Origin: Theionarchaea archaeon
GTDB taxonomy: Archaea; Methanobacteriota_B; Thermococci; Methanofastidiosales; SZ-28-30
Length of the DNA: 64,000 nucleotides
Assembly: GCA_018992685.1 (NCBI GenBank)
Contig: JACVGT010000025.1
Coordinates: forward strand, 27,432 to 91,431
Reading direction: 5' to 3'
The notes under the pieces were generated by a model. That model did not search any database. It was given only the letters and a program-made list of their open reading frames with translations, and was not told the DNA's origin. Below, one piece after another: positions 1 through 64,000 of the stretch (positions are counted from its first letter, which is position 1; each line of letters starts with the position of its first letter). The position numbers and the translations under genes are program-made.

Positions 1-2
1 GT

Positions 3-926
3 CTTACCGAGCTGATTCTCTGACTCTTTTCGGGCATGACGTATGCTATCTCTTTCCCTTGCATGGGTCTCACCAAGTCTGTTGTACATGTCCTCTTCTC
101 GTCTCCATCTCGAAACTTCAGCTTGTAAGTTTGAAATGAGCGGGCTGAACCGTAGTTCTAGAGACTGGATTTCGGAATTCATTTGAGATCGATGGTTAGA
201 AACTGCTGATTCTACTTCTGGAGTGATTTCTCTGATCTTCTCATTAAAATATCTAAGAATTTCTGATTGTTTCTCCGTCAAGTTTTCCTTCCACTCAAAG
301 GTCGCAGAAAACGCTGTGTTCTTTATACTCAAAAGAGATTCAACGTCTCTCAGGGACTTTCTCTTTAGATCCAGCAGCAGATCTAGGTTTTTCTCAGCTT
401 GCTCCACTGACAGATGAGATGAAATCTTAGAGATCTCTGGAAGCTCAGCTGTTTTGTCCACGAACCGCAAATAGTCGACAAGGTCTTTTAACAAATCTTC
501 ATGTGTCAAACACCCTGTTAGCGTTGTAACCACCGTACCGGCGAAATCTCTTAAGGAATCTTCATGGGACTTCAGAAGTGCAATGTATTCCTCACATCGT
601 GCGTGGGACGGTTTGTGCTCTTCAAGACCTCTAATAATACCGGGGATATCTGGCGTTGTCTTATACTCAAAAGTCTGCTCGAAGATTCCCAACATATCAA
701 GAATCACGTATTTGTTCTCTTCAGGTCTTTTCATGACAAAAAGAGGCCAAAAAACTTTTGATACGAAGGAAATGCTCTCGGCAGTCTTTTTCTTCAAAAA
801 TCCACCGCCTTTTTCTCTCTCTGCTTCAACCAGAGAAAGGACCAAGCATAATTCGAGGTCATCTGCAGCAACGGTTTCCTGACCATCATTCTCAAGCCTC
901 ATGGCAAAAGGCAAAATCAATACCAT
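3..926 (-). CDS. Hypothetical coiled-coil protein, 3' end runs off the window
   Basis: Hand translation from ATG at 926 (MVLILPFAMRLEND...EAEREKGGGFLKKK...) stays open to the window edge; E/K/R-rich helical C-terminal part; absent from the ORF track because there is no stop. Confidence 0.75.
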   Translation of the reverse strand, partial: MVLILPFAMRLENDGQETVAADDLELCLVLSLVEAEREKGGGFLKKKTAESISFVSKVFWPLFVMKRPEENKYVILDMLGIFEQTFEYKTTPDIPGIIRGLEEHKPSHARCEEYIALLKSHEDSLRDFAGTVVTTLTGCLTHEDLLKDLVDYLRFVDKTAELPEISKISSHLSVEQAEKNLDLLLDLKRKSLRDVESLLSIKNTAFSATFEWKENLTEKQSEILRYFNEKIREITPEVESAVSNHRSQMNSEIQSLELRFSPLISNLQAEVSRWRREEDMYNRLGETHARERDSIRHARKESENQLGK

Positions 927-1197
927 TTTAGACCCCTCCTCTTACACCACTGGAGTTTATTTCCCTGAGAATATTTTTCTTTCTGAATTATAAGAATTTT
1001 TCCTCTTCAACATGGGCTATGAATGTGATTTTTCCCCGGTTCTGAAATCCGAAAATCATTACTAAAGTCAGGAAAACACAGGAAACGAAGACGAAAGTTT
1101 TGAATTCAATGCATTTGAAGGGTAACGTCATGAATCTTTGCAGGAATAACATTCGTGCTTATAAGAGATTATTATTCCGGAGTCACGAGACCAGGAA

Positions 1198-1992
1198 TTA
1201 CCTCAAGAGTTTCTTTGCCTTGATGATTGGTTTTCCGAATTCTTCCAGCATGGTGGCTACTGAACTTCTATCAGGTGTTCCCTTCCAATCCAGAATGAAA
1301 GCATCACACCCTCCATTTTTTTCAAGCGCTTTCCTGACATTTTCTTCAGTCACCTGAACATACTTGGCCAAAACATGACCAACGGCATACTCTCTGTGTA
1401 GGGCAACCAACGTGTGTTTCTGGCAGTAGTGCCCGCCCCCAATGCCCACAGCTTGTGGAAACCTGTAATCTGGATAGGCGAGAGCTTTCATCAGAGCGAC
1501 TGCTACCGCTTCTCCTGCCTTCTTGCTAACCCATTGGTCAGGTCCAGATCCAATCTCGATGAACATGGTGGGAAGTTCAGTGAGAGGCCCATGATGTGTT
1601 GCTTCCATGGACACTTCGAATTCCAGGTTCAAGGTATCTTTCTGATTCTTGAGTTCCTGAAGGCCCAGTTTCTGGGCTATGGGATTTGAGACACAGATTT
1701 CACCCGCAGATCCTCCAAAATCTGCAGCTCCGAAATTTCCAGGAGTGTGTACGGTTAATGAGGGAACTCCCGCCTCTGAAGAATGTCGGGAAGCGAATAC
1801 AATAAAATTCACATTTTTGAATTCTTTCTCGGGGAATTCTGCATACACAGAGTCTTTCTCTATGAAGACCAAGAGAGAGTCCCGGTAAGCATAGTGTGAT
1901 TTACCAACCTTTTCAAAGTCGAACAATTCCAGTACATGGTGAGCGATATTCATTCCTGCCAGGTCCTGGGTGGATGCCAAGATGAGATTCAT
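1198..1992 (-). CDS. dtdA: Archaeal/plant-type D-aminoacyl-tRNA deacylase (DTD2/GEK1 family)
   Basis: Motifs FASRHSS, LTVHTPGN, EATHHGP, FIEIGS, GIGGGHY. Confidence 0.92.
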   Translation of the reverse strand: MNLILASTQDLAGMNIAHHVLELFDFEKVGKSHYAYRDSLLVFIEKDSVYAEFPEKEFKNVNFIVFASRHSSEAGVPSLTVHTPGNFGAADFGGSAGEICVSNPIAQKLGLQELKNQKDTLNLEFEVSMEATHHGPLTELPTMFIEIGSGPDQWVSKKAGEAVAVALMKALAYPDYRFPQAVGIGGGHYCQKHTLVALHREYAVGHVLAKYVQVTEENVRKALEKNGGCDAFILDWKGTPDRSSVATMLEEFGKPIIKAKKLLR

Positions 1993-2195
1993 CGGACAGA
2001 GTAGACACCAGGATTTAAAGCTTTCACCCTTGACCTCTCGGATTCTTGGGTATTGAGCATGGAGTTGAGGAAGAACAGCTCCTTTTTCGTGGTCTAGAGA
2101 CTGCCTATCCGAATTCCATCTCTAACGACCATCAGATGCTGAAGGCTTTGGGTGTGAGATAGCCAACCTTAAAAAGATTCAGGCAAAACGGGCAC

Positions 2196-2999
2196 ATGCC
2201 AGAACTTCCAGACTTGGAGGTACTCAAAGAACGATTGGAACCCTTGATTGGAGACACAATCTCAGACGTTGAGATATTATTTCCTCTGACCTTTCGTGTT
2301 CTGGTAGAAGGTACTCCTCAAAGCCTACTACCGCACCAGACTATTAAGAAAGTCACCCGAAGAGGAAAGGTTTTGATATTCGAGCTTGATACCCTGTTTC
2401 TTGTTCTGAACCTGATGCTCACAGGGAGGTTACAGCTGACGAGAGCTCCAGACAAATCCCGATATCCCGTGGTCGTTCTTCATTTTGCATCAGGGGCTGC
2501 CCTCAAAATCATGGACTACAAGAAGATGGGCAAAATCTACCTAACCGATACTTTAAAGAAGGTGCCTCAGTACACAAAGCTCGGGGTAGAACCTCTAGAA
2601 GGAAAATTCAGTGTGGAAGTTCTCTCGCGAATTCTCAGTGATTCACGGCCTGTTAAAGTAGTCTTAACCGATCAGAACAAGATTGCAGGAATTGGAAATG
2701 CATATGTGGATGAAATACTCTTTCGCGCCAGAATGAACCCTAAGAGAAAGGCAAACTCGGTGAATCCCGAGGAAATCATATATCTGTATGATTCTATCAT
2801 AACAGTCTTGAACAATGGAATTGAGAAGGTCAGAGAGGGTCTTGATGACATGTCAGAGGAAGTCCGGGATTTCCTCCTCGTCCACGGGAAGAAAGGCCAG
2901 AAGTGCCCAGTCTGCGGCGAAGTGATCAGGGAAATCGAAGTCTCCAAGAGAGTCACACATGTCTGTCCTCGCTGCCAGAAGGCTACTCTTCCCTGGTAG
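2196..2999 (+). CDS. mutM: Fpg/Nei-family DNA glycosylase/AP lyase
   Basis: N-terminal MPELP, RRGK, H2TH motif DQNKIAGIGNAYVDEILF, C-terminal zinc finger CPVC...CPRCQ. Confidence 0.9.
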   Translation: MPELPDLEVLKERLEPLIGDTISDVEILFPLTFRVLVEGTPQSLLPHQTIKKVTRRGKVLIFELDTLFLVLNLMLTGRLQLTRAPDKSRYPVVVLHFASGAALKIMDYKKMGKIYLTDTLKKVPQYTKLGVEPLEGKFSVEVLSRILSDSRPVKVVLTDQNKIAGIGNAYVDEILFRARMNPKRKANSVNPEEIIYLYDSIITVLNNGIEKVREGLDDMSEEVRDFLLVHGKKGQKCPVCGEVIREIEVSKRVTHVCPRCQKATLPW

Positions 3000-3076
3000 G
3001 GGTCTCTGGTTTTTGCCCAGGTACCTGGAGTTGACGTTATTCCAAGGTCAAGAAACAAAGAAAAATGAAAAGGGTG

Positions 3077-4393
3077 TTATATTTTCTTCAGAGCCTTTTC
3101 AAAGATATCCATTGCGAAATCCGCCTGTTCTGCTTCAACTACCAAAGGAGGCACAAATCGAATGGCACTCTTTCCGCATGGCAGGAGTAGCAATCCATTT
3201 CTCCAGGCTTCAAAGATGATTTTTTCCACTTCTTTCTTTGCGTGTTCCTTCGTCTTCCTGTCTTTCACCAGTTCACATGCGATCATTAACCCTTTGCCCC
3301 TTACGTCTCCAATGAGAGAATGGTTTTCGTACATCTCCTTCAGTCGTTTCAGCATGCCAGCTCCCACTTTGGCCGCATTGTCCACGAGTTTACTGGTCAG
3401 CAGATCAATGGTGGCCAAGGATGCAGCACAGGACACAGGATTTCCTCCAAAGGTTGAAGCATGGGCACCGGGAGGCCAGGACATGATTTCAGAAGAGGCA
3501 ACACAGGCACCCAGAGGCAACCCACTGGCAATTCCTTTTGCCATGCATATCACATCCGGGACAACGCCCCAATGTTCAATGGCAAACATTTTTCCTGTCC
3601 TGCCAAACCCTGATTGAACTTCGTCATCCACCAGCAGAATATTGTGTTCATCACATATCTTTTTTATTTTAGGAAGGAACTCCGGAGGGGGAACCACATA
3701 CCCGCCTTCTCCCTGGATGGGTTCAGCAAAGATCGCTGCAACATCGGTAGGAGGAATGACTTTCTCCAGGTAGTGCTCAATGTGTGCAACACATTCAAAG
3801 GCACAGCTCCCATATTCTTTATTGAAAGCACAACGATAACAGTACGCGTAGGGCACATGAGTCACCTCAGGTACAAGGGGAGCGAACCGTTCCTTCTGGA
3901 TAGCTTTTGAAGCTGTCAATGAAAGGGCACCCATGGTTCTCCCGTGGAATGCTCCGAGGAAAGCAATCATCTTGACCCGTCGTGTGTACCATCGGGCTAC
4001 TTTGAGCCCACACTCAACAGCCTCTGCCCCTGAGTTTCCAAAGAATACTCTCTTATCAAAGTCTCCTGGAGTGATCTGTGCCAGCTTCTGAGCCAGATCT
4101 ACCTGCTCTGTATAATAGAAATCTGTTCCCGACAAATGGATTAACTTTTCTGCCTGCTTCTTTATAGCTTCCACAACCTTGGGATGAGAGTGACCGGTTG
4201 CACAGACAGCAATGCCTGCTGCAAAATCAAAGAATGTGTTCCCATCCACATCCTCGATAATCATCCCGCGCCCCTGTTTGGCAACTAGAGGGTAGGATCG
4301 AGTGTAGCTCGTGGATATGTACTTTTCATCCTTCTTGAGGATTTCTTCTGCTTTTGGTCCCGGAAGGGTAGTCCTAATCTGTGGCTTCTCCAT
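3077..4393 (-). CDS. Class III PLP aminotransferase (4-aminobutyrate/acetylornithine aminotransferase family)
   Basis: NSGAEAVE, AFHGRT, DEVQSGFGRTG, AKGIASG; start placed at MEKPQ (4393) rather than 4441. Confidence 0.9.
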   Translation of the reverse strand: MEKPQIRTTLPGPKAEEILKKDEKYISTSYTRSYPLVAKQGRGMIIEDVDGNTFFDFAAGIAVCATGHSHPKVVEAIKKQAEKLIHLSGTDFYYTEQVDLAQKLAQITPGDFDKRVFFGNSGAEAVECGLKVARWYTRRVKMIAFLGAFHGRTMGALSLTASKAIQKERFAPLVPEVTHVPYAYCYRCAFNKEYGSCAFECVAHIEHYLEKVIPPTDVAAIFAEPIQGEGGYVVPPPEFLPKIKKICDEHNILLVDDEVQSGFGRTGKMFAIEHWGVVPDVICMAKGIASGLPLGACVASSEIMSWPPGAHASTFGGNPVSCAASLATIDLLTSKLVDNAAKVGAGMLKRLKEMYENHSLIGDVRGKGLMIACELVKDRKTKEHAKKEVEKIIFEAWRNGLLLLPCGKSAIRFVPPLVVEAEQADFAMDIFEKALKKI

Positions 4394-4519
4394 CAATATC
4401 ACCGTGTGAAATTCAAGCCTCTGCCTTATAAATGTTACCATACCTTTATTAGGGGAAAAGAATATACTGAACTACTCAGGCGATTTAGCCACTTCGCTTG
4501 AATTTGTCAGGTGGTCATT

Positions 4520-4963
4520 ATGGACGAACTGGATAGAGATATACTGCGGGAACTGAGAGAAGACGGGAGAATATCCTTTCGAGACGTGGCTCTGAAAACA
4601 AACGTGTCATCCCAGACTGTCAGTGACCGCATCCAGAAACTGATGGATAAGGGAGTGATCAAAGGATTCACCGTGGTGATAGATCAGGGTGCTGCGGGAT
4701 ATCCCATCACCTTCACCGTTGAACTGGATGTAGATGTTCGTAACATGAAGCAGATTTTGGACAGCCTCTGTGAATATCCGGAGCTGCATCAGATCAGTGT
4801 CATCACAGGGGACCACGACATCCTGGCTCTGGGTGTGGCTCGGGATATTTCACACCTCTATGAGATTATTGAGGAAAAGATCAGCAATATTGAAGGGGTC
4901 AAGGCAACGAAGACATCCATATCGTTGAAAACGGTAAAAGAAGTTCCGAAATGTTTTGGCTAG
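4520..4963 (+). CDS. Lrp/AsnC transcriptional regulator, divergent from the aminotransferase
   Basis: MDELDRDILRELREDGRISF...DRIQKL HTH plus RAM domain ITGDHDI. Confidence 0.92.
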   Translation: MDELDRDILRELREDGRISFRDVALKTNVSSQTVSDRIQKLMDKGVIKGFTVVIDQGAAGYPITFTVELDVDVRNMKQILDSLCEYPELHQISVITGDHDILALGVARDISHLYEIIEEKISNIEGVKATKTSISLKTVKEVPKCFG

Positions 4964-5139
4964 GATGCACAATCGATTCAGTGGGATGAGTTCCAACCAC
5001 TCGCGCTTTCTGAGCTTCTGCAGCAGTACTTCTTCTTGTTCGCAGACCTTGAATCCTTCTATCGATGTCGCCTTGCCCACTCATTCTACTCAGGTCAAAA
5101 GGATTCAGCGGACGGGAATCCCTCAAGGAGGTTCTGAGG

Positions 5140-5880
5140 CTAGGCTGTGGCTGCATACATGACCATGGCAGAGAGAGTACCTGCAACAGTGGCCCACAAA
5201 TTGGTCTGGTTGTTTCCCCACCAGCTAATCTTGGTTTCGCAGGTCGCGCCGAGGACAGAATCCACGTTGGCTCCAATGAACCCTGCTGCACTGATGGCCA
5301 GAAACAGTGTCAGTCCAGCAAATCCACCACTGTGCATTCTCAGAATCCAGGCCAGTCCTCCAATGACAGCAGCAATCCCCAGTTCTGCAGCTTCTCCTAA
5401 GGGAGTGATTCCTCCTTCTGCACCTGCAACTACTGTCTCAAAGGTTGTAATAAGAACAGGGGGTCTCTTGGAGAGTCTTCCGATTTCCCCTCCTGCTGTA
5501 TCTGCCGTGGCGCTCGCCATAGCGCCAAGAAATCCCGCAAGAAAAAATCCGCCACCATAGATACCTTCGAGAATTGCGCATATCATGGCAGCCAGCCCGT
5601 TTCCAAATACATTTCCATAGCCTCTGGCTCCCTTTTTGGCTTCTGCGACACCTCGTTTCTTCTTTTGCTCATATTTGTACTGGGTGGCAGCTCCTGCCAG
5701 AACGAAAAACGTCAGTGAAATGACAAAGTATTCCCAGCCCGCAAATATCCATACGATGAACCCAATCAGGAATCCTGACCATAACCCTGAACCACGGACA
5801 ACTTTCGCTTTGAAGGCCAGAGCTCCTATGGAAATCAAAATGACCACTGGGATTACTATTTCGTTGATTGACGAGATCAT
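5140..5880 (-). CDS. DUF92/TMEM19 membrane protein
   Basis: R-x-x-GNVFGNG, ATADT-x-x-GEIG, GGITPLG, VDSVLGAT, NNQTN motifs; multiple TM segments. Confidence 0.88.
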   Translation of the reverse strand: MISSINEIVIPVVILISIGALAFKAKVVRGSGLWSGFLIGFIVWIFAGWEYFVISLTFFVLAGAATQYKYEQKKKRGVAEAKKGARGYGNVFGNGLAAMICAILEGIYGGGFFLAGFLGAMASATADTAGGEIGRLSKRPPVLITTFETVVAGAEGGITPLGEAAELGIAAVIGGLAWILRMHSGGFAGLTLFLAISAAGFIGANVDSVLGATCETKISWWGNNQTNLWATVAGTLSAMVMYAATA

Positions 5881-5927
5881 TTTATCACGTTTGATATTTT
5901 GAAGGGGTATTTAAGGGTTTGTGTAGG

Positions 5928-6383
5928 TTATGGGGGCGGTTGCTTCGACGCGTACAGGTAGACAGCTTCTGTATAGCCGGGGGTGGTCATGGCAGGTGGA
6001 TTCACGGTTCTCACCTGGGCAATAGCCCTGGCAGGCGGAATTCCCTGGTGTATGAGATAACAGGAAAGCATGGCCCCCGTTCGGTCATTCCCGGCGTAAC
6101 AGTGGACAAAGGCTGGTGCCGTAAGCAAAGTGGCTGCTTCGAGGAACCGGGGTACAGCATCTACGAACTGTCTCTTTGATTCTGGGGTCGTCAGAGCAAT
6201 ATCGGGGAGGTACAGTGGAATATGTTCTATGGAGGAGGCAGTGATCTCCCGGGAGTTGACCTGCTCATCCAGGGATATGATGGTGCGTATTCCCGCAGTG
6301 TACAACTCAGGAAGGTTCCAGGGCCTTCGTACGGGTCCGCACCGTCCTCCTAGTGAGGGGGTAATCCAGTAAATGTGGTTCAC
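5928..6383 (-). CDS. Dual-specificity (cysteine) protein phosphatase
   Basis: CX5R signature VHCYAGNDRTG. Confidence 0.88.
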   Translation of the reverse strand: MNHIYWITPSLGGRCGPVRRPWNLPELYTAGIRTIISLDEQVNSREITASSIEHIPLYLPDIALTTPESKRQFVDAVPRFLEAATLLTAPAFVHCYAGNDRTGAMLSCYLIHQGIPPARAIAQVRTVNPPAMTTPGYTEAVYLYASKQPPP

Positions 6384-6391
6384 ATGATCAC

Positions 6392-7681
6392 CTACATTCT
6401 CTTGATAATTTCTTCAATGACAGTAATTCCTTCCTCATAGTCTGCTAATGAAATACTCTCATTGGGACTGTGTGCCCGGGATTCTGCATCTCCCACGCCA
6501 ATAGAGACCGTGGGGATGCCCAGGACATCAGTGAACAGCCACATGGGGCCTGAACCGGACATGGTAGGATAGATGACAGGTGGCCTCTTATGGACTGCCT
6601 CCATGGATTGCTCCGTAACAGAAACAATTCGTGCAGTAACAGGAGTCTTGGCTGGCCAGAGAGGGCCCAGCAATTCAGTCTTGATGTCTGTGAACCCGTG
6701 CTTTTCAAGATGATGATTCAGTAATTGGAATATTCTGTGTGGATCTTGGTTGGGAACAAGCCTGAAATCGATCTTTGCCATGGCTTCTGCAGGGAGAACA
6801 GTCTTGCTTCCGTCCCCTGTGTAGCCGGAATTAATTCCACATATATTGCAGGTGGGACCATAGAGGAGGTGGAAGACTGCTTCTTCGTCTGACATATTCT
6901 TGAGGAAATGGTCAATGCCCAGGATAGTCTTGGTCTTGTCACCATCATAGGGGATGGAGTTCACCTTGCCGAGTTCTTCTTCGGCGGGGGCCTCAATGTC
7001 CTGGTAGAAGTCTTCTATCAGGATGTGCTCCTGGGAATCTTTCAACGTGGTTAGAGCTCTGATAAGTCTCCATGCAGGATTTTCCACAATGACGGCAGAG
7101 GCTGAATGGAGATCTCTCTTGGGTCCATACGCACGAAGTTCAACGTAACACAAGCCTTTTGCTCCCAGGTACATGGTGGGTCTTCCTGCTTCGTCTTTAT
7201 ATCCTGCTTCCCAGATGCAGGCATCTGCCTTGAGGAGGGACGTGTGAGTTTCAACGAATTTCCCCAGAGAAGGACTGCCGATTTCTTCCTCTCCTTCTAT
7301 GATGAATTTAATGGTAATAGGTAGTGTGGCAAAGCGTTCTACTGCGGCCAGACGGGCCATGATGTTTCCCTTGTTATCTGCAACTCCTCTGGCGTAGAGC
7401 CGATTGCCTCTGACACTCGGTTCAAAGGGTGGGGTGACCCACTGATCAAGGGGGTCAGGGGGCTGGACATCATAATGGTCATAAAAGAGCAGGGTCTTTT
7501 CAGATTCGCCTTTTTTTTCACCGAATACTACGGGATGACCTTCTGTAGGGATGACCCGGGCTTGAAATCCTGCTTCTTGCAGGAATTCCTTGACGTGTTC
7601 TGCACAGTCCTGGATTCCTTGATGATGGGCAGAGATACTGGGGATCTTGAGGAGCTCTTCCAAGGCTTCAACGTTGGTCAT
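6392..7681 (-). CDS. M20/ArgE-DapE family metallopeptidase
   Basis: YDHYDVQPP, RGVADNKG, EGEEEIGS, DLHS, HSPNE; start placed at MTNVEAL (7681). Confidence 0.9.
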   Translation of the reverse strand: MTNVEALEELLKIPSISAHHQGIQDCAEHVKEFLQEAGFQARVIPTEGHPVVFGEKKGESEKTLLFYDHYDVQPPDPLDQWVTPPFEPSVRGNRLYARGVADNKGNIMARLAAVERFATLPITIKFIIEGEEEIGSPSLGKFVETHTSLLKADACIWEAGYKDEAGRPTMYLGAKGLCYVELRAYGPKRDLHSASAVIVENPAWRLIRALTTLKDSQEHILIEDFYQDIEAPAEEELGKVNSIPYDGDKTKTILGIDHFLKNMSDEEAVFHLLYGPTCNICGINSGYTGDGSKTVLPAEAMAKIDFRLVPNQDPHRIFQLLNHHLEKHGFTDIKTELLGPLWPAKTPVTARIVSVTEQSMEAVHKRPPVIYPTMSGSGPMWLFTDVLGIPTVSIGVGDAESRAHSPNESISLADYEEGITVIEEIIKRM

Positions 7682-7880
7682 GCGGGAGTGTTGTAAATGG
7701 CTATAATAAAGCTTTGTTCTGAACCTTCTGATCTTTCGAAGGACTTGACCTGGAAATCCGGGATGCAACATCTCGGTGAGGTGAATCTCATATGACCAGG
7801 GGTTAATCAGCAGTTGAAAGATTTCTTGCCACAAGTACCTTTATATTTATATGAGGACACAGGAATAGAGGTGTGGAGGA

Positions 7881-8657
7881 ATGGCAGTGAAATCCGGAAA
7901 CGGTAGGGTGGCCATAATAACAGGGTCATCCAGTGGCCTGGGAGAGGCTTTCGCCAGGAATCTAGCTCTGCAAGGATACAACCTGGTCCTTGTAGCAAGA
8001 AGGGAAGAACGATTATTTGCCTTGAGTACTGAGCTCCAGACTGACTATCTCGTTAAGGCGGAGATTGTGGTTGCAGATTTGACCAGAGAGAGTGACATAG
8101 CGAGGGTGGAAGCCAGAATCTCTGATTTGGAACAGGTAGATATGCTCATAAACAATGCAGGGTTTGCAACCACAGGGACATTTGCAGAGACAGATCTTGA
8201 CGGGCAGCTTAAAATGATAGCACTTCACATTGTCGCGCCTACCAGGCTTATCCATGCTGCCCTGCCCAAGATGGAAAAGGGAGGGTCAATCATAAATGTT
8301 GCTTCTATCGGCGCTTTTGTCAAAGTGCCAGAAAATGTCACCTACTGTGCAACGAAGGCCTACCTTGCGGCCTTCTCAGAGACCCTGCAGCTCGAGCTGA
8401 AAGAGAAAGGAATCCGCGTTCAGGCATTATGTCCAGGGTTCACTATGACAGAATTCCATGAAAGAATTGAAGGATTCGATCGTTCGGTGATTCCACAATT
8501 CCTGTGGATGACGCCTGGAGATGTTGCCAAGGAATCGTTGGAGGCATTGGAGAGGGGATCAGTCCTGTGTATCCCAGGTTTCAGGAACCGCATTATTCTT
8601 CTTCTGTCACGTGTCGGCATTCTTTCATTTCTCCTGAGAATGTTTCGCCCTCAGTAG
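7881..8657 (+). CDS. Short-chain dehydrogenase/reductase
   Basis: TGSSSGLG, NNAG, YxxxK (YCATK). Confidence 0.92.
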   Translation: MAVKSGNGRVAIITGSSSGLGEAFARNLALQGYNLVLVARREERLFALSTELQTDYLVKAEIVVADLTRESDIARVEARISDLEQVDMLINNAGFATTGTFAETDLDGQLKMIALHIVAPTRLIHAALPKMEKGGSIINVASIGAFVKVPENVTYCATKAYLAAFSETLQLELKEKGIRVQALCPGFTMTEFHERIEGFDRSVIPQFLWMTPGDVAKESLEALERGSVLCIPGFRNRIILLLSRVGILSFLLRMFRPQ

Positions 8658-8760
8658 AGGAACTCCTCAGTGCATGGACGGTCAGAAGCCTGATTGACTC
8701 GTTCTTCCCGTTCCTTTTCTCACGAACTCAGTAACGTCCCATCTGGTATTCGTACACATC

Positions 8761-9957
8761 TCACTGAATTCCCACTAGGCCCAGAAGTCTCTCCACACCC
8801 AGAGCAATCCCTTCAACCTCAATGCCACCCTCTCCCTTGGCACTATCGCCCACCAAGTATAACCCCTCTATGGGCGTCATCTGATCAAGGTCCTGACCTG
8901 ATGCAGCATGGTTTACAGGGTTGTTCCTCCGGTAGGTCTGAACATTCAAAATCTCGTATCTTCCATCAAACAATTTCTCAAGCTCAGAAAGTCCTTTCTC
9001 CTTCTCCTTCTTGAACTCACGTGATGAACTCCTCTGGTGGGCCATCACCAGATGGTACCCCTCAGGGGCCAGAGAAGGGTCAACATTCGTCACCTGGTTA
9101 ATGCCTCCAATGTAGTCCAGTGCCGGCGTAAACATGACTCCAGAATGATCTATCAGCGGTTCCTTTGAAGCCAGAGAGTACTTGATACCTTCAGAAGGGG
9201 TCATGGCATCGATCCTCTTCTGGTAGTCCCCGGGGAATCTGACCAGTCGTGACGTGGCCTTAGCACCAATATCTGATACCACCTTAGAGTCCGTGTGCTC
9301 TTTTCCGTCCTCATCTACAACGCCGTACACCTTGTCATCTGCCACAATTTCGGTCACCCTTTTGTGTACAATGGCATTCCCTCGTCTTCTTATGGCCGTC
9401 TTCAGTGCTCGTATGACACCTGAACATCCTCCCATGGGTACACCAGGACCTCGATACTTGAACATGGACTTGACAATAGAAAACATCTCCCTGCACGGGA
9501 CCTGTGACGGTTCCAGACTCAAAGACCAGATACAAAAAGACCTGAATCCCCTCAGGATTATTTCGTTTTTCGTTCTGTGCTCAAGAAACTCCTGAAATGA
9601 TCTTTTATCTCCCTTCCTGTACCTCATTTCCAGCAGTGTAGTATACAACCAGGTTTTTTCAGCCAGCTTCAGCTGGTTCAGTACCTGTCCAAACCTCATC
9701 TCCTTATCATAGAAAAACGTTGCCAGAGGATTTGAATCCACAATCGTGCAGGGTGCTCCTGCTCTTTTCAGTAACTGAGCAAGAGGGCCTTTGGAACCGT
9801 GAGGGACCATGTGTAGAGCACCAGTTGTCAGCTGGAATCCCCTGAATGGAATATTACGAAACCGACCACCGACCTGGGATGTCCTCTCGAAAAGCGTCAC
9901 CTTGGGACACAGAGCTGCCACTAGCAACCCTCCAATCCCGCCTCCAATGACGATCAT
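8761..9957 (-). CDS. FAD-dependent oxidoreductase, phytoene desaturase-like
   Basis: VIGGGIGG Rossmann motif, VGGRF, LTTGALHM, GLYLVGD. Confidence 0.8.
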   Translation of the reverse strand: MIVIGGGIGGLLVAALCPKVTLFERTSQVGGRFRNIPFRGFQLTTGALHMVPHGSKGPLAQLLKRAGAPCTIVDSNPLATFFYDKEMRFGQVLNQLKLAEKTWLYTTLLEMRYRKGDKRSFQEFLEHRTKNEIILRGFRSFCIWSLSLEPSQVPCREMFSIVKSMFKYRGPGVPMGGCSGVIRALKTAIRRRGNAIVHKRVTEIVADDKVYGVVDEDGKEHTDSKVVSDIGAKATSRLVRFPGDYQKRIDAMTPSEGIKYSLASKEPLIDHSGVMFTPALDYIGGINQVTNVDPSLAPEGYHLVMAHQRSSSREFKKEKEKGLSELEKLFDGRYEILNVQTYRRNNPVNHAASGQDLDQMTPIEGLYLVGDSAKGEGGIEVEGIALGVERLLGLVGIQ

Positions 9958-10360
9958 GTACTATTACGGACTGATAGGAATAAAAAGGTTACTATATTCA
10001 ATCATAGATAGAGAAAACATTCTTTCAAATCCAGACTGAGTTCTTGTCAATTTATATCTTTTCGGTACGTGGGAGAGCTTCATTTAGCGAATGTTTTCAT
10101 CCTAACGTAACTCATTTACCCTGAGAACCTGGTCGTTGATTGCTCGTGATCATATTATCTCTCAAGATCAGGATACCATCAGTGTGGATTGTAACGCACT
10201 ATCACTCCAGCAGAGGTCGAGAAGTTCTCAGTTCAAGGTGATACTCTTTGGCGAGCAGCTCCTGGAATATTCCTTCTTGTTCAGGAGAACCTGATAGTCT
10301 CTTCCAGGAGGGTTGTCTTCCTGCATCAACGTTTAAATATGTCAATGACTCAGTACTCCT

Positions 10361-11611
10361 ATGAGCAAAACCATGGCTGAGAAGATACTGGGAAGAGCCA
10401 GTAACCAGGACGTTACGTCAGGTGATATCATAGACGGTACGGTGGATCTGGCCATGTCTCATGAGAATACTGCTGCCATCTCTGGCAAGTTCAAGTCCAT
10501 AGGTGTTTCCAGAGTGTGGGACCCTGAAAAGATTGTGGTCCCCATTGATCATTGTGCACCCGCAGCAAACGAGGATTATGCCAAGAATCACAAGATTATC
10601 AGAGAATTTGTCAAGGAACAGAATATTACCAATTTCTATGATATAAAAGCAGGAGTCTGTCACCAGGTTCTCCCTGAAAAAGGACATGTGAAACCAGGCA
10701 TGCTAATTGTAGGTTCAGATTCTCATACGCCCACATACGGGGCATTTGGTGCCTTTGCCACTGGGATAGGGAGGACAGAGATGGCTGCTGTCTATGCCAC
10801 AGGGAAGATCTGGTTGAGAGTCCCTGAAAGCTTTAAGATAGTCATAGAGGGGAAGGTTCCAGACAAGGTATCGGCAAAGGATGTGATCCTTCATATCATT
10901 GGAAACCTGCGAGCAGATGGTGCAAACTACAAAGCTGTGGAATTTGTGGGAAATACGGTGGATACCATGACAGTGGGTGAGAGAATGGTCCTGTGCAACA
11001 TGTCTGCCGAAATGGGAGCCAAAGCAGGGATGGTTCCTTTCGATGATACTACCAGGACCTATCTGGACGAGAGAACAGACAGAATGTATACCGTGGTGAA
11101 CCCTGATCCAGATGCGGCCTACGAGCAAGTGGTCAACATTACAGTATCCAACCTGGAACCACAGGTGGCCTGCCCCCATGCTGTTGACAATGTGAGACCC
11201 ATCTCTGAAGTGGAAGGGACTCCCATCAACCAGGCAGTCCTTGGTACCTGCACGAATGGCAGAGTGGAGGACCTGGCAGAAGCTGCATCTCTCCTCAAGG
11301 GCAAGAAAATTGCTGACACCGTGAGGCTGATTGTAATTCCTGCTTCCACAGACGTCTACGAGGAAGCCGTACAGAACGGCACAATCCTGGACTTAATCAG
11401 GGCAGGTGCAGTTATCTGCAATCCGAATTGTGGCCCTTGCCTCGGCGCTCACCAGGGCGCCCTCGCTCCGGGCGAGGTATGCATCTCCTCGTCCAACCGC
11501 AACTTCAGAGGGAGAATGGGCTGTAAAGATGCTGAAATCTATCTTGCTTCTCCTGCCACTGTAGCAGCGTCTTCCCTCACTGGCAGAATTACTGATCCCC
11601 GAGGTGTATGA
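10361..11611 (+). CDS. leuC: 3-isopropylmalate dehydratase/homoaconitase large subunit
   Basis: IDH, GVCHQV, GSDSHT, GTCTNGR, CGPCLG, NRNFRGRMG; LeuC versus HacA cannot be resolved by eye. Confidence 0.85.
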   Translation: MSKTMAEKILGRASNQDVTSGDIIDGTVDLAMSHENTAAISGKFKSIGVSRVWDPEKIVVPIDHCAPAANEDYAKNHKIIREFVKEQNITNFYDIKAGVCHQVLPEKGHVKPGMLIVGSDSHTPTYGAFGAFATGIGRTEMAAVYATGKIWLRVPESFKIVIEGKVPDKVSAKDVILHIIGNLRADGANYKAVEFVGNTVDTMTVGERMVLCNMSAEMGAKAGMVPFDDTTRTYLDERTDRMYTVVNPDPDAAYEQVVNITVSNLEPQVACPHAVDNVRPISEVEGTPINQAVLGTCTNGRVEDLAEAASLLKGKKIADTVRLIVIPASTDVYEEAVQNGTILDLIRAGAVICNPNCGPCLGAHQGALAPGEVCISSSNRNFRGRMGCKDAEIYLASPATVAASSLTGRITDPRGV

Positions 11612-12112
11612 ATGAAAATGAAAGGCAGAGTATTCAAGTACGGAGATGATATCAATACTGATGTCATCTTTCCCGGGAAGTACACCTATACCATAACAGA
11701 CCCCAAAGAAATGGCAGAACATGCCCTGGAAGACCTGGATCCTACATTTGTCCAGAAAGTAAAGAAGGGAGATTGTATCGTCGCAGGAAAGTACTTTGGA
11801 TGCGGATCTTCGCGAGAACAGGCTGTGACCTGCGTGAAGGAGGCTGGAATTTCAGTAGTTATTGCAGAATCATTTGCCCGGATCTACTACCGGAACTGCA
11901 TCAACTCGGGGTTGCCCCCTCTGATACTGGAAGACACATCCTGCATCAGTGACGGAGATGAGCTGGAAATAGATGTAGAAATGGGAACTGTTACAGATGT
12001 AACGACAGGAGCAGAATTTACTGTCAATCCGCTCCCACCCTTCATCATGAAGATCATTCAAGATGGTGGGCTAATCCCGCATCTCAAGAAGGAGCTCCAC
12101 CATGGACGCTGA
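11612..12112 (+). CDS. leuD: 3-isopropylmalate dehydratase/homoaconitase small subunit
   Basis: DDINTDVIFPG, FGCGSSREQA, SFARIYYRNCIN. Confidence 0.85.
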   Translation: MKMKGRVFKYGDDINTDVIFPGKYTYTITDPKEMAEHALEDLDPTFVQKVKKGDCIVAGKYFGCGSSREQAVTCVKEAGISVVIAESFARIYYRNCINSGLPPLILEDTSCISDGDELEIDVEMGTVTDVTTGAEFTVNPLPPFIMKIIQDGGLIPHLKKELHHGR

Positions 12113-12878
12113 AGGGTTCTATGACGAGAGGGCCCCCTTTTACGATGGGGAGTATAAGACTCCCTTTTTTGATCTCTACCGGGCCATCACCTGGGACAAT
12201 ATCAGCAGGTTTCTTCCATCGAAGGGTGTCATACTGGATGCAGGAGGAGGAACGGGTGAATGGGCTCTTCCCCTGGCTGAGGCAGGATATGACGTTGTCC
12301 TGATCGACATTTCACGGGGAATGCTGAGACAGGCCAGGAGAAAGCTGGAAGAAAGGAATATCAAGAATGTCACTGTGGAAAGGGTGGATATGACTGACAT
12401 GGGGTGTTTTCAGGATAACACGTTTGACATGGTTCTGGCACAGGGTGATCCCCTTTCCTACTGTGGAAATGCGGAACATGCTGCGGCTGAGATTTACAGA
12501 GTGTTAAAAGAGGGACGACATTGCGTGGCATCAGTAGACTGTATGTACGGATTTGTTTTGCGATTGATTACATTGAAACAGTGGGATATCCTGCAGAGGC
12601 TGTTTGAAACAGAACGTGCTGCCTTTCAGACAGGGTTTGAGATTCGCTACTTCACTCCACAATCCCTTAACCACCTATTTGAAGGGGCAGGATTTGAGGT
12701 GGTGCGCATTCTCGGTAAACCCGTCTTCCTTTCTCTAGTTCCCCGGGAGAGAGCGCATGACCTGCTGCGAGACAAGAAGGTGTTTGACAGAGTTCTTGAA
12801 CTGGAACTGCAGTTCTGTGATGATCCAAACCTGGTGGGGTTTGCTGGGCATCTGGAGATTGTCGGAAAAAAAGTGTGA
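12102..12878 (+). CDS. Class I SAM-dependent methyltransferase
   Basis: ILDAGGGTG motif I, IDIS, FDMV; overlaps the leuD stop. Confidence 0.88.
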   Translation: MDAEGFYDERAPFYDGEYKTPFFDLYRAITWDNISRFLPSKGVILDAGGGTGEWALPLAEAGYDVVLIDISRGMLRQARRKLEERNIKNVTVERVDMTDMGCFQDNTFDMVLAQGDPLSYCGNAEHAAAEIYRVLKEGRHCVASVDCMYGFVLRLITLKQWDILQRLFETERAAFQTGFEIRYFTPQSLNHLFEGAGFEVVRILGKPVFLSLVPRERAHDLLRDKKVFDRVLELELQFCDDPNLVGFAGHLEIVGKKV

Positions 12879-12889
12879 GAAGATGAGAA

Positions 12890-13252
12890 TTACTTCTTGA
12901 GTGTGTATCGTTCCTTTTGGTTGAAGAAGGTCATGTCTTTGAATCCTTTCTTGATTCTTGCCCTGTGCAGAACGCCCTTGGGTATGTAATACGTGTCTCC
13001 CCTTGAGAAGATATGGGTTTCACCACCAATGGTAAGTTCTATTTCCCCGTCAAGGATAACACCCCATTGAGCTTCATGAGAATGTTCGGGAACGGCAACA
13101 TCCTCGGAAAATTCCATGAAAATGATCTGACTGGCTTCACCCTGGACCAGATATGAATGGAGACCTTCAATCGGGATATCTGCTTCTGGCAGTTCTGTAA
13201 TCATGTCGGGAAAGAAGTCTTCCTTCGTGGTATCGGCAGAGTTATTTTTCAT
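12890..13252 (-). CDS. Cupin-domain protein
   Basis: PEHSHEAQWGVILDGE...GDTYYIPKGVLH. Confidence 0.85.
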   Translation of the reverse strand: MKNNSADTTKEDFFPDMITELPEADIPIEGLHSYLVQGEASQIIFMEFSEDVAVPEHSHEAQWGVILDGEIELTIGGETHIFSRGDTYYIPKGVLHRARIKKGFKDMTFFNQKERYTLKK

Positions 13253-13366
13253 GGGGGGAAGTTTTTGGTAGTCTTATTAACGTTTTGGTGAGGTATGGGT
13301 AATGAACCAAAAACCATTTAAGTCGTGAGATACAACTAGAATTAACTGGCAGAAAGCAGGTGGAAT

Positions 13367-13498
13367 ATGGCTGAGGCTGAAGAACCTGAGCCTCCTGATA
13401 CGGCTGCAGGATGGCTGTCTCAGGAGGGATACAGAACTGCATGGCTCAACCTGATGATAGAAGAGTTGAAGCTAGAATGTTACGAGGGATTGCTGTGA
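13367..13498 (+). CDS. 43-aa small protein, translationally coupled to the next gene
   Basis: MAEAEEPEPPDTAAGWLSQEGYRTAWLNLMIEELKLECYEGLL; RBS-like GCAGGTGG upstream; its TGA overlaps the GTG of the next gene (GTGA). Confidence 0.5.
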   Translation: MAEAEEPEPPDTAAGWLSQEGYRTAWLNLMIEELKLECYEGLL

Positions 13499-14019
13499 AG
13501 GCTGGACAGTGGGAAGTCCTGGGCATTCTGTTCATCATTGTGGTGGGATCATGTCTGCATTTCCTCTTTGAGCTCTCAGGATCTCTTCCTGTGGTGGGGA
13601 TGGTTGGGGCTGTGAACGAGAGCGTGTGGGAGCACCTGAAGATTGGATTCTGGCCTGCAGTGTTTTTTGCGTTGATTGAATATTCCTTCCTGAAGTCAAA
13701 GGCGAATTTCTGGATGGCAAAAGCCACATCCGCATATGTCATACCTGTCACCATAATCGTCCTGTTCTACGTGTATACGACCATACTGGGGTACAATACG
13801 CTGGCTCTTGATATCACGGTGTTTATTGTAGCTGTCATAGTGGGCCAGGCTGCCAGCTACCGAGTGTTGACGTACAGAGACCTCTCTGCACAGTTGAAAT
13901 GGGCTGGCATCGCTGCACTGCTGGTCCTGGCTGCGCTGTTCATGGTTTTCACATTTTATCCGCCGCATGTTGGACTGTTCCAAGATCCAGTGACAGGCGG
14001 GTACGGCATCGTATCATAA
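13495..14019 (+). CDS. Membrane protein, DUF6512-like
   Basis: GSCLHFLFE, VNESVWEHLKI, FTFYPP motifs; about 5 TM segments; start placed at GTG 13495. Confidence 0.75.
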   Translation: MKAGQWEVLGILFIIVVGSCLHFLFELSGSLPVVGMVGAVNESVWEHLKIGFWPAVFFALIEYSFLKSKANFWMAKATSAYVIPVTIIVLFYVYTTILGYNTLALDITVFIVAVIVGQAASYRVLTYRDLSAQLKWAGIAALLVLAALFMVFTFYPPHVGLFQDPVTGGYGIVS

Positions 14020-14040
14020 GTGAGGTAGGCATCCAGCAGA

Positions 14041-15870
14041 TCATGACAAAGAGAGAAGGTATAAGACTCCACTGGGAGTTACCACCAAAAGATACCCTTC
14101 TGAACTGGTCACTGAAAGGGAGATCTTGTCAGGAAAAATCTCTAGCTCATTCTGCGCCATGAAATACCACGTGATAAAGCCAGTTTCTGCACTTAAACAG
14201 TATATGTATCCATCGTCTGCCGATACACAGATGTTCTCTTTATATTCATGAAAAGACGTCACCGTGGTCCCTCTCACCTCACGAATCCACAGCTCTTCGC
14301 CTGTCTCTACATCGAGGGCCTGGATTATGCCTGCTTCTCTGATGAGGAACACTCTCTGTTCACTCAGGATCATCCTGGAGATGGGATAGTCATTTCTCTC
14401 TAGAGTATGTTCCCACGTTCTCACACCATCTGTATGCACCATGAGGACTGATTGGATTCCGGATTCGTCCTTGAGTACCAGGACGATCCTGTCCCCAAGA
14501 ATGCTCATGGACTCGACAGGTTGTGAGGGCTGGAAAAGATCGGTTTCTGCCATCTGTTCCAGCGCTACTTTGGTGAGTGTCCCTTCCTCATTGAAGAAGT
14601 ACAGGGTACCCTGGGAGTAAAAGGGATGCTGGACTGTGTGCAGAGGTCTCCCCCAGAGTGGTTCCACTGTGGCAATATCCAGGACGATGTAGTGGGGTTG
14701 AGATAGGTCCTGCAGGTAGGCAAAGAGTATCGTGTCATTGTACACTGTTTCATTCCAGGTATCAGATGCTATCTCCCAGAGAACATCACCATGTTCCTTT
14801 TCCAGGCAGACAATGCCCCCCGTGAGGGCAATCACCTTGTCGTCCACGAGCGTTACCGGAATATAGTCAGTAACAGGTGGTATCTTGTACGCCCACCGTA
14901 TGTCCCCGGTATCTGTGTCAATACTGTAGATATGAGAATCAGGAGCGCCAACGTACAGGGTGTTATCGGAGACAGCAATCTTCTGGTCTTGAACAGGCAG
15001 ATATGGCTGCTGTACAACCTCAAAGGGGATGGTATACAATTGAGCTCTTGATTGGGCGTCAATACATTCGATTCTGTCAGCAAAGGGAAGGAATACTTTC
15101 TGATTATAGTAGACAGGCGTGCATACGGGAATTTCTGGAAGGGTCAGCAACCACTGGAGATGGGTCTTTCCGAGGAGTTCTTCTGCGGGAGGGGGGGTAT
15201 TGGCCGAAGGAAAGTCAAGGCTGATTCCTTTTTCTTGGGTGGAGACAGGAACTCGAGCAGGATAACATCCCCAGGTCGCTACTTTCTGGTATGGCGCCCA
15301 CTGGTCCCTGTCCAGCGTAGTGAGGATTTTGAACAGGGTACTGGGGATCATTCCATTGTACTGGACGTAGTTGGAGCCTTCATAGCTGACATTCCACGGA
15401 ATGAAGCAGTAGTAGCTTGATTCGGATTCTGCTCGTACAGTCCTCCCATTGAGAAGCGTTATTTCAAGTGTAAAGTGGAGGCCGGAGTCACGGCGCGAAT
15501 AGGCGTTGTATGATTTCTGATAACCAACTTTGTAGAGGTCTGCAAAGCTTTCTGATACTTCTCTGATTAATTCCGGATCTACATGGTCTCCAGTACTGGC
15601 AAAGTAATCATCGCCAATTTTCTGTATTCTGTAGAAGTTGTAGGCAAGGACAGAACTTGTCGTGTTGTCAGGATTTCCCGTGTTGTTCGAAATGATATCG
15701 GAAGTCGCTACAGCAGTATAGGTGATGTCAATGGCTGCTATGGACTGAACAGGAGAGGATACTGTGAAAGAGTCAGATTCATGAGGAAGGTACCACTGGA
15801 CAGCCATGATGCCTCCTATCACGATTATTATCAGTAACAGGGAACCACTCTTTCTGAGGGTAGACGTCAC
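14041..15870 (-). CDS. Membrane-anchored PQQ-like (BamB-type) beta-propeller protein with an extra N-terminal domain
   Basis: N-terminal TM; repeats of the form A/C-L-D-x-x-T-G-x-x-x-W. Confidence 0.8.
   Translation of the reverse strand: MTSTLRKSGSLLLIIIVIGGIMAVQWYLPHESDSFTVSSPVQSIAAIDITYTAVATSDIISNNTGNPDNTTSSVLAYNFYRIQKIGDDYFASTGDHVDPELIREVSESFADLYKVGYQKSYNAYSRRDSGLHFTLEITLLNGRTVRAESESSYYCFIPWNVSYEGSNYVQYNGMIPSTLFKILTTLDRDQWAPYQKVATWGCYPARVPVSTQEKGISLDFPSANTPPPAEELLGKTHLQWLLTLPEIPVCTPVYYNQKVFLPFADRIECIDAQSRAQLYTIPFEVVQQPYLPVQDQKIAVSDNTLYVGAPDSHIYSIDTDTGDIRWAYKIPPVTDYIPVTLVDDKVIALTGGIVCLEKEHGDVLWEIASDTWNETVYNDTILFAYLQDLSQPHYIVLDIATVEPLWGRPLHTVQHPFYSQGTLYFFNEEGTLTKVALEQMAETDLFQPSQPVESMSILGDRIVLVLKDESGIQSVLMVHTDGVRTWEHTLERNDYPISRMILSEQRVFLIREAGIIQALDVETGEELWIREVRGTTVTSFHEYKENICVSADDGYIYCLSAETGFITWYFMAQNELEIFPDKISLSVTSSEGYLLVVTPSGVLYLLSLS
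15419..15573. repeat. 155-bp direct repeat A, copy 1 (inside the propeller gene)
   Basis: Matches 18840-18994 with two substitutions seen by eye. Confidence 0.9.
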
Positions 15871-16029
15871 ATGTGATTCTTGGAATACCCCTTTTTAAGA
15901 ATTCCTGCAAAAGGCGTTGCCGTGGAGAGATCTCGTAAGAATCGTGCAGAGCCCTATGGTTTTTTCAGGAGACGAGAGATGTGATGGAATCCCATTCTCA
16001 CTCTTCATTTGTTGGGTATCGGACGGGGG

Positions 16030-16119
16030 ATTTCTCACTAGGCCGGAGGCATTCTTGCTGGACCGGATCCCTCTTGTGCCAGTTCCGAAAGATCTACAGT
16101 TTTTTGCCAATGTGATTGC
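16030..16119 (-). pseudogene. Doubly frameshifted fragment of the ASGLVRD heptad-repeat gene
   Basis: With two frameshifts it reads AITLAK/TVDLSELAQEGSGPAR/NASGLVRN, aligning to VITLAETADPSALVQDVSSLVKDASGLVRD of 29239-29895. Confidence 0.75.
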
Positions 16120-16308
16120 CTGGATAGATGATTAAGGTGTAAAGAAATCCCAGTCACCATCCACTTCTCAGCCAAATCCTTATAACCTTTGTGATGTGAT
16201 CCAGACATGAGGAAGATGACTAAACCAACAGGCGATTCACTAAAGAATAAAGATAATTCCAGAAAACTCAACATTCGAAAGGAAAAATCCCACAAGGACC
16301 CACATTCA

Positions 16309-17385
16309 ATGAGAAATCCTCTGAATCCTTTCTGGGTACTTGTTCTTGCTGCAACCTGTGCTCTTGCAGGCTGTATGTCACAGGATGTGGGAATAGAAGA
16401 GAATACCGCCATGGTAGACTACGTTGTTGATGAGGACTGGAGAGTCGCATCACCTGAAGCTCTGGGGCTGGACGGAACTCAGCTGGCACTACTCATTGAC
16501 TCTCTGGAAGGGCTCCCCATATCAAGCATCCTCATTGTGAAGGATGGGTATCTTATTGTGGAGGAATATTCCAATGGGTATGATAGATCCTGCCAGCATT
16601 TTATTGAATCGTGCACCCAGGGTATCATGTCGGCTCTCATAGGAATTGCTCGTGATAAGGGGTACATTGATAGCGTTGACCAGAAGATAGTGGATTTCTT
16701 CCCTGAACTTGAAAGTGACAGTGAGTGGAAAAAGGACATTACCGTTGAACACCTTTTAACCATGAGTTCGGGATTGGATCAGGGAGCTTGGCATCCTGGG
16801 CGCCCAATATTTGCACTGGCTCCTGACTGGATAGCCCATATTCTCTCCGGGGGGGCTGTGACAAAACCCGGAACTTCCTTTGATTATTATCCAGGCAATG
16901 CCCATATTCTGTCTGCTCTCCTGCAGAGAGCAACTAAGGAAGATACACGCTCTTTTGCTCTAAGATACTTATTCGAGCCTTTGGGCATCTCAGAAAAGGA
17001 TATCGAATGGGAAAAAGATCCTCAAGGTGTCTTCTCAGGCAGTTGGGGGCTGTACATGAGACCGAGGGACATGGCAAAGGTTGGTTTTCTATATCTTGAA
17101 AAAGGAGCATGGAACGGAGCCCAGATAATCCCAGAAGCGTGGATAGAGAAATCAGTAACTCCCTCCTTCAAGGGAATATCTATTGGAGGCCTTGCTGCAG
17201 ACTATGGCTATCTCTGGTGGATAGAGGAAAAGGACTCCGCACCAGGATACTTTGCACTGGGAACCAAAGGACAGTGCATCTATGTCAATTCAGAATTGAA
17301 CCTCGTCATTGTGATTACCGGGAGTTTTCTGGACACCACTGCACCTTTAAAGATGATAAATGACGTGGTCTTGATATTGAAGTGA
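16309..17385 (+). CDS. Lipoprotein of the serine hydrolase/class C beta-lactamase fold
   Basis: Lipobox LAGC; ITVEHLLTMSSG, PGTSFDY, RPRDMAKVG, YGYLWW; the SxxK motif reads SCTQ. Confidence 0.85.
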   Translation: MRNPLNPFWVLVLAATCALAGCMSQDVGIEENTAMVDYVVDEDWRVASPEALGLDGTQLALLIDSLEGLPISSILIVKDGYLIVEEYSNGYDRSCQHFIESCTQGIMSALIGIARDKGYIDSVDQKIVDFFPELESDSEWKKDITVEHLLTMSSGLDQGAWHPGRPIFALAPDWIAHILSGGAVTKPGTSFDYYPGNAHILSALLQRATKEDTRSFALRYLFEPLGISEKDIEWEKDPQGVFSGSWGLYMRPRDMAKVGFLYLEKGAWNGAQIIPEAWIEKSVTPSFKGISIGGLAADYGYLWWIEEKDSAPGYFALGTKGQCIYVNSELNLVIVITGSFLDTTAPLKMINDVVLILK

Positions 17386-17478
17386 TAATGAATGATCAGT
17401 TCGGAGACAATCGAATTCAGTTTTTTGGTTCAACATCAAGTGGGGGTTTTGAATGAACTGTGTTAATTCCTAAATGCA

Positions 17479-17661
17479 TCAGATCTCTTCAGGAATAGAG
17501 AGAGGGCCGCAAGGGTACGGCCACCCGGGAGGAATGGGTGGCCACCCGGGAGGAATGGGTGACCCATTCAGAAGTCCCAATCCATCAAGGTTGCCTGCAC
17601 CAATAGTATATCTAGAAATAAGATAAATTATTGACAGTTCAAAAGACGAATTTACTTCCAA
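17479..17661 (-). CDS. Small Pro/Gly/Trp-rich peptide ORF, possibly a fragment
   Basis: C-terminus GSPIPPGWPPIPPGWPYPCGPLSIPEEI; start overlaps the end of the upstream ORF. Confidence 0.35.
   Translation of the reverse strand: MEVNSSFELSIIYLISRYTIGAGNLDGLGLLNGSPIPPGWPPIPPGWPYPCGPLSIPEEI
17519..17560. repeat. Perfect 21-bp tandem duplication
   Basis: GGCCACCCGGGAGGAATGGGT twice. Confidence 0.95.
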
Positions 17662-18134
17662 TTTGCAGATGCTTCTACGATGTGTTCAGCAATCTTTTCA
17701 ATAGATGAAAATAGCATCTGATCAGGAAGTTTGCTATCCCCTAGGTATATATGGTTTCCCCTTATTTCTATGTGGGGTGCCTTTGCTCTTCTCAGCATAT
17801 CAGCTAATTCACTATCTTGATTTAGTCTCTCAGCAAACTCTCCTCCTTGCCATTCATAGTCTATAATCTTTTCGGAAAATAGACCAATTAAGAAAATAAT
17901 GCCTCCTAAAAACCCAGATATAAAAGAAGATTCAAATAAGAAAAATAAAAATAAGGCTATTCCTAAGCCAAATATAACTATTTCTGTTCTTTTAACTTTA
18001 ACTGGTGCACCATAAGATTCAATTTGAGAAACTAGTAGAATATTTACTATGAAGTCAAAATGATATTTTGAATAAAATCTTAGTTCATCCCTACGAATAT
18101 TGGATGATCCATATGAAGATTCAAAGGGACTCAT
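17652..18134 (-). CDS. Hypothetical membrane protein (2 TM), low GC
   Basis: 160-aa ORF, RBS-like AGGAG upstream, central hydrophobic hairpin. Confidence 0.65.
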   Translation of the reverse strand: MSPFESSYGSSNIRRDELRFYSKYHFDFIVNILLVSQIESYGAPVKVKRTEIVIFGLGIALFLFFLFESSFISGFLGGIIFLIGLFSEKIIDYEWQGGEFAERLNQDSELADMLRRAKAPHIEIRGNHIYLGDSKLPDQMLFSSIEKIAEHIVEASANWK

Positions 18135-18237
18135 GGTATCGCTCCTAGTTTTTTATCATCTTGCTCGCGGTGTTATTCATCAATGCAACGAAAGGTTTCT
18201 ATTACTCTAAGGCCTTCTTGTTTTAGTAAGTGGATTA

Positions 18238-18810
18238 TTATACGCATTCAATCGTGGCGTATCCACTTTCGGTTACCTTGATTGAGTGGATGTAACTGTT
18301 TTTTAGCTTGAGGATTCCCAGCTCTCTTCTCCAATATGCGATCCTCCTAGGACCAGGTAAAGATATCTCTAAATCAACCTGGGTAGGCTTAGTGAACCCA
18401 ACGTATAACCCCAAATTTCTTAATAATTCGACAAATTTCGTAAGGCTTTTATCTAATTGTTGTTCTATTATGTGCCCTTGGTGTTGTGAAATAATAAGAA
18501 TACTATAGTACAATTTCAATGCACCGAGAACATCATCAAAACATGAATGAAGCTTTAATGTATTATGGTTCTCCTTTTCATCTGAATACTCTATAATACA
18601 GGTATCTCTCTTACCAACTCGAGAATCCTCAGGATTCCGGAAATAGTTACACTTACAGATTGCAGCATATGGTATAAATATATCACTCAAGAGCCATCGA
18701 GGAATATATACGCCTTCATGTGTAAGATAGACTTTTCTATTTAGAAGCCATGTACGAACCTTATACCATTCGATAGTTTCTTCTTTCAAATCCCAACTCA
18801 TAATAATCAT
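18238..18810 (-). CDS. Hypothetical protein, low GC
   Basis: 190-aa ORF with no recognised motif. Confidence 0.6.
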   Translation of the reverse strand: MIIMSWDLKEETIEWYKVRTWLLNRKVYLTHEGVYIPRWLLSDIFIPYAAICKCNYFRNPEDSRVGKRDTCIIEYSDEKENHNTLKLHSCFDDVLGALKLYYSILIISQHQGHIIEQQLDKSLTKFVELLRNLGLYVGFTKPTQVDLEISLPGPRRIAYWRRELGILKLKNSYIHSIKVTESGYATIECV

Positions 18811-18839
18811 ATACCCCTACATTACTTATATCTTTTTCC

Positions 18840-18994
18840 GATTCGGATTCTGCTCGTACAGTCCCCCCATTGAGAAGCGTTATTTCAAGTGTAAAGTGGA
18901 GGCCGGAGTCACGGCGCGAATAGGCGTTGTATGATTTCTGATAACCAACTTTATAGAGGTCTGCAAAGCTTTCTGATACTTCTCTGATTAATTC
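18840..18994. repeat. 155-bp direct repeat A, copy 2 (intergenic orphan fragment)
   Basis: Near-identical to 15419-15573. Confidence 0.9.
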
Positions 18995-19080
18995 TGGTAT
19001 TCTTGATCGTGAAGTTTCCTGTCAATTGCTTTTCTAGTTTTTCTTTAAATGTCTTGACAAAATCGCAAAATCGAAGTGAA

Positions 19081-20124
19081 TTACAATTGAAAACCTAGGA
19101 TATTAGTTGGGAAAAGGAAGTTTGCTACATAAACATTTAGAGCATAACCACATGTACATCCGGGGCATTTTTTCACGAACATCTGCTGAGCCCTTCTCTT
19201 GTATTCATCGGACCGAAGGATATTTCTCAATTTGGTTTTTCTGAGATTACCTATCGGATTCAAAACCCAACATCCCGAATAAACTTCTCCTCTTGAGCTG
19301 AGATATACTGATAGGTAACCATGGGCGCACAGAAATTCTTTAGGAGTACCTTTACAATATGCTCTGACATATTCCAGGGCATTGCTGTCTTCGCTGATGA
19401 TCCAAGGAGTTTCTTTTTTCATCGTTTCAATATGGTCTAATGTCTTATCAACAACTTGTTTATTATCGATTGACAATGCTGACATCTCAACTCCCCGAAA
19501 TTCATATGGATTCTTATCGAGTAAATTTATTCTAAATGATATACCCAGATCCCTGCACACCTCTAGGAGCATAGGAACCTCTTCAATACTGTACTTGGTT
19601 AATGTTGTTGAAATCCTTACATTTATTTTCTTTTTAAGAGTTTTCGCTAACAGGGTTATGGCTTTAATGCCCAACAGTGAAGCATCATAGGCATACGGAA
19701 TTCCTCTAATGATGTTGTTTGTTTTTCCTATACCATCAACTGAAATTGATATGTCTGTAATGCCGCTTTTAACAAGTTCTTCAGCTCTATTACATAGCAA
19801 GAGACCATTAGTTTGGATTGCTACCTCTTTGAATCCAAGATTCCGTGCTTCCTTTATCAAAAGGGTGGCGTCTTCCCTCAAAAGAGGTTCACCACCAGTA
19901 AATTTAATAACTCGTATCCCCACATCTCTCATTTGATTCATGATATTCTGAAGTTCCTCAGTACTCAATTCATTTGTGTGTTTTGTTTTCCATGTATTGC
20001 ATGTGATGCAATGACCATTACAATTTTCAGTGATTTTTATTTTTGCAGCATACGGGTGAATGGGAATTACTCCTAGCAGTTTATTGAAGTATTGGCTAAA
20101 GTAGAGCAATGACCTAACAACCAT
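19081..20124 (-). CDS. Radical SAM protein with SPASM/twitch domain
   Basis: CNGHCITC, TGGEPLLR, IQTNG, SISVDG, C-terminal CAHG...GEVYSGC...IGNL...CPGCTC. Confidence 0.9.
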   Translation of the reverse strand: MVVRSLLYFSQYFNKLLGVIPIHPYAAKIKITENCNGHCITCNTWKTKHTNELSTEELQNIMNQMRDVGIRVIKFTGGEPLLREDATLLIKEARNLGFKEVAIQTNGLLLCNRAEELVKSGITDISISVDGIGKTNNIIRGIPYAYDASLLGIKAITLLAKTLKKKINVRISTTLTKYSIEEVPMLLEVCRDLGISFRINLLDKNPYEFRGVEMSALSIDNKQVVDKTLDHIETMKKETPWIISEDSNALEYVRAYCKGTPKEFLCAHGYLSVYLSSRGEVYSGCWVLNPIGNLRKTKLRNILRSDEYKRRAQQMFVKKCPGCTCGYALNVYVANFLFPTNILGFQL

Positions 20125-20605
20125 CGTTGTATAATGAATTCTATACCTATATACTTTTCCATGTTCGCAAATATTAGCAAGGATTACAGAATCGTAAGAC
20201 TCTAGGAAATTCTAGTAAAACAATTCATTTTCATGATTTCCTGCCAAAATCTTTCGAAAATGTCACTATTTTCAAAAAAGGTAAAAGGAAATATCTCTGG
20301 CAATTTATGTACACAGGATAACGAGTGAAATAAGTAGGATTACATCTCCGGAGACTATCAATAGTCTCGTGAGCCTTTGCTTCTATAGGTAGAGCATTGA
20401 ACCTAGTCGGAAATAGTGCTGACCATTCACCTTGGCAAAATAGCTGAGGAGTACTAAAATATCAATATTGTTTTCTTCTTGATTATCAATATTGCCAATC
20501 CAGCGAAGAATATTTAAAACTAGAAGATCAGTTTCCTTTTAAGTAAAGAGTGCTTAGATAGAAGTACAAGTTGCCGCAGGAGATGATAGACTGCAGAAAA
20601 AAGCT

Positions 20606-20917
20606 TTGTATAAAACAGGGTCTATTCTCATAGGGATAATACTGGTGGTGGGAATGATTCTGGATACGTACGTAGAAAGAAGCATTTCTAGCCTAGATCT
20701 AGATTCATTGCATGACTTAGAAACTTGGTCTAAATTTTTTATCCAGAAAGGGGAAGGTCCATCGGATCAATATGAGTTAATTGCAGAAACTTACGCTGAT
20801 ATCATCAGAGATGGGATTCAATTCCTTACTCCTTCCTGGATCACAACATTCCTGACCATTACAGGCGTCTTCCTTCTAGCGTGGTTCAGTTATAAGGTTG
20901 GTGTTTTGAGTAAATGA
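20606..20917 (+). CDS. Small hypothetical membrane protein
   Basis: TM segments at both termini; TTG start uncertain. Confidence 0.5.
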   Translation: MYKTGSILIGIILVVGMILDTYVERSISSLDLDSLHDLETWSKFFIQKGEGPSDQYELIAETYADIIRDGIQFLTPSWITTFLTITGVFLLAWFSYKVGVLSK

Positions 20918-21415
20918 GAGAAGATCTTTTCTTTCATGCAGAAGAAGAAGGTGGAGTTTTTTCTGCTGAGAATGGTGGCGAGTTTCAGATCGTTTAGGAC
21001 GATAATGGAAATGGCAAAAATCGCCTTACAGCCAAAACTGGCAAATAGATATATCGACGATGTTATCACGGCATTAGATGCTTCCATCTGAAGTAGTAGG
21101 GAATTCTATGCATCTTCAAGCCTATGCTGTCAACCCAGAACAATCTCTCGCTTAAGATACAGCGCAACCTTCTAATTCAGTGAGGTCACAGTCAAAGATG
21201 ATGCTATGACCCAGAGAATTGTCGTAGGGACCGGAGAATCCTTGGACATCATGGATCATCATGATTTATGGCGATTGCTCAAGGAAGCTTTCAGGACACC
21301 TGTTGTCTGCAGTGAATGTTAGATCGTGGTACAGGTGTGTAACATTACCTCCTTGGAGACTCCCCAGGATCTGGTGAATCTCCTATCTTCTCTGGATAAG
21401 ACATGGAACCTGATT

Positions 21416-21607
21416 AGACATCACATCGGTCAGTAGATGGCTCAAAAATTGTAATGGCACGGTGCCACAAATTGGCCTTTTGAGATGGCACCGTGCTGCT
21501 CATTGAGTGATTTTACATCAAAATGAGCCCAGATTCAAGGAAAATGTAGTGAAGAAGATGGCACTGTGCCAATCAAACCTCCTTGGATAACTGAATTCAA
21601 AAGTTTT
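21416..21607. repeat. Palindrome-array repeat B, copy 1 (three TGGCAC-N-GTGCCA boxes at 21455, 21486 [imperfect] and 21559)
   Basis: Colinear similarity with 43549-43772. Confidence 0.9.
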
Positions 21608-21706
21608 AACAATTCCAAGTATCGTGTAAGCCTTGGCAGCAATCAAATTACTGAAAGTGAGAATGAAAAAAGGAAAAGTTGTTAGGGATCAAAACAAGTT
21701 AACTCA

Positions 21707-21717
21707 AGCCGAGGGAG
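21707..21717. mobile_element. Candidate att core: copy of the tRNA-Cys 3' end
   Basis: AGCCGAGGGAG identical to 46780-46790; ends 66 bp before the integrase ATG. Confidence 0.7.
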
Positions 21718-21753
21718 CGCTTCTGAAGTTGGTGTTAAGAGCCCACCAAAACA

Positions 21754-21761
21754 TTTATAAA
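21754..21761 (+). promoter_or_regulatory. TATA box of the integrase (probably leaderless transcript)
   Basis: TTTATAAA preceded by CCAAAACA, ending 22 bp before ATG 21783. Confidence 0.6.
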
Positions 21762-21782
21762 GGGCAGGTGGTTCCAGGGTGT

Positions 21783-22994
21783 ATGTTGTATGACTTTGAC
21801 CGCCGCCTTGAAAGCATGAAAAAAAAGATAAGGGGGCTTGAGGAAAAAGAGAATGCTGAGATCATCTTGAAGTTTCTCAATCAGCTCTTTGCAGAAGGGT
21901 TGTCAAAGCCCAGGGTCTTGAAGTATGCCACTCATCTCAAAGTGATATCAGAGAAAATGGGCAAGAACTTCTCAGAGATAGAAAAGGATGATCTAATTTG
22001 GTATTTATCAGAGTTGGAACAATCTGACTATTCTGCTCAAACAAAAAGAGACTACAAGGTGGTTCTCAAACGATTCTTTCCATACATTGGGAAAGGGGAG
22101 CTGGTATCGGATATAAAGACGACTTTAAGAGGAAATAAGAAGACACTGCCAGAGGAGCTACTAACAAAGAAGGATGTGGAAACATTGATTGAGGCTGCAA
22201 AACATCCTCGAGATAAGGCTCTCATCGGCATTCTGTATGAGGGAGGATTGAGGATAGGAGAACTGACAAGTCTCAAGATTAAGAATGTGCAATTTGATGA
22301 ACATGGTGCTGTCTTAAAGGTTCGGGGTAAAACGGGGGAACGACGGGTAAGAGTTGTGTTGTTTGCTTCTTCACTGGCAAAATGGATGGAAATGCATCCT
22401 GAGGGCGACAACAAGGAAGCACCCCTCTGGGTTAATCTGTCGAATAATTACAGGAAAAAGGGAATAACATATGAAGGGTTATACCAGAAGCTCAAGAGGA
22501 TTGCCAAGAAGGCAGGGATAAAGAAGAAGTTGAATTTTCACAATTTCAGGCATTCCAGGGCCACCCACCTGGCTCAGCAATTGACAGAGGCCCAGATGAA
22601 CGTGTACTTTGGGTGGGTCCAGGGAAGTGATATGCCAGCTACATATGTGCACTTGAGTGGGAGAGATGTTGATGACAGGATCCTAGAGATCCATGGAGTG
22701 AAACCCAAAGACAACGACAAGGATGACCAGTTAAAACCTCAGGTGTGCCCCCGGTGCAAGTACATCAATTCACCTGTTAGCCGATATTGTGGAAGGTGTG
22801 GGACAGTCCTTGATGAGAAGGAACGATTGAGAATGGAGATGGAGAGCAGGGGATTAACGAAGGGCTTCCCAGATATAGGTGTTGAGGATGCTGGGGTATT
22901 GGAGGGGATGAAGAAGTTCAGAGATGTGCTGGAATTGCTTGAGAAGCATCCGGATCTGTTCAAGAAAATGAGAACACTGCTGGAAGGGACGTGA
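21783..22994 (+). CDS. Tyrosine integrase/recombinase with C-terminal zinc ribbon (archaeal SNJ2-like)
   Basis: Catalytic R (GGLRIGE), K (RGKTG), HxxR (HNFRH), W (FGW), Y (ATYVH); CPRC...CGRC ribbon; start revised from 21633 to 21783. Confidence 0.92.
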   Translation: MLYDFDRRLESMKKKIRGLEEKENAEIILKFLNQLFAEGLSKPRVLKYATHLKVISEKMGKNFSEIEKDDLIWYLSELEQSDYSAQTKRDYKVVLKRFFPYIGKGELVSDIKTTLRGNKKTLPEELLTKKDVETLIEAAKHPRDKALIGILYEGGLRIGELTSLKIKNVQFDEHGAVLKVRGKTGERRVRVVLFASSLAKWMEMHPEGDNKEAPLWVNLSNNYRKKGITYEGLYQKLKRIAKKAGIKKKLNFHNFRHSRATHLAQQLTEAQMNVYFGWVQGSDMPATYVHLSGRDVDDRILEIHGVKPKDNDKDDQLKPQVCPRCKYINSPVSRYCGRCGTVLDEKERLRMEMESRGLTKGFPDIGVEDAGVLEGMKKFRDVLELLEKHPDLFKKMRTLLEGT

Positions 22995-23072
22995 TATAAT
23001 TTGGGCTATTTCCCCCCATCTTTATTAGTGAGAGGAGAATCATAGAACTAGACCACATATCTTTCGTATTGT

Positions 23073-25355
23073 ATGAGCAGCCTTTATATACTTAGATTTC
23101 AATCTCCAAATATGTTATATAGTGCCATACTCTTCGCGGTGTTTTTATTCTTCGTCTCTATATGCGTTAGATTGTTCATGAAGGTTAAAAAGTGGAAGTT
23201 GATTTTAATTGATATCATTTGTTTCGCAATAATCGCTTCTACTACTGCTTACTACATTTTCCCAAAAGACACAAAGTCTGAGGATATCTACGTTTTCCTG
23301 AATGTATATTTCGATGACCGCGGGGAAAACGACTATGATGAGAATGGAAAGGTACAACAAGTTTTCCTTCTTTATCAAGAAGACCACACAAGGGTCCTGA
23401 TGTATTGCTGTTGCGTTCATCACCCCCAAGACATCGATTTTCGGCTGCTTCTTGAATATTGGAATCCCTATTCACTAAGCATGGATTTCCCGCAGAACGA
23501 AACTCTCAAATTTTTTATAATCCCTTTAGATAATTATAGTGACCGAGACCTTCTTTTTCGATCTGAAGATGATCTAGAAAAGGAATTTCCTGATTTCCAG
23601 ATGACCCGCGATCCTAATAAAGAAACGGGATATTTTAGTATGTCATCTGTTGAAGATAAGATCATGGAAAGAAATTTCTGGATTTGCTTTGATGTTGAGC
23701 CATTAGAATTTGGAACGCAGGCATATGTCCATGTCAAATTTAATAGTTGGTTGCCTGCTGACTTAATTTCACTGTGGGTCGATGAAAAACATGATATAGT
23801 TCTCAGTTTTCCTCCGGGAAAACCATCCACTGACCATGTGAACTTTGATGTCTATGGAAAATTTCAGGAATGTACGATCAAAGTCAGAGAGACTAAACGA
23901 TTCAATGAAGCTTGGTTCGTAGCAGTATTCGCAACTTTGATTACTATGACATCCTATTATCCCAGTATTAATAGAGAGAACGGCCAAACTGGAGAAATGC
24001 ATGAAAGAGGACACCTAAATCCCGAAATATCCCCTTTCTTGATTTCTCTTATCTCTGCAATATTTGTGTTCATTATTTCTTCAAGAGATAATTTTGTCGA
24101 TAATAGCGACAATACTCGATATATGCTTAGTGCTCTTGTGCAAAGCGAAGCAGCAATCATTGCTATTTTTGTGACGATAGGGCTCGTCGGGGTGCAACTG
24201 GCAGGAGTTTATTCTCCTGCATTAGCGAAAGCTTTCAGAACAAGCAATGGGCTCAAAGGACTCGTTTTTCTGTATATTTTTTCGATATCCTTAGGGCTTT
24301 ATATTCTTGGAGCGCATGATTCAACTCCGGCAATCTACATCAGACTTTGTTTTTCTCTTGGAGTTTTCTGTTTTGTAGCTTTTGCTCTTTATGCATTTGA
24401 CGCGATTGAAATGACCGAACCTACCCGATTCATCGAGAAACAGTGCCAAAAGATTAATGGATGTAATATTTTCCAGAAAGATGATCCTATTCAATCCATT
24501 TTCGATATTATAGGAGCGCTGATACGGAAATATGATGAAAGAACGGCAATATACGGATTAGACAAAATGGGAGAAGGAATTGAACTTATGTTGAAAAATG
24601 AGAAGTTCGAGAAAAAGGAGGAAATCGAAGTCTCAAATAAGATCCGCTTTGCATTCAAGGATATCGGTATATTGGCATTTCATCAAGGAAATGAGAATGT
24701 GGTACTCGAGGTTTTAGAACGTCTCGAGAGTATAGGCAATATAGCAATAGAAAATGATCTTGAAATAGTGGCTCGGAAATCTGCAGAATCTCTTGGGTCG
24801 ATTGGAGAGACCATTGTCACCAAGCAGTTCTTAGAAGAGAGAATGGATGACAGCCTAGTAGCCTACAATATCCAGGAAACTGAGAAAATTGCTTTGTCTG
24901 CTTTGGAGAAGGGATACAAAGCAGCAACTGTTGCGACGAGAAAGCTTGGAATAATTGGAGAAATTGCTATCAAGAGAGGATTTGGGAATGTAACACATGA
25001 TATAATCGAGTCATTGGAAGAAATCACGAAGAGTGCTGGAAAAAGGAAAGGGAAGACAAATAAGAGTGGGATAGTGATATCAAATATTGAGCTGGATAGA
25101 ACCATAGGAGGTGCAGTCGAATACATTAATAGTATTGCGAAGAATGCTGTTGAATTAAAATACGAGGATATAAGCGAGCACGCAATTCACTCTCTTGAGG
25201 CAGTAATTGACTGCGTTCTCATGATTGATCATAGCTACACAGCCAAACAAGTTAGAGAACAAATAGAGAAAACAAAGCACGCAGTACAAAAGGAGAAAAA
25301 CAGAAGTTTATCATTAGACTTGGAAGAGATCCTTAGAAAGCTTGATTCTGCTTGA
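23073..25355 (+). CDS. Large multi-pass membrane protein with a DUF2254-like TM core and helical-repeat C-terminus
   Basis: YMLSALVQSEAAIIAIFVTIGLVGVQLA..YSP motif; A/I/E-rich helical repeats. Confidence 0.7.
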   Translation: MSSLYILRFQSPNMLYSAILFAVFLFFVSICVRLFMKVKKWKLILIDIICFAIIASTTAYYIFPKDTKSEDIYVFLNVYFDDRGENDYDENGKVQQVFLLYQEDHTRVLMYCCCVHHPQDIDFRLLLEYWNPYSLSMDFPQNETLKFFIIPLDNYSDRDLLFRSEDDLEKEFPDFQMTRDPNKETGYFSMSSVEDKIMERNFWICFDVEPLEFGTQAYVHVKFNSWLPADLISLWVDEKHDIVLSFPPGKPSTDHVNFDVYGKFQECTIKVRETKRFNEAWFVAVFATLITMTSYYPSINRENGQTGEMHERGHLNPEISPFLISLISAIFVFIISSRDNFVDNSDNTRYMLSALVQSEAAIIAIFVTIGLVGVQLAGVYSPALAKAFRTSNGLKGLVFLYIFSISLGLYILGAHDSTPAIYIRLCFSLGVFCFVAFALYAFDAIEMTEPTRFIEKQCQKINGCNIFQKDDPIQSIFDIIGALIRKYDERTAIYGLDKMGEGIELMLKNEKFEKKEEIEVSNKIRFAFKDIGILAFHQGNENVVLEVLERLESIGNIAIENDLEIVARKSAESLGSIGETIVTKQFLEERMDDSLVAYNIQETEKIALSALEKGYKAATVATRKLGIIGEIAIKRGFGNVTHDIIESLEEITKSAGKRKGKTNKSGIVISNIELDRTIGGAVEYINSIAKNAVELKYEDISEHAIHSLEAVIDCVLMIDHSYTAKQVREQIEKTKHAVQKEKNRSLSLDLEEILRKLDSA

Positions 25356-25549
25356 GAAGTACTCAAGACTGTCAGATTTCTATCAATCTATCGATAGAGA
25401 GTAGCTGAACAGAGACTACTCAACACGGGCTGATAGAGAAAAATGCCATGGAGCACTGGATCAATGTCCTTATTCTCTTAATTCTGCTACTCATGCTTTA
25501 TGATCTCACATTCGAAAGTTGTGCTGACTCATCAAGACAAGAAAAACGG

Positions 25550-25580
25550 AAAAATAAAAAAGGTGGCAGCATATGCTGCC
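25550..25580 (-). terminator. Hairpin plus T-tract terminator
   Basis: Perfect palindrome GGCAGCATATGCTGCC (25565-25580) followed on the minus strand by a T run; same element at 27557-27587. Confidence 0.7.
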
Positions 25581-25587
25581 TGCAAAA

Positions 25588-25917
25588 TCACTGCTCAGGA
25601 TCTGCCCCTAGTTCCATTATGGCCAGAGCCATACTCCTGACCACAATGTCACCGCTCATTGCGATCTTCTGGAGCCACTCCTTGTTCTCCTCGTCTGCCT
25701 CGTCAGTATCATCACTGCATTCCCACAAAGATTCATGAGCCCGGACATCCTTGACCAGACGCCTGTACAACTGTGCTTCAGAGAGGATTTTCCTGAATTG
25801 TTTCACCAGCCAGATAAAGGTCTGATTCTTATTCCCTGTGCTGAAGTGGCTCATGATCTTGCGGAACTCCTTTTCCGTGTCTTTATCCACCACAAAACTG
25901 AGACGTTGTGTACGCAT
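25588..25917 (-). CDS. Ribbon-helix-helix-like small regulator (intact copy)
   Basis: N-terminal alternating strand RLSFVV, helix KDTEKEFRKIMSHF, turn GNKNQ, helix TFIWLVKQF. Confidence 0.6.
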   Translation of the reverse strand: MRTQRLSFVVDKDTEKEFRKIMSHFSTGNKNQTFIWLVKQFRKILSEAQLYRRLVKDVRAHESLWECSDDTDEADEENKEWLQKIAMSGDIVVRSMALAIMELGADPEQ

Positions 25918-26092
25918 GGTATCCCATCCATAATTGAATATTGCAGCCATTGGTCTCACATGACGGCACCGATGGAGTCAATGAGCATGTGCCAGAAGAC
26001 ACCGTTCTGGACGAAGATGGCAAACTGGACAATGAAGGGAGCATCAGGGTTTAAATTCAATTTCTCAGGATTATTGCGTGATTGTCCTATTG

Positions 26093-26473
26093 TTATGATT
26101 CCCAAAATGGGCAATACTGCCTGCTGATTGGCTTTCTGTGCAGTTTTCGCTTGATTTGTATTTTATATTTTTTCTTTTCAGTCATTCTTTCTTTCATTTG
26201 TCCTAAGGATATTAGAATAATTATAACTCCACCTACTGCAAGCGAACAATAGAAAAAGTTTATATCTGACCCTGGAAGAGGTTTCCTAAAAATGCCGTAA
26301 TAAGAAACTGAAAAACCTGCATAAATTCCACATATACAAAGAAAGAAATAATACATATCCAGAACTATCTCGTTAATTGATATCAATTTTCCCTTTGTAA
26401 AGAGAATTATGAATTTGATAAACACCAATACTAAGAGAAGGATTATTAGAATCAATGTGGGATTATGAGGCAT
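26093..26473 (-). CDS. Hypothetical membrane protein (3 TM), low GC
   Basis: Hydrophobic segments; overlaps the upstream gene. Confidence 0.6.
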   Translation of the reverse strand: MPHNPTLILIILLLVLVFIKFIILFTKGKLISINEIVLDMYYFFLCICGIYAGFSVSYYGIFRKPLPGSDINFFYCSLAVGGVIIILISLGQMKERMTEKKKYKIQIKRKLHRKPISRQYCPFWES

Positions 26474-26894
26474 TTGATTGTTCCCTCCTTTCGATGATGT
26501 GGAAATTGGAATTATTAACCAGATTTGAATATCTGAGTAATATCTTCAAATTTTCTAGTAGGATATTATCTACATACTCTAGTTCAAGCTGTATTCCCAT
26601 CCCAAACTCATTATACCATTTTTTATACTCTAGAAAAGCTCCTTTGATCTTTTCACACGTTCTATCTAGACTCTCTTCATCAAACCTTATCCTGGTTTGC
26701 TCATTCAAACAGTATTCGACATCCTTTATCAAATCTTCAATCAGAGGATACACTCTATTGATATGAGATCCAATCTTCTGCCTCATTTCAATTTTTCTTT
26801 GATGCCTAAATCTGATCTCTTCAACGGAGATTTCGATTATCAGATTTCGTAGAGCTGATAATAGTACTTTTAAGACTTCGATTACAGCATTCAT
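26463..26894 (-). CDS. Hypothetical helical protein, low GC
   Basis: ATGA overlap with the upstream ORF; RBS-like AGGTGG. Confidence 0.6.
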   Translation of the reverse strand: MNAVIEVLKVLLSALRNLIIEISVEEIRFRHQRKIEMRQKIGSHINRVYPLIEDLIKDVEYCLNEQTRIRFDEESLDRTCEKIKGAFLEYKKWYNEFGMGIQLELEYVDNILLENLKILLRYSNLVNNSNFHIIERREQSNAS

Positions 26895-27142
26895 TTCAGA
26901 CCACCTAATGCCTTTCTCTCTATTAGGAAATTGAGAACGCGAGAATAATCTCTGGGGAGTTTCATTTTAGAATATCCTATGAGATGATAATCTATTGAAA
27001 TTTCCCGAGTTTTGAAGGTTCTTGTCTTGCTTTCTATTAGAAATCTTATGATTGACAGTATATCCCCTTCATCATTATTATCGTCCTCCCTCTTCATCAA
27101 ATATGTTCTCTTCAGAGGTTTTGCATTAAATCCCGGATCCAT
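26891..27142 (-). CDS. Small hypothetical protein
   Basis: 83-aa ORF, first of three coupled genes. Confidence 0.5.
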   Translation of the reverse strand: MDPGFNAKPLKRTYLMKREDDNNDEGDILSIIRFLIESKTRTFKTREISIDYHLIGYSKMKLPRDYSRVLNFLIERKALGGLK

Positions 27143-27556
27143 GAGTAGAAGTTGGTTCAGCTGCTTTTAAGCTTTTGCCGAAAGGATTATAGACTGTCAA
27201 AAATAGATATAAAAGCATATAATGGTATATAATTGCGTAGAGTGTTACATAACTAATTAGACAAATATGAGTAACATGAGTTTTTCCTAGTCCTGGTTCA
27301 CTTCCACATTAATTGACATATAGCATTTTAAATTCCTTGAATGGGAAGAAGATTTAAGAATATGGCATACAGAAACTCCATTGCTCCAGTACACGAACCT
27401 GAGAATTTAGTATTACTTCAATTGGTTATTCACCTTCCAAGTAATCCAAAAAATGGAACACCAAGCATTTTCATCATGAAATCGTGTTTATCAAGTTCGA
27501 ATATTCGAGAATTTTATTGAACATACCATGTTCTCAAAAGAAGATATTCTAAATCA

Positions 27557-28091
27557 AAAAATAAAAAAGGTGGCAGCATATGCTGCCTGCAAAATCACTG
27601 CTCAGGATCTGCCCCTAGTTCCATTATGGCCAGAGCCATACTCCTGACCACAATGTCACCGCTCATTGCGATCTTCTGGAGCCACTCCTTGTTCTCCTCG
27701 TATCCTGGTCATCTGACTCTGCCTCTTCAGTGTCATCAGTGCATTCCCACAGAGCTTCATGGGCCTGGACATCCTTGACCAGACGCCTGTACAACTGTGC
27801 TTCAGAGAGGATTCTCCTGAATTGTTTTACCAGCCAGATAAAGGTCTGATTCTTGTTTCCTGTGCTGAAGTGGCTCATGATCTTGCGGAACTCCTTTTCC
27901 GTGTCTTTGTCCACCACAAAACTGAGACGTTGTGTGCGCATGGTATCCCATCCATGAGTTGTATGTTGTAATCATTGGTCTCACATGACGGCACCGATGG
28001 AGTCAATGAGCATGTGCCAGAAGACACCGTTCTGGACGAAGATTGCGAACTGGACAATGAAAGGCGCATCAGGGTTCAAGTTCAATTTCTC
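27557..28091. repeat. ~535-bp direct repeat C, copy 2
   Basis: Aligns with 25550-26066. Confidence 0.93.
27595..27941 (-). pseudogene. Frameshifted copy of the RHH-like gene
   Basis: 17 extra nt (ATCCTGGTCATCTGACT, about 27702-27718) relative to copy 1 give a premature stop at 27663; the original stop is still present at 27595. Confidence 0.75.
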
Positions 28092-28403
28092 GTAGACCAC
28101 GGGGATAATGACGAAAGCAACGACAGCAGAGAGGATCACCTCAGGGATGCTGACGGCTGGGTTTAGAGTTCCAGATCTGAACTGCATGATGGCTGAACTG
28201 AGTAGGACACCCACAAAGGCTCCAAGATACATGAGGACCTGGCGCAGCACAGTGAGGTAAGGGAGATCATCAAGTTCAGGTGCATCCAGTTCTTCAGTCT
28301 CCTGGTATGCAGCTGCCATGGTGCCATTATGCAGAGAGCCACCGTTGTTATTCTCCCATGCTTTTCTCACCCGTTCATTGAGATCAAAGTACTGCTTCAT
28401 CAT
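27981..28403 (-). CDS. Hypothetical 3-TM membrane protein
   Basis: Three hydrophobic segments; ATGA overlap with the upstream gene. Confidence 0.75.
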   Translation of the reverse strand: MMKQYFDLNERVRKAWENNNGGSLHNGTMAAAYQETEELDAPELDDLPYLTVLRQVLMYLGAFVGVLLSSAIMQFRSGTLNPAVSIPEVILSAVVAFVIIPVVYEKLNLNPDAPFIVQFAIFVQNGVFWHMLIDSIGAVM

Positions 28404-29218
28404 AGAGATTCCTCCACAGTAATCTCTGACTCCTGAATTAAACCGTCCTCATTGAGATCCTTCCAGCGCAGTAACACCATTCGGCAGTCTTCATAGTCTT
28501 TCCAGGTATCAGGGTTGGCCACAAAGATGGATCCAGCTAGTGTCCCCTGCCACCCGTAGCCCCAGACCATCAGGATGTTCCGCCCTCTGTATTCTCTTAA
28601 GTAGACAATGCAGATGTCTTCTGCAGGGTATTTCTCCAGATCCAGGTAGATGGACTTTGACTCAGCATTGATCTTGAAGGACTCGTTGATGTTGTACTCA
28701 TAGGTTATTCTCAGTAGCTTTCCCAGTTCAACAGCCAATTCGTTTACTGCAGGTCCTCCCACAACAATGAGGTTCCCCGTGTCATGTTCCTCGTCAGTCA
28801 GCAGCATGTCAGTTCGACTTTCCGGGTTCTGCTGGCACCCACCCCAAGCCAATGCATACGAGATATTGGCTGCACCCAGGACATCGGGAGTTTCAGCCTT
28901 TTCTCCCACGATCAGGTAAGAATTCTTGCGGAAGAGTGTGGCCAGCGTGTGAAAGGTTTCTCTCAAGTGGTCAGTATTGTCAACATCGATAATGTCAGGT
29001 TCGTAATCAGTCTCAGGTTCATCCTCTTCAGCACTGTAGACTGCAGGTGCCGGAATAGGTGATTGCTGTAACTCAGAAAACAAGGTAGCAGGATCTACGG
29101 TCACCGTGATGTGACCAGGTACACCAGGATCTCCCACAGCTACCAACACAACAACTGAATTGACCCCGGACATGACCACTACAAGAACCAGGACTAGAGA
29201 AATCATTCTGTCATCCAT
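28400..29218 (-). CDS. Membrane-anchored or secreted protein with an S-layer-type domain
   Basis: N-terminal hydrophobic stretch; IVGEKAETPDVLGAANI and NLIVVGGPAVNELA match motifs of Methanococcales/Thermococcales S-layer proteins; RBS GGGGTGA. Confidence 0.7.
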   Translation of the reverse strand: MDDRMISLVLVLVVVMSGVNSVVVLVAVGDPGVPGHITVTVDPATLFSELQQSPIPAPAVYSAEEDEPETDYEPDIIDVDNTDHLRETFHTLATLFRKNSYLIVGEKAETPDVLGAANISYALAWGGCQQNPESRTDMLLTDEEHDTGNLIVVGGPAVNELAVELGKLLRITYEYNINESFKINAESKSIYLDLEKYPAEDICIVYLREYRGRNILMVWGYGWQGTLAGSIFVANPDTWKDYEDCRMVLLRWKDLNEDGLIQESEITVEESL

Positions 29219-29238
29219 GTACTATCACCCCAGAAGAA

Positions 29239-29895
29239 TTAAGGGACTAGCCCCGAATCGCGCACCAGTCCGGAGGCATCTCTGACAAGGCCTGAAGCAT
29301 CTCGTACGAGACCAGAAGCCTGGCCTGCCAGTAGTATAACGTCTTCAGTCTCTGCGTAGGCTACCTGGTTCTCCAGTTGTCCCGCTCTCTTTTCGATCTC
29401 ATCTGCTCTCTTGATTTGCGATTCAATTTTCTCTGTAGAATTACCTCTCACCAGTCCTGAGGCATTGCGTACCAGACTGGATGCATCCCTCACGAGACCG
29501 GAGGCATCTTTTACCAGACTGGATACGTCCTGTACCAATGCTGAGGGATCTGCAGTCTCTGCCAACGTAATAACACGTCTCACATACCGTGAAAATTGGA
29601 CAGTCCCTTTTGATAGATTCTGGACAGTCTCAGTCAATCTCCGGTAAGAACAAGCAGTCTCATCATCTGTGACCAGTCTGGATGAATCTCTCACGAGACC
29701 TGAGGCATCCCTCACTAATCCAGAGGCATCCCGAACCAATCCAGAGGCATTCCTTACAAGCCCAGATGCGGAAGGTCTTACCTTTCCGCAGTCCAGAGCG
29801 GCAGTACTTTCACGTACTGCTTCATCGAGCTCCAGGATAGCATTATCTGTATCCTGGACAGTCCTAATTTCAATTACGACTATATCCGTTCGCAT
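29239..29895 (-). CDS. ASGLVRD heptad-repeat protein of unknown function
   Basis: Three blocks of (ASGLVR[D/N])n separated by non-repetitive helices; upstream TATA TTTATATA at 29983-29990. Confidence 0.85.
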   Translation of the reverse strand: MRTDIVVIEIRTVQDTDNAILELDEAVRESTAALDCGKVRPSASGLVRNASGLVRDASGLVRDASGLVRDSSRLVTDDETACSYRRLTETVQNLSKGTVQFSRYVRRVITLAETADPSALVQDVSSLVKDASGLVRDASSLVRNASGLVRGNSTEKIESQIKRADEIEKRAGQLENQVAYAETEDVILLAGQASGLVRDASGLVRDASGLVRDSGLVP

Positions 29896-30393
29896 TTTAA
29901 TACCTTCCTTTTTTTTCTCAAAGGAAAGTCCTTCACCCTCTAGATTTTCGGAATGGTTATCGTTCCGTCAAAAAATATACCCTATATAAATGTTTCGGCC
30001 ATTTAAAAGCTTTAAAACAGAAATGCAATCTGTCAGTGTAACGATTTCAGAATGATGACGGAAGAAGTGGACAGTATTCGATAAGAAAAATAGCAAGAAT
30101 ACCCACTTCTACAGAGATGGTAAGATTTGCTTCACTTTCGAGAATTTCTTGAATTTTTCGCAAAAGTAGAATTTTCTTCTTTTTCTGCAGGTTGCTCTGT
30201 CCAGAATTCCTGTGAAACAGCATCATCAAGTACTCTTGAAGTGATTTGAGTACCAATATCTTTATATGAAAAGAAGAAAACAATATACACCCGATTCAGA
30301 AGAGATTTAAAATGGAATTTTCCCCTATTTTCTTCTACATTATTGCCACATTTTTTAGAGTTGCACAATCGTACAATTTCTATGGTTATTCAT

Positions 30394-32031
30394 CTAAAAA
30401 AAGTCGTTCAAACTCAATTGTTTCTCTTTATGTATTCTGAGGTCCCGCCTTGTAGGAATAGCTGATGGAATACATAAGAAGTAAATCTCTCTTCTTCTTT
30501 TTGCATTTCCAGTGTATACTAACCAATTCATTAACGTTCTAGTATTTTCTGGAATTGAAGAATCACCATACACTCTCAGACCCGCTCGTTTTCTTTCTTC
30601 TTGAATCAGATGCTGTATTTTCTTAGGATTCAAACCTTTGTCCTCAGAGAGATTATCATAAATAGTTCTGTATAACTTCACCGTTTTCAGTGCCTGTTCA
30701 TGAAAGATCTTTTTCTTTGTGAATTCATCGGAATCTGCGAATATGCTCCCCAAGTCGGTAATCCTCACATAACTCATAAAAGGAGATTCTGTGAATCCTA
30801 ACGTATCCGAACATTTCCGTTCATGGTGAATATTTTCTTTATGTAGAGTGTTCTTTAGAGTATCAATTGTCGTCAATCCCCCATGATAAGCTACTGCTTC
30901 AACAAATCTGACAATTGGGAGCGCGTCTGCATTAGGTACATAAGGCATCTTCGTTGGAGAGACACCTTCAGTTTCTTTAGGTTTCACTCTCAATCCAAAA
31001 TCGAATGCTGTTTCTTTTTCAGCAAAATCTTTGTAAATATCCGGACCGATTCTTCTACTTCTGAATTTCAGGGGAAATCCATATCTTGACGTTCCTGTAG
31101 AATCATCCTTCTTCAGGACATTAATTTGAGAAAGTTTCTCAAGAGCGTCTTTTATCCATTCACTATTTAGATCATTTCCTGAAATTGTCAAAGGTTTCAA
31201 ACTCCTTATTCTTTCCATTAGTTCTTCACGAGATAAATACAAGAATTCTTCTTTCCTATATTCTCCTCTTTCAACTAAGGACTCCAAACAGGGAATGATC
31301 ATTTCCAGTATAAATTTCATTGTATATTCTACAGCTGGTGGTTTTTGTGAAACAAAATACGTTTTCTTACCAAGTAGTAATATTCTCTCTGAATAAAAGT
31401 TTCGCTGTTGGCTAATAAGAGGACAAAGAATCTCACCCCTTACATGATTGATGTAAAGACCATCCTTGTTCCGTTTATCTTTAGTACAAAAATACCATAG
31501 GCTGAAATCATGAGGAGAATTTTTGAGAAAATCTAACTGCTGATAGTTTCTTTCTAGGAATTCAATTACACTGCCATAATCGTGTTCACTCACAATCAGC
31601 CAGACTTCGTGTCTATCGAATTCTTTCATTTCCTGGAAATATTTTTTCAAGTCACTTAGTCTATTTAGCATATTTGCTTCGAAATCAGCAGAATTTCTGT
31701 TTGGTAATGACGACTTTATCTCTATGAGAATCCCCTTTCTTCTTGAACCGTATGCAAAAGTAAGATCCGGGGTTTTTGGATCTTCATCTTCATTCATAGG
31801 ATTGATTTTAATACTTTCCCCTAAGAAAGAAATTTCATCATCCATAGAACTAAGTTTAGGTATTTCTTCTGCTAACATTTCTGAAATCATAACACAGTAC
31901 TCATAATCTGTACATTTCTTTCTTATTTCATTTTCTCTTTTTTTTATTACTTTTTGTAACTCTCCCTCATCAAGTTCATTTTCTCTTCCTTTTTGATCCT
32001 CATCATCATTTGTTTTCATTAAATCACTCAT
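30394..32031 (-). CDS. PD-(D/E)xK nuclease-like protein with C-terminal winged-helix-like domains
   Basis: KTPDLTF...ILIEIKSS motif; WIKDALEKLSQINVL and DTLGF...VRITDLGSIF resemble wHTH segments. Confidence 0.7.
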   Translation of the reverse strand: MSDLMKTNDDEDQKGRENELDEGELQKVIKKRENEIRKKCTDYEYCVMISEMLAEEIPKLSSMDDEISFLGESIKINPMNEDEDPKTPDLTFAYGSRRKGILIEIKSSLPNRNSADFEANMLNRLSDLKKYFQEMKEFDRHEVWLIVSEHDYGSVIEFLERNYQQLDFLKNSPHDFSLWYFCTKDKRNKDGLYINHVRGEILCPLISQQRNFYSERILLLGKKTYFVSQKPPAVEYTMKFILEMIIPCLESLVERGEYRKEEFLYLSREELMERIRSLKPLTISGNDLNSEWIKDALEKLSQINVLKKDDSTGTSRYGFPLKFRSRRIGPDIYKDFAEKETAFDFGLRVKPKETEGVSPTKMPYVPNADALPIVRFVEAVAYHGGLTTIDTLKNTLHKENIHHERKCSDTLGFTESPFMSYVRITDLGSIFADSDEFTKKKIFHEQALKTVKLYRTIYDNLSEDKGLNPKKIQHLIQEERKRAGLRVYGDSSIPENTRTLMNWLVYTGNAKRRREIYFLCIPSAIPTRRDLRIHKEKQLSLNDFF

Positions 32032-33142
32032 CGAGAAGAGATATTTCGGCTACTCCTATTGCCATTTGGATTTCTTCAACGATGTCAGAAAGAGATGAAG
32101 GGGAACATCTTGTTTGAGGGACAATTGCGATTTTGTTGTTTAAAGCATTGATAGAAAAAGTTGAGTAGTCTTTGAAATCAACCACATTAGCTGAAAAATA
32201 TGGATTTGAAGACTGATTGATGGTATAAGATAAGAATTTCATTTTCTCAAGAACGAAGGTCAATCTCTCTAACTGTGACTCATTTAAATCATTCTTGAAT
32301 TTCAATACAATGGGAGATAATTCAATTTGCTTTTTTTGATTGTTGTAACGTCTTTCTCTGTTAAGATAAGACTTGTTTGTCTTTGCAAATGTCTCGATAC
32401 AATTCCTCAAAACGTCGGCCCAGAAATAATCCAGCGCTCCGGAATACAGAGTAAATGATTTGTCTTTTCTCTTATATCTAAATCTCATAATTGTCTCTCC
32501 TCCCTTCCCAGAACAATCTATGATTATCCTATTAATGACTTTCCCGTAAAGCTCATTTTCTATTCCTTTTCTGAATTCAGAATAATTCTTATCGGCAGAT
32601 TTGCCCCTCAATTGAACTGATGAATATTGCGATTTATTTTTCAACGGGTCGTAAATTACACTTTGAACTTCAGTAACATAGATTTCGCCATAAATTTCTT
32701 TGAGTCTGTCAATCATCTCAATAATACCTTTGTTGTCCAAATGAACTCTATACAAATAAGGATATGAATATTCTATCCATTTCAGAAGAGTTACAGACAA
32801 GGAATTCTTCAGGATTTCATCACTTAGAAACATATAAAAGTTTTTCTTGATTCTTACTACCAATGAAATAGATGCTACTTCCTTTTCGGTGTTCACGACT
32901 ATGAGTGAATAAATGTCATTCGAAATTTTGCTAGACGCTATTCTAAATGTTTTTCTATTTGAAATATTCTGCCAGTTTTCTATGTCGTATTTCGAAAAGC
33001 AGAAAAAGAATTTCAATCCCGTTCTGGTATTGTTGACAAAGTTTTCATTGAAAAACGATTTCAATTCATCAAAATTAGCTATATTCTCAATTTCATTCTG
33101 GAATTCTCTTATCAAGGAGCCTGGTGTTGCAGGTACTAACAT
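32024..33142 (-). CDS. Hypothetical protein, partner of the nuclease gene
   Basis: 372-aa low-GC ORF; RBS GAGGTGA; 8-nt overlap with the downstream gene. Confidence 0.8.
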   Translation of the reverse strand: MLVPATPGSLIREFQNEIENIANFDELKSFFNENFVNNTRTGLKFFFCFSKYDIENWQNISNRKTFRIASSKISNDIYSLIVVNTEKEVASISLVVRIKKNFYMFLSDEILKNSLSVTLLKWIEYSYPYLYRVHLDNKGIIEMIDRLKEIYGEIYVTEVQSVIYDPLKNKSQYSSVQLRGKSADKNYSEFRKGIENELYGKVINRIIIDCSGKGGETIMRFRYKRKDKSFTLYSGALDYFWADVLRNCIETFAKTNKSYLNRERRYNNQKKQIELSPIVLKFKNDLNESQLERLTFVLEKMKFLSYTINQSSNPYFSANVVDFKDYSTFSINALNNKIAIVPQTRCSPSSLSDIVEEIQMAIGVAEISLLDE

Positions 33143-33639
33143 TCTATTCTCACCTCTTTATGTAATGAAGATGTCTCTATTATTAAGCTTTTTGGAATTC
33201 TTTCATCCATACTATCAGCTTCATGGATATCCCTCCGAGAATCATGCCCTCTTTTGGTCTTTTTTCTTTATAACCTTATCTACTACTAACTCCTATCACG
33301 ATATCACCTCCTTTCTTTGCTCCTATGACCAGTACAACCACCACTGTTTCCTGGTGAAGAGCTCCCGTGAATGCCACGCACTGAATGTGGTGAGCTGCCT
33401 CCCTGCCACCTGTCGCGTTGTTGAAATGGAGAATCACTTATTGATATTCGTTAATACGGTGTCCGTAGCTGTCCTGCAGAAGTTGATGATCCTGATGATG
33501 AGCATGAAGACCTCAGGACTACTGGATGACTTGAGGTATGCATCAGTGTTGGAAGTGGCTCACCAACCTGTACGATTGGGATCTCCTGCAGAAGAGGATA
33601 GGAACAATAGAAAAGAACGTACTGATTGAAATACAGGAA

Positions 33640-34021
33640 CCTGACTTCATGGATCCTCCTCCATAACGTGGTGTAATCTGCAGATGTCAATCCTTCTATA
33701 TACTGCGACAACTTTTCTAAAATGCCTTCTAACTGTCTATAGGGTACATTGAATACTGTTTTCATCAGGACAGTATATGCTATGAATGACTGGGGAAATG
33801 CAAAAGGGCTACCTCGTTTATTCACATTCATCGTTTGGAGTTCTTCATTCCAATGTTCAATAAAATCCATTGTTAAGTAAAATTCTCCTCTTCTTACCAG
33901 TTTCTTGTTATATTCTTTCCAATTTCTGGTCATGAAACCGTCTGGTTTCCCTATGGTTCAAATCTTTCCATTGGTTTATACTTCAAATGAGGCATTTGAA
34001 TGGTAAATTGTACAACACAGC
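33640..34021 (-). mobile_element. Truncated IS5-family (IS903-like) element: one end plus the transposase N-terminus
   Basis: MTRNWKEYNKKLVRRGE...PYRQLEG...ADYTTLWRRI from ATG 33933; no DDE domain follows; terminal-like GCTGTGTTGTACAA at 34008-34021. Confidence 0.8.
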
Positions 34022-34033
34022 AGATTTGTCGAG

Positions 34034-34471
34034 TCACTGTAATTGAAGAGTTTTCAATTCAATCTTGGTTCCTTTTTTCCATAAATCCTTTCTCATAGCA
34101 ATTGCAACTTCCATGAAAGTAGATTCGGAGGGTTGATTTATGAATTGCTTGAACTTTCTTAGGACGTCGTCGGAAGCATAGAGAACAGAGTTGTAATAGA
34201 ATTCCGTCAACCTCACCATGGCATATTCTTTGATTTCTTCTTCATTTTTCAGATGCGGTATTTTGGGGTCTTCGATATGAAAGTGACTTACATTTTCCGG
34301 TTTCAGAACACAACGCATGAACACAAGGGTAGAACGATACTTATTCTCGTTGAGATTTTGAATTCTCAATTCAGTTTCTCTCTTTTGACTCCAAAGATGT
34401 TGAAGGTAACTCCCAGCAATACCTCCAATTCCCAACAAGCCGAAAACCGAGATTATTGTTTGAATGTCCAT
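34034..34471 (-). CDS. Hypothetical protein with N-terminal TM helix
   Basis: IISVFGLLGIGGIAG then a helical domain ending AMRKDLW. Confidence 0.7.
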   Translation of the reverse strand: MDIQTIISVFGLLGIGGIAGSYLQHLWSQKRETELRIQNLNENKYRSTLVFMRCVLKPENVSHFHIEDPKIPHLKNEEEIKEYAMVRLTEFYYNSVLYASDDVLRKFKQFINQPSESTFMEVAIAMRKDLWKKGTKIELKTLQLQ

Positions 34472-35063
34472 GAGCTATAGTTGAGGCAGCGAATATTTAA
34501 GTCTTCTAGTTGTTCCTCCTCTAGTTGTCTACAAGGCTGCTATCCTCCTCCGAATAATGAGGACCTTTTCGAGGAAGACCGCGTGCATCCATTTCCTCTT
34601 ACCACAGGATTATTGTTCCCTCTACCATATTTCACGTTCTTGGTTTCATATTTTTTCAAGTTCTTCAAGGTGCTCTTTTAGTCATTTTTTCCATGAATAT
34701 ATCCCGAAAATATGAACGGTCATAAATGCCCATAATTACACTGTTTTCAACTCTTATTCTCCACTTTGTGAAGGTCATTCTTTTCCGGTAACAGCCATGT
34801 GGATTTTTGTCATGAAACTATGGACAGAATTCTTGAATACTAGTGTGACGTTCGGCGGATAATTATTTTCTTGAATACAAATGCTCAATATATTCCGAGT
34901 ACGTGAGATTTCTTTCCAAATTTAGAACGTAGACATTCAACCGTAAACCTTATAAATTGCTCAACGAATTGGAGTTGGCCTGTGCATGTATTCCATGGGG
35001 GATGCTTTGCATAAGAACTGGGAGACATACGTGCGAAAAGAACAAATGAAGGAGATGACGAAG

Positions 35064-38000
35064 ATGAGAGACAAAATCTTAATATTGGGGTTAAGTGCTG
35101 CTCTTCTTATGAGTTTATTTTGTTATGTTCAGGAGATAGCAGCAGGGTATGATGGTTTGAGTGAGAGAATTCCTGTTGTGGGAGATGATGTTGCAGGCTC
35201 TCTCAGTAATGTGCCACCTGTGGTGGAAGTTGTACCTGATGTATCCAGTGGGAAGGCACCCTTGCGCGTGCAATTTGAGGGAGATGTGTATGATGAGGAC
35301 GGGGAGATTACTAGTCTGGAATGGGACTTTGAAGGAGACGGGGCCTTTGAGGTTACGAGTGATCTGAAGAGTATTGAGAGACCTCAGAAGTTGCAGGCGG
35401 CACGGGAAGGATTACAGAAGGAGCATGTATATGATAATCCAGGAATCTACCATGCGGTCGTCAGGGTGACGGATGATAAAGAGGAGAGTACTACAGCATC
35501 TGTGACCATACAGGTGTATTCGGATAGACCATGGCTGGATATTACGCCATCCAACAAGGATGGATTTTTGTATCAGGCACAGGCTGGATATGAGGCCTTC
35601 TTTGGGGAAAATGTGGGTAAAGAGATAAAATTTGAGTTGAATAACGCATATATTACGTACCGAATGGTGAATCAGTCTTTTGGTGCTGTCAATACCGCAA
35701 AGGGTGAACCTGAAGGGAACAGAATCTGGTACAGGAATGTCTTCCCCGGAGTTGATATACGATATACGGTGCATGAGGATTTGTTACTGGAAGAATTTGT
35801 GGTATACCAGCCCGTGGGTATAACGGTGATTGAGCAGGAATTTGTAACGCATGGAGTGGACTATAAGATGGAGGAAGATGGGTCCATTGGGTTCTACAAT
35901 GGGGAAGATCTGGTATTTTCTATCCCGAAACCGGTGATGTATGAGTTTAATAACCCGGAAAGGAAGTGTTACGGGTTACATTATGAAGTTGTGGAGAAAG
36001 GTAATTTGTACATACTGAGGAAGGTTATTGATAATTTAGAATGGTTAAAGTCTGCCAAATATCCCGTGGTCATTGATTCGTCCACGCAGGGCGAGATAGC
36101 TGATCCCTGGGAACAGCAGGGGTTAACACCGTACGGGCAGTACTTCCAGAACATGAATGAATATGTTGATCCCTTGACTGGGCATCTTAATATAAGACAG
36201 ACAGATTATTCTCTATCTGGGAGAGGGCTGGATTTATCCATATCCAGGGTCTACTCCACGGTGGTGGCTTACAAGGAAGATGAAGAGGAGAGTGGCTCTG
36301 GGGAGTATGTACCCATTGCTACCTATAAAGAAGCACCCACGGATCTGGGATATGGATGGTCTCTGGATTTTCCCTGGCTGGAATTTAACGAGGATGACCA
36401 GGAACCTGGCCACTACTTACATTTACCCAAAGGGGTCCAGATCAAGACCAATTTTGTTGATGGAGTATGGATTGATGAGACACACCACTTTGTTATGTAC
36501 ATTAATGGAGATTATTCCTATACCAAATACAGAGATGATGGTGTGAGAGAAGACTATGATAGTCAGGGGCGATTGACATCTATCACTGATTTGAATGGGA
36601 ATGTCATTACCTTCTCCTACGGGCAGTATGGTATCTCCCAGATTGCGGATACCGTGGGAAGGACTGTCACCTTCAACTACAGTTCTGACACGTTAATGAG
36701 TATTACAGATGGGGTGAGGACTATCTCCTACAGTTATTCTGGAGGTAAATTAACAGCAGTAACGGACCCCATTGGGAGGGTAACAACCTACGAGTATATG
36801 TCAGAAAATAGCTTCCTGATAACGGGGGTGCATTACCCTTCAGGTGGATTTTCTTCCTATGAGTATGGTACCGTCATACCGGAAGCGGGAAAGATTGCAC
36901 CTTATAAATCTTCTGAGACTGAAGATGGGGAAACCCAGTACTACTTCTACAAGGTGGACAGCCCGGATACGGTCACCTGGACCTCACCCAAGGATTTAGC
37001 GGGTGTTACGGGAGCTGCAGGGAGGCCGTATGTTGTCCAGAGAGATGATGGCTCCTTTGTTATGTACTTCAAAGAGAAGTACGTGTGGACAGAAACGGTC
37101 TGGAAATGTGGAGGAGGTGACTGCTGGGAAGAGATAATTACCCATACAGAATACTGGATCAAGAGATCGACCAGTACTGATCAACAGCACTGGTCAACTC
37201 CTCAGAACGTATTACAGGTCAAGAGCACCACAGGAAATCCCATAGTCATTGAGAAACAGGATGGTACTCTTATCATGTACTACATGGATCATTACCAATG
37301 GACAGAAGAGAACTGCTACTGGGATAACAGGTTACATGAGTGGGTCTGTGAGACTATTACGCATAATGAGTTCTATATTTACAGGAGATCGAGTTCAGAT
37401 GGGATAACCTGGGGGAGTCCCGTCAAGGTACAACAGACAACAGTAGGTGTGAGGAATATTGCTGCCATCCAGAAGCAGGATGGTACCTTTCTACTGGTGT
37501 ATATGGATAAGGTAGGTTCAGCATACTACATGAGACAGAAAACGTCTGCAGATGGGTTATCCTGGGGAACTGCTTCCAATGTTGTTCAGGTGGATAGTGG
37601 GACGGGAGGCCCTGCTCTACTGCAAGCTGATTCAGGTACCGTTTATCTCGCATATAGAAAAGGTAATTCTTCTTTGTATGTCACCTCCAACTCTGGAAGT
37701 GAATGGTCCACCCCTGTTCAAACTACGGGGGTAGCATCAGGTGATCCTGCCTTCCTACAGACAGAAACGGAGATTGTCTTGATCTACAAGGGGACGGATA
37801 ACTACTGTTACCGCATTTCCAGTAGCGATGGTGCTAACTGGTCTTCTCCTTCCCAGATCGCTCCCAATAAGATCGTCTCAGATCCTGCATCTGTACAGAG
37901 GACAGACAGATCTTATAGAGTAACTGCCCAGTATATTTCAGCTTCAGCATTGGATTTGGTGAAAATCACTGAATTCTCTTACACTGGATCAGGGTATCTG

Positions 38001-41000
38001 TCTGAATCTACTGATGTCTTAATCCGTGACTCTCAAACACTGAAATCCTCTATGCATTTTGAATATGATTCCAAAGGGAGGACTACGGAAAGAATATCAA
38101 AGGATGAAAATGGTACCCAAACGGAGAAGACAGTCTTTACCTATAATAATGGTGATAAAGTCATCAGGCAGGATGTCTATGCGGGTACCTCCACAGGGAT
38201 TTCCTACAGTGTTCTCATTGGCTACGATAATGGAGGTAACGTCGTTTATACCAGAAATCCAGAAGGTGCAGAACACTTCTACTCGTATGCCAATACGAAC
38301 TCTCAAAACCAGTTCATTGACTCCAAGGGTAATCCCGTTCAGTTATTCAGTAACCAGTTCTACACCAATTCCGTTCCCTCTCACTGCCACACCTTGTTGG
38401 CAGGAGAAGCCTTCATCAATAATGGGAAGGTCACTGAGTGCTATTATAAGTATGATAATAATGGCAACATGATTGAAACCAAAACCTTGTACCCAACTCG
38501 TGATTACGAAGTCTTCTCAGGCACTTTTGATGAGAATGGACAGACTACCTTTGACATTGATTTGACAGGACTGACCATAACTGATGCCGTCCTGGTCATT
38601 TCCAGCATAGCTGTCCCCACCCAGGAAACTCTCTACGAGACTCACTCTGAAGTGGGGAAAGGCTGGTTAGACACTGGTACGTGGTCAGGGAAGTACTTCA
38701 TGGCTGATTACTTCAGATGCTACAGCACAAGTCCTCCAGACTGCTTTGATGGTTCCACTAAGATCGGGCCTTTTGAACATTATCCTGGAACACCCAATTA
38801 CACAGGATATACGACCTGGGTAGAGGAGAATACTCAATACGTCAAAACAAGCTACACAGCAATCGTCAATGAGTACCCTGAAATGGTGGAATACAGTCTT
38901 AATGATTCATCTTGGAATGAAATTACTGATAACTTGGGCTCTGGTACGACTTCAACTTTGATTCCGGAATCTTCCTTTGTTCAAGGAGCCAATACACTGC
39001 AACTCAGAGAATCCAACGCGTTTTCCACCAGGTTTGACTGGGTCCTGTACATTGACCAGGGTGCCACACCACAGGAATACATGACAAGCCTCGCTTACGA
39101 TAGTAATGGAAATGTTATCTCCGCCACTGATGCAAAGGGGAATACAACCTTGTTCAGCTACGATTCGCATTATATGTATTTGACCTCCCTCACTGATACC
39201 CTCAGCAGGACAATTTCAGCTGCATACAATTTCACGACAGGGTGGATGATTAGCGTAACAGATGCACAGGGCAATGTAACATCATACGAGTATGATGAAC
39301 TGGGGAGGGTAACCAAGAAGATCCTTCCAGATCTCGCAGAATTGGAAGTTTCATATGATGATCAGAATAGCACTGTCACCATCTATGATGAGTTGGATCA
39401 TTTCCAGACAAAGTACTACGATGGGCTGGGCAGGCTCATTAGAGATGAACGGTATCTCTCTCCCTCAAGTGCTTTGACAGAAATTTACACCTACAACTAC
39501 ATGGGTAAAATGGAATCAAGAACTGACTCAGGAGGTCAAACGTACTCTTACCAGTACGATTCTCTGGGGAGACCCACTAGAATCACCAATCCGGATTCCT
39601 CATTCGTTCACTTTGACTATAATTATACTACCAACACGGTGAATAGCTATGATGAGAATCAGCACAGAAAGCAGTATCACTATGATTGGACTGGATTGTT
39701 GCTGTGGGTGAAAGAGTATACAGGCCCAGAATCCTACTACTTCACTGAGTACAAGTATGATTCTCTGGGGCACCTGACCTCTCTCACTGATGCCAGGGGA
39801 AATACGACCTCTTATGAGTATGGTTCATTATTCGGAGCGACTCAGGTCACGTATCCTGACTCCACGAATGAGACATACCTGTACGATGCAGTGGGTAATG
39901 TGGTACAGAAGACGGATGCCAATGGTACCACTGGTTTTGTTTATGATAATGGATATCAGTTGTCTTCTGTCACCTATACAGATGGATCTGTGGTCACATT
40001 TGAGTATGATGTAAATGGCAGCCGCACCCTCCTTACAGATAGTGAGGGCAGTACATGGTACACCTATGACAACAGGAACAGGCTGCTATCAGAAACACGG
40101 AGTATTGATGGACAGGAATACACCGTGAGCTACAGTTATGATCTGGCTTCCCGACTGGTTTCCACCACCTATCCAGATCAGACTGTAATCACCTATGAAT
40201 ATGATGCTGCCAATCGATTGGTTACTATTCCTGGATATGCCCACTATACCTATAATGCTGATTCTCTTGTGGAATCTGTTGGTTATGCCAATGATGTTAT
40301 AGCATCGTTCCAGTATGACAGTCGCAACAGACCCATTTCCATCCAGGCACAGAGTGCTGGAAGTGATGTCCTTTCCATGAGCTATCAGTATGATCCAGTG
40401 GGGAATATTACAGAGATGGACTACGGAAGGAGACTTCCAGATCAACAGTGGAACGAGTCCCAGGAAACCTTCGAATATGATTGGCTCGATAGAGTGGTGT
40501 CTGCCCAGGGGGACTATGGATTGCTTTCATATTCGTATGATCCTGTGGGAAATCGGGTATCACAGAACGGTGTAGCTTACACGTACAATGAGATGAATGA
40601 ACTCATTTCCACCAGTGACGGCATTCTCTTCACTTATGATGGTAATGGAAACACCCTATCGAAAGCTGACAGAACCAATACCTGGATATACAGCTATGAC
40701 AGCAGGAACCAATTGAAGGAAGTGCAGAAGGACCAGCATATGACAGCCCAGTACTGGTATGATGGTGATAATCGTCGAGTCAAGAAAACAGAATGGAAGG
40801 ACGATTTGCAGGAATACCAGACTACCATCTATATCTACTCTGGTACAAATGTGATCTATGAGAAAAATGTGACTACAGATGGTGAAGCTGACTATATCTG
40901 CAGTTCAAAGGGACTCATTGCCAAAAAAGTGGGTGACTACGTGGACTACTACCACACGGATCACGTGGGGTCAACACGGTTAGTAACAAATGAAGAAGGA

Positions 41001-41858
41001 CAACCAGTAGCTGAATCTGAATACGATCCCTTTGGTGCTACAGACACTGAAGAAGGATACCTCTTCAATGGAAAGGAAAAAGACTCCACAGGCCTGTATT
41101 ACTATGGGGCCCGTTACTACAGCCCGGAAACTGGGCGGTTCATAACCAGGGACCCTCTTCCAGGAAAGATCGAGTCTCCCCAGACTTCAAACCAGTATGT
41201 CTACTGCTTGAATAATCCTTTGAAGTATGTAGATCCCAGAGGTATGGACTGTGAATATGTCATCCTCCCTGATGGCACAATTTCCTACGATTTGGCCGAA
41301 CTCTACAACAAGATGCAGAAAGCACTAGAAACAATGAGCGAAGAGGACTGGGCGCAACTCGACGAATACCTTGCTCCTGGTACTGATGCAGCAACCAAAA
41401 TGGAAGCTGTTAAGGTCATTCTGGAAAAAGCTGGCATAAACTTTAAAGATGAGACAACATCATTAGAGGTAGAGGTTGGTACTGTGAATTTTACGATCGA
41501 ATTCAGTGATCTGCCTTTTCCCGAATGGGGAGAAACCAGAAGGAAAAAGGGATTTTCTACTGGAGAAATTCTGCTTTCCAATCACATCCACAGCGGCGGT
41601 GACCTATTTCTCGTTTTAGGTCATGAGATGACTCATGCATATATGTTGAGCTATCACGAAAATAGCATCAATTCGGTGCAATGCCAATTCGGAGACGAAG
41701 GTAGGAAGGCATACATGGAGCTCATCAGCTATCAATGGGAAGTTGGAATCTTGAACCAAGTACCTCATGTTTCACTTATGCAGAGAGAAACCATCTTGGA
41801 GCAATTTGACAGATATAAACTCCTGTGGCCTCTCATTCAGACCTATGGTGCATCATAG
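35064..41858 (+). CDS. Secreted RHS/YD-repeat protein with PKD domain, Asp-box propeller insertion and HExxH C-terminal domain
   Basis: Signal peptide MRDKILILGLSAALL; PKD (WDFEGDG...HVYDNPGIY); YD repeats; core YYHTDHVGS, GLYYYGARYYSPETGRFITRDP, NNPLKYVDPRG; HEMTH at 41622. Confidence 0.92.
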   Translation: MRDKILILGLSAALLMSLFCYVQEIAAGYDGLSERIPVVGDDVAGSLSNVPPVVEVVPDVSSGKAPLRVQFEGDVYDEDGEITSLEWDFEGDGAFEVTSDLKSIERPQKLQAAREGLQKEHVYDNPGIYHAVVRVTDDKEESTTASVTIQVYSDRPWLDITPSNKDGFLYQAQAGYEAFFGENVGKEIKFELNNAYITYRMVNQSFGAVNTAKGEPEGNRIWYRNVFPGVDIRYTVHEDLLLEEFVVYQPVGITVIEQEFVTHGVDYKMEEDGSIGFYNGEDLVFSIPKPVMYEFNNPERKCYGLHYEVVEKGNLYILRKVIDNLEWLKSAKYPVVIDSSTQGEIADPWEQQGLTPYGQYFQNMNEYVDPLTGHLNIRQTDYSLSGRGLDLSISRVYSTVVAYKEDEEESGSGEYVPIATYKEAPTDLGYGWSLDFPWLEFNEDDQEPGHYLHLPKGVQIKTNFVDGVWIDETHHFVMYINGDYSYTKYRDDGVREDYDSQGRLTSITDLNGNVITFSYGQYGISQIADTVGRTVTFNYSSDTLMSITDGVRTISYSYSGGKLTAVTDPIGRVTTYEYMSENSFLITGVHYPSGGFSSYEYGTVIPEAGKIAPYKSSETEDGETQYYFYKVDSPDTVTWTSPKDLAGVTGAAGRPYVVQRDDGSFVMYFKEKYVWTETVWKCGGGDCWEEIITHTEYWIKRSTSTDQQHWSTPQNVLQVKSTTGNPIVIEKQDGTLIMYYMDHYQWTEENCYWDNRLHEWVCETITHNEFYIYRRSSSDGITWGSPVKVQQTTVGVRNIAAIQKQDGTFLLVYMDKVGSAYYMRQKTSADGLSWGTASNVVQVDSGTGGPALLQADSGTVYLAYRKGNSSLYVTSNSGSEWSTPVQTTGVASGDPAFLQTETEIVLIYKGTDNYCYRISSSDGANWSSPSQIAPNKIVSDPASVQRTDRSYRVTAQYISASALDLVKITEFSYTGSGYLSESTDVLIRDSQTLKSSMHFEYDSKGRTTERISKDENGTQTEKTVFTYNNGDKVIRQDVYAGTSTGISYSVLIGYDNGGNVVYTRNPEGAEHFYSYANTNSQNQFIDSKGNPVQLFSNQFYTNSVPSHCHTLLAGEAFINNGKVTECYYKYDNNGNMIETKTLYPTRDYEVFSGTFDENGQTTFDIDLTGLTITDAVLVISSIAVPTQETLYETHSEVGKGWLDTGTWSGKYFMADYFRCYSTSPPDCFDGSTKIGPFEHYPGTPNYTGYTTWVEENTQYVKTSYTAIVNEYPEMVEYSLNDSSWNEITDNLGSGTTSTLIPESSFVQGANTLQLRESNAFSTRFDWVLYIDQGATPQEYMTSLAYDSNGNVISATDAKGNTTLFSYDSHYMYLTSLTDTLSRTISAAYNFTTGWMISVTDAQGNVTSYEYDELGRVTKKILPDLAELEVSYDDQNSTVTIYDELDHFQTKYYDGLGRLIRDERYLSPSSALTEIYTYNYMGKMESRTDSGGQTYSYQYDSLGRPTRITNPDSSFVHFDYNYTTNTVNSYDENQHRKQYHYDWTGLLLWVKEYTGPESYYFTEYKYDSLGHLTSLTDARGNTTSYEYGSLFGATQVTYPDSTNETYLYDAVGNVVQKTDANGTTGFVYDNGYQLSSVTYTDGSVVTFEYDVNGSRTLLTDSEGSTWYTYDNRNRLLSETRSIDGQEYTVSYSYDLASRLVSTTYPDQTVITYEYDAANRLVTIPGYAHYTYNADSLVESVGYANDVIASFQYDSRNRPISIQAQSAGSDVLSMSYQYDPVGNITEMDYGRRLPDQQWNESQETFEYDWLDRVVSAQGDYGLLSYSYDPVGNRVSQNGVAYTYNEMNELISTSDGILFTYDGNGNTLSKADRTNTWIYSYDSRNQLKEVQKDQHMTAQYWYDGDNRRVKKTEWKDDLQEYQTTIYIYSGTNVIYEKNVTTDGEADYICSSKGLIAKKVGDYVDYYHTDHVGSTRLVTNEEGQPVAESEYDPFGATDTEEGYLFNGKEKDSTGLYYYGARYYSPETGRFITRDPLPGKIESPQTSNQYVYCLNNPLKYVDPRGMDCEYVILPDGTISYDLAELYNKMQKALETMSEEDWAQLDEYLAPGTDAATKMEAVKVILEKAGINFKDETTSLEVEVGTVNFTIEFSDLPFPEWGETRRKKGFSTGEILLSNHIHSGGDLFLVLGHEMTHAYMLSYHENSINSVQCQFGDEGRKAYMELISYQWEVGILNQVPHVSLMQRETILEQFDRYKLLWPLIQTYGAS

Positions 41859-41879
41859 GATCTTCAAGGAAGTGACAAA

Positions 41880-43280
41880 ATGAAATTGGCATTGATAATA
41901 ATCGTCCTTTTGAGTGTATGCTCAACTGAGACATGCGAAAACTGGCCCATGTACCAGCATGATCCCCAGCATTCGGGGTACAGCTTGTGTCCAGCTCCCG
42001 ATACTGGGTATTGGCTCTGGACCTATGATGCTGGAGCTCCCATTATTGCCTCACCTATTGTTGTTGGAAACATGATATACTTCCCGGCTTTGGGAAAGAT
42101 GGTTGCATTGAAAGCAGATTCTGGTGAAGTGCTTTGGACGCAGAAAGTTCCAGTGGCAGGTTCAACACCTGCAGCATCTGGAGAAACGCTTGTCGTAGGA
42201 ACGACATGGGGTTTCATGGCTTTGGATACTAAAACTGGTGAGACTAGATGGGAACAGGAGATCGCGAGGCTGTACGCCAGTGATGAGTTTTTTGAATCAT
42301 CACCTTTGATACTGAAAGACAAAGTATACGTAGCGACAGGGACAAATGCTATGATCCTGTATCCAGGACGAGGTGTTGGCGAGCTGCCTCTGAGAAACGT
42401 TATGTGCATGGATATCAAGACAGGGCAAATAGTCTGGAAAAAGGATGTGCATGCAGAAGTCAGTTCCTCGCCCGCCTTCTCTCATGATACCCTCTACGTC
42501 AGCAGTGAATCTTGCGTTGCACTTGATTTAGATGGTAACATAAAGTGGGAATATAACCATGGGTATTCCCTGAGCAGCTCTCCTGTTATCATTGATGACA
42601 GTTTAGTGCTGGCTGCCCAGAATGCCTTTTCGGGACGCAGGATCATCAGAATTCAGCGAGGTAACGTATTGTGGTCAAGAGAGCCAAAAGATATGATAAC
42701 GACCCCTCCTGCTGCATATGGAAAGAAGATTGTTTTCATTACTATTAAGGGGGATGTATTAGCCCTGGATCTTGAGACTGGTGATCCTATCTGGACCACT
42801 CACTTAGGGGGGGAACTTCTCATAGACGATACGTCTCTTGCATGTTCCTCTTCACCCGTTATTGCTGATGGGAAAGTCTACGTCGGTACTCTAAGTGGAG
42901 TATTCACCTGCTTGGATCTGGAAAATGGAACAATACTATGGCAATACCAGACAGAAGGAGCTATCGTATCACCTGCTGCCATAGCGAACGAAAGAATCTA
43001 TGTAGGTTCTACAGATGGTACATTGTACTGCTTTGGTATCGACCCTGAAACCTATTTTCAAAAGGCACAACGCTACGAAGAGAAAGGAGACACAGAAAGG
43101 GCCCGAGAATTCTACAGGAAAGCCAGAGACTACTACCAGGAACAAGGTGATATAACCATGATAAAAAGATGTGACGAAATCCTGAGGGAAAGAGACTACC
43201 TCTGGGGTGCAGCTCTGGCAGCAGTCGTTATAGTGATCTTGTTGCTTCTGTTCTACTATAGAAAACGGCGAACAAGTTAG
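41880..43280 (+). CDS. PQQ-like beta-propeller with signal peptide, short helical domain and C-terminal TM anchor
   Basis: WPMYQHDPQHSG, ALDxxTGxxxW repeats, SSPVIADGKVYVG, TM followed by RKRR. Confidence 0.88.
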   Translation: MKLALIIIVLLSVCSTETCENWPMYQHDPQHSGYSLCPAPDTGYWLWTYDAGAPIIASPIVVGNMIYFPALGKMVALKADSGEVLWTQKVPVAGSTPAASGETLVVGTTWGFMALDTKTGETRWEQEIARLYASDEFFESSPLILKDKVYVATGTNAMILYPGRGVGELPLRNVMCMDIKTGQIVWKKDVHAEVSSSPAFSHDTLYVSSESCVALDLDGNIKWEYNHGYSLSSSPVIIDDSLVLAAQNAFSGRRIIRIQRGNVLWSREPKDMITTPPAAYGKKIVFITIKGDVLALDLETGDPIWTTHLGGELLIDDTSLACSSSPVIADGKVYVGTLSGVFTCLDLENGTILWQYQTEGAIVSPAAIANERIYVGSTDGTLYCFGIDPETYFQKAQRYEEKGDTERAREFYRKARDYYQEQGDITMIKRCDEILRERDYLWGAALAAVVIVILLLLFYYRKRRTS

Positions 43281-43548
43281 AACACTTTTATTATCAGCTT
43301 GCTATCCTTTGAACCAATGTTGGCTGGATTGAATTGGGTATTGTCAGTCTTGATGAGAAATGCAGTTGAAGATTAGGAAGTCGGAGAGATATCGAATAAG
43401 GAAGTAGTTGAGATTATCAGATCACAAGTCTTTGACTCACTTGCCAGTGAAATCGAGAAGCTTCTCAAGGAAAAATGTAACCCCTCTATTGTAGAATACG
43501 AGAAACCTGTTCAGGAAAGGAGTTTTAGACAAAGTATTGAATCTAGCC

Positions 43549-43772
43549 AGACATCATGCTGGCCAGCAGGTGGCTCGAAAATTCGCAGTGGCACCGTGCC
43601 AGAAATTGGCCTTACAAGATGGCACCGTGCCACTCATTGAGTGATTTCACATCAAAATGAGTCCAAATTCCAGAAAAATGCAGGGATCGGAATGGCACAG
43701 TGCCAAAATCTACACAATACCAATGGCACTGTGCCAATCAGAATTTTGTGGATAACTGGATTCAAAAGTTTT
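43549..43772. repeat. Palindrome-array repeat B, copy 2 (four perfect TGGCAC-N-GTGCCA boxes at 43589, 43620, 43693, 43724)
   Basis: Read directly from the sequence; colinear with 21416-21607. Confidence 0.92.
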
Positions 43773-43868
43773 CGCCAATGCAGACAAGGAGGGTAGCAGA
43801 CTACATGAATACATCAGCATCTTAAATTCCTGTACCGATGAAATAGTCAGAAATAAGAGTATAGGTCA

Positions 43869-45863
43869 TCATGCAATCTCCATCCCTATTGCCGTTTTTT
43901 CCTGATTCCGTAAAACTGCATCCATCTCTCTCCTGATGATATAGGCTGCATCCACCACTGATTCCGAAACTTCACCAATTCTTCTTACCATTTCCATACA
44001 AGAAACCATATTCTGAGATACATCCAGTTGGTTCTGATGTAGCAACTTCTGGGTATCTTCAATGTGCGTGACACTCTTGCTGAGTCTCTCTTCAATTTTT
44101 TCAATTTCATTTCCCAGTTCCTTCCTTAGACTTTCAATCCTGGATGGCACTTCTCTCAGTGCATTCCTGTCAATTCTACCACTTATCACATCATCAACAA
44201 AAGCCTCTAAATTTGCAGTTAAAATATGGGCTTCAGTTCCCTCAACTTCGAAATGCAGTTTCTTGGATTTATCTATACCTATGACATATTCCATGACCTC
44301 TCCTGTTGAATCTATAGTTTTCACCGTGCTCCTGAAGTAGAGAAGGCCTCTTTGAATGACTTTCCGTGCAAAGGGGTCATCTTCTACTGCTTCGTGCTGC
44401 ATTCTGACCTCCGCAGGTTCTGCTAAATCAAGGACTATACCGTAATCTCGTAATCTCACAATGATCTCATTGGTGAAATCAATTATTTTGGTGTGGAAAT
44501 CAATTTCTGATGTGAAGATAAAAGGGTCCTTGGGCAGTACGTTGATGACTTCTCGTGATGGGTCCTTGGACTTGAAGATATAGGCTTCAGTGAAGTGTTT
44601 GTGAATACTCTTCTTACCAAAGATCCACCCTGTGTTTTTCAGTCTGCTGTGATTGCAACGTAGTAACTTGAATTGTATGAAGAGTCTGTGGGCATTCTTC
44701 TGCTGCCAAGTGATGTAATCATCAAAGGTTTCGAGAGGGTTACCGGGATCTGGATCTGCGGGGATATCTTGTTGAGCTGTCTGAGTCTGTGGGACCTCTC
44801 TGTCTGCAGGCTGTACCTCATGGGATGGCTGAACTTCTGATGAATCTGGCTCATCGGTTGGCAGAATTTTTGAGGATGAACTATCAATTTTTGAGCCATT
44901 TTTTACCGAATCAAAAAACCCTGTTAACCCCTTGATGGCAAGCTCTGTAGGTGTATAGACATATTGATTTCCCACCTTATTGATGGTAATTAGTTTATCT
45001 TTTTCCAATTTTTCAGTATATTTTTTGACCATGTACCTGGAAATCTTATTTCTCCTGGCTAATTCCCTTTCTGAGAACTGTTCATACTTATTCTCCTTGG
45101 ACAGTATATCCATCAAAATACTCTTTTCCACAGGGTCCAGGTTACCAGATTCTCTTCTCCCCCTACCCGGTTGGCTGAAATTCTTCAAAAGTTTTTCAAA
45201 AGGTTTACCATCATTATCCAAAAAAATTTTGGAGTTTCTATCCACATTATCTGAAAGAGTATAGTGTCCCCAGGCCATCTTGATGACTCTCTCATCTCTC
45301 ATCAAGTTTCTCATATGGTAGTGAGCTGTGGAAGGGTCCACTCCAGCAAAGGAAGCAATGTCCTTGAGACGAGATATGTTATTAGTCAAAGCCTGCAGAA
45401 CCAATGCCCTGGTAGTCAGGCCTTGGATTTTTTCGGGGGTACTGGCTGCAGTATTGGGAATAGCACTGGCAACCTGGATGGAATCAGTAAGTGTATCAGA
45501 TCCAGCTGGGATCTCATTTTCCTGGCCATCAACCTGCTCAGCATAGACCTCATCAGCTCGCTTAAACAGATCTTCACAAGACTTACCAGATTCTTCCTCT
45601 TCACTAACCTCATCGGACAGGTGTTGGCCTTTACACACCTTCCATTCCCATTTCTCCCAGAATTTTCGTGATATTCTTTCTCTACTCTCTTCAAATTTCT
45701 TACAGTCCTCTCTCTTCATCAATTTCCTGACATCATTATCTTTCCAGCAACCGTCAAAGAATATTCTCTTACTGGGACCAGAGTATTCTTCAAAAATAAC
45801 AGCATGCCTGCACTGCAGGCATGTGTGTAAACATTTCGGCAGTCGATCAATCACCACATTCAC
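43869..45863 (-). CDS. Multi-domain DNA-binding protein: Cys-rich N-terminus, two winged-HTH domains, C-terminal coiled coil
   Basis: LKDIASFAGVDPSTAHYHMRNL and SERELARRNKISRYMVKKYTEKLEKDKLI; CLHTCLQCRH. Confidence 0.75.
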   Translation of the reverse strand: MNVVIDRLPKCLHTCLQCRHAVIFEEYSGPSKRIFFDGCWKDNDVRKLMKREDCKKFEESRERISRKFWEKWEWKVCKGQHLSDEVSEEEESGKSCEDLFKRADEVYAEQVDGQENEIPAGSDTLTDSIQVASAIPNTAASTPEKIQGLTTRALVLQALTNNISRLKDIASFAGVDPSTAHYHMRNLMRDERVIKMAWGHYTLSDNVDRNSKIFLDNDGKPFEKLLKNFSQPGRGRRESGNLDPVEKSILMDILSKENKYEQFSERELARRNKISRYMVKKYTEKLEKDKLITINKVGNQYVYTPTELAIKGLTGFFDSVKNGSKIDSSSSKILPTDEPDSSEVQPSHEVQPADREVPQTQTAQQDIPADPDPGNPLETFDDYITWQQKNAHRLFIQFKLLRCNHSRLKNTGWIFGKKSIHKHFTEAYIFKSKDPSREVINVLPKDPFIFTSEIDFHTKIIDFTNEIIVRLRDYGIVLDLAEPAEVRMQHEAVEDDPFARKVIQRGLLYFRSTVKTIDSTGEVMEYVIGIDKSKKLHFEVEGTEAHILTANLEAFVDDVISGRIDRNALREVPSRIESLRKELGNEIEKIEERLSKSVTHIEDTQKLLHQNQLDVSQNMVSCMEMVRRIGEVSESVVDAAYIIRREMDAVLRNQEKTAIGMEIA

Positions 45864-45878
45864 ATTCCTGGTTGTCTT

Positions 45879-46190
45879 CTATGAATTCATCATGTCCTTG
45901 AGTCTGCAGTAGTTGTCTTCAAGGTCCAGAGTTTCCATCACCACGGAAACAGAAGCCACACTCGTTCCCAGTATCAAGGCAATCCCCACGTTGGTTACTC
46001 CCATGTTGTGGAGTATACTCACCCGGTCAGGATCTACGTCAGAACGTAAGTGATAGTTATTCACCATCTCCAGCTTCTCAAGTCGGTAACTAACAGCAGG
46101 CTGGGTGACACCCAATCTCATTGCGATTTCTTTGTTAGTCAGTCCTTCACGATAGAGCTCCAGAAGCTCTCCATCTGAAAACTTATTCAT
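45879..46190 (-). CDS. Small tandem-HTH protein
   Basis: LELYREGLTNKEIAMRLGVTQPAVSYRL and LHNMGVTNVGIALILGTS; RBS GGAGGAGG supports start 46190. Confidence 0.8.
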   Translation of the reverse strand: MNKFSDGELLELYREGLTNKEIAMRLGVTQPAVSYRLEKLEMVNNYHLRSDVDPDRVSILHNMGVTNVGIALILGTSVASVSVVMETLDLEDNYCRLKDMMNS

Positions 46191-46779
46191 CCTTTCGACC
46201 TCCTCCCCTTGCAGGATCATACGGAGTGATCCCTTCGCCTTTGACAGGAACAGAGTTAGTCCGTTCCACAAGGGGTATGTATAGACTATGTCCAGGTTAT
46301 GCGGGACCGCCTTTCTTGAGAAAGGCAATAAATCCCACATAACCAAAAAAAAAGAATAAGAAGGGGTATATAAAGTTAATTAATACAAAATATGATATTA
46401 TAATATTTTTTGAGGCAAATTATTTCAGATTTTGACACCAGTTCAAGCTACTTTATAATTTTAAATGATAAGAAGGAGAAAAGATTATTTTTTCCGTGAT
46501 GTATCTGATGATTGAGTCAAAAGAATATCAGAATTTAAAATAATGAACAGATCATGAAATGAAAGCAGATTAATCTTATCAAGACAATATGATTTCTCTT
46601 AATCAAAAAATCGAAGTGAATTTCATACTTTATTTTCCTGTAAAAAAATATGATATTATCATATTTTATAACATTTTTTAGCTTGTAAAGCTTTCTGTAA
46701 GCGATGAAAGGTTTCTGCAAAAGCTCCACGGGATTAAAATGCATAAAAAGAGAAAAGGGCTTAAAAGCCAGGGTCTGAG

Positions 46780-46850
46780 AGCCGAGGGAGGGATTCGAAC
46801 CCCCATAAACCGGTCTGCAGCCGGTCACATAGCCGCTCTGACACCTCGGC
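46780..46850 (-). tRNA. tRNA-Cys (GCA)
   Basis: Acceptor GCCGAGG/CCTCGGC, anticodon arm ACCGG-CTGCAGA-CCGGT, T loop GGTTCGAATCC. Confidence 0.95.
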
Positions 46851-46929
46851 ATCAAACACTCTAATGAACTTTTCATTTATAAAGTCTTTGTTCATCTTTT
46901 TTCCTTTTGTCTCGGAAAAAAGGAGTCCA

Positions 46930-47002
46930 TGGGCCCACCGAGATTCGAACTCGGGACCTTTGCCTCGTGAAGGCAACGTCATAACCACTAGACCATGGGC
47001 CC
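46930..47002 (-). tRNA. tRNA-Val (CAC)
   Basis: Acceptor GGGCCCA/TGGGCCC, anticodon arm TTGCC-TTCACGA-GGCAA, T loop GTTCGAATC. Confidence 0.95.
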
Positions 47003-47361
47003 TAGTCCTCTTCTTCCTGTTCATATAAAAGGTTATCTGTTGGGCTCAGTGTCCCCTATCAATGCCCGTTGAAAGTCCACTACCTACCTCCGTCCATGTT
47101 CTAGAAACTTCCTGAAGTTTCTGTAAGCTCGCCACCTCAACGTTGCTGCCTTGATTCTCTGCGGGTATCAATCGAATATATCTGCAATTGTCATATGAAT
47201 CCATCGTATAGGCTTAATGAAAAGGAGTCACACATGTTACCGTGCGTTCTTATTCAATCATCAATTGATGCTTGTTTCAGTGAAAAGATTTATAAGTGAA
47301 GATTTTAATATAGTAAGCGCCTGTAAGCTATCAGGCATCTTTTCCCGGGAGGTGAAGATGA

Positions 47362-47547
47362 ATGAGGAAAGGAATTGTTCTCTTGCTGGTGGCAGCTGTG
47401 CTGCTTTTAGGAGGAGCGGCTGCTCTTCTGGAAACCATTTCTGTTAGTTCTTGGAACGTTGTTTCTTTTGATCCACAGGATCCGGAGGGCAGCTTTATCC
47501 TGTTACCTGATGGAGATGACCTACCACCAGGTCCGATACCTTTGTAA
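47362..47547 (+). CDS. 61-aa secreted peptide
   Basis: Signal peptide MRKGIVLLLVAAVLLLGGAAA; RBS GGAGGTGA; TATA TTTATAAG near 47289; T-rich tract after the stop. Confidence 0.75.
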   Translation: MRKGIVLLLVAAVLLLGGAAALLETISVSSWNVVSFDPQDPEGSFILLPDGDDLPPGPIPL

Positions 47548-47594
47548 ACTTTTACCCTTTTATTTTTTTTATGATTTCCTTTTTTCTTTTTTTT
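47548..47594. terminator. T-rich terminator region between convergent genes
   Basis: Long oligo-T runs on the + strand directly after the peptide stop. Confidence 0.55.
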
Positions 47595-48585
47595 AAATCC
47601 ACTTCACTTCTCTTAATACATCATCTCTGAAGTATTCGAAGGGAATCGTCCTTCTCACTTCAAAGGGTGCTTGGTCAAAAAAGGTCACATCATCAAGATA
47701 CTTTTTGAAAATTCCCAGAATATCCCATTTCTGACTGTAATGGTACTGCAGAGACACATATGACTTCTCGGGGAGATTCAACACGTCAGCATATCGAACC
47801 ATGACACTGAGACTGGACAGAGCAGCAAGAACTTGATGGAAATTCTCATTCTTGTTCACGATTGCAGAATCCAGACCATAGTATGGTCTCAGAGGAACGA
47901 GGTTCAAGGGATTGGACTTACAGATGACGCCATCCTTTTTGAGCTGCCGCATTCTCCTGCTTATATTACTGATACTGGGTTGAACTCCCAGTTGTTCTTC
48001 ATCTATCTGTTCAGAAATCGCCTGGGCGAGTGTTCTCGCTCCATATCTGCCCCTCTGGATTTCCTTGCATAGGTATATGGAGAGAAGATCCACCTTTCCA
48101 TTTCTCTTCTTGACCTTTTTTTCGTAAAGAGCCAGTTCTGCTTCCTTAAACTCCTTCTCAAACTCAGTTCTAAAATCCTTTCGAATAAAGGGCATGCTGA
48201 ATGTATTTATTAAATCGGAACCTGCTCCCAAATGATAGCCGTCTTCCACCATATGGGTAGGCAATAATCGTGCTCTCATGTAGCCAAAAGGACGGGAAAT
48301 ACGTGCAAGAAAAGTAAGAAACACATCATCCAGTGGAGGTGGTTCTCGTGGGAAGTCAATTACTTGGATGAGTCCCAGCTTCTCGTAATTGATACTCAGA
48401 AATCCTGCAGTCAGAAGACCCTTCTTCTTCAGCTTGCTGCGATAGTTGGCAACCTTATCAATTCTTACTCTGTAGTGACTTGATATTTGCTTGTCACTCC
48501 AGTGGCGAACGATTCCATTGAGGATGTTCAGATTCTTTTCGTTGCCAAACCACTTCTTGATTATTGTCTCGATGTAGATGGGCAT
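47593..48585 (-). CDS. Tandem Lrp/AsnC-like winged-helix regulator
   Basis: Two HTH-like segments, KVANYRSKLKKKGLL...INYEKLGL and SNISRRMRQLKKDGVI. Confidence 0.65.
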   Translation of the reverse strand: MPIYIETIIKKWFGNEKNLNILNGIVRHWSDKQISSHYRVRIDKVANYRSKLKKKGLLTAGFLSINYEKLGLIQVIDFPREPPPLDDVFLTFLARISRPFGYMRARLLPTHMVEDGYHLGAGSDLINTFSMPFIRKDFRTEFEKEFKEAELALYEKKVKKRNGKVDLLSIYLCKEIQRGRYGARTLAQAISEQIDEEQLGVQPSISNISRRMRQLKKDGVICKSNPLNLVPLRPYYGLDSAIVNKNENFHQVLAALSSLSVMVRYADVLNLPEKSYVSLQYHYSQKWDILGIFKKYLDDVTFFDQAPFEVRRTIPFEYFRDDVLREVKWI

Positions 48586-49039
48586 GCTGTTACCTCTTTT
48601 TTCCTTTTGTTCTCTGATTTATCACTCTTGCGCCGCCATATCGATTTCCTCCTGAGCCTACATCTTCCCTCTTCCGCCATAAGACAACAAAAAAGAAGAA
48701 AAGTCCCTCCAGACGGGGGGACATCATTCACCTCCCTTCGAGACCGGCTTTCTTTCACACAAACGTTACACATCCCTCTATACACAAGAGGTATATAAAT
48801 CTTTCGGTTGCAGACTTACCGAATGTTATCATTTTGCTGTATAACATCTATATTTTTCGAAACACGGTGGATAAATAGTAATATTTCATGGTGGTAGAGC
48901 TTTTTCAGGTGTGTGAGAGATATGCTAATTTTATTCAAATTGGGCCCCTGTCCTCCCCTCAGCAGTAGAGGAAGTGCCATAAACCAGGAGGGAAGTTACA
49001 GGAGCAAACTGTTATTAACTACGATGACCCCTACAGCGT

Positions 49040-49861
49040 ATGAGTAATAAGAGGTGCACCTCTCCTGATTCTCGGGACACACAGTACCATATTCAGTGTG
49101 GGAGAGATGATTTGACTCCATATGTCCTCTTGCCGGGAGACCCCCAACGAGTGCTGAAGATAGCTTCCCTGTGGGACACGTTTCATGAGGTTCGGAATCA
49201 CAGAGAGTTCCGGTCAGTACGAGGAAAATACGAGGGAAGAGATATCTCGTGTGTCTCTACAGGGATTGGATCCCCGTCTGCTGGAATAGTGGTGGAGGAA
49301 TTGGCCAGGATTGGGTGCCACACACTAATCAGAGTAGGATCGACGGGTGTTATCCAGGACATCCCCTGCGGTGATCTGATTATCAACACAGGGTCTGTAC
49401 GATTTGAAGGTACGTCAAAAGACTACGTGTGTGCAGAATACCCAGCACTGTCTCATTATGAAGTGATCCTCTCACTGGTGGAAGCCTGTGAGCGTCTCAA
49501 GTACGCGTACCATCTCGGCATTGGGGCGACGACTAATTCTTTTTTTGTGGGTCAGGCGAGAGAGGGATTCAATGGGTATTTTCCTTCAAGATACAGATCA
49601 TTTATTGAGGATTTGCACAAGGCAAAAATCCTGAACTTTGAAATGGAAACAGCCTCTGTTCTGACATTAGGCTCGTTATTCGGGCTGAGAGCAGGTGCCA
49701 TTTGCGCAGTCTTTGCCAACAGAGTTACAGGAGAATTCCGTGTAACTGGTGAAGAAAAAGCGGGGAAGGCAGCTTCAGAAGCAGTAAAGATACTGCAGGA
49801 ATGGGATGAGAGAAAAAGAGCCATGGGAAAGAACTGGATTTACCCCTCGTTGTTGCAGTGA
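49040..49861 (+). CDS. udp: Uridine/nucleoside phosphorylase
   Basis: QYHI, LLPGDPQR, HREF, STGIGSPS, IRVGSTG, NFEMET. Confidence 0.9.
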   Translation: MSNKRCTSPDSRDTQYHIQCGRDDLTPYVLLPGDPQRVLKIASLWDTFHEVRNHREFRSVRGKYEGRDISCVSTGIGSPSAGIVVEELARIGCHTLIRVGSTGVIQDIPCGDLIINTGSVRFEGTSKDYVCAEYPALSHYEVILSLVEACERLKYAYHLGIGATTNSFFVGQAREGFNGYFPSRYRSFIEDLHKAKILNFEMETASVLTLGSLFGLRAGAICAVFANRVTGEFRVTGEEKAGKAASEAVKILQEWDERKRAMGKNWIYPSLLQ

Positions 49862-50219
49862 GAGAGGAGATGAATCCTTCCTGCAGTGAGAAGTGTCATC
49901 ACGCCTTTTACTCTGTTGTAGAAGCAATGGGTTTCGGGATATGTGGAAAAGTTTTATAAATGTAGAATAAACATGATAAAGGGAGGTGATAAAAAAGTAA
50001 GCCAAAGCAACGATGGTGGAGGTTCATCGTTAATCGGAGTGTACAGATCAAGGAGAGAATGGCGTGTGAGTGTACATTGTGTCGAATTGTATCCTATCCG
50101 TTGTCTCACATCCTTTCCGGTGGCTAGGGAGAGTGGATCGAAGGGCTGACAACCAGCGATTCCTGAAAGGTTAGGCGACTGTCCAGTCGTCAGATACGAA
50201 AAGGAAAGGAGGTGGCTGT

Positions 50220-50387
50220 ATGGTAAAGTCGAAAACAATCTTGATAATTGTGGGTATCATTGTCCTGCTTATGGGAATTCTAGGACTCTTGGATCTTGAT
50301 TACGCAACTGAGCCGTCATGGCATGCTGTGCTGAAGATCATTGTGGGGCTTGTGGCAGTGGTCTTTGGCTACATGGACAAGACCTGA
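50220..50387 (+). CDS. 55-aa two-TM small protein, below the ORF-track cutoff
   Basis: MVKSKTILIIVGIIVLLMGILGLLDLDYATEPSWHAVLKIIVGLVAVVFGYMDKT; RBS GGAGGTGG; T-tract downstream. Confidence 0.75.
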   Translation: MVKSKTILIIVGIIVLLMGILGLLDLDYATEPSWHAVLKIIVGLVAVVFGYMDKT

Positions 50388-50591
50388 TCCAGGACCCATA
50401 AGTGTGTCCCACAGGGTTCTCTACTCTGTATTTCCTTTTTTTTATCTTTTGCTGGTTCTGGTGTTGATTTAATTGGGTTGGGTTATTGGTTTTTGTGACG
50501 CACATACCCAGTATAGGAATTATTCACCATTGGATTCTGCACGAGATCACATACTCTGAAACCTTTTTATGGTTCTAATCACAGATAACCT

Positions 50592-52268
50592 ATGGATAAT
50601 TCAGACGTTGCCCGCATTCTTTATGAGATTGCAGATATACTGGAACGTCAGGGCATAAAATTCAAGCCTCAGGCCTATAGAAAGGCTGCGCGCTCTATTG
50701 AATCCCTTGAAGAATCCATTGAAACATTTGATGACTACAGGGTGATCCCGGGTGTGGGGGAGGCAATCGCCAAGAAGATTGATGAGATTGTCAGGACAGG
50801 CAGACTCGAATATCTGGAAAAGCTGAAAGAAGAAACCCCGGATGAATATGGAGAACTTTTGCAGCTTCCTGAAATTGGACCCAAGACTGCCCAGATTCTT
50901 GCACGTCAGGGTATTACCAGTATTTCTGCGCTGGAAAAGGCCCTGGAACGCCATACATTGCGTAGAGTGAAAGGATTTGGACCAAAGACCGAATCAAATC
51001 TGAAACGGTCAATTGAGCTGCATCAATTCAAAACAGAGAGGAGGCTCCTGGGAAAAATACTTCCGCTCTGTCGACAGCTGAAAAGAGCTCTCCAGCCAGT
51101 CTGTGAGCAGGCTGTGGTGGCAGGGTCTGTGAGACGGTGGAAAGAGACGGTGGGGGACATTGACATCCTGGTGATATCACGCATGTCAGAGCAGGTCATG
51201 GACACTTTCACAGGGCTTTCTGACGTTGAGCATGTCATATCCAGGGGGACCACGAGATCGACAGTGATCCTCAGAAATGGAATACAGGCCGATGTGCGCG
51301 TCCTCCCTGAGGAGAGCTTTGGTTCAGCTTTGCAGTATTTTACCGGATCAAAAGAACACAATATCAGCCTGAGGCAGCTGGCTGCAGGAAAGGGGCTGAA
51401 ACTGAGTGAATATGGGCTTTTTGACCGAAAGACTGATGAACGGGTGGCGGGTGAATCAGAAGAGGAGATATACCGGCACCTGGGGTTGCAGTACATCCCC
51501 CCTGAACTGCGGGAGAATCAGGGGGAAATCGAGGCCGCTCAAACCAATTCGCTCCCTCAACTAGTGGAACTGGGAGACATCAAAGGAGATTTCCACATCC
51601 ATACTGACTGGAGTGACGGGTCTGGGTCAATTAACGCCATGGTACAGAAAGCAGAGGTACTCGGGTATGAGTTCGTTGGAATTGCAGATCACTCACAGAG
51701 CCTGCATATTGCAGGCGGACTTTCATCAGAGAAACTGCTGAACCAGCATGCAATCATCAAGGAGATGAATGATTCCATTGATGGGATAACAATTCTCTCA
51801 GGCGTGGAAAGTGATATCCTGCCCGATGGCTCTCTGGATTATCCAGATAGTGTTCTTGAGCAACTAGATTTTGTTGTTGCATCGATCCACTCTCGATTCA
51901 AGGCCTCCCGGAATGAGACTACATCCCGGGTGGTGGAGGCTCTGAGGAACCCTCTTGTCACCATTCTGGGTCACCCCACAGGAAGAATTATTGGAAGGAG
52001 AGAAGTCCTGAATCTTGATCTCGACATAATATTGAGCGCCGCTGCAGAGACTGGTATCGCCCTCGAGGTGAACTGTTATCCAGACCGCCTCGACTTGAAT
52101 GACGTTCACGTGAGAAGAGCACGGGAGTATGGTGTTGCACTGGCACTGGGGACAGATGCGCATTCCATCCAGGATCTTGATTACATGGAATTGGGAGTGG
52201 GAACAGCAAGGCGAGGATGGGCTTCTCCTGAGATGATCATGAATACGCAGTGCTACACACCACGGTGA
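50592..52268 (+). CDS. polX: DNA polymerase X with PHP domain
   Basis: IPGVGEAIA HhH, AGSVRR...GDIDIL, YFTGSKEHN, PHP motifs HIHTDWSDG and GTDAH. Confidence 0.95.
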   Translation: MDNSDVARILYEIADILERQGIKFKPQAYRKAARSIESLEESIETFDDYRVIPGVGEAIAKKIDEIVRTGRLEYLEKLKEETPDEYGELLQLPEIGPKTAQILARQGITSISALEKALERHTLRRVKGFGPKTESNLKRSIELHQFKTERRLLGKILPLCRQLKRALQPVCEQAVVAGSVRRWKETVGDIDILVISRMSEQVMDTFTGLSDVEHVISRGTTRSTVILRNGIQADVRVLPEESFGSALQYFTGSKEHNISLRQLAAGKGLKLSEYGLFDRKTDERVAGESEEEIYRHLGLQYIPPELRENQGEIEAAQTNSLPQLVELGDIKGDFHIHTDWSDGSGSINAMVQKAEVLGYEFVGIADHSQSLHIAGGLSSEKLLNQHAIIKEMNDSIDGITILSGVESDILPDGSLDYPDSVLEQLDFVVASIHSRFKASRNETTSRVVEALRNPLVTILGHPTGRIIGRREVLNLDLDIILSAAAETGIALEVNCYPDRLDLNDVHVRRAREYGVALALGTDAHSIQDLDYMELGVGTARRGWASPEMIMNTQCYTPR

Positions 52269-52391
52269 GCCATCTTCAATCAATGAAACAGAGCAGCGGT
52301 TCTCATTACTTCCCAGATGCCACCTCGTGTCACATAAACCTTTTAAGTTATTATACAAGTAGGACTCAGAGCTTACCTGAAGGTGATTGTA

Positions 52392-53363
52392 ATGGAAGTA
52401 CTGGAATCTGGCAAAGGAGAACTCTTTCTTCCCCCTCGCATGAACGAAGATCGTCAATGGATGCGGGAAAAGAAATCCTGGGCCTTGGAACCGAAGATAA
52501 TGTCTGAACACGAGGCAGTGAAGAAATTCATTCATGAAGGCGATTATATCGGCACTGAACTATATGGATTTGTCAGGTGTCCCATGTCACTTGCTCGGGA
52601 AATTGTGCGGCAGAAGATCGGCCATCTGCAGGTGGCTGGTCAGGGCATCATGGAGGTGGACGTGCTCATTGCAGCAGGACTGGTAGACAAGATTGATCTG
52701 ACGTACCTGGGATACGAGGTGTATGGGCTATCCAATGTGCTGAGACGAGCGGCCCAATCCGGGAAGCTGAAGATCAATGAGTGGAGCAATGCAGCGCTGG
52801 CGTGGCGGCTGAAGGCAGCTGCACTGGGGGTGCCTTTCCTCCCCGTCCGGGTGATGCTGGGGACTGACACCTTCACGTATAGTGCAGCAAAAGTGGTGAA
52901 GTGTCCTTTCACGGGTGAGAAGGTAATGCTCCTTCCTGCTACCATGCTGGATGCGGGCATCATCCACGTGCACAGGGCAGATCAATATGGGAACTGCCAG
53001 ATAGATGGCATTTCTGGATTCGCCTTTGAACTGGCCCGGGCGTCTCGTCGTCTCATTATATCTGCAGAAGAAATCATTTCTACAGAAGAAATCAGGAAAT
53101 ATCCCGAGAGGACCATCATCCCGTGGTACCTTGTGGACGCTGTGGTGGAGGCTCCCTTTGGATCACATCCGGGAGAAATGCCCTACTACTACTGGAGAGA
53201 TGAAGAACACCTCTCCTGGTACGTGACAGCTTCCAAAGAAGAAGAAACTACTCAGGAGTACCTGCAGAAATGGATATGGGATGTACCTTCTCATGAGGAA
53301 TATCTGGAGCTGGTGGGGAAAGAGACTCTGGATATCATGAAGAGTAAGGTGAAAGGTAGGTGA
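52392..53363 (+). CDS. gctA: CoA-transferase alpha subunit (glutaconate CoA-transferase-like)
   Basis: AAALGVPFLP, CPFTGE, IHVHRADQYGN, VDAVVEAPFGSHP. Confidence 0.8.
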   Translation: MEVLESGKGELFLPPRMNEDRQWMREKKSWALEPKIMSEHEAVKKFIHEGDYIGTELYGFVRCPMSLAREIVRQKIGHLQVAGQGIMEVDVLIAAGLVDKIDLTYLGYEVYGLSNVLRRAAQSGKLKINEWSNAALAWRLKAAALGVPFLPVRVMLGTDTFTYSAAKVVKCPFTGEKVMLLPATMLDAGIIHVHRADQYGNCQIDGISGFAFELARASRRLIISAEEIISTEEIRKYPERTIIPWYLVDAVVEAPFGSHPGEMPYYYWRDEEHLSWYVTASKEEETTQEYLQKWIWDVPSHEEYLELVGKETLDIMKSKVKGR

Positions 53364-53367
53364 ACCC

Positions 53368-54126
53368 ATGGAATACAACCAACGGGAATTATTGATCTGC
53401 ATCGCTTCCAGACAGATGGAGGACAGAACCAGTGCCTTCATCGGGACTGGTATCCCCATGCTGGCTGCATCTTTAGCCCAGAAAATCCACGCTCCCAACC
53501 TCATCTGCGTGTTTGAATTCGGGGGGACAGGTGCACGGCTAGAAGAACTTCCCCTGGGCGTGGGCGGGTCACGGTCATTCTACAAAGCACTGGCTGCATC
53601 ATCAATCTGTGATGTCATGGAAGCAGCTCAGAGAGGGTTAATCATGTATGGATTTGTGGGTGGAGCCCAGATTGATCCGTATGGAAACTTGAACTCCACC
53701 ATCATTGGTGATCACGACAAGCCCAAAGTCCGATTTCCCGGAAGTGGCGGGGCCAATGATATTGGCTCACTGGTGTGGCGGACTATTGCGATCATGCCCC
53801 ATGACAGTCGGCATTTTGTGGAGAAGGTGGACTTTATCACGACACCAGGGTATTTGGCGGGACCTGGTGCAAGGGAAGAGGCTGGACTTCCTCCGGGAAC
53901 TGGTCCCTACCGGGTTGTTACTGACCTGGCACTATTAGGGTTTGACGAGAGTACCAAGAGGATGACTCTTTTGGCTCTGAACCCCGGGGTGACAGTTGAG
54001 AAGGTAAAGGAGAATACAGGATTTGAATTGATCATTCCGAGTGACGTCGGTCAGAACGAGCCCCCAACTGACCAGGAGCTACAGATTCTGAGGAAAGAGA
54101 TCGACCCCACAAACCTGTACATTTAG
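53368..54126 (+). CDS. gctB: CoA-transferase beta subunit
   Basis: FIGTGIP, VFEFG, GGAQIDPYGNLN, GSGGAND, VKENTGF. Confidence 0.8.
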   Translation: MEYNQRELLICIASRQMEDRTSAFIGTGIPMLAASLAQKIHAPNLICVFEFGGTGARLEELPLGVGGSRSFYKALAASSICDVMEAAQRGLIMYGFVGGAQIDPYGNLNSTIIGDHDKPKVRFPGSGGANDIGSLVWRTIAIMPHDSRHFVEKVDFITTPGYLAGPGAREEAGLPPGTGPYRVVTDLALLGFDESTKRMTLLALNPGVTVEKVKENTGFELIIPSDVGQNEPPTDQELQILRKEIDPTNLYI

Positions 54127-54215
54127 ATCGGGAAATGCCGGGAAGCTGTATACTCCTGGAGGCCAGGACGGTATTCTGGACGTCTGACGCCAGAGCGGTA
54201 GGCTGTACAACGAGA

Positions 54216-55196
54216 CTACTCCGCCCCATACTTTTTGATCCTGGCCTTTATCGCTCCTGGGGTCCTCTCTGTTGCCACTTTCTTGATTTGGGAAGCTGTC
54301 AATTCCGACTTCACAAGCAAGTCAATATCCTTTCCACTAACGTGAGACGTGTTCAGGACCTCGAATTTCTCTTGAGACAACTGGGTGATGTTCTCAATCA
54401 AGAGGGGGTCAATATGTCTCGCCTGGCTGAATGTTTCTCTATCTACCTTTCCAGTGGGTTCAAGTCCCCGGTATTCCTGGAACAACTTAATGTGCTCTTC
54501 AGTCGTTGACGGTTCCTTTATCTTCTGCCAGGAGCTCCTCTTCCACAGCCTTGTTCTCAGTTTCCTGTACACAGGAGTGATCCTACTGGTTCCCCATCCT
54601 TTCTTATAGATGATCCAGGGCGCTTCCGGTAATGGAGACTCAGTAGTCCCAACGGCAGTCAGCGTGCAGTCTTCAGGTTCAGTACGGATTCCTGGTGATC
54701 TGAATCGCTCAAACCCAAGTATGCCCTGGGGGGGTTCAGCGTAACTGGCATGTTTCCCAAGCGACCAGTAGACTGTGACTCCGCAGTCTTTTCGGGCACA
54801 AGGTACATAAGAGCTCTTATCCACCAGAGGGACACCTTCGTGGGCTGCATAGTAAGCCTCATGGACACTGAACTCTTCAGGGTCTTTGCTGTTCACAGGG
54901 CCCACCACAAGGACTGCGGTTCTTTCTGTATCCCACTGGTGACCACTGATTCTGCCCAGAACACCCCCAGTATCCCAGTCCCAGATGGTCAGATAATTGA
55001 TCTCAAAGGCCGTCTTTCCCCTGTGAGATCCGAGGTTGAGAGCAGAAAAATAGACATGAGGGTTCCACACAGGATATGCCAGGGCGACCTGAGGTTTCTC
55101 TTTCTGTCTCAACTCAGTGAGATAACACCTTTCTCCTTCGCTTGCAATATACGTGGGAGCGAATTTCTTGGCAAGCTTTTCTCTCAATTTCTTCAT
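54216..55196 (-). CDS. Hypothetical protein with an NPP1/Vps62-like core and a peptidoglycan-binding-like C-terminal motif
   Basis: GHQWDTE, YYAAHEG, VYWSLGKHASY; IKLFQEYRGLEPTGKVDRET. Confidence 0.6.
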   Translation of the reverse strand: MKKLREKLAKKFAPTYIASEGERCYLTELRQKEKPQVALAYPVWNPHVYFSALNLGSHRGKTAFEINYLTIWDWDTGGVLGRISGHQWDTERTAVLVVGPVNSKDPEEFSVHEAYYAAHEGVPLVDKSSYVPCARKDCGVTVYWSLGKHASYAEPPQGILGFERFRSPGIRTEPEDCTLTAVGTTESPLPEAPWIIYKKGWGTSRITPVYRKLRTRLWKRSSWQKIKEPSTTEEHIKLFQEYRGLEPTGKVDRETFSQARHIDPLLIENITQLSQEKFEVLNTSHVSGKDIDLLVKSELTASQIKKVATERTPGAIKARIKKYGAE

Positions 55197-55449
55197 TTAG
55201 ATCCCCGTAGGAGATGGGATTCTAGATTTAAATACTCTTGTTCCTCCTGATTTTTTTCACGCGCAACGACACCTTCACACGCATCATGTGTTCACCATGT
55301 GGGACGACTTCAATGCGAGAACATGGTTCACGGCGGTAGGATACGAGGTATTGCACATGAGCTACCCCCCCTTTTCTGCTGCATAGTCCATGTGTGAAAG
55401 AAACGTTATGTATTTATACGAGGGGGGCCAATCTCGCAGCGAGATACAC

Positions 55450-56541
55450 ATGAAAATGAGAATCATTCCCTTGATCACAGTATGTACACTCACACTGTGC
55501 CTCCTTTCTGGCCGCGGGGACTGCGAATTCCCTATAACAACAGACCCTCATGATCAGAGGGCTCCTGCAATCTACGGGAACATTGTCGTGTGGACAGACA
55601 GGAGGAACCAGAATGAGGACATCTACGGGTACAACCTGGAAACACAGGAGGAATTTCAGATAACCACAAATGGCGAAGATCAATACCAGCCCGCAATCTA
55701 TGGAGATATTGTCGTGTACACAGATTCACGGAACGATAACAGGGACATTTACGGGTACAACCTGAAAACAAAGAGGGAATTTCAGATCACTGTTGACATC
55801 CATAATCAGTGGGATCCTGCAATTTATGAGGACATCGTGGTATGGACTGACGAACGGCATGACTCTGCCGACGTTTATGGGTACAATCTTGCGACTGGAG
55901 AGGAATTTCCCATTGCTACCGAACCCTGCGCTGAATGGTTTCCAGATATTCACAATAACATTGTGGTTTGGCTCAATATGCAAGATGATCGTTTGGACAT
56001 ATATGGGGTTAACCTGGTCACGGGAGAGAGACTATTCATTGTAGAAGATACGAAAATGCAGATCTTCCCTGCAATTCACAATGATATTGTGGTGTGGTCA
56101 GATTACAGGAATGAGTCACTTGATATCTGGGCATACAACCTGAAGACAGGCAGAGAATTTCCCATTAGAGAAAGTACATGCCTCAAGATGACTCCCAAGA
56201 TCTATGGTGATTGTGTTGTGTGGCTTGACTGGGACGTCACTAATAGTCAGATTTCGGGCTACGACATATCCACAGGACGGTACATCCCTATTACAAGAAT
56301 GCCTAGCGATAAGCGAGGGCCCGCTATCTATGAGAATGTGGTGGTGTGGGAAGATAACAGACAGGGGAACCCAGATATCTTTGGATGTACTCTGGAATTC
56401 CCTGACCGGAAAACCGTGCAGGACCCGTCAAGTGTGCAGGACCGCAGAGGATCGGAAGAAGTTTTCATGATCCTGATTATGACAGGTCTCACGATACTTG
56501 CATTGATGGCCATTGCTCAGAGGCGCCGCCCAAATAGATGA
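55450..56541 (+). CDS. Surface beta-propeller repeat protein (TolB-like, methanogen type)
   Basis: Seven repeats of the form PAIYG-x-IVVW-x-D-x-RN-x-x-x-DIYGYNL; signal peptide; C-terminal TM. Confidence 0.88.
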   Translation: MKMRIIPLITVCTLTLCLLSGRGDCEFPITTDPHDQRAPAIYGNIVVWTDRRNQNEDIYGYNLETQEEFQITTNGEDQYQPAIYGDIVVYTDSRNDNRDIYGYNLKTKREFQITVDIHNQWDPAIYEDIVVWTDERHDSADVYGYNLATGEEFPIATEPCAEWFPDIHNNIVVWLNMQDDRLDIYGVNLVTGERLFIVEDTKMQIFPAIHNDIVVWSDYRNESLDIWAYNLKTGREFPIRESTCLKMTPKIYGDCVVWLDWDVTNSQISGYDISTGRYIPITRMPSDKRGPAIYENVVVWEDNRQGNPDIFGCTLEFPDRKTVQDPSSVQDRRGSEEVFMILIMTGLTILALMAIAQRRRPNR

Positions 56542-56619
56542 ACTCTCGCCGAGGATGGCACCTCATGTGTAGCACCTATATAGGAGTGCTGTCTCATATC
56601 CCGTCAGAATGGTGGCATA

Positions 56620-58242
56620 TCACTCTATTCTATCTATGGTGACGCTGCTACATGAGTAAATCCTGTCGAATCGCCCGAATTGCTCAATGGAATGGGGAAC
56701 CCAGTCTGCATCATCATAGAAATATGCAGGCTGCAGACCAAGGGAGAATGGAGCATCAAAATCTGTTATGATGTGCATTCTGCGGTATGAAAGGGGGTAA
56801 ATATAGGTATAATTCCTCCCATACACGTAGAAGAAAGGATCCAATGTAGAGTCTTGAATCCACACGGTTGCCTGGAGGTTGTCACTGTCAGTTCCCGGCC
56901 AGAACTGTTGAGGGTAGGCCACAAGAATCAGAAGCAGGAGAGCATACCACCAGTGACGGCTGATTCGAGAGCATATACTGATAATTCCGAAGCTAACCAG
57001 GACAGATCCGGGCAGGATAAAGAAAGCGGGAAATCTCCAGGGTAAGAAATATATGGGGAAAACGGGCTGGGAGGCTATGAAGAGGACAAGAGCCCACGTG
57101 AATATGAATGTTTTCCTGTGATTCCTCCTAGTCAATGCTGTGTATACGCCAACCATACACAAGATGATAACCAGGGGAGAAATGGTATTGAGATACGGAG
57201 AAAAGAACCCCGCCGCCGTGTAGGAAGAAGGAGAAGCTCCAGCGTCAATGGAGGTCGTTCTGAAGGGAACGTGAATCCACCACGGGGCAGACACCGCAAG
57301 AGCCACCCCGCCAGTACCTATTGCATACCGAAGGTAGTCAAGCTTCTTAGAACTCAGGGCCAGAGCCACAGCTCCTACAGAAAGCACAGCAGCAAAGGCG
57401 GAAAGATGATGGATGAGAACAACAGCTCCCAGGAGTATGCCGGCAGCCACCCATTTTTTCATGTAGAACACATACAGGATCAGGGGAACCATGTACATGG
57501 CAAGGCACTGGGCAGTGATCTCTGTGGTCATTATCATGTGGGGCACAAACACAGCTACGATACCTGCCGACAGCAGTGCTGTCTTTTCGTCAAACAGGGT
57601 CCGGACCCCCACGTACACTGAAAGAACAGTCCCCGTTCCCATCCCAAGGAAGAGTACCTTCAGCAGACCAAATGATATGCCACCTGCTGCCTGAGAGATG
57701 AGAGCGCCCATGCAGTGGACACCCGGAGGATACAAATCCAGTGTAACAGGTACAGCCGGTTCAATCCAGGGAAGAACGTCAGGAAGAGACTCGTACTGGT
57801 AGATATAGTAGATAAAGGAGAGATGCGTCCAGGCGTCCTGCCCTCTGGGCAGAGGGTCAAGTAAGGTATAGGAACGAAGCAGAAATGCATAGCAGACCAC
57901 CAACAGGATCATAATATACGTCCTGTCCACATTCGGCATTGCTGGCCATTTTCTTGTGATCACAGGCGGATCACGGAAGAATGCTGTTGCGATGAGTATT
58001 CCAGATAGAATGCCACTTGCCACCACAATGGAGACAACTGATATTTCCCATACTGCATCCAGCAGGGGACATACAATGACGGCATAAGCAAGACCGAATC
58101 CTGTGCTGTAGATCAGAATGTCCATGGCTCTGTCGCTCTTGAGAAAGGTGCGCTGAAGCAGGAACCCTGGCCATACCACGATCCCTCCCCAGAATATGAA
58201 CCCTTTCAACCAAGAAAGCGCTTCACCGAGCATAGAGGGCAC
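56620..58242 (-). CDS. Multi-pass membrane protein, GT-C-type glycosyltransferase-like
   Basis: GQDAWTH, LYPPGVH motifs; many TM segments; divergent from the glycosylation operon. Confidence 0.65.
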   Translation of the reverse strand: MPSMLGEALSWLKGFIFWGGIVVWPGFLLQRTFLKSDRAMDILIYSTGFGLAYAVIVCPLLDAVWEISVVSIVVASGILSGILIATAFFRDPPVITRKWPAMPNVDRTYIMILLVVCYAFLLRSYTLLDPLPRGQDAWTHLSFIYYIYQYESLPDVLPWIEPAVPVTLDLYPPGVHCMGALISQAAGGISFGLLKVLFLGMGTGTVLSVYVGVRTLFDEKTALLSAGIVAVFVPHMIMTTEITAQCLAMYMVPLILYVFYMKKWVAAGILLGAVVLIHHLSAFAAVLSVGAVALALSSKKLDYLRYAIGTGGVALAVSAPWWIHVPFRTTSIDAGASPSSYTAAGFFSPYLNTISPLVIILCMVGVYTALTRRNHRKTFIFTWALVLFIASQPVFPIYFLPWRFPAFFILPGSVLVSFGIISICSRISRHWWYALLLLILVAYPQQFWPGTDSDNLQATVWIQDSTLDPFFYVYGRNYTYIYPLSYRRMHIITDFDAPFSLGLQPAYFYDDADWVPHSIEQFGRFDRIYSCSSVTIDRIE

Positions 58243-58358
58243 TCAAACTGGAGCAATTTAAACCTTTTGTGAACCCGTCATCGGTTCAGAAGAGACTGAT
58301 TTGCTCACACAAGAGGTGAGGAAAACCTTAAATATACTCCTTTTGAGGCTACAATGAA

Positions 58359-59366
58359 ATGAAGATTGTGGCCCTTATTCCTGCATTCAATGAGGAGAAG
58401 ACCATAGAACGCATGGTGACCAACGTTACTCCCCATGTTGATACAGTGGTGGTTATAGATGATGGTTCTCGGGACAAGACAGCTCAGTATGCCGAGAAAG
58501 CAGGTGCAGTTGTAGTGTCTCACCATGAGAATCGGGGAGTGGGAGCTGCTGTGAAGACCGGCGTGGAAAAGGGCCTGCAGCTTGGTGCTGACATTCTGGT
58601 AAGCATTGATGCGGATGAGCAATTCAGACCGGAAGACATTCCCCGGTTGATTGCACCTATCATGAATGATGAAGCAGACTTTGTCACAGGTTCCCGATTC
58701 CTCGGTGGAAGCCCCAAAATGCCCAGGGTGAAACGGGTGGGGAATACGTTGTTTACCTGGCTGGTTAATATGCTAACGCATTCTTCATTTACTGATACTC
58801 AGTGCGGATTTAGAGCCATGTCGAGAGAGGCTGCCCTCAGAATAACGTTGTTCGGAGATTTCACCTACACTCAAGAAACATTTCTGGATTTAATCTCCAA
58901 GAAGATGCGCATGAAAGAAGTTCCGGTCAAGGTAGCCTACGATGTAACCAGAAAATCGCGGGTAGTCAAGAACCCCCTGTCGTACGGAGTGAGTGCCCTG
59001 CTGATTATTGTGAGGACAATTGTGGACCTGTATCCCTTCAAGATTTTTGGCATCCTGGGATCAGTCATTTTTGCTTCAGGAGCCATTTCTGGGCTTGCCC
59101 TGTTTGTGCGGTGGGTACTAACGTCCCTGGTCTCCCCCTACAGATCTCTGGTGACCTTGAGTGGAGTTTTGCTGATCGTTGGGTTCTTGTGTGTTATTTT
59201 GGCCTTGATCGCAGATATGCTGGGAAGGCAAAAGAAGATACAGGAGGAGATACTGTACTATGCCAGAGTGGAGGCACTGGAAAGAAGAAATAGCACCCAT
59301 GAAGACGGCAAGAAAGGGATTTTGAGAAAGGAGAAAGGAGAAGCACAAGACCACGTACAGAGGTGA
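58359..59366 (+). CDS. GT2 glycosyltransferase (Dol-P-sugar synthase-like)
   Basis: IPAFNEE, IDDGSRD, IDAD, TGSRF, DTQCGFRA, two C-terminal TM. Confidence 0.92.
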   Translation: MKIVALIPAFNEEKTIERMVTNVTPHVDTVVVIDDGSRDKTAQYAEKAGAVVVSHHENRGVGAAVKTGVEKGLQLGADILVSIDADEQFRPEDIPRLIAPIMNDEADFVTGSRFLGGSPKMPRVKRVGNTLFTWLVNMLTHSSFTDTQCGFRAMSREAALRITLFGDFTYTQETFLDLISKKMRMKEVPVKVAYDVTRKSRVVKNPLSYGVSALLIIVRTIVDLYPFKIFGILGSVIFASGAISGLALFVRWVLTSLVSPYRSLVTLSGVLLIVGFLCVILALIADMLGRQKKIQEEILYYARVEALERRNSTHEDGKKGILRKEKGEAQDHVQR

Positions 59367-59370
59367 TTAC

Positions 59371-60261
59371 ATGGAAGTCCTGGTAACAGGAGGGTGTGGC
59401 TTCATTGGCAGCCACCTCGTAGAAGAATTGGTATCTCAGGGACATGAGGTGATGGTAGTGGACAACCTACACACAGGATCACGGAAGAATATCAAAGGAC
59501 TGGATATCACCTTCTTGGAAAAAGACTGTGGGGTCCTGACTGCAGAAGACGTGTCCCACACAGAGGGGATATTTCACCTCGGCATATATTCTTCTTCCCC
59601 CATGTACAGGAAAGACCCCTCGTTGGTGGGAAAGGCGGTGACTGATTTCTTGAATATGCTTGCACTGGCCCGGACTTTCGATGTTCGAATGGTGTGGGCC
59701 TCCACATCTTCCATATACAACGGGAACCCGCTTCCCTGGAAGGAAGATATGTCCATACTGGTAAAGGACTACTATACAGAGGCTCGGTATTTCATGGAGA
59801 GACTGGCAGATCTGCACTATGACTGGTACAGAACGGAGACTATTGGACTGCGGTTTTTCTCGGTATACGGCCCACGAGAAGAAGCCAAAGGACGGTTCGC
59901 CAATCTCGCTTCCCAGTTTCTGTGGTCTATGAAAGAAGGAAATCCACCTATTATCTATGGGGATGGCACCCAAAAGCGGGACTTCACCCATGTGTATGAC
60001 ATCGTACAGGGGATTCTCAGAGCATTTGGTTCTCATGTGGAACATGACATTTTCAATCTGGGGACAGGTGTCTCCTACAGCCTCAATGAGCTGACAGATC
60101 TTATCAATGGAGCGTTACATTCAGACGTACGGCCAGAGTACGTAAACAATCCTATCAAGGGATATATCGAAGAGACGCTGGCAGACATCACCAAGGCAAA
60201 GGACATTCTCGATTTTGAAGCAGATATTGACCTTGAGAAGGGAATTCAGACTATGGTCTGA
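59371..60261 (+). CDS. NAD-dependent epimerase/dehydratase
   Basis: VTGGCGFIG, LRFFSVYGP, GDGTQKRDF; YxxxK reads YTEAR. Confidence 0.9.
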   Translation: MEVLVTGGCGFIGSHLVEELVSQGHEVMVVDNLHTGSRKNIKGLDITFLEKDCGVLTAEDVSHTEGIFHLGIYSSSPMYRKDPSLVGKAVTDFLNMLALARTFDVRMVWASTSSIYNGNPLPWKEDMSILVKDYYTEARYFMERLADLHYDWYRTETIGLRFFSVYGPREEAKGRFANLASQFLWSMKEGNPPIIYGDGTQKRDFTHVYDIVQGILRAFGSHVEHDIFNLGTGVSYSLNELTDLINGALHSDVRPEYVNNPIKGYIEETLADITKAKDILDFEADIDLEKGIQTMV

Positions 60262-60279
60262 TTGAAAAGGGGTATCACC

Positions 60280-61203
60280 ATGAGATCAGTTATTATGGCA
60301 GGAGGATATGCTACCCGGCTCTTACCTCTCACTGAAACCAGGCCCAAATCGCTGCTGCCAGTGGCAGGAATCCCCCTCATCGAGTATCTCGTGAAGAGAA
60401 TTCCAGGCACCGAGATTGCGGTGACTATCAACAGGAAATTCGAGGGAGCTTTCAGAAAGTGGAAATCTGAATGTCCTGGTGGGAAGGATATCCACTTGTG
60501 CATTGAGGACACCCGTGATGAAGAGGGAAAACTGGGAACAATAGGCGCTCTGGCTCATTTTATTGAAAAAGAAAACGTGAAAGAGGATCTCCTGGTAGTT
60601 GCAGGGGATAATCTGTTTGAATTTGATATATCGGATTTCATGAATCGCTTCTCTGGTAACATCCTTATTGCACTTCATGATATGAAAGACCCACAGAAGG
60701 TCAGGGGAAGATATGGCGTAGCAGCACTTAGCGGGGGAAAGATTCTCACGTTTGAGGAAAAGCCCGAGTTCCCTCAGTCAGCACTGATCAGCACAGGGGT
60801 TTATGTACTCCCAGAAAGGGCGCTCCCTCTCCTTTCTGAATTCTTGATGTGTCAAGAAGGTGAACAAAGAATGCTGGGAGGGAGCAGGGACGCTCCTGGT
60901 CATTTTGTGGAGTGGGTGCTTGAGCGGGAGAATGTGGATGGATTTCCATTTGAGGATGCCTGGTTTGACATTGGAGATAGGGAATCATACATACAGGCAA
61001 ATATGGAATATGGTCATAAATCATATGTGGGCAGGGGATGTTCCATTGAGAGGTCAATACTTGAGGAATCAGTTGTTCTCGACGGCGTCACTATGGTGGA
61101 CTGCACAATACGAAAGAGTATCGTTGATGAGGGCTGTGAACTCGAGGGAGTCACCCTCGCTGAGAGTATCGTGGGAGCTGGCTCCAAAATCAGGAAGTGT
61201 TAG
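60280..61203 (+). CDS. Sugar-phosphate nucleotidyltransferase
   Basis: MAGGYATRLLPLT...PKSLL, AGDN, FEEKP, WFDIG, short LbH tail. Confidence 0.9.
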   Translation: MRSVIMAGGYATRLLPLTETRPKSLLPVAGIPLIEYLVKRIPGTEIAVTINRKFEGAFRKWKSECPGGKDIHLCIEDTRDEEGKLGTIGALAHFIEKENVKEDLLVVAGDNLFEFDISDFMNRFSGNILIALHDMKDPQKVRGRYGVAALSGGKILTFEEKPEFPQSALISTGVYVLPERALPLLSEFLMCQEGEQRMLGGSRDAPGHFVEWVLERENVDGFPFEDAWFDIGDRESYIQANMEYGHKSYVGRGCSIERSILEESVVLDGVTMVDCTIRKSIVDEGCELEGVTLAESIVGAGSKIRKC

Positions 61204-61560
61204 TAGCAGCAATTGAATACCGGTGAACCTTGAGAGCACGATTCAAGATGAATACTTCTTGCATTTGGAACAATAGCGTAAGAGTGTAGTGAATTCTATG
61301 GATCACCGGAAGGGCGTGAGGGAAAAGTGGAGTTGTCTAATAAATCCTCCCTTCTCTCAATAGTTCAATGACCTTTGCTTATGCCTTGAGGTTCCAGTAT
61401 CTCTGTCGCTTTGAAGACCAGGTTCGTATTCTGGTTGTTTTGTTCATAAAAACCTGAGAACCGGTCTCTTTTTAGATTTAAGTCATGACCCACCGAAACT
61501 GAAAAAAATTGTCAGACAACCCCGGGAAAACCATAAATAGTGTAGGTAACTCATGCACTC

Positions 61561-62679
61561 ATGGGTATGAAGGAACGTATATTTGGAATGACTCTCAAGA
61601 GCATTGTTAGAAAAAAGATGAGAAGCGGGCTGACGGTTCTCGGTATCGCCATTGGAATCATGCTAGTGACTGCTTTGCTGATGGTATCCACAGGACTGGA
61701 AGCTCAGTTCAAGAGAGTCGTTGAGGAAGGCGGCGGCGATTTTGTTGTCATGGATAAAACTGCACCCGATCTCATGCTGAGCAGAGTGGACAGTACTGCA
61801 CAGCAGGCCATTGAACGTATGGGGGGCATCTCTTGGGTATCAGGAATGATTTTCACCACAGCGCAGATAGGAGACAGACCGTATGTCATGATGTTTGGCG
61901 TGGAAACAACTGAAAGGAACCTCCAGCAATTCAAAATTATTCAAGGGAGAACGCTGAACCAGGATGACAGAGGCAAAATCATCATGGGAAGGACGATTGC
62001 AGTGCAAGAAGGATACCAGGTGGGAAGCACTCTTGAAATAAAGGGCAGTTCTTTTAGTGTCGTTGGTATTTATGAGACAGGAGCTTCTTTTGAAGATGGT
62101 GGTGTCATCATGTCCCTGTCTGAGGTGCAGACTCTCTTTGATATGAGAAACCTGGTCTCACTGCTTCAGGTGAAAGCGGAAGACACAACCAACACGGAGG
62201 CAATCAGAGCCGAGGTGGAGAGCACGTTCCCGAAATTCATAGCTTTGAAGAGCACAGACGTGGCGTCAAAACAGGAGGACCTCCAGCTGATTACGAGTAT
62301 TTCCGCGTTGATTTCTCTCATTGCCATAGTGGTGGGAAGCATTATCGTCATGAATACCATGATCATGTCAGTCATGGAAAGAACACGGGAAATTGGGATT
62401 TTAAGAGCAGTTGGTTGGAAGAGCAGAAAAGTCCTGTCCATGGTTCTCAAGGAATCGCTGGCTATGAGTATTATTGGGGGAGTCATTGGAATCGTGATAG
62501 CTGCGGGATTGGTGAATGCTTTGGCTAAAGCGGCCCAACTTCCAGTAGATCTTCCTGTTACGGCAGACCTCGTGGTGAGCGCCTTTATTATTGCAGTGAT
62601 CTTGGGCTTTCTGGGAGGATTCTACCCTGCTTTGAGGGCTTCTCGAATGAGTCCTATGGAGGCTTTATCTCATGAGTGA
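61561..62679 (+). CDS. MacB/FtsX-type ABC transporter permease
   Basis: RSGLTVLGIAIGI, MSVMERTREIGILRAVG, YPALRASRMSPMEAL. Confidence 0.92.
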   Translation: MGMKERIFGMTLKSIVRKKMRSGLTVLGIAIGIMLVTALLMVSTGLEAQFKRVVEEGGGDFVVMDKTAPDLMLSRVDSTAQQAIERMGGISWVSGMIFTTAQIGDRPYVMMFGVETTERNLQQFKIIQGRTLNQDDRGKIIMGRTIAVQEGYQVGSTLEIKGSSFSVVGIYETGASFEDGGVIMSLSEVQTLFDMRNLVSLLQVKAEDTTNTEAIRAEVESTFPKFIALKSTDVASKQEDLQLITSISALISLIAIVVGSIIVMNTMIMSVMERTREIGILRAVGWKSRKVLSMVLKESLAMSIIGGVIGIVIAAGLVNALAKAAQLPVDLPVTADLVVSAFIIAVILGFLGGFYPALRASRMSPMEALSHE

Positions 62680-62688
62680 GGTGATATC

Positions 62689-63531
62689 ATGTTTCTTACA
62701 ACAGAGAATTTGACCAAGGATTTTGGGGACGTACAGGCAGTGCTGGATGTCAACCTTGAGATTGACAGGGGAGAATTTGTCTCTATCATGGGACCTTCAG
62801 GATCGGGAAAGACAACACTCCTCACTTTGCTCGGCGCTCTGGATACACCTTCTTCAGGAGAGGTCTTCATTGAGGGTGAACCTCTTTCTGGCATCAAAGA
62901 CGTGGATTTATTCAGATCAAAGAAGGTGGGGTTTGTCTTCCAGTTTCATAACCTCATTAGCTATCTCAATGCTCTTGAAAATGTTGAAATACCCATGCAT
63001 GGGCCGATGTCAGGCACTGAGCGTCGAGCACGAGCAATTGAGCTTCTGGAGCTGGTGGGCCTTGGGGAGAGGGTGTACCACAACCCGTCTCAACTCTCGG
63101 GTGGGGAACGACAGAGAGTGGCAGTGGCCAGAGCCCTAGTGAACGATCCTGCACTTGTTCTCGCAGATGAGCCTACGGGTGAGTTGGACTCTAAGACCTC
63201 AATAGAGATCATCCAACTCATGAAAAAAATCAACAAGGAGAAAGGGACAACTTTTATTGTGGTAACCCATGATCCTGAAGTGGCCAAAAAGGCAGAGAAG
63301 ATTATTTTCCTGAAAAATGGGACAATTGCGAGACAAGAAGCAGTCAAGAGTGAATCTGTAGAAGACGTCCTAGCTCTGAGGAATTCAGCCTTTGGACAGC
63401 AGCTGATCGAAAAGAAAGCCACAGACCCTTACATGGAGAACCTGGGAGTTTTCAAAGGAGGAACCCTCACCAAAGAGGGAGAAGCAGTGCTTTCTGTACT
63501 GGAGAAGGCTGAAGCTATTGAACGTGATTGA
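62689..63531 (+). CDS. ABC transporter ATP-binding subunit (LolD/MacB-like)
   Basis: GPSGSGKT, LSGGERQR, LADEPTG, VTHD. Confidence 0.94.
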   Translation: MFLTTENLTKDFGDVQAVLDVNLEIDRGEFVSIMGPSGSGKTTLLTLLGALDTPSSGEVFIEGEPLSGIKDVDLFRSKKVGFVFQFHNLISYLNALENVEIPMHGPMSGTERRARAIELLELVGLGERVYHNPSQLSGGERQRVAVARALVNDPALVLADEPTGELDSKTSIEIIQLMKKINKEKGTTFIVVTHDPEVAKKAEKIIFLKNGTIARQEAVKSESVEDVLALRNSAFGQQLIEKKATDPYMENLGVFKGGTLTKEGEAVLSVLEKAEAIERD

Positions 63532-63819
63532 GGAACTTCTTCTTTTCTTCTCTTTTTTTTGAAAACCTATCAGATCGTGGGGTTGCAATATCATGATGTG
63601 GAGATATACGTTCTGTCCCTTGGCTTTTGAATCAGGGGGGCACTTTCTTCAGTCAATTTCCGCTCCCTAGAGATTATCTCTTGAATCCGTATATGTAGAG
63701 GTACTCACTTCATTAGCTTTTCATTCTGTCAATAACAAGCATCCATGAGCTGCTTCCTTAGATTCAAGCTGCATACAACAGATTTCCACATCCGGGATTA
63801 CTGTCAAACTCAAAACCGA

Positions 63820-64000
63820 TGTAATATCACCAGACATGGGTGACACTTTTGACACTACACATAGGTAACACTTCTTATAAGTCTCATGGCAACCGCTCCT
63901 CATATCTCGCGTGAGGCGTTGCACCGTTGATGCCCATGTGAGACCTTTCGTGATTGTAGTAGTACACGTATTCGTCCAATGCCAGCTGGGCCTCCTCTAC
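63820..64000 (-). mobile_element. Downstream end of an IS481-family element with the transposase C-terminus (stop at 63884)
   Basis: Minus strand reads ...EYVYYYNHERSHMGINGATPHARYEERLP*; terminus TGT at 63820 with two sub-terminal repeats ACATGGGTGACACTT (63834) and ACATAGGTAACACTT (63859). Confidence 0.85.

What the first reader, a model, noticed from the sequence alone, without database searches (positions are those of the whole stretch)
21707..46790. Candidate new family of tRNA-Cys-integrated archaeal element (~25 kb)
Seen: AGCCGAGGGAG occurs at the exact 3' end of tRNA-Cys (46780-46790) and again 66 bp before an intact tyrosine integrase (21707-21717). The orientation is what Campbell integration into the tRNA 3' end predicts. 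The tRNA-proximal end has an AT-rich stretch, a tandem-HTH gene, a 664-aa double-wHTH gene and a palindrome array. Known: archaeal SNJ2-like integrases with C-terminal zinc ribbons target tRNA genes. Inference: this is a discrete element whose backbone has no capsid, packaging ATPase, primase, helicase, relaxase or VirB4 that I can recognise, yet it carries offence (RHS), defence (nuclease pair) and a surface operon.
Basis: partly seen in the sequence, partly recalled or inferred. Interest (0 to 1): 0.85.

Follow-up and report, generated by a model that had tools for sequence, protein, structure and literature searches.

The report
Integrase-bounded island at archaeal tRNA-Cys
A 25-kb block of foreign-looking DNA sits behind a tRNA-Cys gene of an uncultured sediment archaeon, bounded by an 11-base repeat and carrying its own integrase, which makes it an ordinary kind of integrated mobile element from a family not yet described.

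Summary
AGCCGAGGGAG is the last 11 nt of tRNA-Cys (46780-46790) and recurs at 21707-21717, 65 nt before the ATG of an intact tyrosine integrase.

The repeat alone is weak evidence: short tRNA-tail words recur downstream of 19 of 35 tRNAs in this genome. Three other results support it.
- A second copy of the element lies in the same genome, split over two contigs. It has the same integrase, surface module, wHTH pair and tRNA-proximal arm. At the aligned position it carries a different 11-mer that matches its own tRNA at 10 of 11 bases.
- The DNA left of 21707 is homologous to DNA that directly follows other tRNA genes.
- Both arm types were not found in three related genomes.

I read it as a cryptic integrated element inserted by Campbell-type recombination into the tRNA 3' end, probably in tandem with an older remnant (15951-21706). 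Cargo is variable (RHS toxin, membrane protein, unknown pair).

The integrase belongs to a widespread archaeal family. Its nearest viral relatives are Archaeoglobi pleomorphic viruses, and no other gene is shared with them.

No empty site or circular junction was seen, so current mobility is unproven. The "nuclease pair" is not supported. This is a new member of a known kind, of moderate interest.

The parts
21416..21706 (-). Type-2 arm. It lies just outside the element, on the far side of the distal core. It holds palindromes GGCACNGTGCC at 21456 and 21560 and a T-rich 50 nt next to the core. It is probably the tRNA-proximal end of an older, decayed element.
   Evidence: It is 76% identical to C1:301928-302208, which abuts the 3' end of tRNA-Thr(ggt). 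A contig of run X3 follows it to 21700 and then runs into the reverse complement of a tRNA-Asp-like 3' end, by my reading of the 30 loose letters. A partial copy lies inside the element at 43549-43772.
21707..21717 (-). Distal att core (attR): the displaced copy of the last 11 nt of tRNA-Cys.
   Evidence: The paralogue on C8 carries a different 11-mer at the aligned position, matching its own tRNA at 10 of 11 bases.
21718..21782 (+). P arm with the integrase promoter region (TTTATAAA box about 30 nt before the ATG).
   Evidence: Conserved with the region upstream of the C8 integrase. Calling it a promoter is my inference from the sequence.
21783..22994 (+). Tyrosine integrase, 403 aa, with a C-terminal CPRC...CGRC zinc ribbon.
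   Evidence: PF00589 scores 84.8 bits against a cut-off of 27.1. The best NCBIfam model is archaeal XerA at 144.8 bits, below its cut-off of 220. R157, K183, H253, R256, W278 and Y288 are invariant in the 4-sequence alignment.
23073..25355 (+). Cargo: a 760-aa membrane protein (DUF2254-like transmembrane region plus a helical-repeat C-terminus).
   Evidence: No Pfam hit of its own. It has 638 relatives; 8 of the 9 scanned carry PF10011 DUF2254. The C8 paralogue holds an OLD-type nuclease in this slot. Metagenome contigs join the integrase end at 22973 or 22995 to 25586 or 27558.
25550..28091 (.). Internal duplication: 25550-26066 is repeated at 27557-28091 (92-100% identity). The copies bracket three small ORFs (26093-27142) of unknown function.
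   Evidence: C8 has a single copy.
27981..29895 (-). Conserved surface/membrane module: a 140-aa membrane protein, a 272-aa secreted protein with an S-layer-like domain, and a 218-aa protein with ASGLVRD repeats.
   Evidence: PF05124 scores 30.1 bits for the 272-aa protein. All three are 84-89% identical to C8:109-2031. The 272-aa protein also has four chromosomal paralogues at about 51%.
30394..33142 (-). Two-gene cargo module (545 aa and 372 aa), function unknown.
   Evidence: The only family hit is a weak PF09821 match (30.7 bits). PHROGs, PADLOC and NCBIfam gave nothing. The 545-aa protein has 5 homologues in 5.8 billion proteins. A paralogous pair lies at C1:159353-161903 (27-33% identity). 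The Atlas gives an MJECL33-like lead for the 372-aa protein. The AlphaFold model has pLDDT 39.7.
33451..33933 (-). DDE transposase fragment (IS remnant).
   Evidence: PF13737 at 57.9 bits. A related copy lies on C15.
34986..41858 (+). Cargo: a 2290-aa RHS polymorphic-toxin-type protein (PKD, BNR, RHS repeats, RHS core, then a variable C-terminus of about 270 aa).
   Evidence: PF05593 at 195.8 bits and PF03527 at 29 bits, residues 1988-2022. Paralogues lie on 9 other contigs, several beside tRNA-linked integrases.
41880..43280 (+). Cargo: a 466-aa PQQ-like beta-propeller protein.
   Evidence: PF13360 at 143.6 bits.
43549..43772 (.). Palindrome array: four copies of TGGCACNGTGCCA. It is a copy of part of the type-2 arm.
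   Evidence: Of 11 such palindromes in the genome, 6 are in the window and 3 at C1:301954-302058. The array is absent beside the C1 paralogue of the 664-aa gene.
43869..45863 (-). Backbone gene: a 664-aa protein with an N-terminal Cys-rich domain, two winged-helix domains, an unassigned alpha/beta domain and a long C-terminal helix.
   Evidence: It is 73% identical to C1:8910-10730. The family has 93 proteins, named only in Methanofastidiosia/Theionarchaea MAGs and in metagenomes.
45879..46346 (-). Backbone gene: a small HTH protein. The conserved part is about 103 aa (45879-46190).
   Evidence: HTH_24 at 27 bits. It is 85% identical to C1:10746-11057 over residues 53-155. A metagenome contig has the same gene pair in the same order (L055).
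46347..46779 (-). Type-1 arm (P' arm). It is AT-rich, with AAAGCTTT-type repeats and a TATA-like box facing the HTH/wHTH operon.
   Evidence: It is 75-90% identical over about 130-330 nt to the DNA right after 6 other tRNA genes, so 7 of 35 tRNAs carry it. No covariation supports an RNA structure. Rfam found nothing here.
46780..46790 (-). Proximal att core (attL), which is the 3' end of the intact tRNA-Cys.
46780..46850 (-). tRNA-Cys(gca), the integration target.
   Evidence: The tRNA-Cys of G003 has the same 3' end and is followed by housekeeping genes.

Best explanation
Window 21707-46790 is an integrated mobile element of about 25.1 kb of the 'cryptic integrated element' kind. The host is an uncultured archaeon of the Methanofastidiosia/Theionarchaea group; that assignment is inferred only from the names on the closest homologues.

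Proposed mechanism. A circular form carrying attP recombined with the last 11 nt of tRNA-Cys. attP is the type-1 arm, the 11-nt core and the integrase-side arm. The reaction was catalysed by the element's own XerA-like tyrosine integrase. The tRNA stays intact. Its displaced 3' end now lies 65 nt upstream of the integrase gene, which has its own promoter in the P arm.

Conserved backbone: the integrase, a three-gene surface/membrane module, and a divergent operon (small HTH protein plus 664-aa tandem winged-helix protein) driven from the tRNA-proximal arm.

Swappable cargo: a DUF2254-like membrane protein, an unknown two-gene module, an IS fragment, an RHS toxin and a PQQ propeller.

The element probably entered a site already occupied by an older element. 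The remnant of that element (15951-21706, ending in a type-2 arm) now lies beyond the distal core.

Shown: the repeat, the intact integrase, the paralogous copy at another tRNA, the arm homologies, no match in relatives, and cargo variation in metagenome contigs. Inferred: recombination at the core, the circular intermediate, promoter positions, the regulatory or maintenance role of the wHTH pair, and tandem order.
For: 1. Core and integrase geometry.

2. A paralogous element in the same genome. C8:109-6716 holds the three surface-module genes (84-89% aa identity) and an integrase (68% aa). C1:8910-11734 holds the wHTH gene (73%), the HTH gene (85%) and the type-1 arm (84% nt over 2563 nt), abutting a tRNA. 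In the nucleotide alignment the C8 copy has a different 11-mer in the same columns as the window's core. Among 35 tRNAs, that 11-mer's best match (10 of 11) is the C1 tRNA that carries the paralogous arm. It sits in the same register: 3 nt of T-stem plus the acceptor strand.

3. DNA left of the distal core (21430-21710) is homologous to DNA starting 4 nt after tRNA-Thr(ggt) on C1. In run X3 it is homologous to DNA next to a tRNA-Asp-like end. So 21707-21717 sits where a tRNA end belongs.

4. Type-1 and type-2 arms gave no match in 3 of 3 related genomes (G001-G003). Synteny with G001 stops at about 15950 and resumes at 49061.

5. G+C is 41.6% against 46.7% for the genome.

6. In G002 a tRNA-Cys is followed after about 200 nt by a truncated homologue of the 664-aa gene.

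7. Contigs of other runs join the integrase end to 25586 or 27558, and the C8 copy carries an OLD nuclease in that slot. This is the modular cargo exchange typical of integrative elements.

8. Precedent: archaeal att cores of 8-14 bp at the acceptor end of tRNAs (passages of PMC8371274, PMC6563490 and PMC5861418).
Against: - No empty site, circular junction or loose end at 21717/21718 was seen. The only read-level test used short Logan contigs on 14000-33999, listed 24 of 140 loose ends, and could not span both ends.
- No syntenic unoccupied tRNA-Cys locus exists in the relatives. The G001 and G002 contigs end there, and G003 has the tRNA in another neighbourhood.
- The 11-mer alone is weak: similar repeats occur for 19 of 35 tRNAs.
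- The C8 core matches two other tRNAs at 9 of 11, so the 10-of-11 match discriminates only modestly.
- Contiguity of the C1 and C8 halves is inferred; no contig-end overlap was found.
- About 50 nt beyond the distal core is similar in the window and in C8. This needs either two independent earlier type-2 insertions or a conserved requirement in attB.
- Signs of decay are present (IS fragment, internal duplication), and none of 139 CRISPR spacers hits the element.
Confidence: 0.8

Rival explanations
1. The element is real but is now a fixed genomic island. It integrated once and has since decayed and been remodelled, and it no longer excises or transfers. It behaves as a strain-specific island for RHS and surface genes.
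For: An IS fragment and a 0.5-kb internal duplication are present. Five further tRNAs carry solo type-1 arms with no integrase or core repeat nearby, which shows that members of this family do decay in place. No excision product was seen. No replication or transfer gene was recognised.
Against: The integrase is full length with all catalytic residues, the zinc ribbon and its own promoter region. Both cores are identical over 11 nt. Close integrase relatives (60-87% identity) and variants of the cargo slot occur in several sediment metagenomes, which suggests recent activity of the family.
Confidence: 0.35
2. The 11-mer at 21707 is a chance match. The real unit is one larger island from the synteny break at about 15950 to the tRNA (about 31 kb), or an unbounded variable region.
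For: Synteny with G001 ends at 15950, not at 21707. G+C is low from 15951 onward (39.9%). Chance 10-11-mers are common.
Against: No further copy of the core with 2 or fewer mismatches lies in 12000-21700. The paralogue changes its 11-mer together with its tRNA at the aligned position. The DNA left of 21707 is an arm of the kind that elsewhere abuts tRNA ends. A contig of run X5 joins the conserved PQQ gene directly to 18866, which shows the left segment has its own history.
Confidence: 0.07
3. It is a provirus of a pleolipovirus-like enveloped virus. The small membrane protein and the secreted S-layer-like protein would be virion proteins.
For: The nearest integrases in the phage collection belong to Geoglobus acetivorans pleomorphic virus 1 (40.7% over 94% of the query) and pleomorphic virus ThalV2 (39.6%). 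They share the zinc-ribbon tail, and their integrase gene also lies at the genome end. Pleolipoviruses lack capsid and terminase genes (passages of PMC10919331).
Against: tblastn of all 26 window proteins against both virus genomes found only the integrase at E below 0.01. There was no VP3-like, VP4-like or Rep match. The 272-aa protein is half the length of the VP4-like proteins and has four chromosomal paralogues. Of the 10 element ORFs scanned with PHROGs (the surface-module genes were not among them), only the integrase, the 664-aa and the HTH protein matched, and none as a structural protein. Neither the 664-aa family nor the integrase was found in IMG/VR.
Confidence: 0.06

Closest known systems
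Cryptic integrated elements (CIE) of archaea, as defined for Thaumarchaeota (Krupovic et al. 2019, PMC6563490; passages read)
   Same: A tyrosine integrase plus short flanking direct repeats, often at a tRNA 3' end. No recognisable virus, plasmid or conjugation hallmark genes. Size in the tens of kb. Mixed cargo including surface and defence-type genes. Short att sites (8 bp upward).
   Different: A different host lineage. This family has its own recurrent backbone (the HTH plus 664-aa wHTH operon, a surface module, and a conserved tRNA-proximal arm), whereas the paper states that CIE have no signature genes. RHS cargo.
Integrases of Archaeoglobi pleomorphic viruses (GacPV1 BK065156.1, ThalV2 BK065158.1; PMC10919331, passages read)
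   Same: About 40% identity over more than 90% of the protein, the same C-terminal Cys4 zinc ribbon and tail, and an integrase gene at the end of the element next to att.
   Different: No other gene is shared: no VP3, VP4 or rolling-circle Rep. The element is 25 kb against 13-16 kb. The one att given in that paper's text is 27 nt (for AvPV1); here it is 11 nt.
SNJ2-type integration (Natrinema pleolipovirus SNJ2; PMC5861418 and review PMC8371274, passages read)
   Same: A classical (not self-splitting) integrase. A short core at the acceptor end of a tRNA (13-14 bp). Conserved P and P' arms among related elements. int lies next to attP.
   Different: Identity to the SNJ2 integrase was not measured. 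SNJ2 is not among the 25 listed of 31 phage-collection hits. No Orf2/Orf3-like helper operon follows int. The review says the SNJ2 family is restricted to Halobacteria.
Tandem arrays and decayed remnants of integrative elements at tRNA genes (general knowledge, recalled)
   Same: A second element inserting into the regenerated tRNA end pushes the older one outward. This leaves core copies between elements, and solo arms at other tRNAs.
   Different: Here the older partner is reduced to 5.8 kb or less, without an integrase or a detectable third core copy.

Membership tests
Tyrosine recombinase / classical archaeal integrase (XerA-SNJ2-pNOB8 supergroup) | Phage_integrase catalytic domain above the Pfam threshold | tested here: met
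   PF00589 scores 84.8 bits against a cut-off of 27.1.
Tyrosine recombinase / classical archaeal integrase (XerA-SNJ2-pNOB8 supergroup) | Catalytic R-K-H-R-(H/W)-Y residues present | tested here: met
   R157, K183, H253, R256, W278 and Y288 are invariant in the 4-sequence alignment. The assignment of these residues to the motif is recalled, not computed.
Tyrosine recombinase / classical archaeal integrase (XerA-SNJ2-pNOB8 supergroup) | N-terminal SAM-like core-binding domain | tested here: inconclusive
   PF02899 scores 22.0 bits against a cut-off of 22.3. Many close homologues carry PF02899 or PF13495.
Tyrosine recombinase / classical archaeal integrase (XerA-SNJ2-pNOB8 supergroup) | att site outside the int ORF (not the SSV-type 'suicidal' arrangement) | tested here: met
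   The core lies 65 nt upstream of the ATG at 21783.
Chromosomal XerA (dif resolvase) | Reaches the NCBIfam equivalog cut-off | tested here: not met
   NF040815 scores 144.8 bits against a cut-off of 220. The protein also has an extra zinc-ribbon tail and two copies in the genome.
SNJ2-type integrase family | At least 30% identity over at least 60% of the length to the SNJ2 integrase (criterion quoted in PMC8371274) | not tested
   No SNJ2 sequence was compared. It is not among the 25 listed hits, and 6 hits were not listed.
SNJ2-type integrase family | int-orf2-orf3 helper operon | tested here: not met
   int is followed by a 760-aa membrane protein here and by an OLD nuclease in the paralogue. 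The review notes that many SNJ2-like elements lack the helpers, so this is weak.
Integrated mobile element (iMGE) / cryptic integrated element | Integrase plus flanking direct repeats, one of them in a tRNA 3' end | tested here: met
Integrated mobile element (iMGE) / cryptic integrated element | Presence/absence polymorphism at exactly the att boundaries | tested here: inconclusive
   The region gave no colinear match in G001-G003, but no syntenic empty site exists. No junction-spanning contig was seen.
Integrated mobile element (iMGE) / cryptic integrated element | No virus, plasmid or conjugation hallmark genes | tested here: met
   Pfam on 30 window ORFs, and PHROGs, PADLOC and NCBIfam on the same 10 of them, found none. 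This covers only what HMM libraries can see.
Pleolipoviridae provirus | VP4-like fusogen and VP3-like membrane protein | tested here: not met
   tblastn against GacPV1 and ThalV2 found only the integrase. The PHROGs scan (10 of the element's ORFs; the 140-, 272- and 218-aa surface-module genes were not scanned) gave no structural match. A fold-level test was not done.
Integrative conjugative element | VirB4/TraG-type ATPase, relaxase | tested here: not met
   None.
RHS/YD polymorphic toxin (cargo gene 34986-41858) | RHS repeats plus the RHS core domain preceding a variable C-terminus | tested here: met
   PF05593 scores 195.8 bits. PF03527 scores 29 bits against a cut-off of 27.9, at residues 1988-2022 of 2290.

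The most novel reading that the evidence does not exclude
The HTH/664-aa wHTH operon, its tRNA-proximal arm and the zinc-ribbon integrase may define a lineage-restricted family of autonomous plasmid- or virus-like elements of Methanofastidiosia/Theionarchaea. Their replication and transfer machinery would be entirely unrecognisable; the 664-aa protein would be a new kind of initiator or maintenance factor. Their integrases would have re-targeted at least seven different tRNA species in one genome while keeping the same P' arm. The elements might also preferentially stack onto earlier type-2 elements, because part of attB recognition would lie in the resident arm.
Probability: 0.2. Interest if true: 0.6.

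Novelty: new member of a known kind. Interest (0 to 1): 0.35.

Why it matters
No mobile element of the Theionarchaea/Methanofastidiosia group turned up in two full-text searches. The terms were 'Theionarchaea'+'integrase', and a five-term search on provirus, MGE and integrated element. The one paper that looked found no pT26-2 plasmids there (PMC6972569, passages read).

This locus, with its sister copy, gives precise att sites. It also gives a conserved backbone and arm sequences that could be used to mine such elements in sediment archaea. It shows RHS toxins and defence genes travelling as cargo on them.

It does not overturn anything. tRNA-targeting tyrosine-integrase elements with short cores and no hallmark genes are a known and common class in archaea.

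Tried and rejected
- Structured RNA in the type-1 arm. RNAalifold on 7 copies gave a covariation term of -0.26, with 3 of 37 pairs showing a double change. Rfam found only the two tRNAs in 15000-49000. Rejected.
- The 664-aa protein as a recognisable replication protein. The AlphaFold model has pLDDT 53.9, with only the two winged helices confident. Foldseek returned only wHTH proteins such as ScpB, MarR and AspA, with TM-scores (normalised to the query) of 0.13 or less. The PDB profile search had a best E-value of 0.0024, to a designed helical protein. The Atlas gave no usable hit. The PHROGs DnaD-like hit had E 3.9e-4 on one wHTH only. No assignment.
- The palindrome array as the cognate site of the 664-aa protein. 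The C1 paralogue has no such array, so the link is not supported.
- The 545-aa protein as a nuclease. The model has pLDDT 39.7 and was not sent to fold search.
- Search for the family in IMG/VR with the 664-aa protein, with its 36-sequence alignment and with the integrase: none found.
- Metagenome scan with the 664-aa protein: 3 short contigs only.
- Class and phylum searches: 2 of 133 genomes hold the protein. The phylum call repeated the class set.
- Contig-end overlap between C8 or C1 and any other contig: none.
- CRISPR. 139 spacers came from four arrays. None hits the element. Two hit C8:67037-67759 partially.
- Read laying on 14000-33999 with X1, X3, X4 and X5. It gave no cover-based conclusion and showed no empty site or circle. 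Parts without cover in X1 (19336-21336, 23338-25338) prove nothing.
- Supplementary files of the papers were not opened. The att tables of PMC6563490 and PMC10919331 might bear on the comparison of core lengths.

Full report
**Observation.**
ARAGORN places tRNA-Cys(gca) at 46779-46850 and tRNA-Val at 46930-47002, both on the minus strand. Rfam places the tRNA-Cys at 46780-46850. AGCCGAGGGAG occurs twice in the window, at 21707-21717 and 46780-46790, in the same orientation. None of 100 shuffles gave two matches. It occurs three times in the 3.03-Mb, 45-contig genome.

The second copy is exactly the last 11 nt of the tRNA. The first lies 65 nt before the ATG (21783) of a 403-aa tyrosine integrase.

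On its own it is not compelling. When I asked the same question of every tRNA, words of 10-15 nt from the tRNA tail recurred within 80 kb downstream for 19 of 35. For 5 of 35 the word reached the tRNA end.

**What makes the boundary credible.**
A BLAST of 15901-49000 against the genome and tblastn of 26 window proteins revealed a sister element.
- Contig C8 carries, in the same order, the three surface-module genes (84-89% aa identity) and an integrase (68% aa).
- Contig C1 carries homologues of the 664-aa protein (73%) and the HTH protein (85% over its conserved 103 aa), plus 84%-identical DNA over 2563 nt. That DNA runs up to a tRNA at C1:11646-11734. ARAGORN calls it Ser(gga), but its 3' end resembles the tRNA-Arg on C6, so it may be an intron-bearing tRNA.

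In the nucleotide alignment of the two integrase upstream regions, the columns that hold the window's 11-mer hold a different 11-mer in C8. Among all 35 tRNAs, the best match of that 11-mer (10 of 11) is the C1 tRNA. Two other tRNAs reach 9 of 11. The register is the same in both elements: three T-stem bases, the 7-nt acceptor strand, then the discriminator. The core therefore changes with the target tRNA while the flanking element DNA stays homologous, as expected of an att site. Contiguity of the C1 and C8 halves is inferred; no contig-end overlap was found.

**The arms.**
The 130-330 nt directly after the tRNA-Cys (the type-1 arm) is 75-90% identical to the DNA directly after six other tRNA genes. 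These are the C1 tRNA, Glu(ttc), Asp(gtc), Thr(tgt), Thr(cgt) and a second Cys, so 7 of 35 tRNAs carry it.

Homology begins 8-10 nt after each tRNA end, and the tRNAs themselves differ. Only the window and C1/C8 have the genes. The other five arms are solo, with no integrase and no repeat of 10 nt or more from the tRNA end within 40 kb (two have 9-nt repeats). I take them to be decayed relics.

The arm has AAAGCTTT-type repeats and a TATA-like box facing the HTH/wHTH operon. There is no support for an RNA structure.

**Left of the distal core.**
The DNA at 21416-21706 is a different arm (type 2). It is 76% identical to the DNA that starts 4 nt after tRNA-Thr(ggt) on C1. A contig of run X3 follows it to 21700 and then continues into what I read as the reverse complement of a tRNA-Asp-like 3' end. 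The 11-mer at 21707 thus sits exactly where a tRNA end sits at other copies of this arm.

This is what a tandem array predicts. An earlier type-2 element occupied tRNA-Cys, and the present element then recombined with the regenerated tRNA end. The first 50 nt or so of type-2 sequence is also present beyond the C8 core. I cannot fully explain that: it means either two independent earlier insertions, or attB recognition that includes this sequence.

**Relatives and metagenomes.**
- Colinearity with the congeneric G001 runs to window 15949 and resumes at 49061. Both G001 contigs end or diverge there, so there is no clean empty site.
- Neither arm type gave a match in G001, G002 or G003. These are 84-91% complete, so this does not prove absence.
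- G003 has a tRNA-Cys with the same 3' end, followed by housekeeping genes, but in a different neighbourhood.
- In G002 another tRNA-Cys is followed after about 200 nt by a 180-aa ORF homologous to the N-terminal Cys-rich domain of the 664-aa protein.
- G+C is 41.6% for the element and 39.9% for 15951-21706, against 46.7% for the genome.
- Six runs from four studies hold half or more of the sampled words of 46000-48000.
- Logan contigs of four runs were laid on 14000-33999. They showed cargo-slot variants: the integrase end at 22973 or 22995 joined to 25586 or 27558. They also showed a variant lacking 15445-18865. They gave no evidence for or against excision.

**Integrase.**
It has the PF00589 domain. 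Archaeal XerA is the best NCBIfam model, but the score is below the cut-off. The catalytic residues are all present, and the tail is CPRC...CGRC.

In the phage collection the best hits are Geoglobus acetivorans pleomorphic virus 1 (40.7% over 94% of the query) and pleomorphic virus ThalV2 (39.6%). Both share the zinc-ribbon tail. No other protein of the element matches those genomes.

The family is large. There are 2767 hits, including 60-87% relatives in sediment metagenomes and MAGs named Theionarchaea and Methanomicrobia. Relatives in a Methanosarcina MAG lie immediately after tRNA-Thr and tRNA-Ser, in the opposite core orientation.

**Backbone and cargo.**
- The 664-aa protein has a Cys-rich N-terminus, two confident winged helices, an unassigned domain and a long helix.
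- Its family has 93 proteins. The only organism names on them are Methanofastidiosia and Theionarchaea MAGs, often with several copies per MAG.
- Among 133 genomes of the class it occurs in 2.
- The 760-aa protein is a DUF2254-type membrane protein. It is replaced by an OLD-family nuclease in the sister element, which also carries CHAT-STAND, SNase and lamin-tail-domain (LTD) genes.
- The RHS gene is complete, with repeats and core domain. It has paralogues next to other tRNA-linked integrases.
- The 545-aa and 372-aa pair remains unknown.

**Mechanism and standing.**
The best reading is Campbell-type integration of a circular element by its own classical tyrosine integrase at an 11-nt core in the acceptor end of tRNA-Cys. 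The element has a small conserved backbone and exchangeable cargo, and is stacked on an older remnant. Short cores of 8-14 bp at this position are documented for archaeal elements (PMC8371274, PMC6563490, PMC5861418; passages read).

The class to which it belongs, cryptic integrated elements, is established. The specific backbone family appears undescribed: two full-text searches found no paper on mobile elements of this lineage.

Still open are whether it can still move and how it replicates or transfers.

Noticed in passing
window 15419-15576 and 18840-18997: A 158-nt direct repeat (98% identity). The right copy duplicates part of the 5' region of the PQQ-propeller gene 14041-15870. The repeats bracket 3.4 kb with a beta-lactamase-fold gene and two unknown ORFs. 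A contig of run X5 joins 15444 to 18866, so a population variant lacks the 3421 nt.
   Followed up: partly
G000 contigs C3:119074-, C11:29750-, C6:-47297, C5:32121-, C23:27372- (loci L060-L064): Solo type-1 arms lie directly after five further tRNA genes: Glu, Asp, Thr(tgt), Thr(cgt) and a second Cys. None has an integrase or core repeat nearby. The C6 copy also keeps pieces homologous to window 46335-46409 and 43386-43565, as if the HTH/wHTH genes had been deleted.
   Followed up: partly
G000 C7:29121-, C9:130919-, C16:2223-, C19:79162-: Four tRNA-Ser genes are followed by another conserved sequence class. On C7 and C19 this is followed by integrase-like genes (about 28% identity to the window's). 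RHS genes lie a few kb further on at C7 and C19. C16 has a 12-nt repeat of the tRNA end 1.9 kb downstream. This is a second family of tRNA-linked islands.
   Followed up: no
G000 C1:301928-302208 (L059): A type-2 arm with three TGGCACNGTGCCA palindromes directly follows tRNA-Thr(ggt). Of 11 such palindromes in the genome, 9 lie in type-2-like sequence.
   Followed up: partly
window 28007-30007: The S-layer-like and ASGLVRD-repeat genes have summed contig depths of 600-4000 in runs X3 and X4, against 10-60 for their neighbours. Many related copies from many organisms share this module.
   Followed up: no
G000 C7:142372-146800, C26:19254-23000, C26:32356-33800, C22:3160-3306: Four CRISPR arrays with 139 spacers and repeats of 37 and 30 nt. 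Two spacers partly match C8:67037-67759 (24 of 36 and 27 of 36 nt), perhaps another mobile element in the genome.
   Followed up: partly
G000 C1:11646-11734: ARAGORN calls this 89-nt tRNA Ser(gga). Its 3' end is close to that of tRNA-Arg(gcg) on C6, and a different tRNA-Ser(gga) exists on C7. It may be an intron-containing tRNA of another identity.
   Followed up: no
L052 (G002:C55), 1351-2112: In a congeneric genome, a tRNA-Cys of the second type is followed after about 200 nt by a truncated (180-aa) homologue of the N-terminal Cys-rich domain of the 664-aa protein.
   Followed up: partly
window 47593-48585: A 330-aa ORF just beyond the two tRNAs has no Pfam family and no DNA match in G001-G003. 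The variable zone may extend past the tRNAs to about 49000.
   Followed up: no
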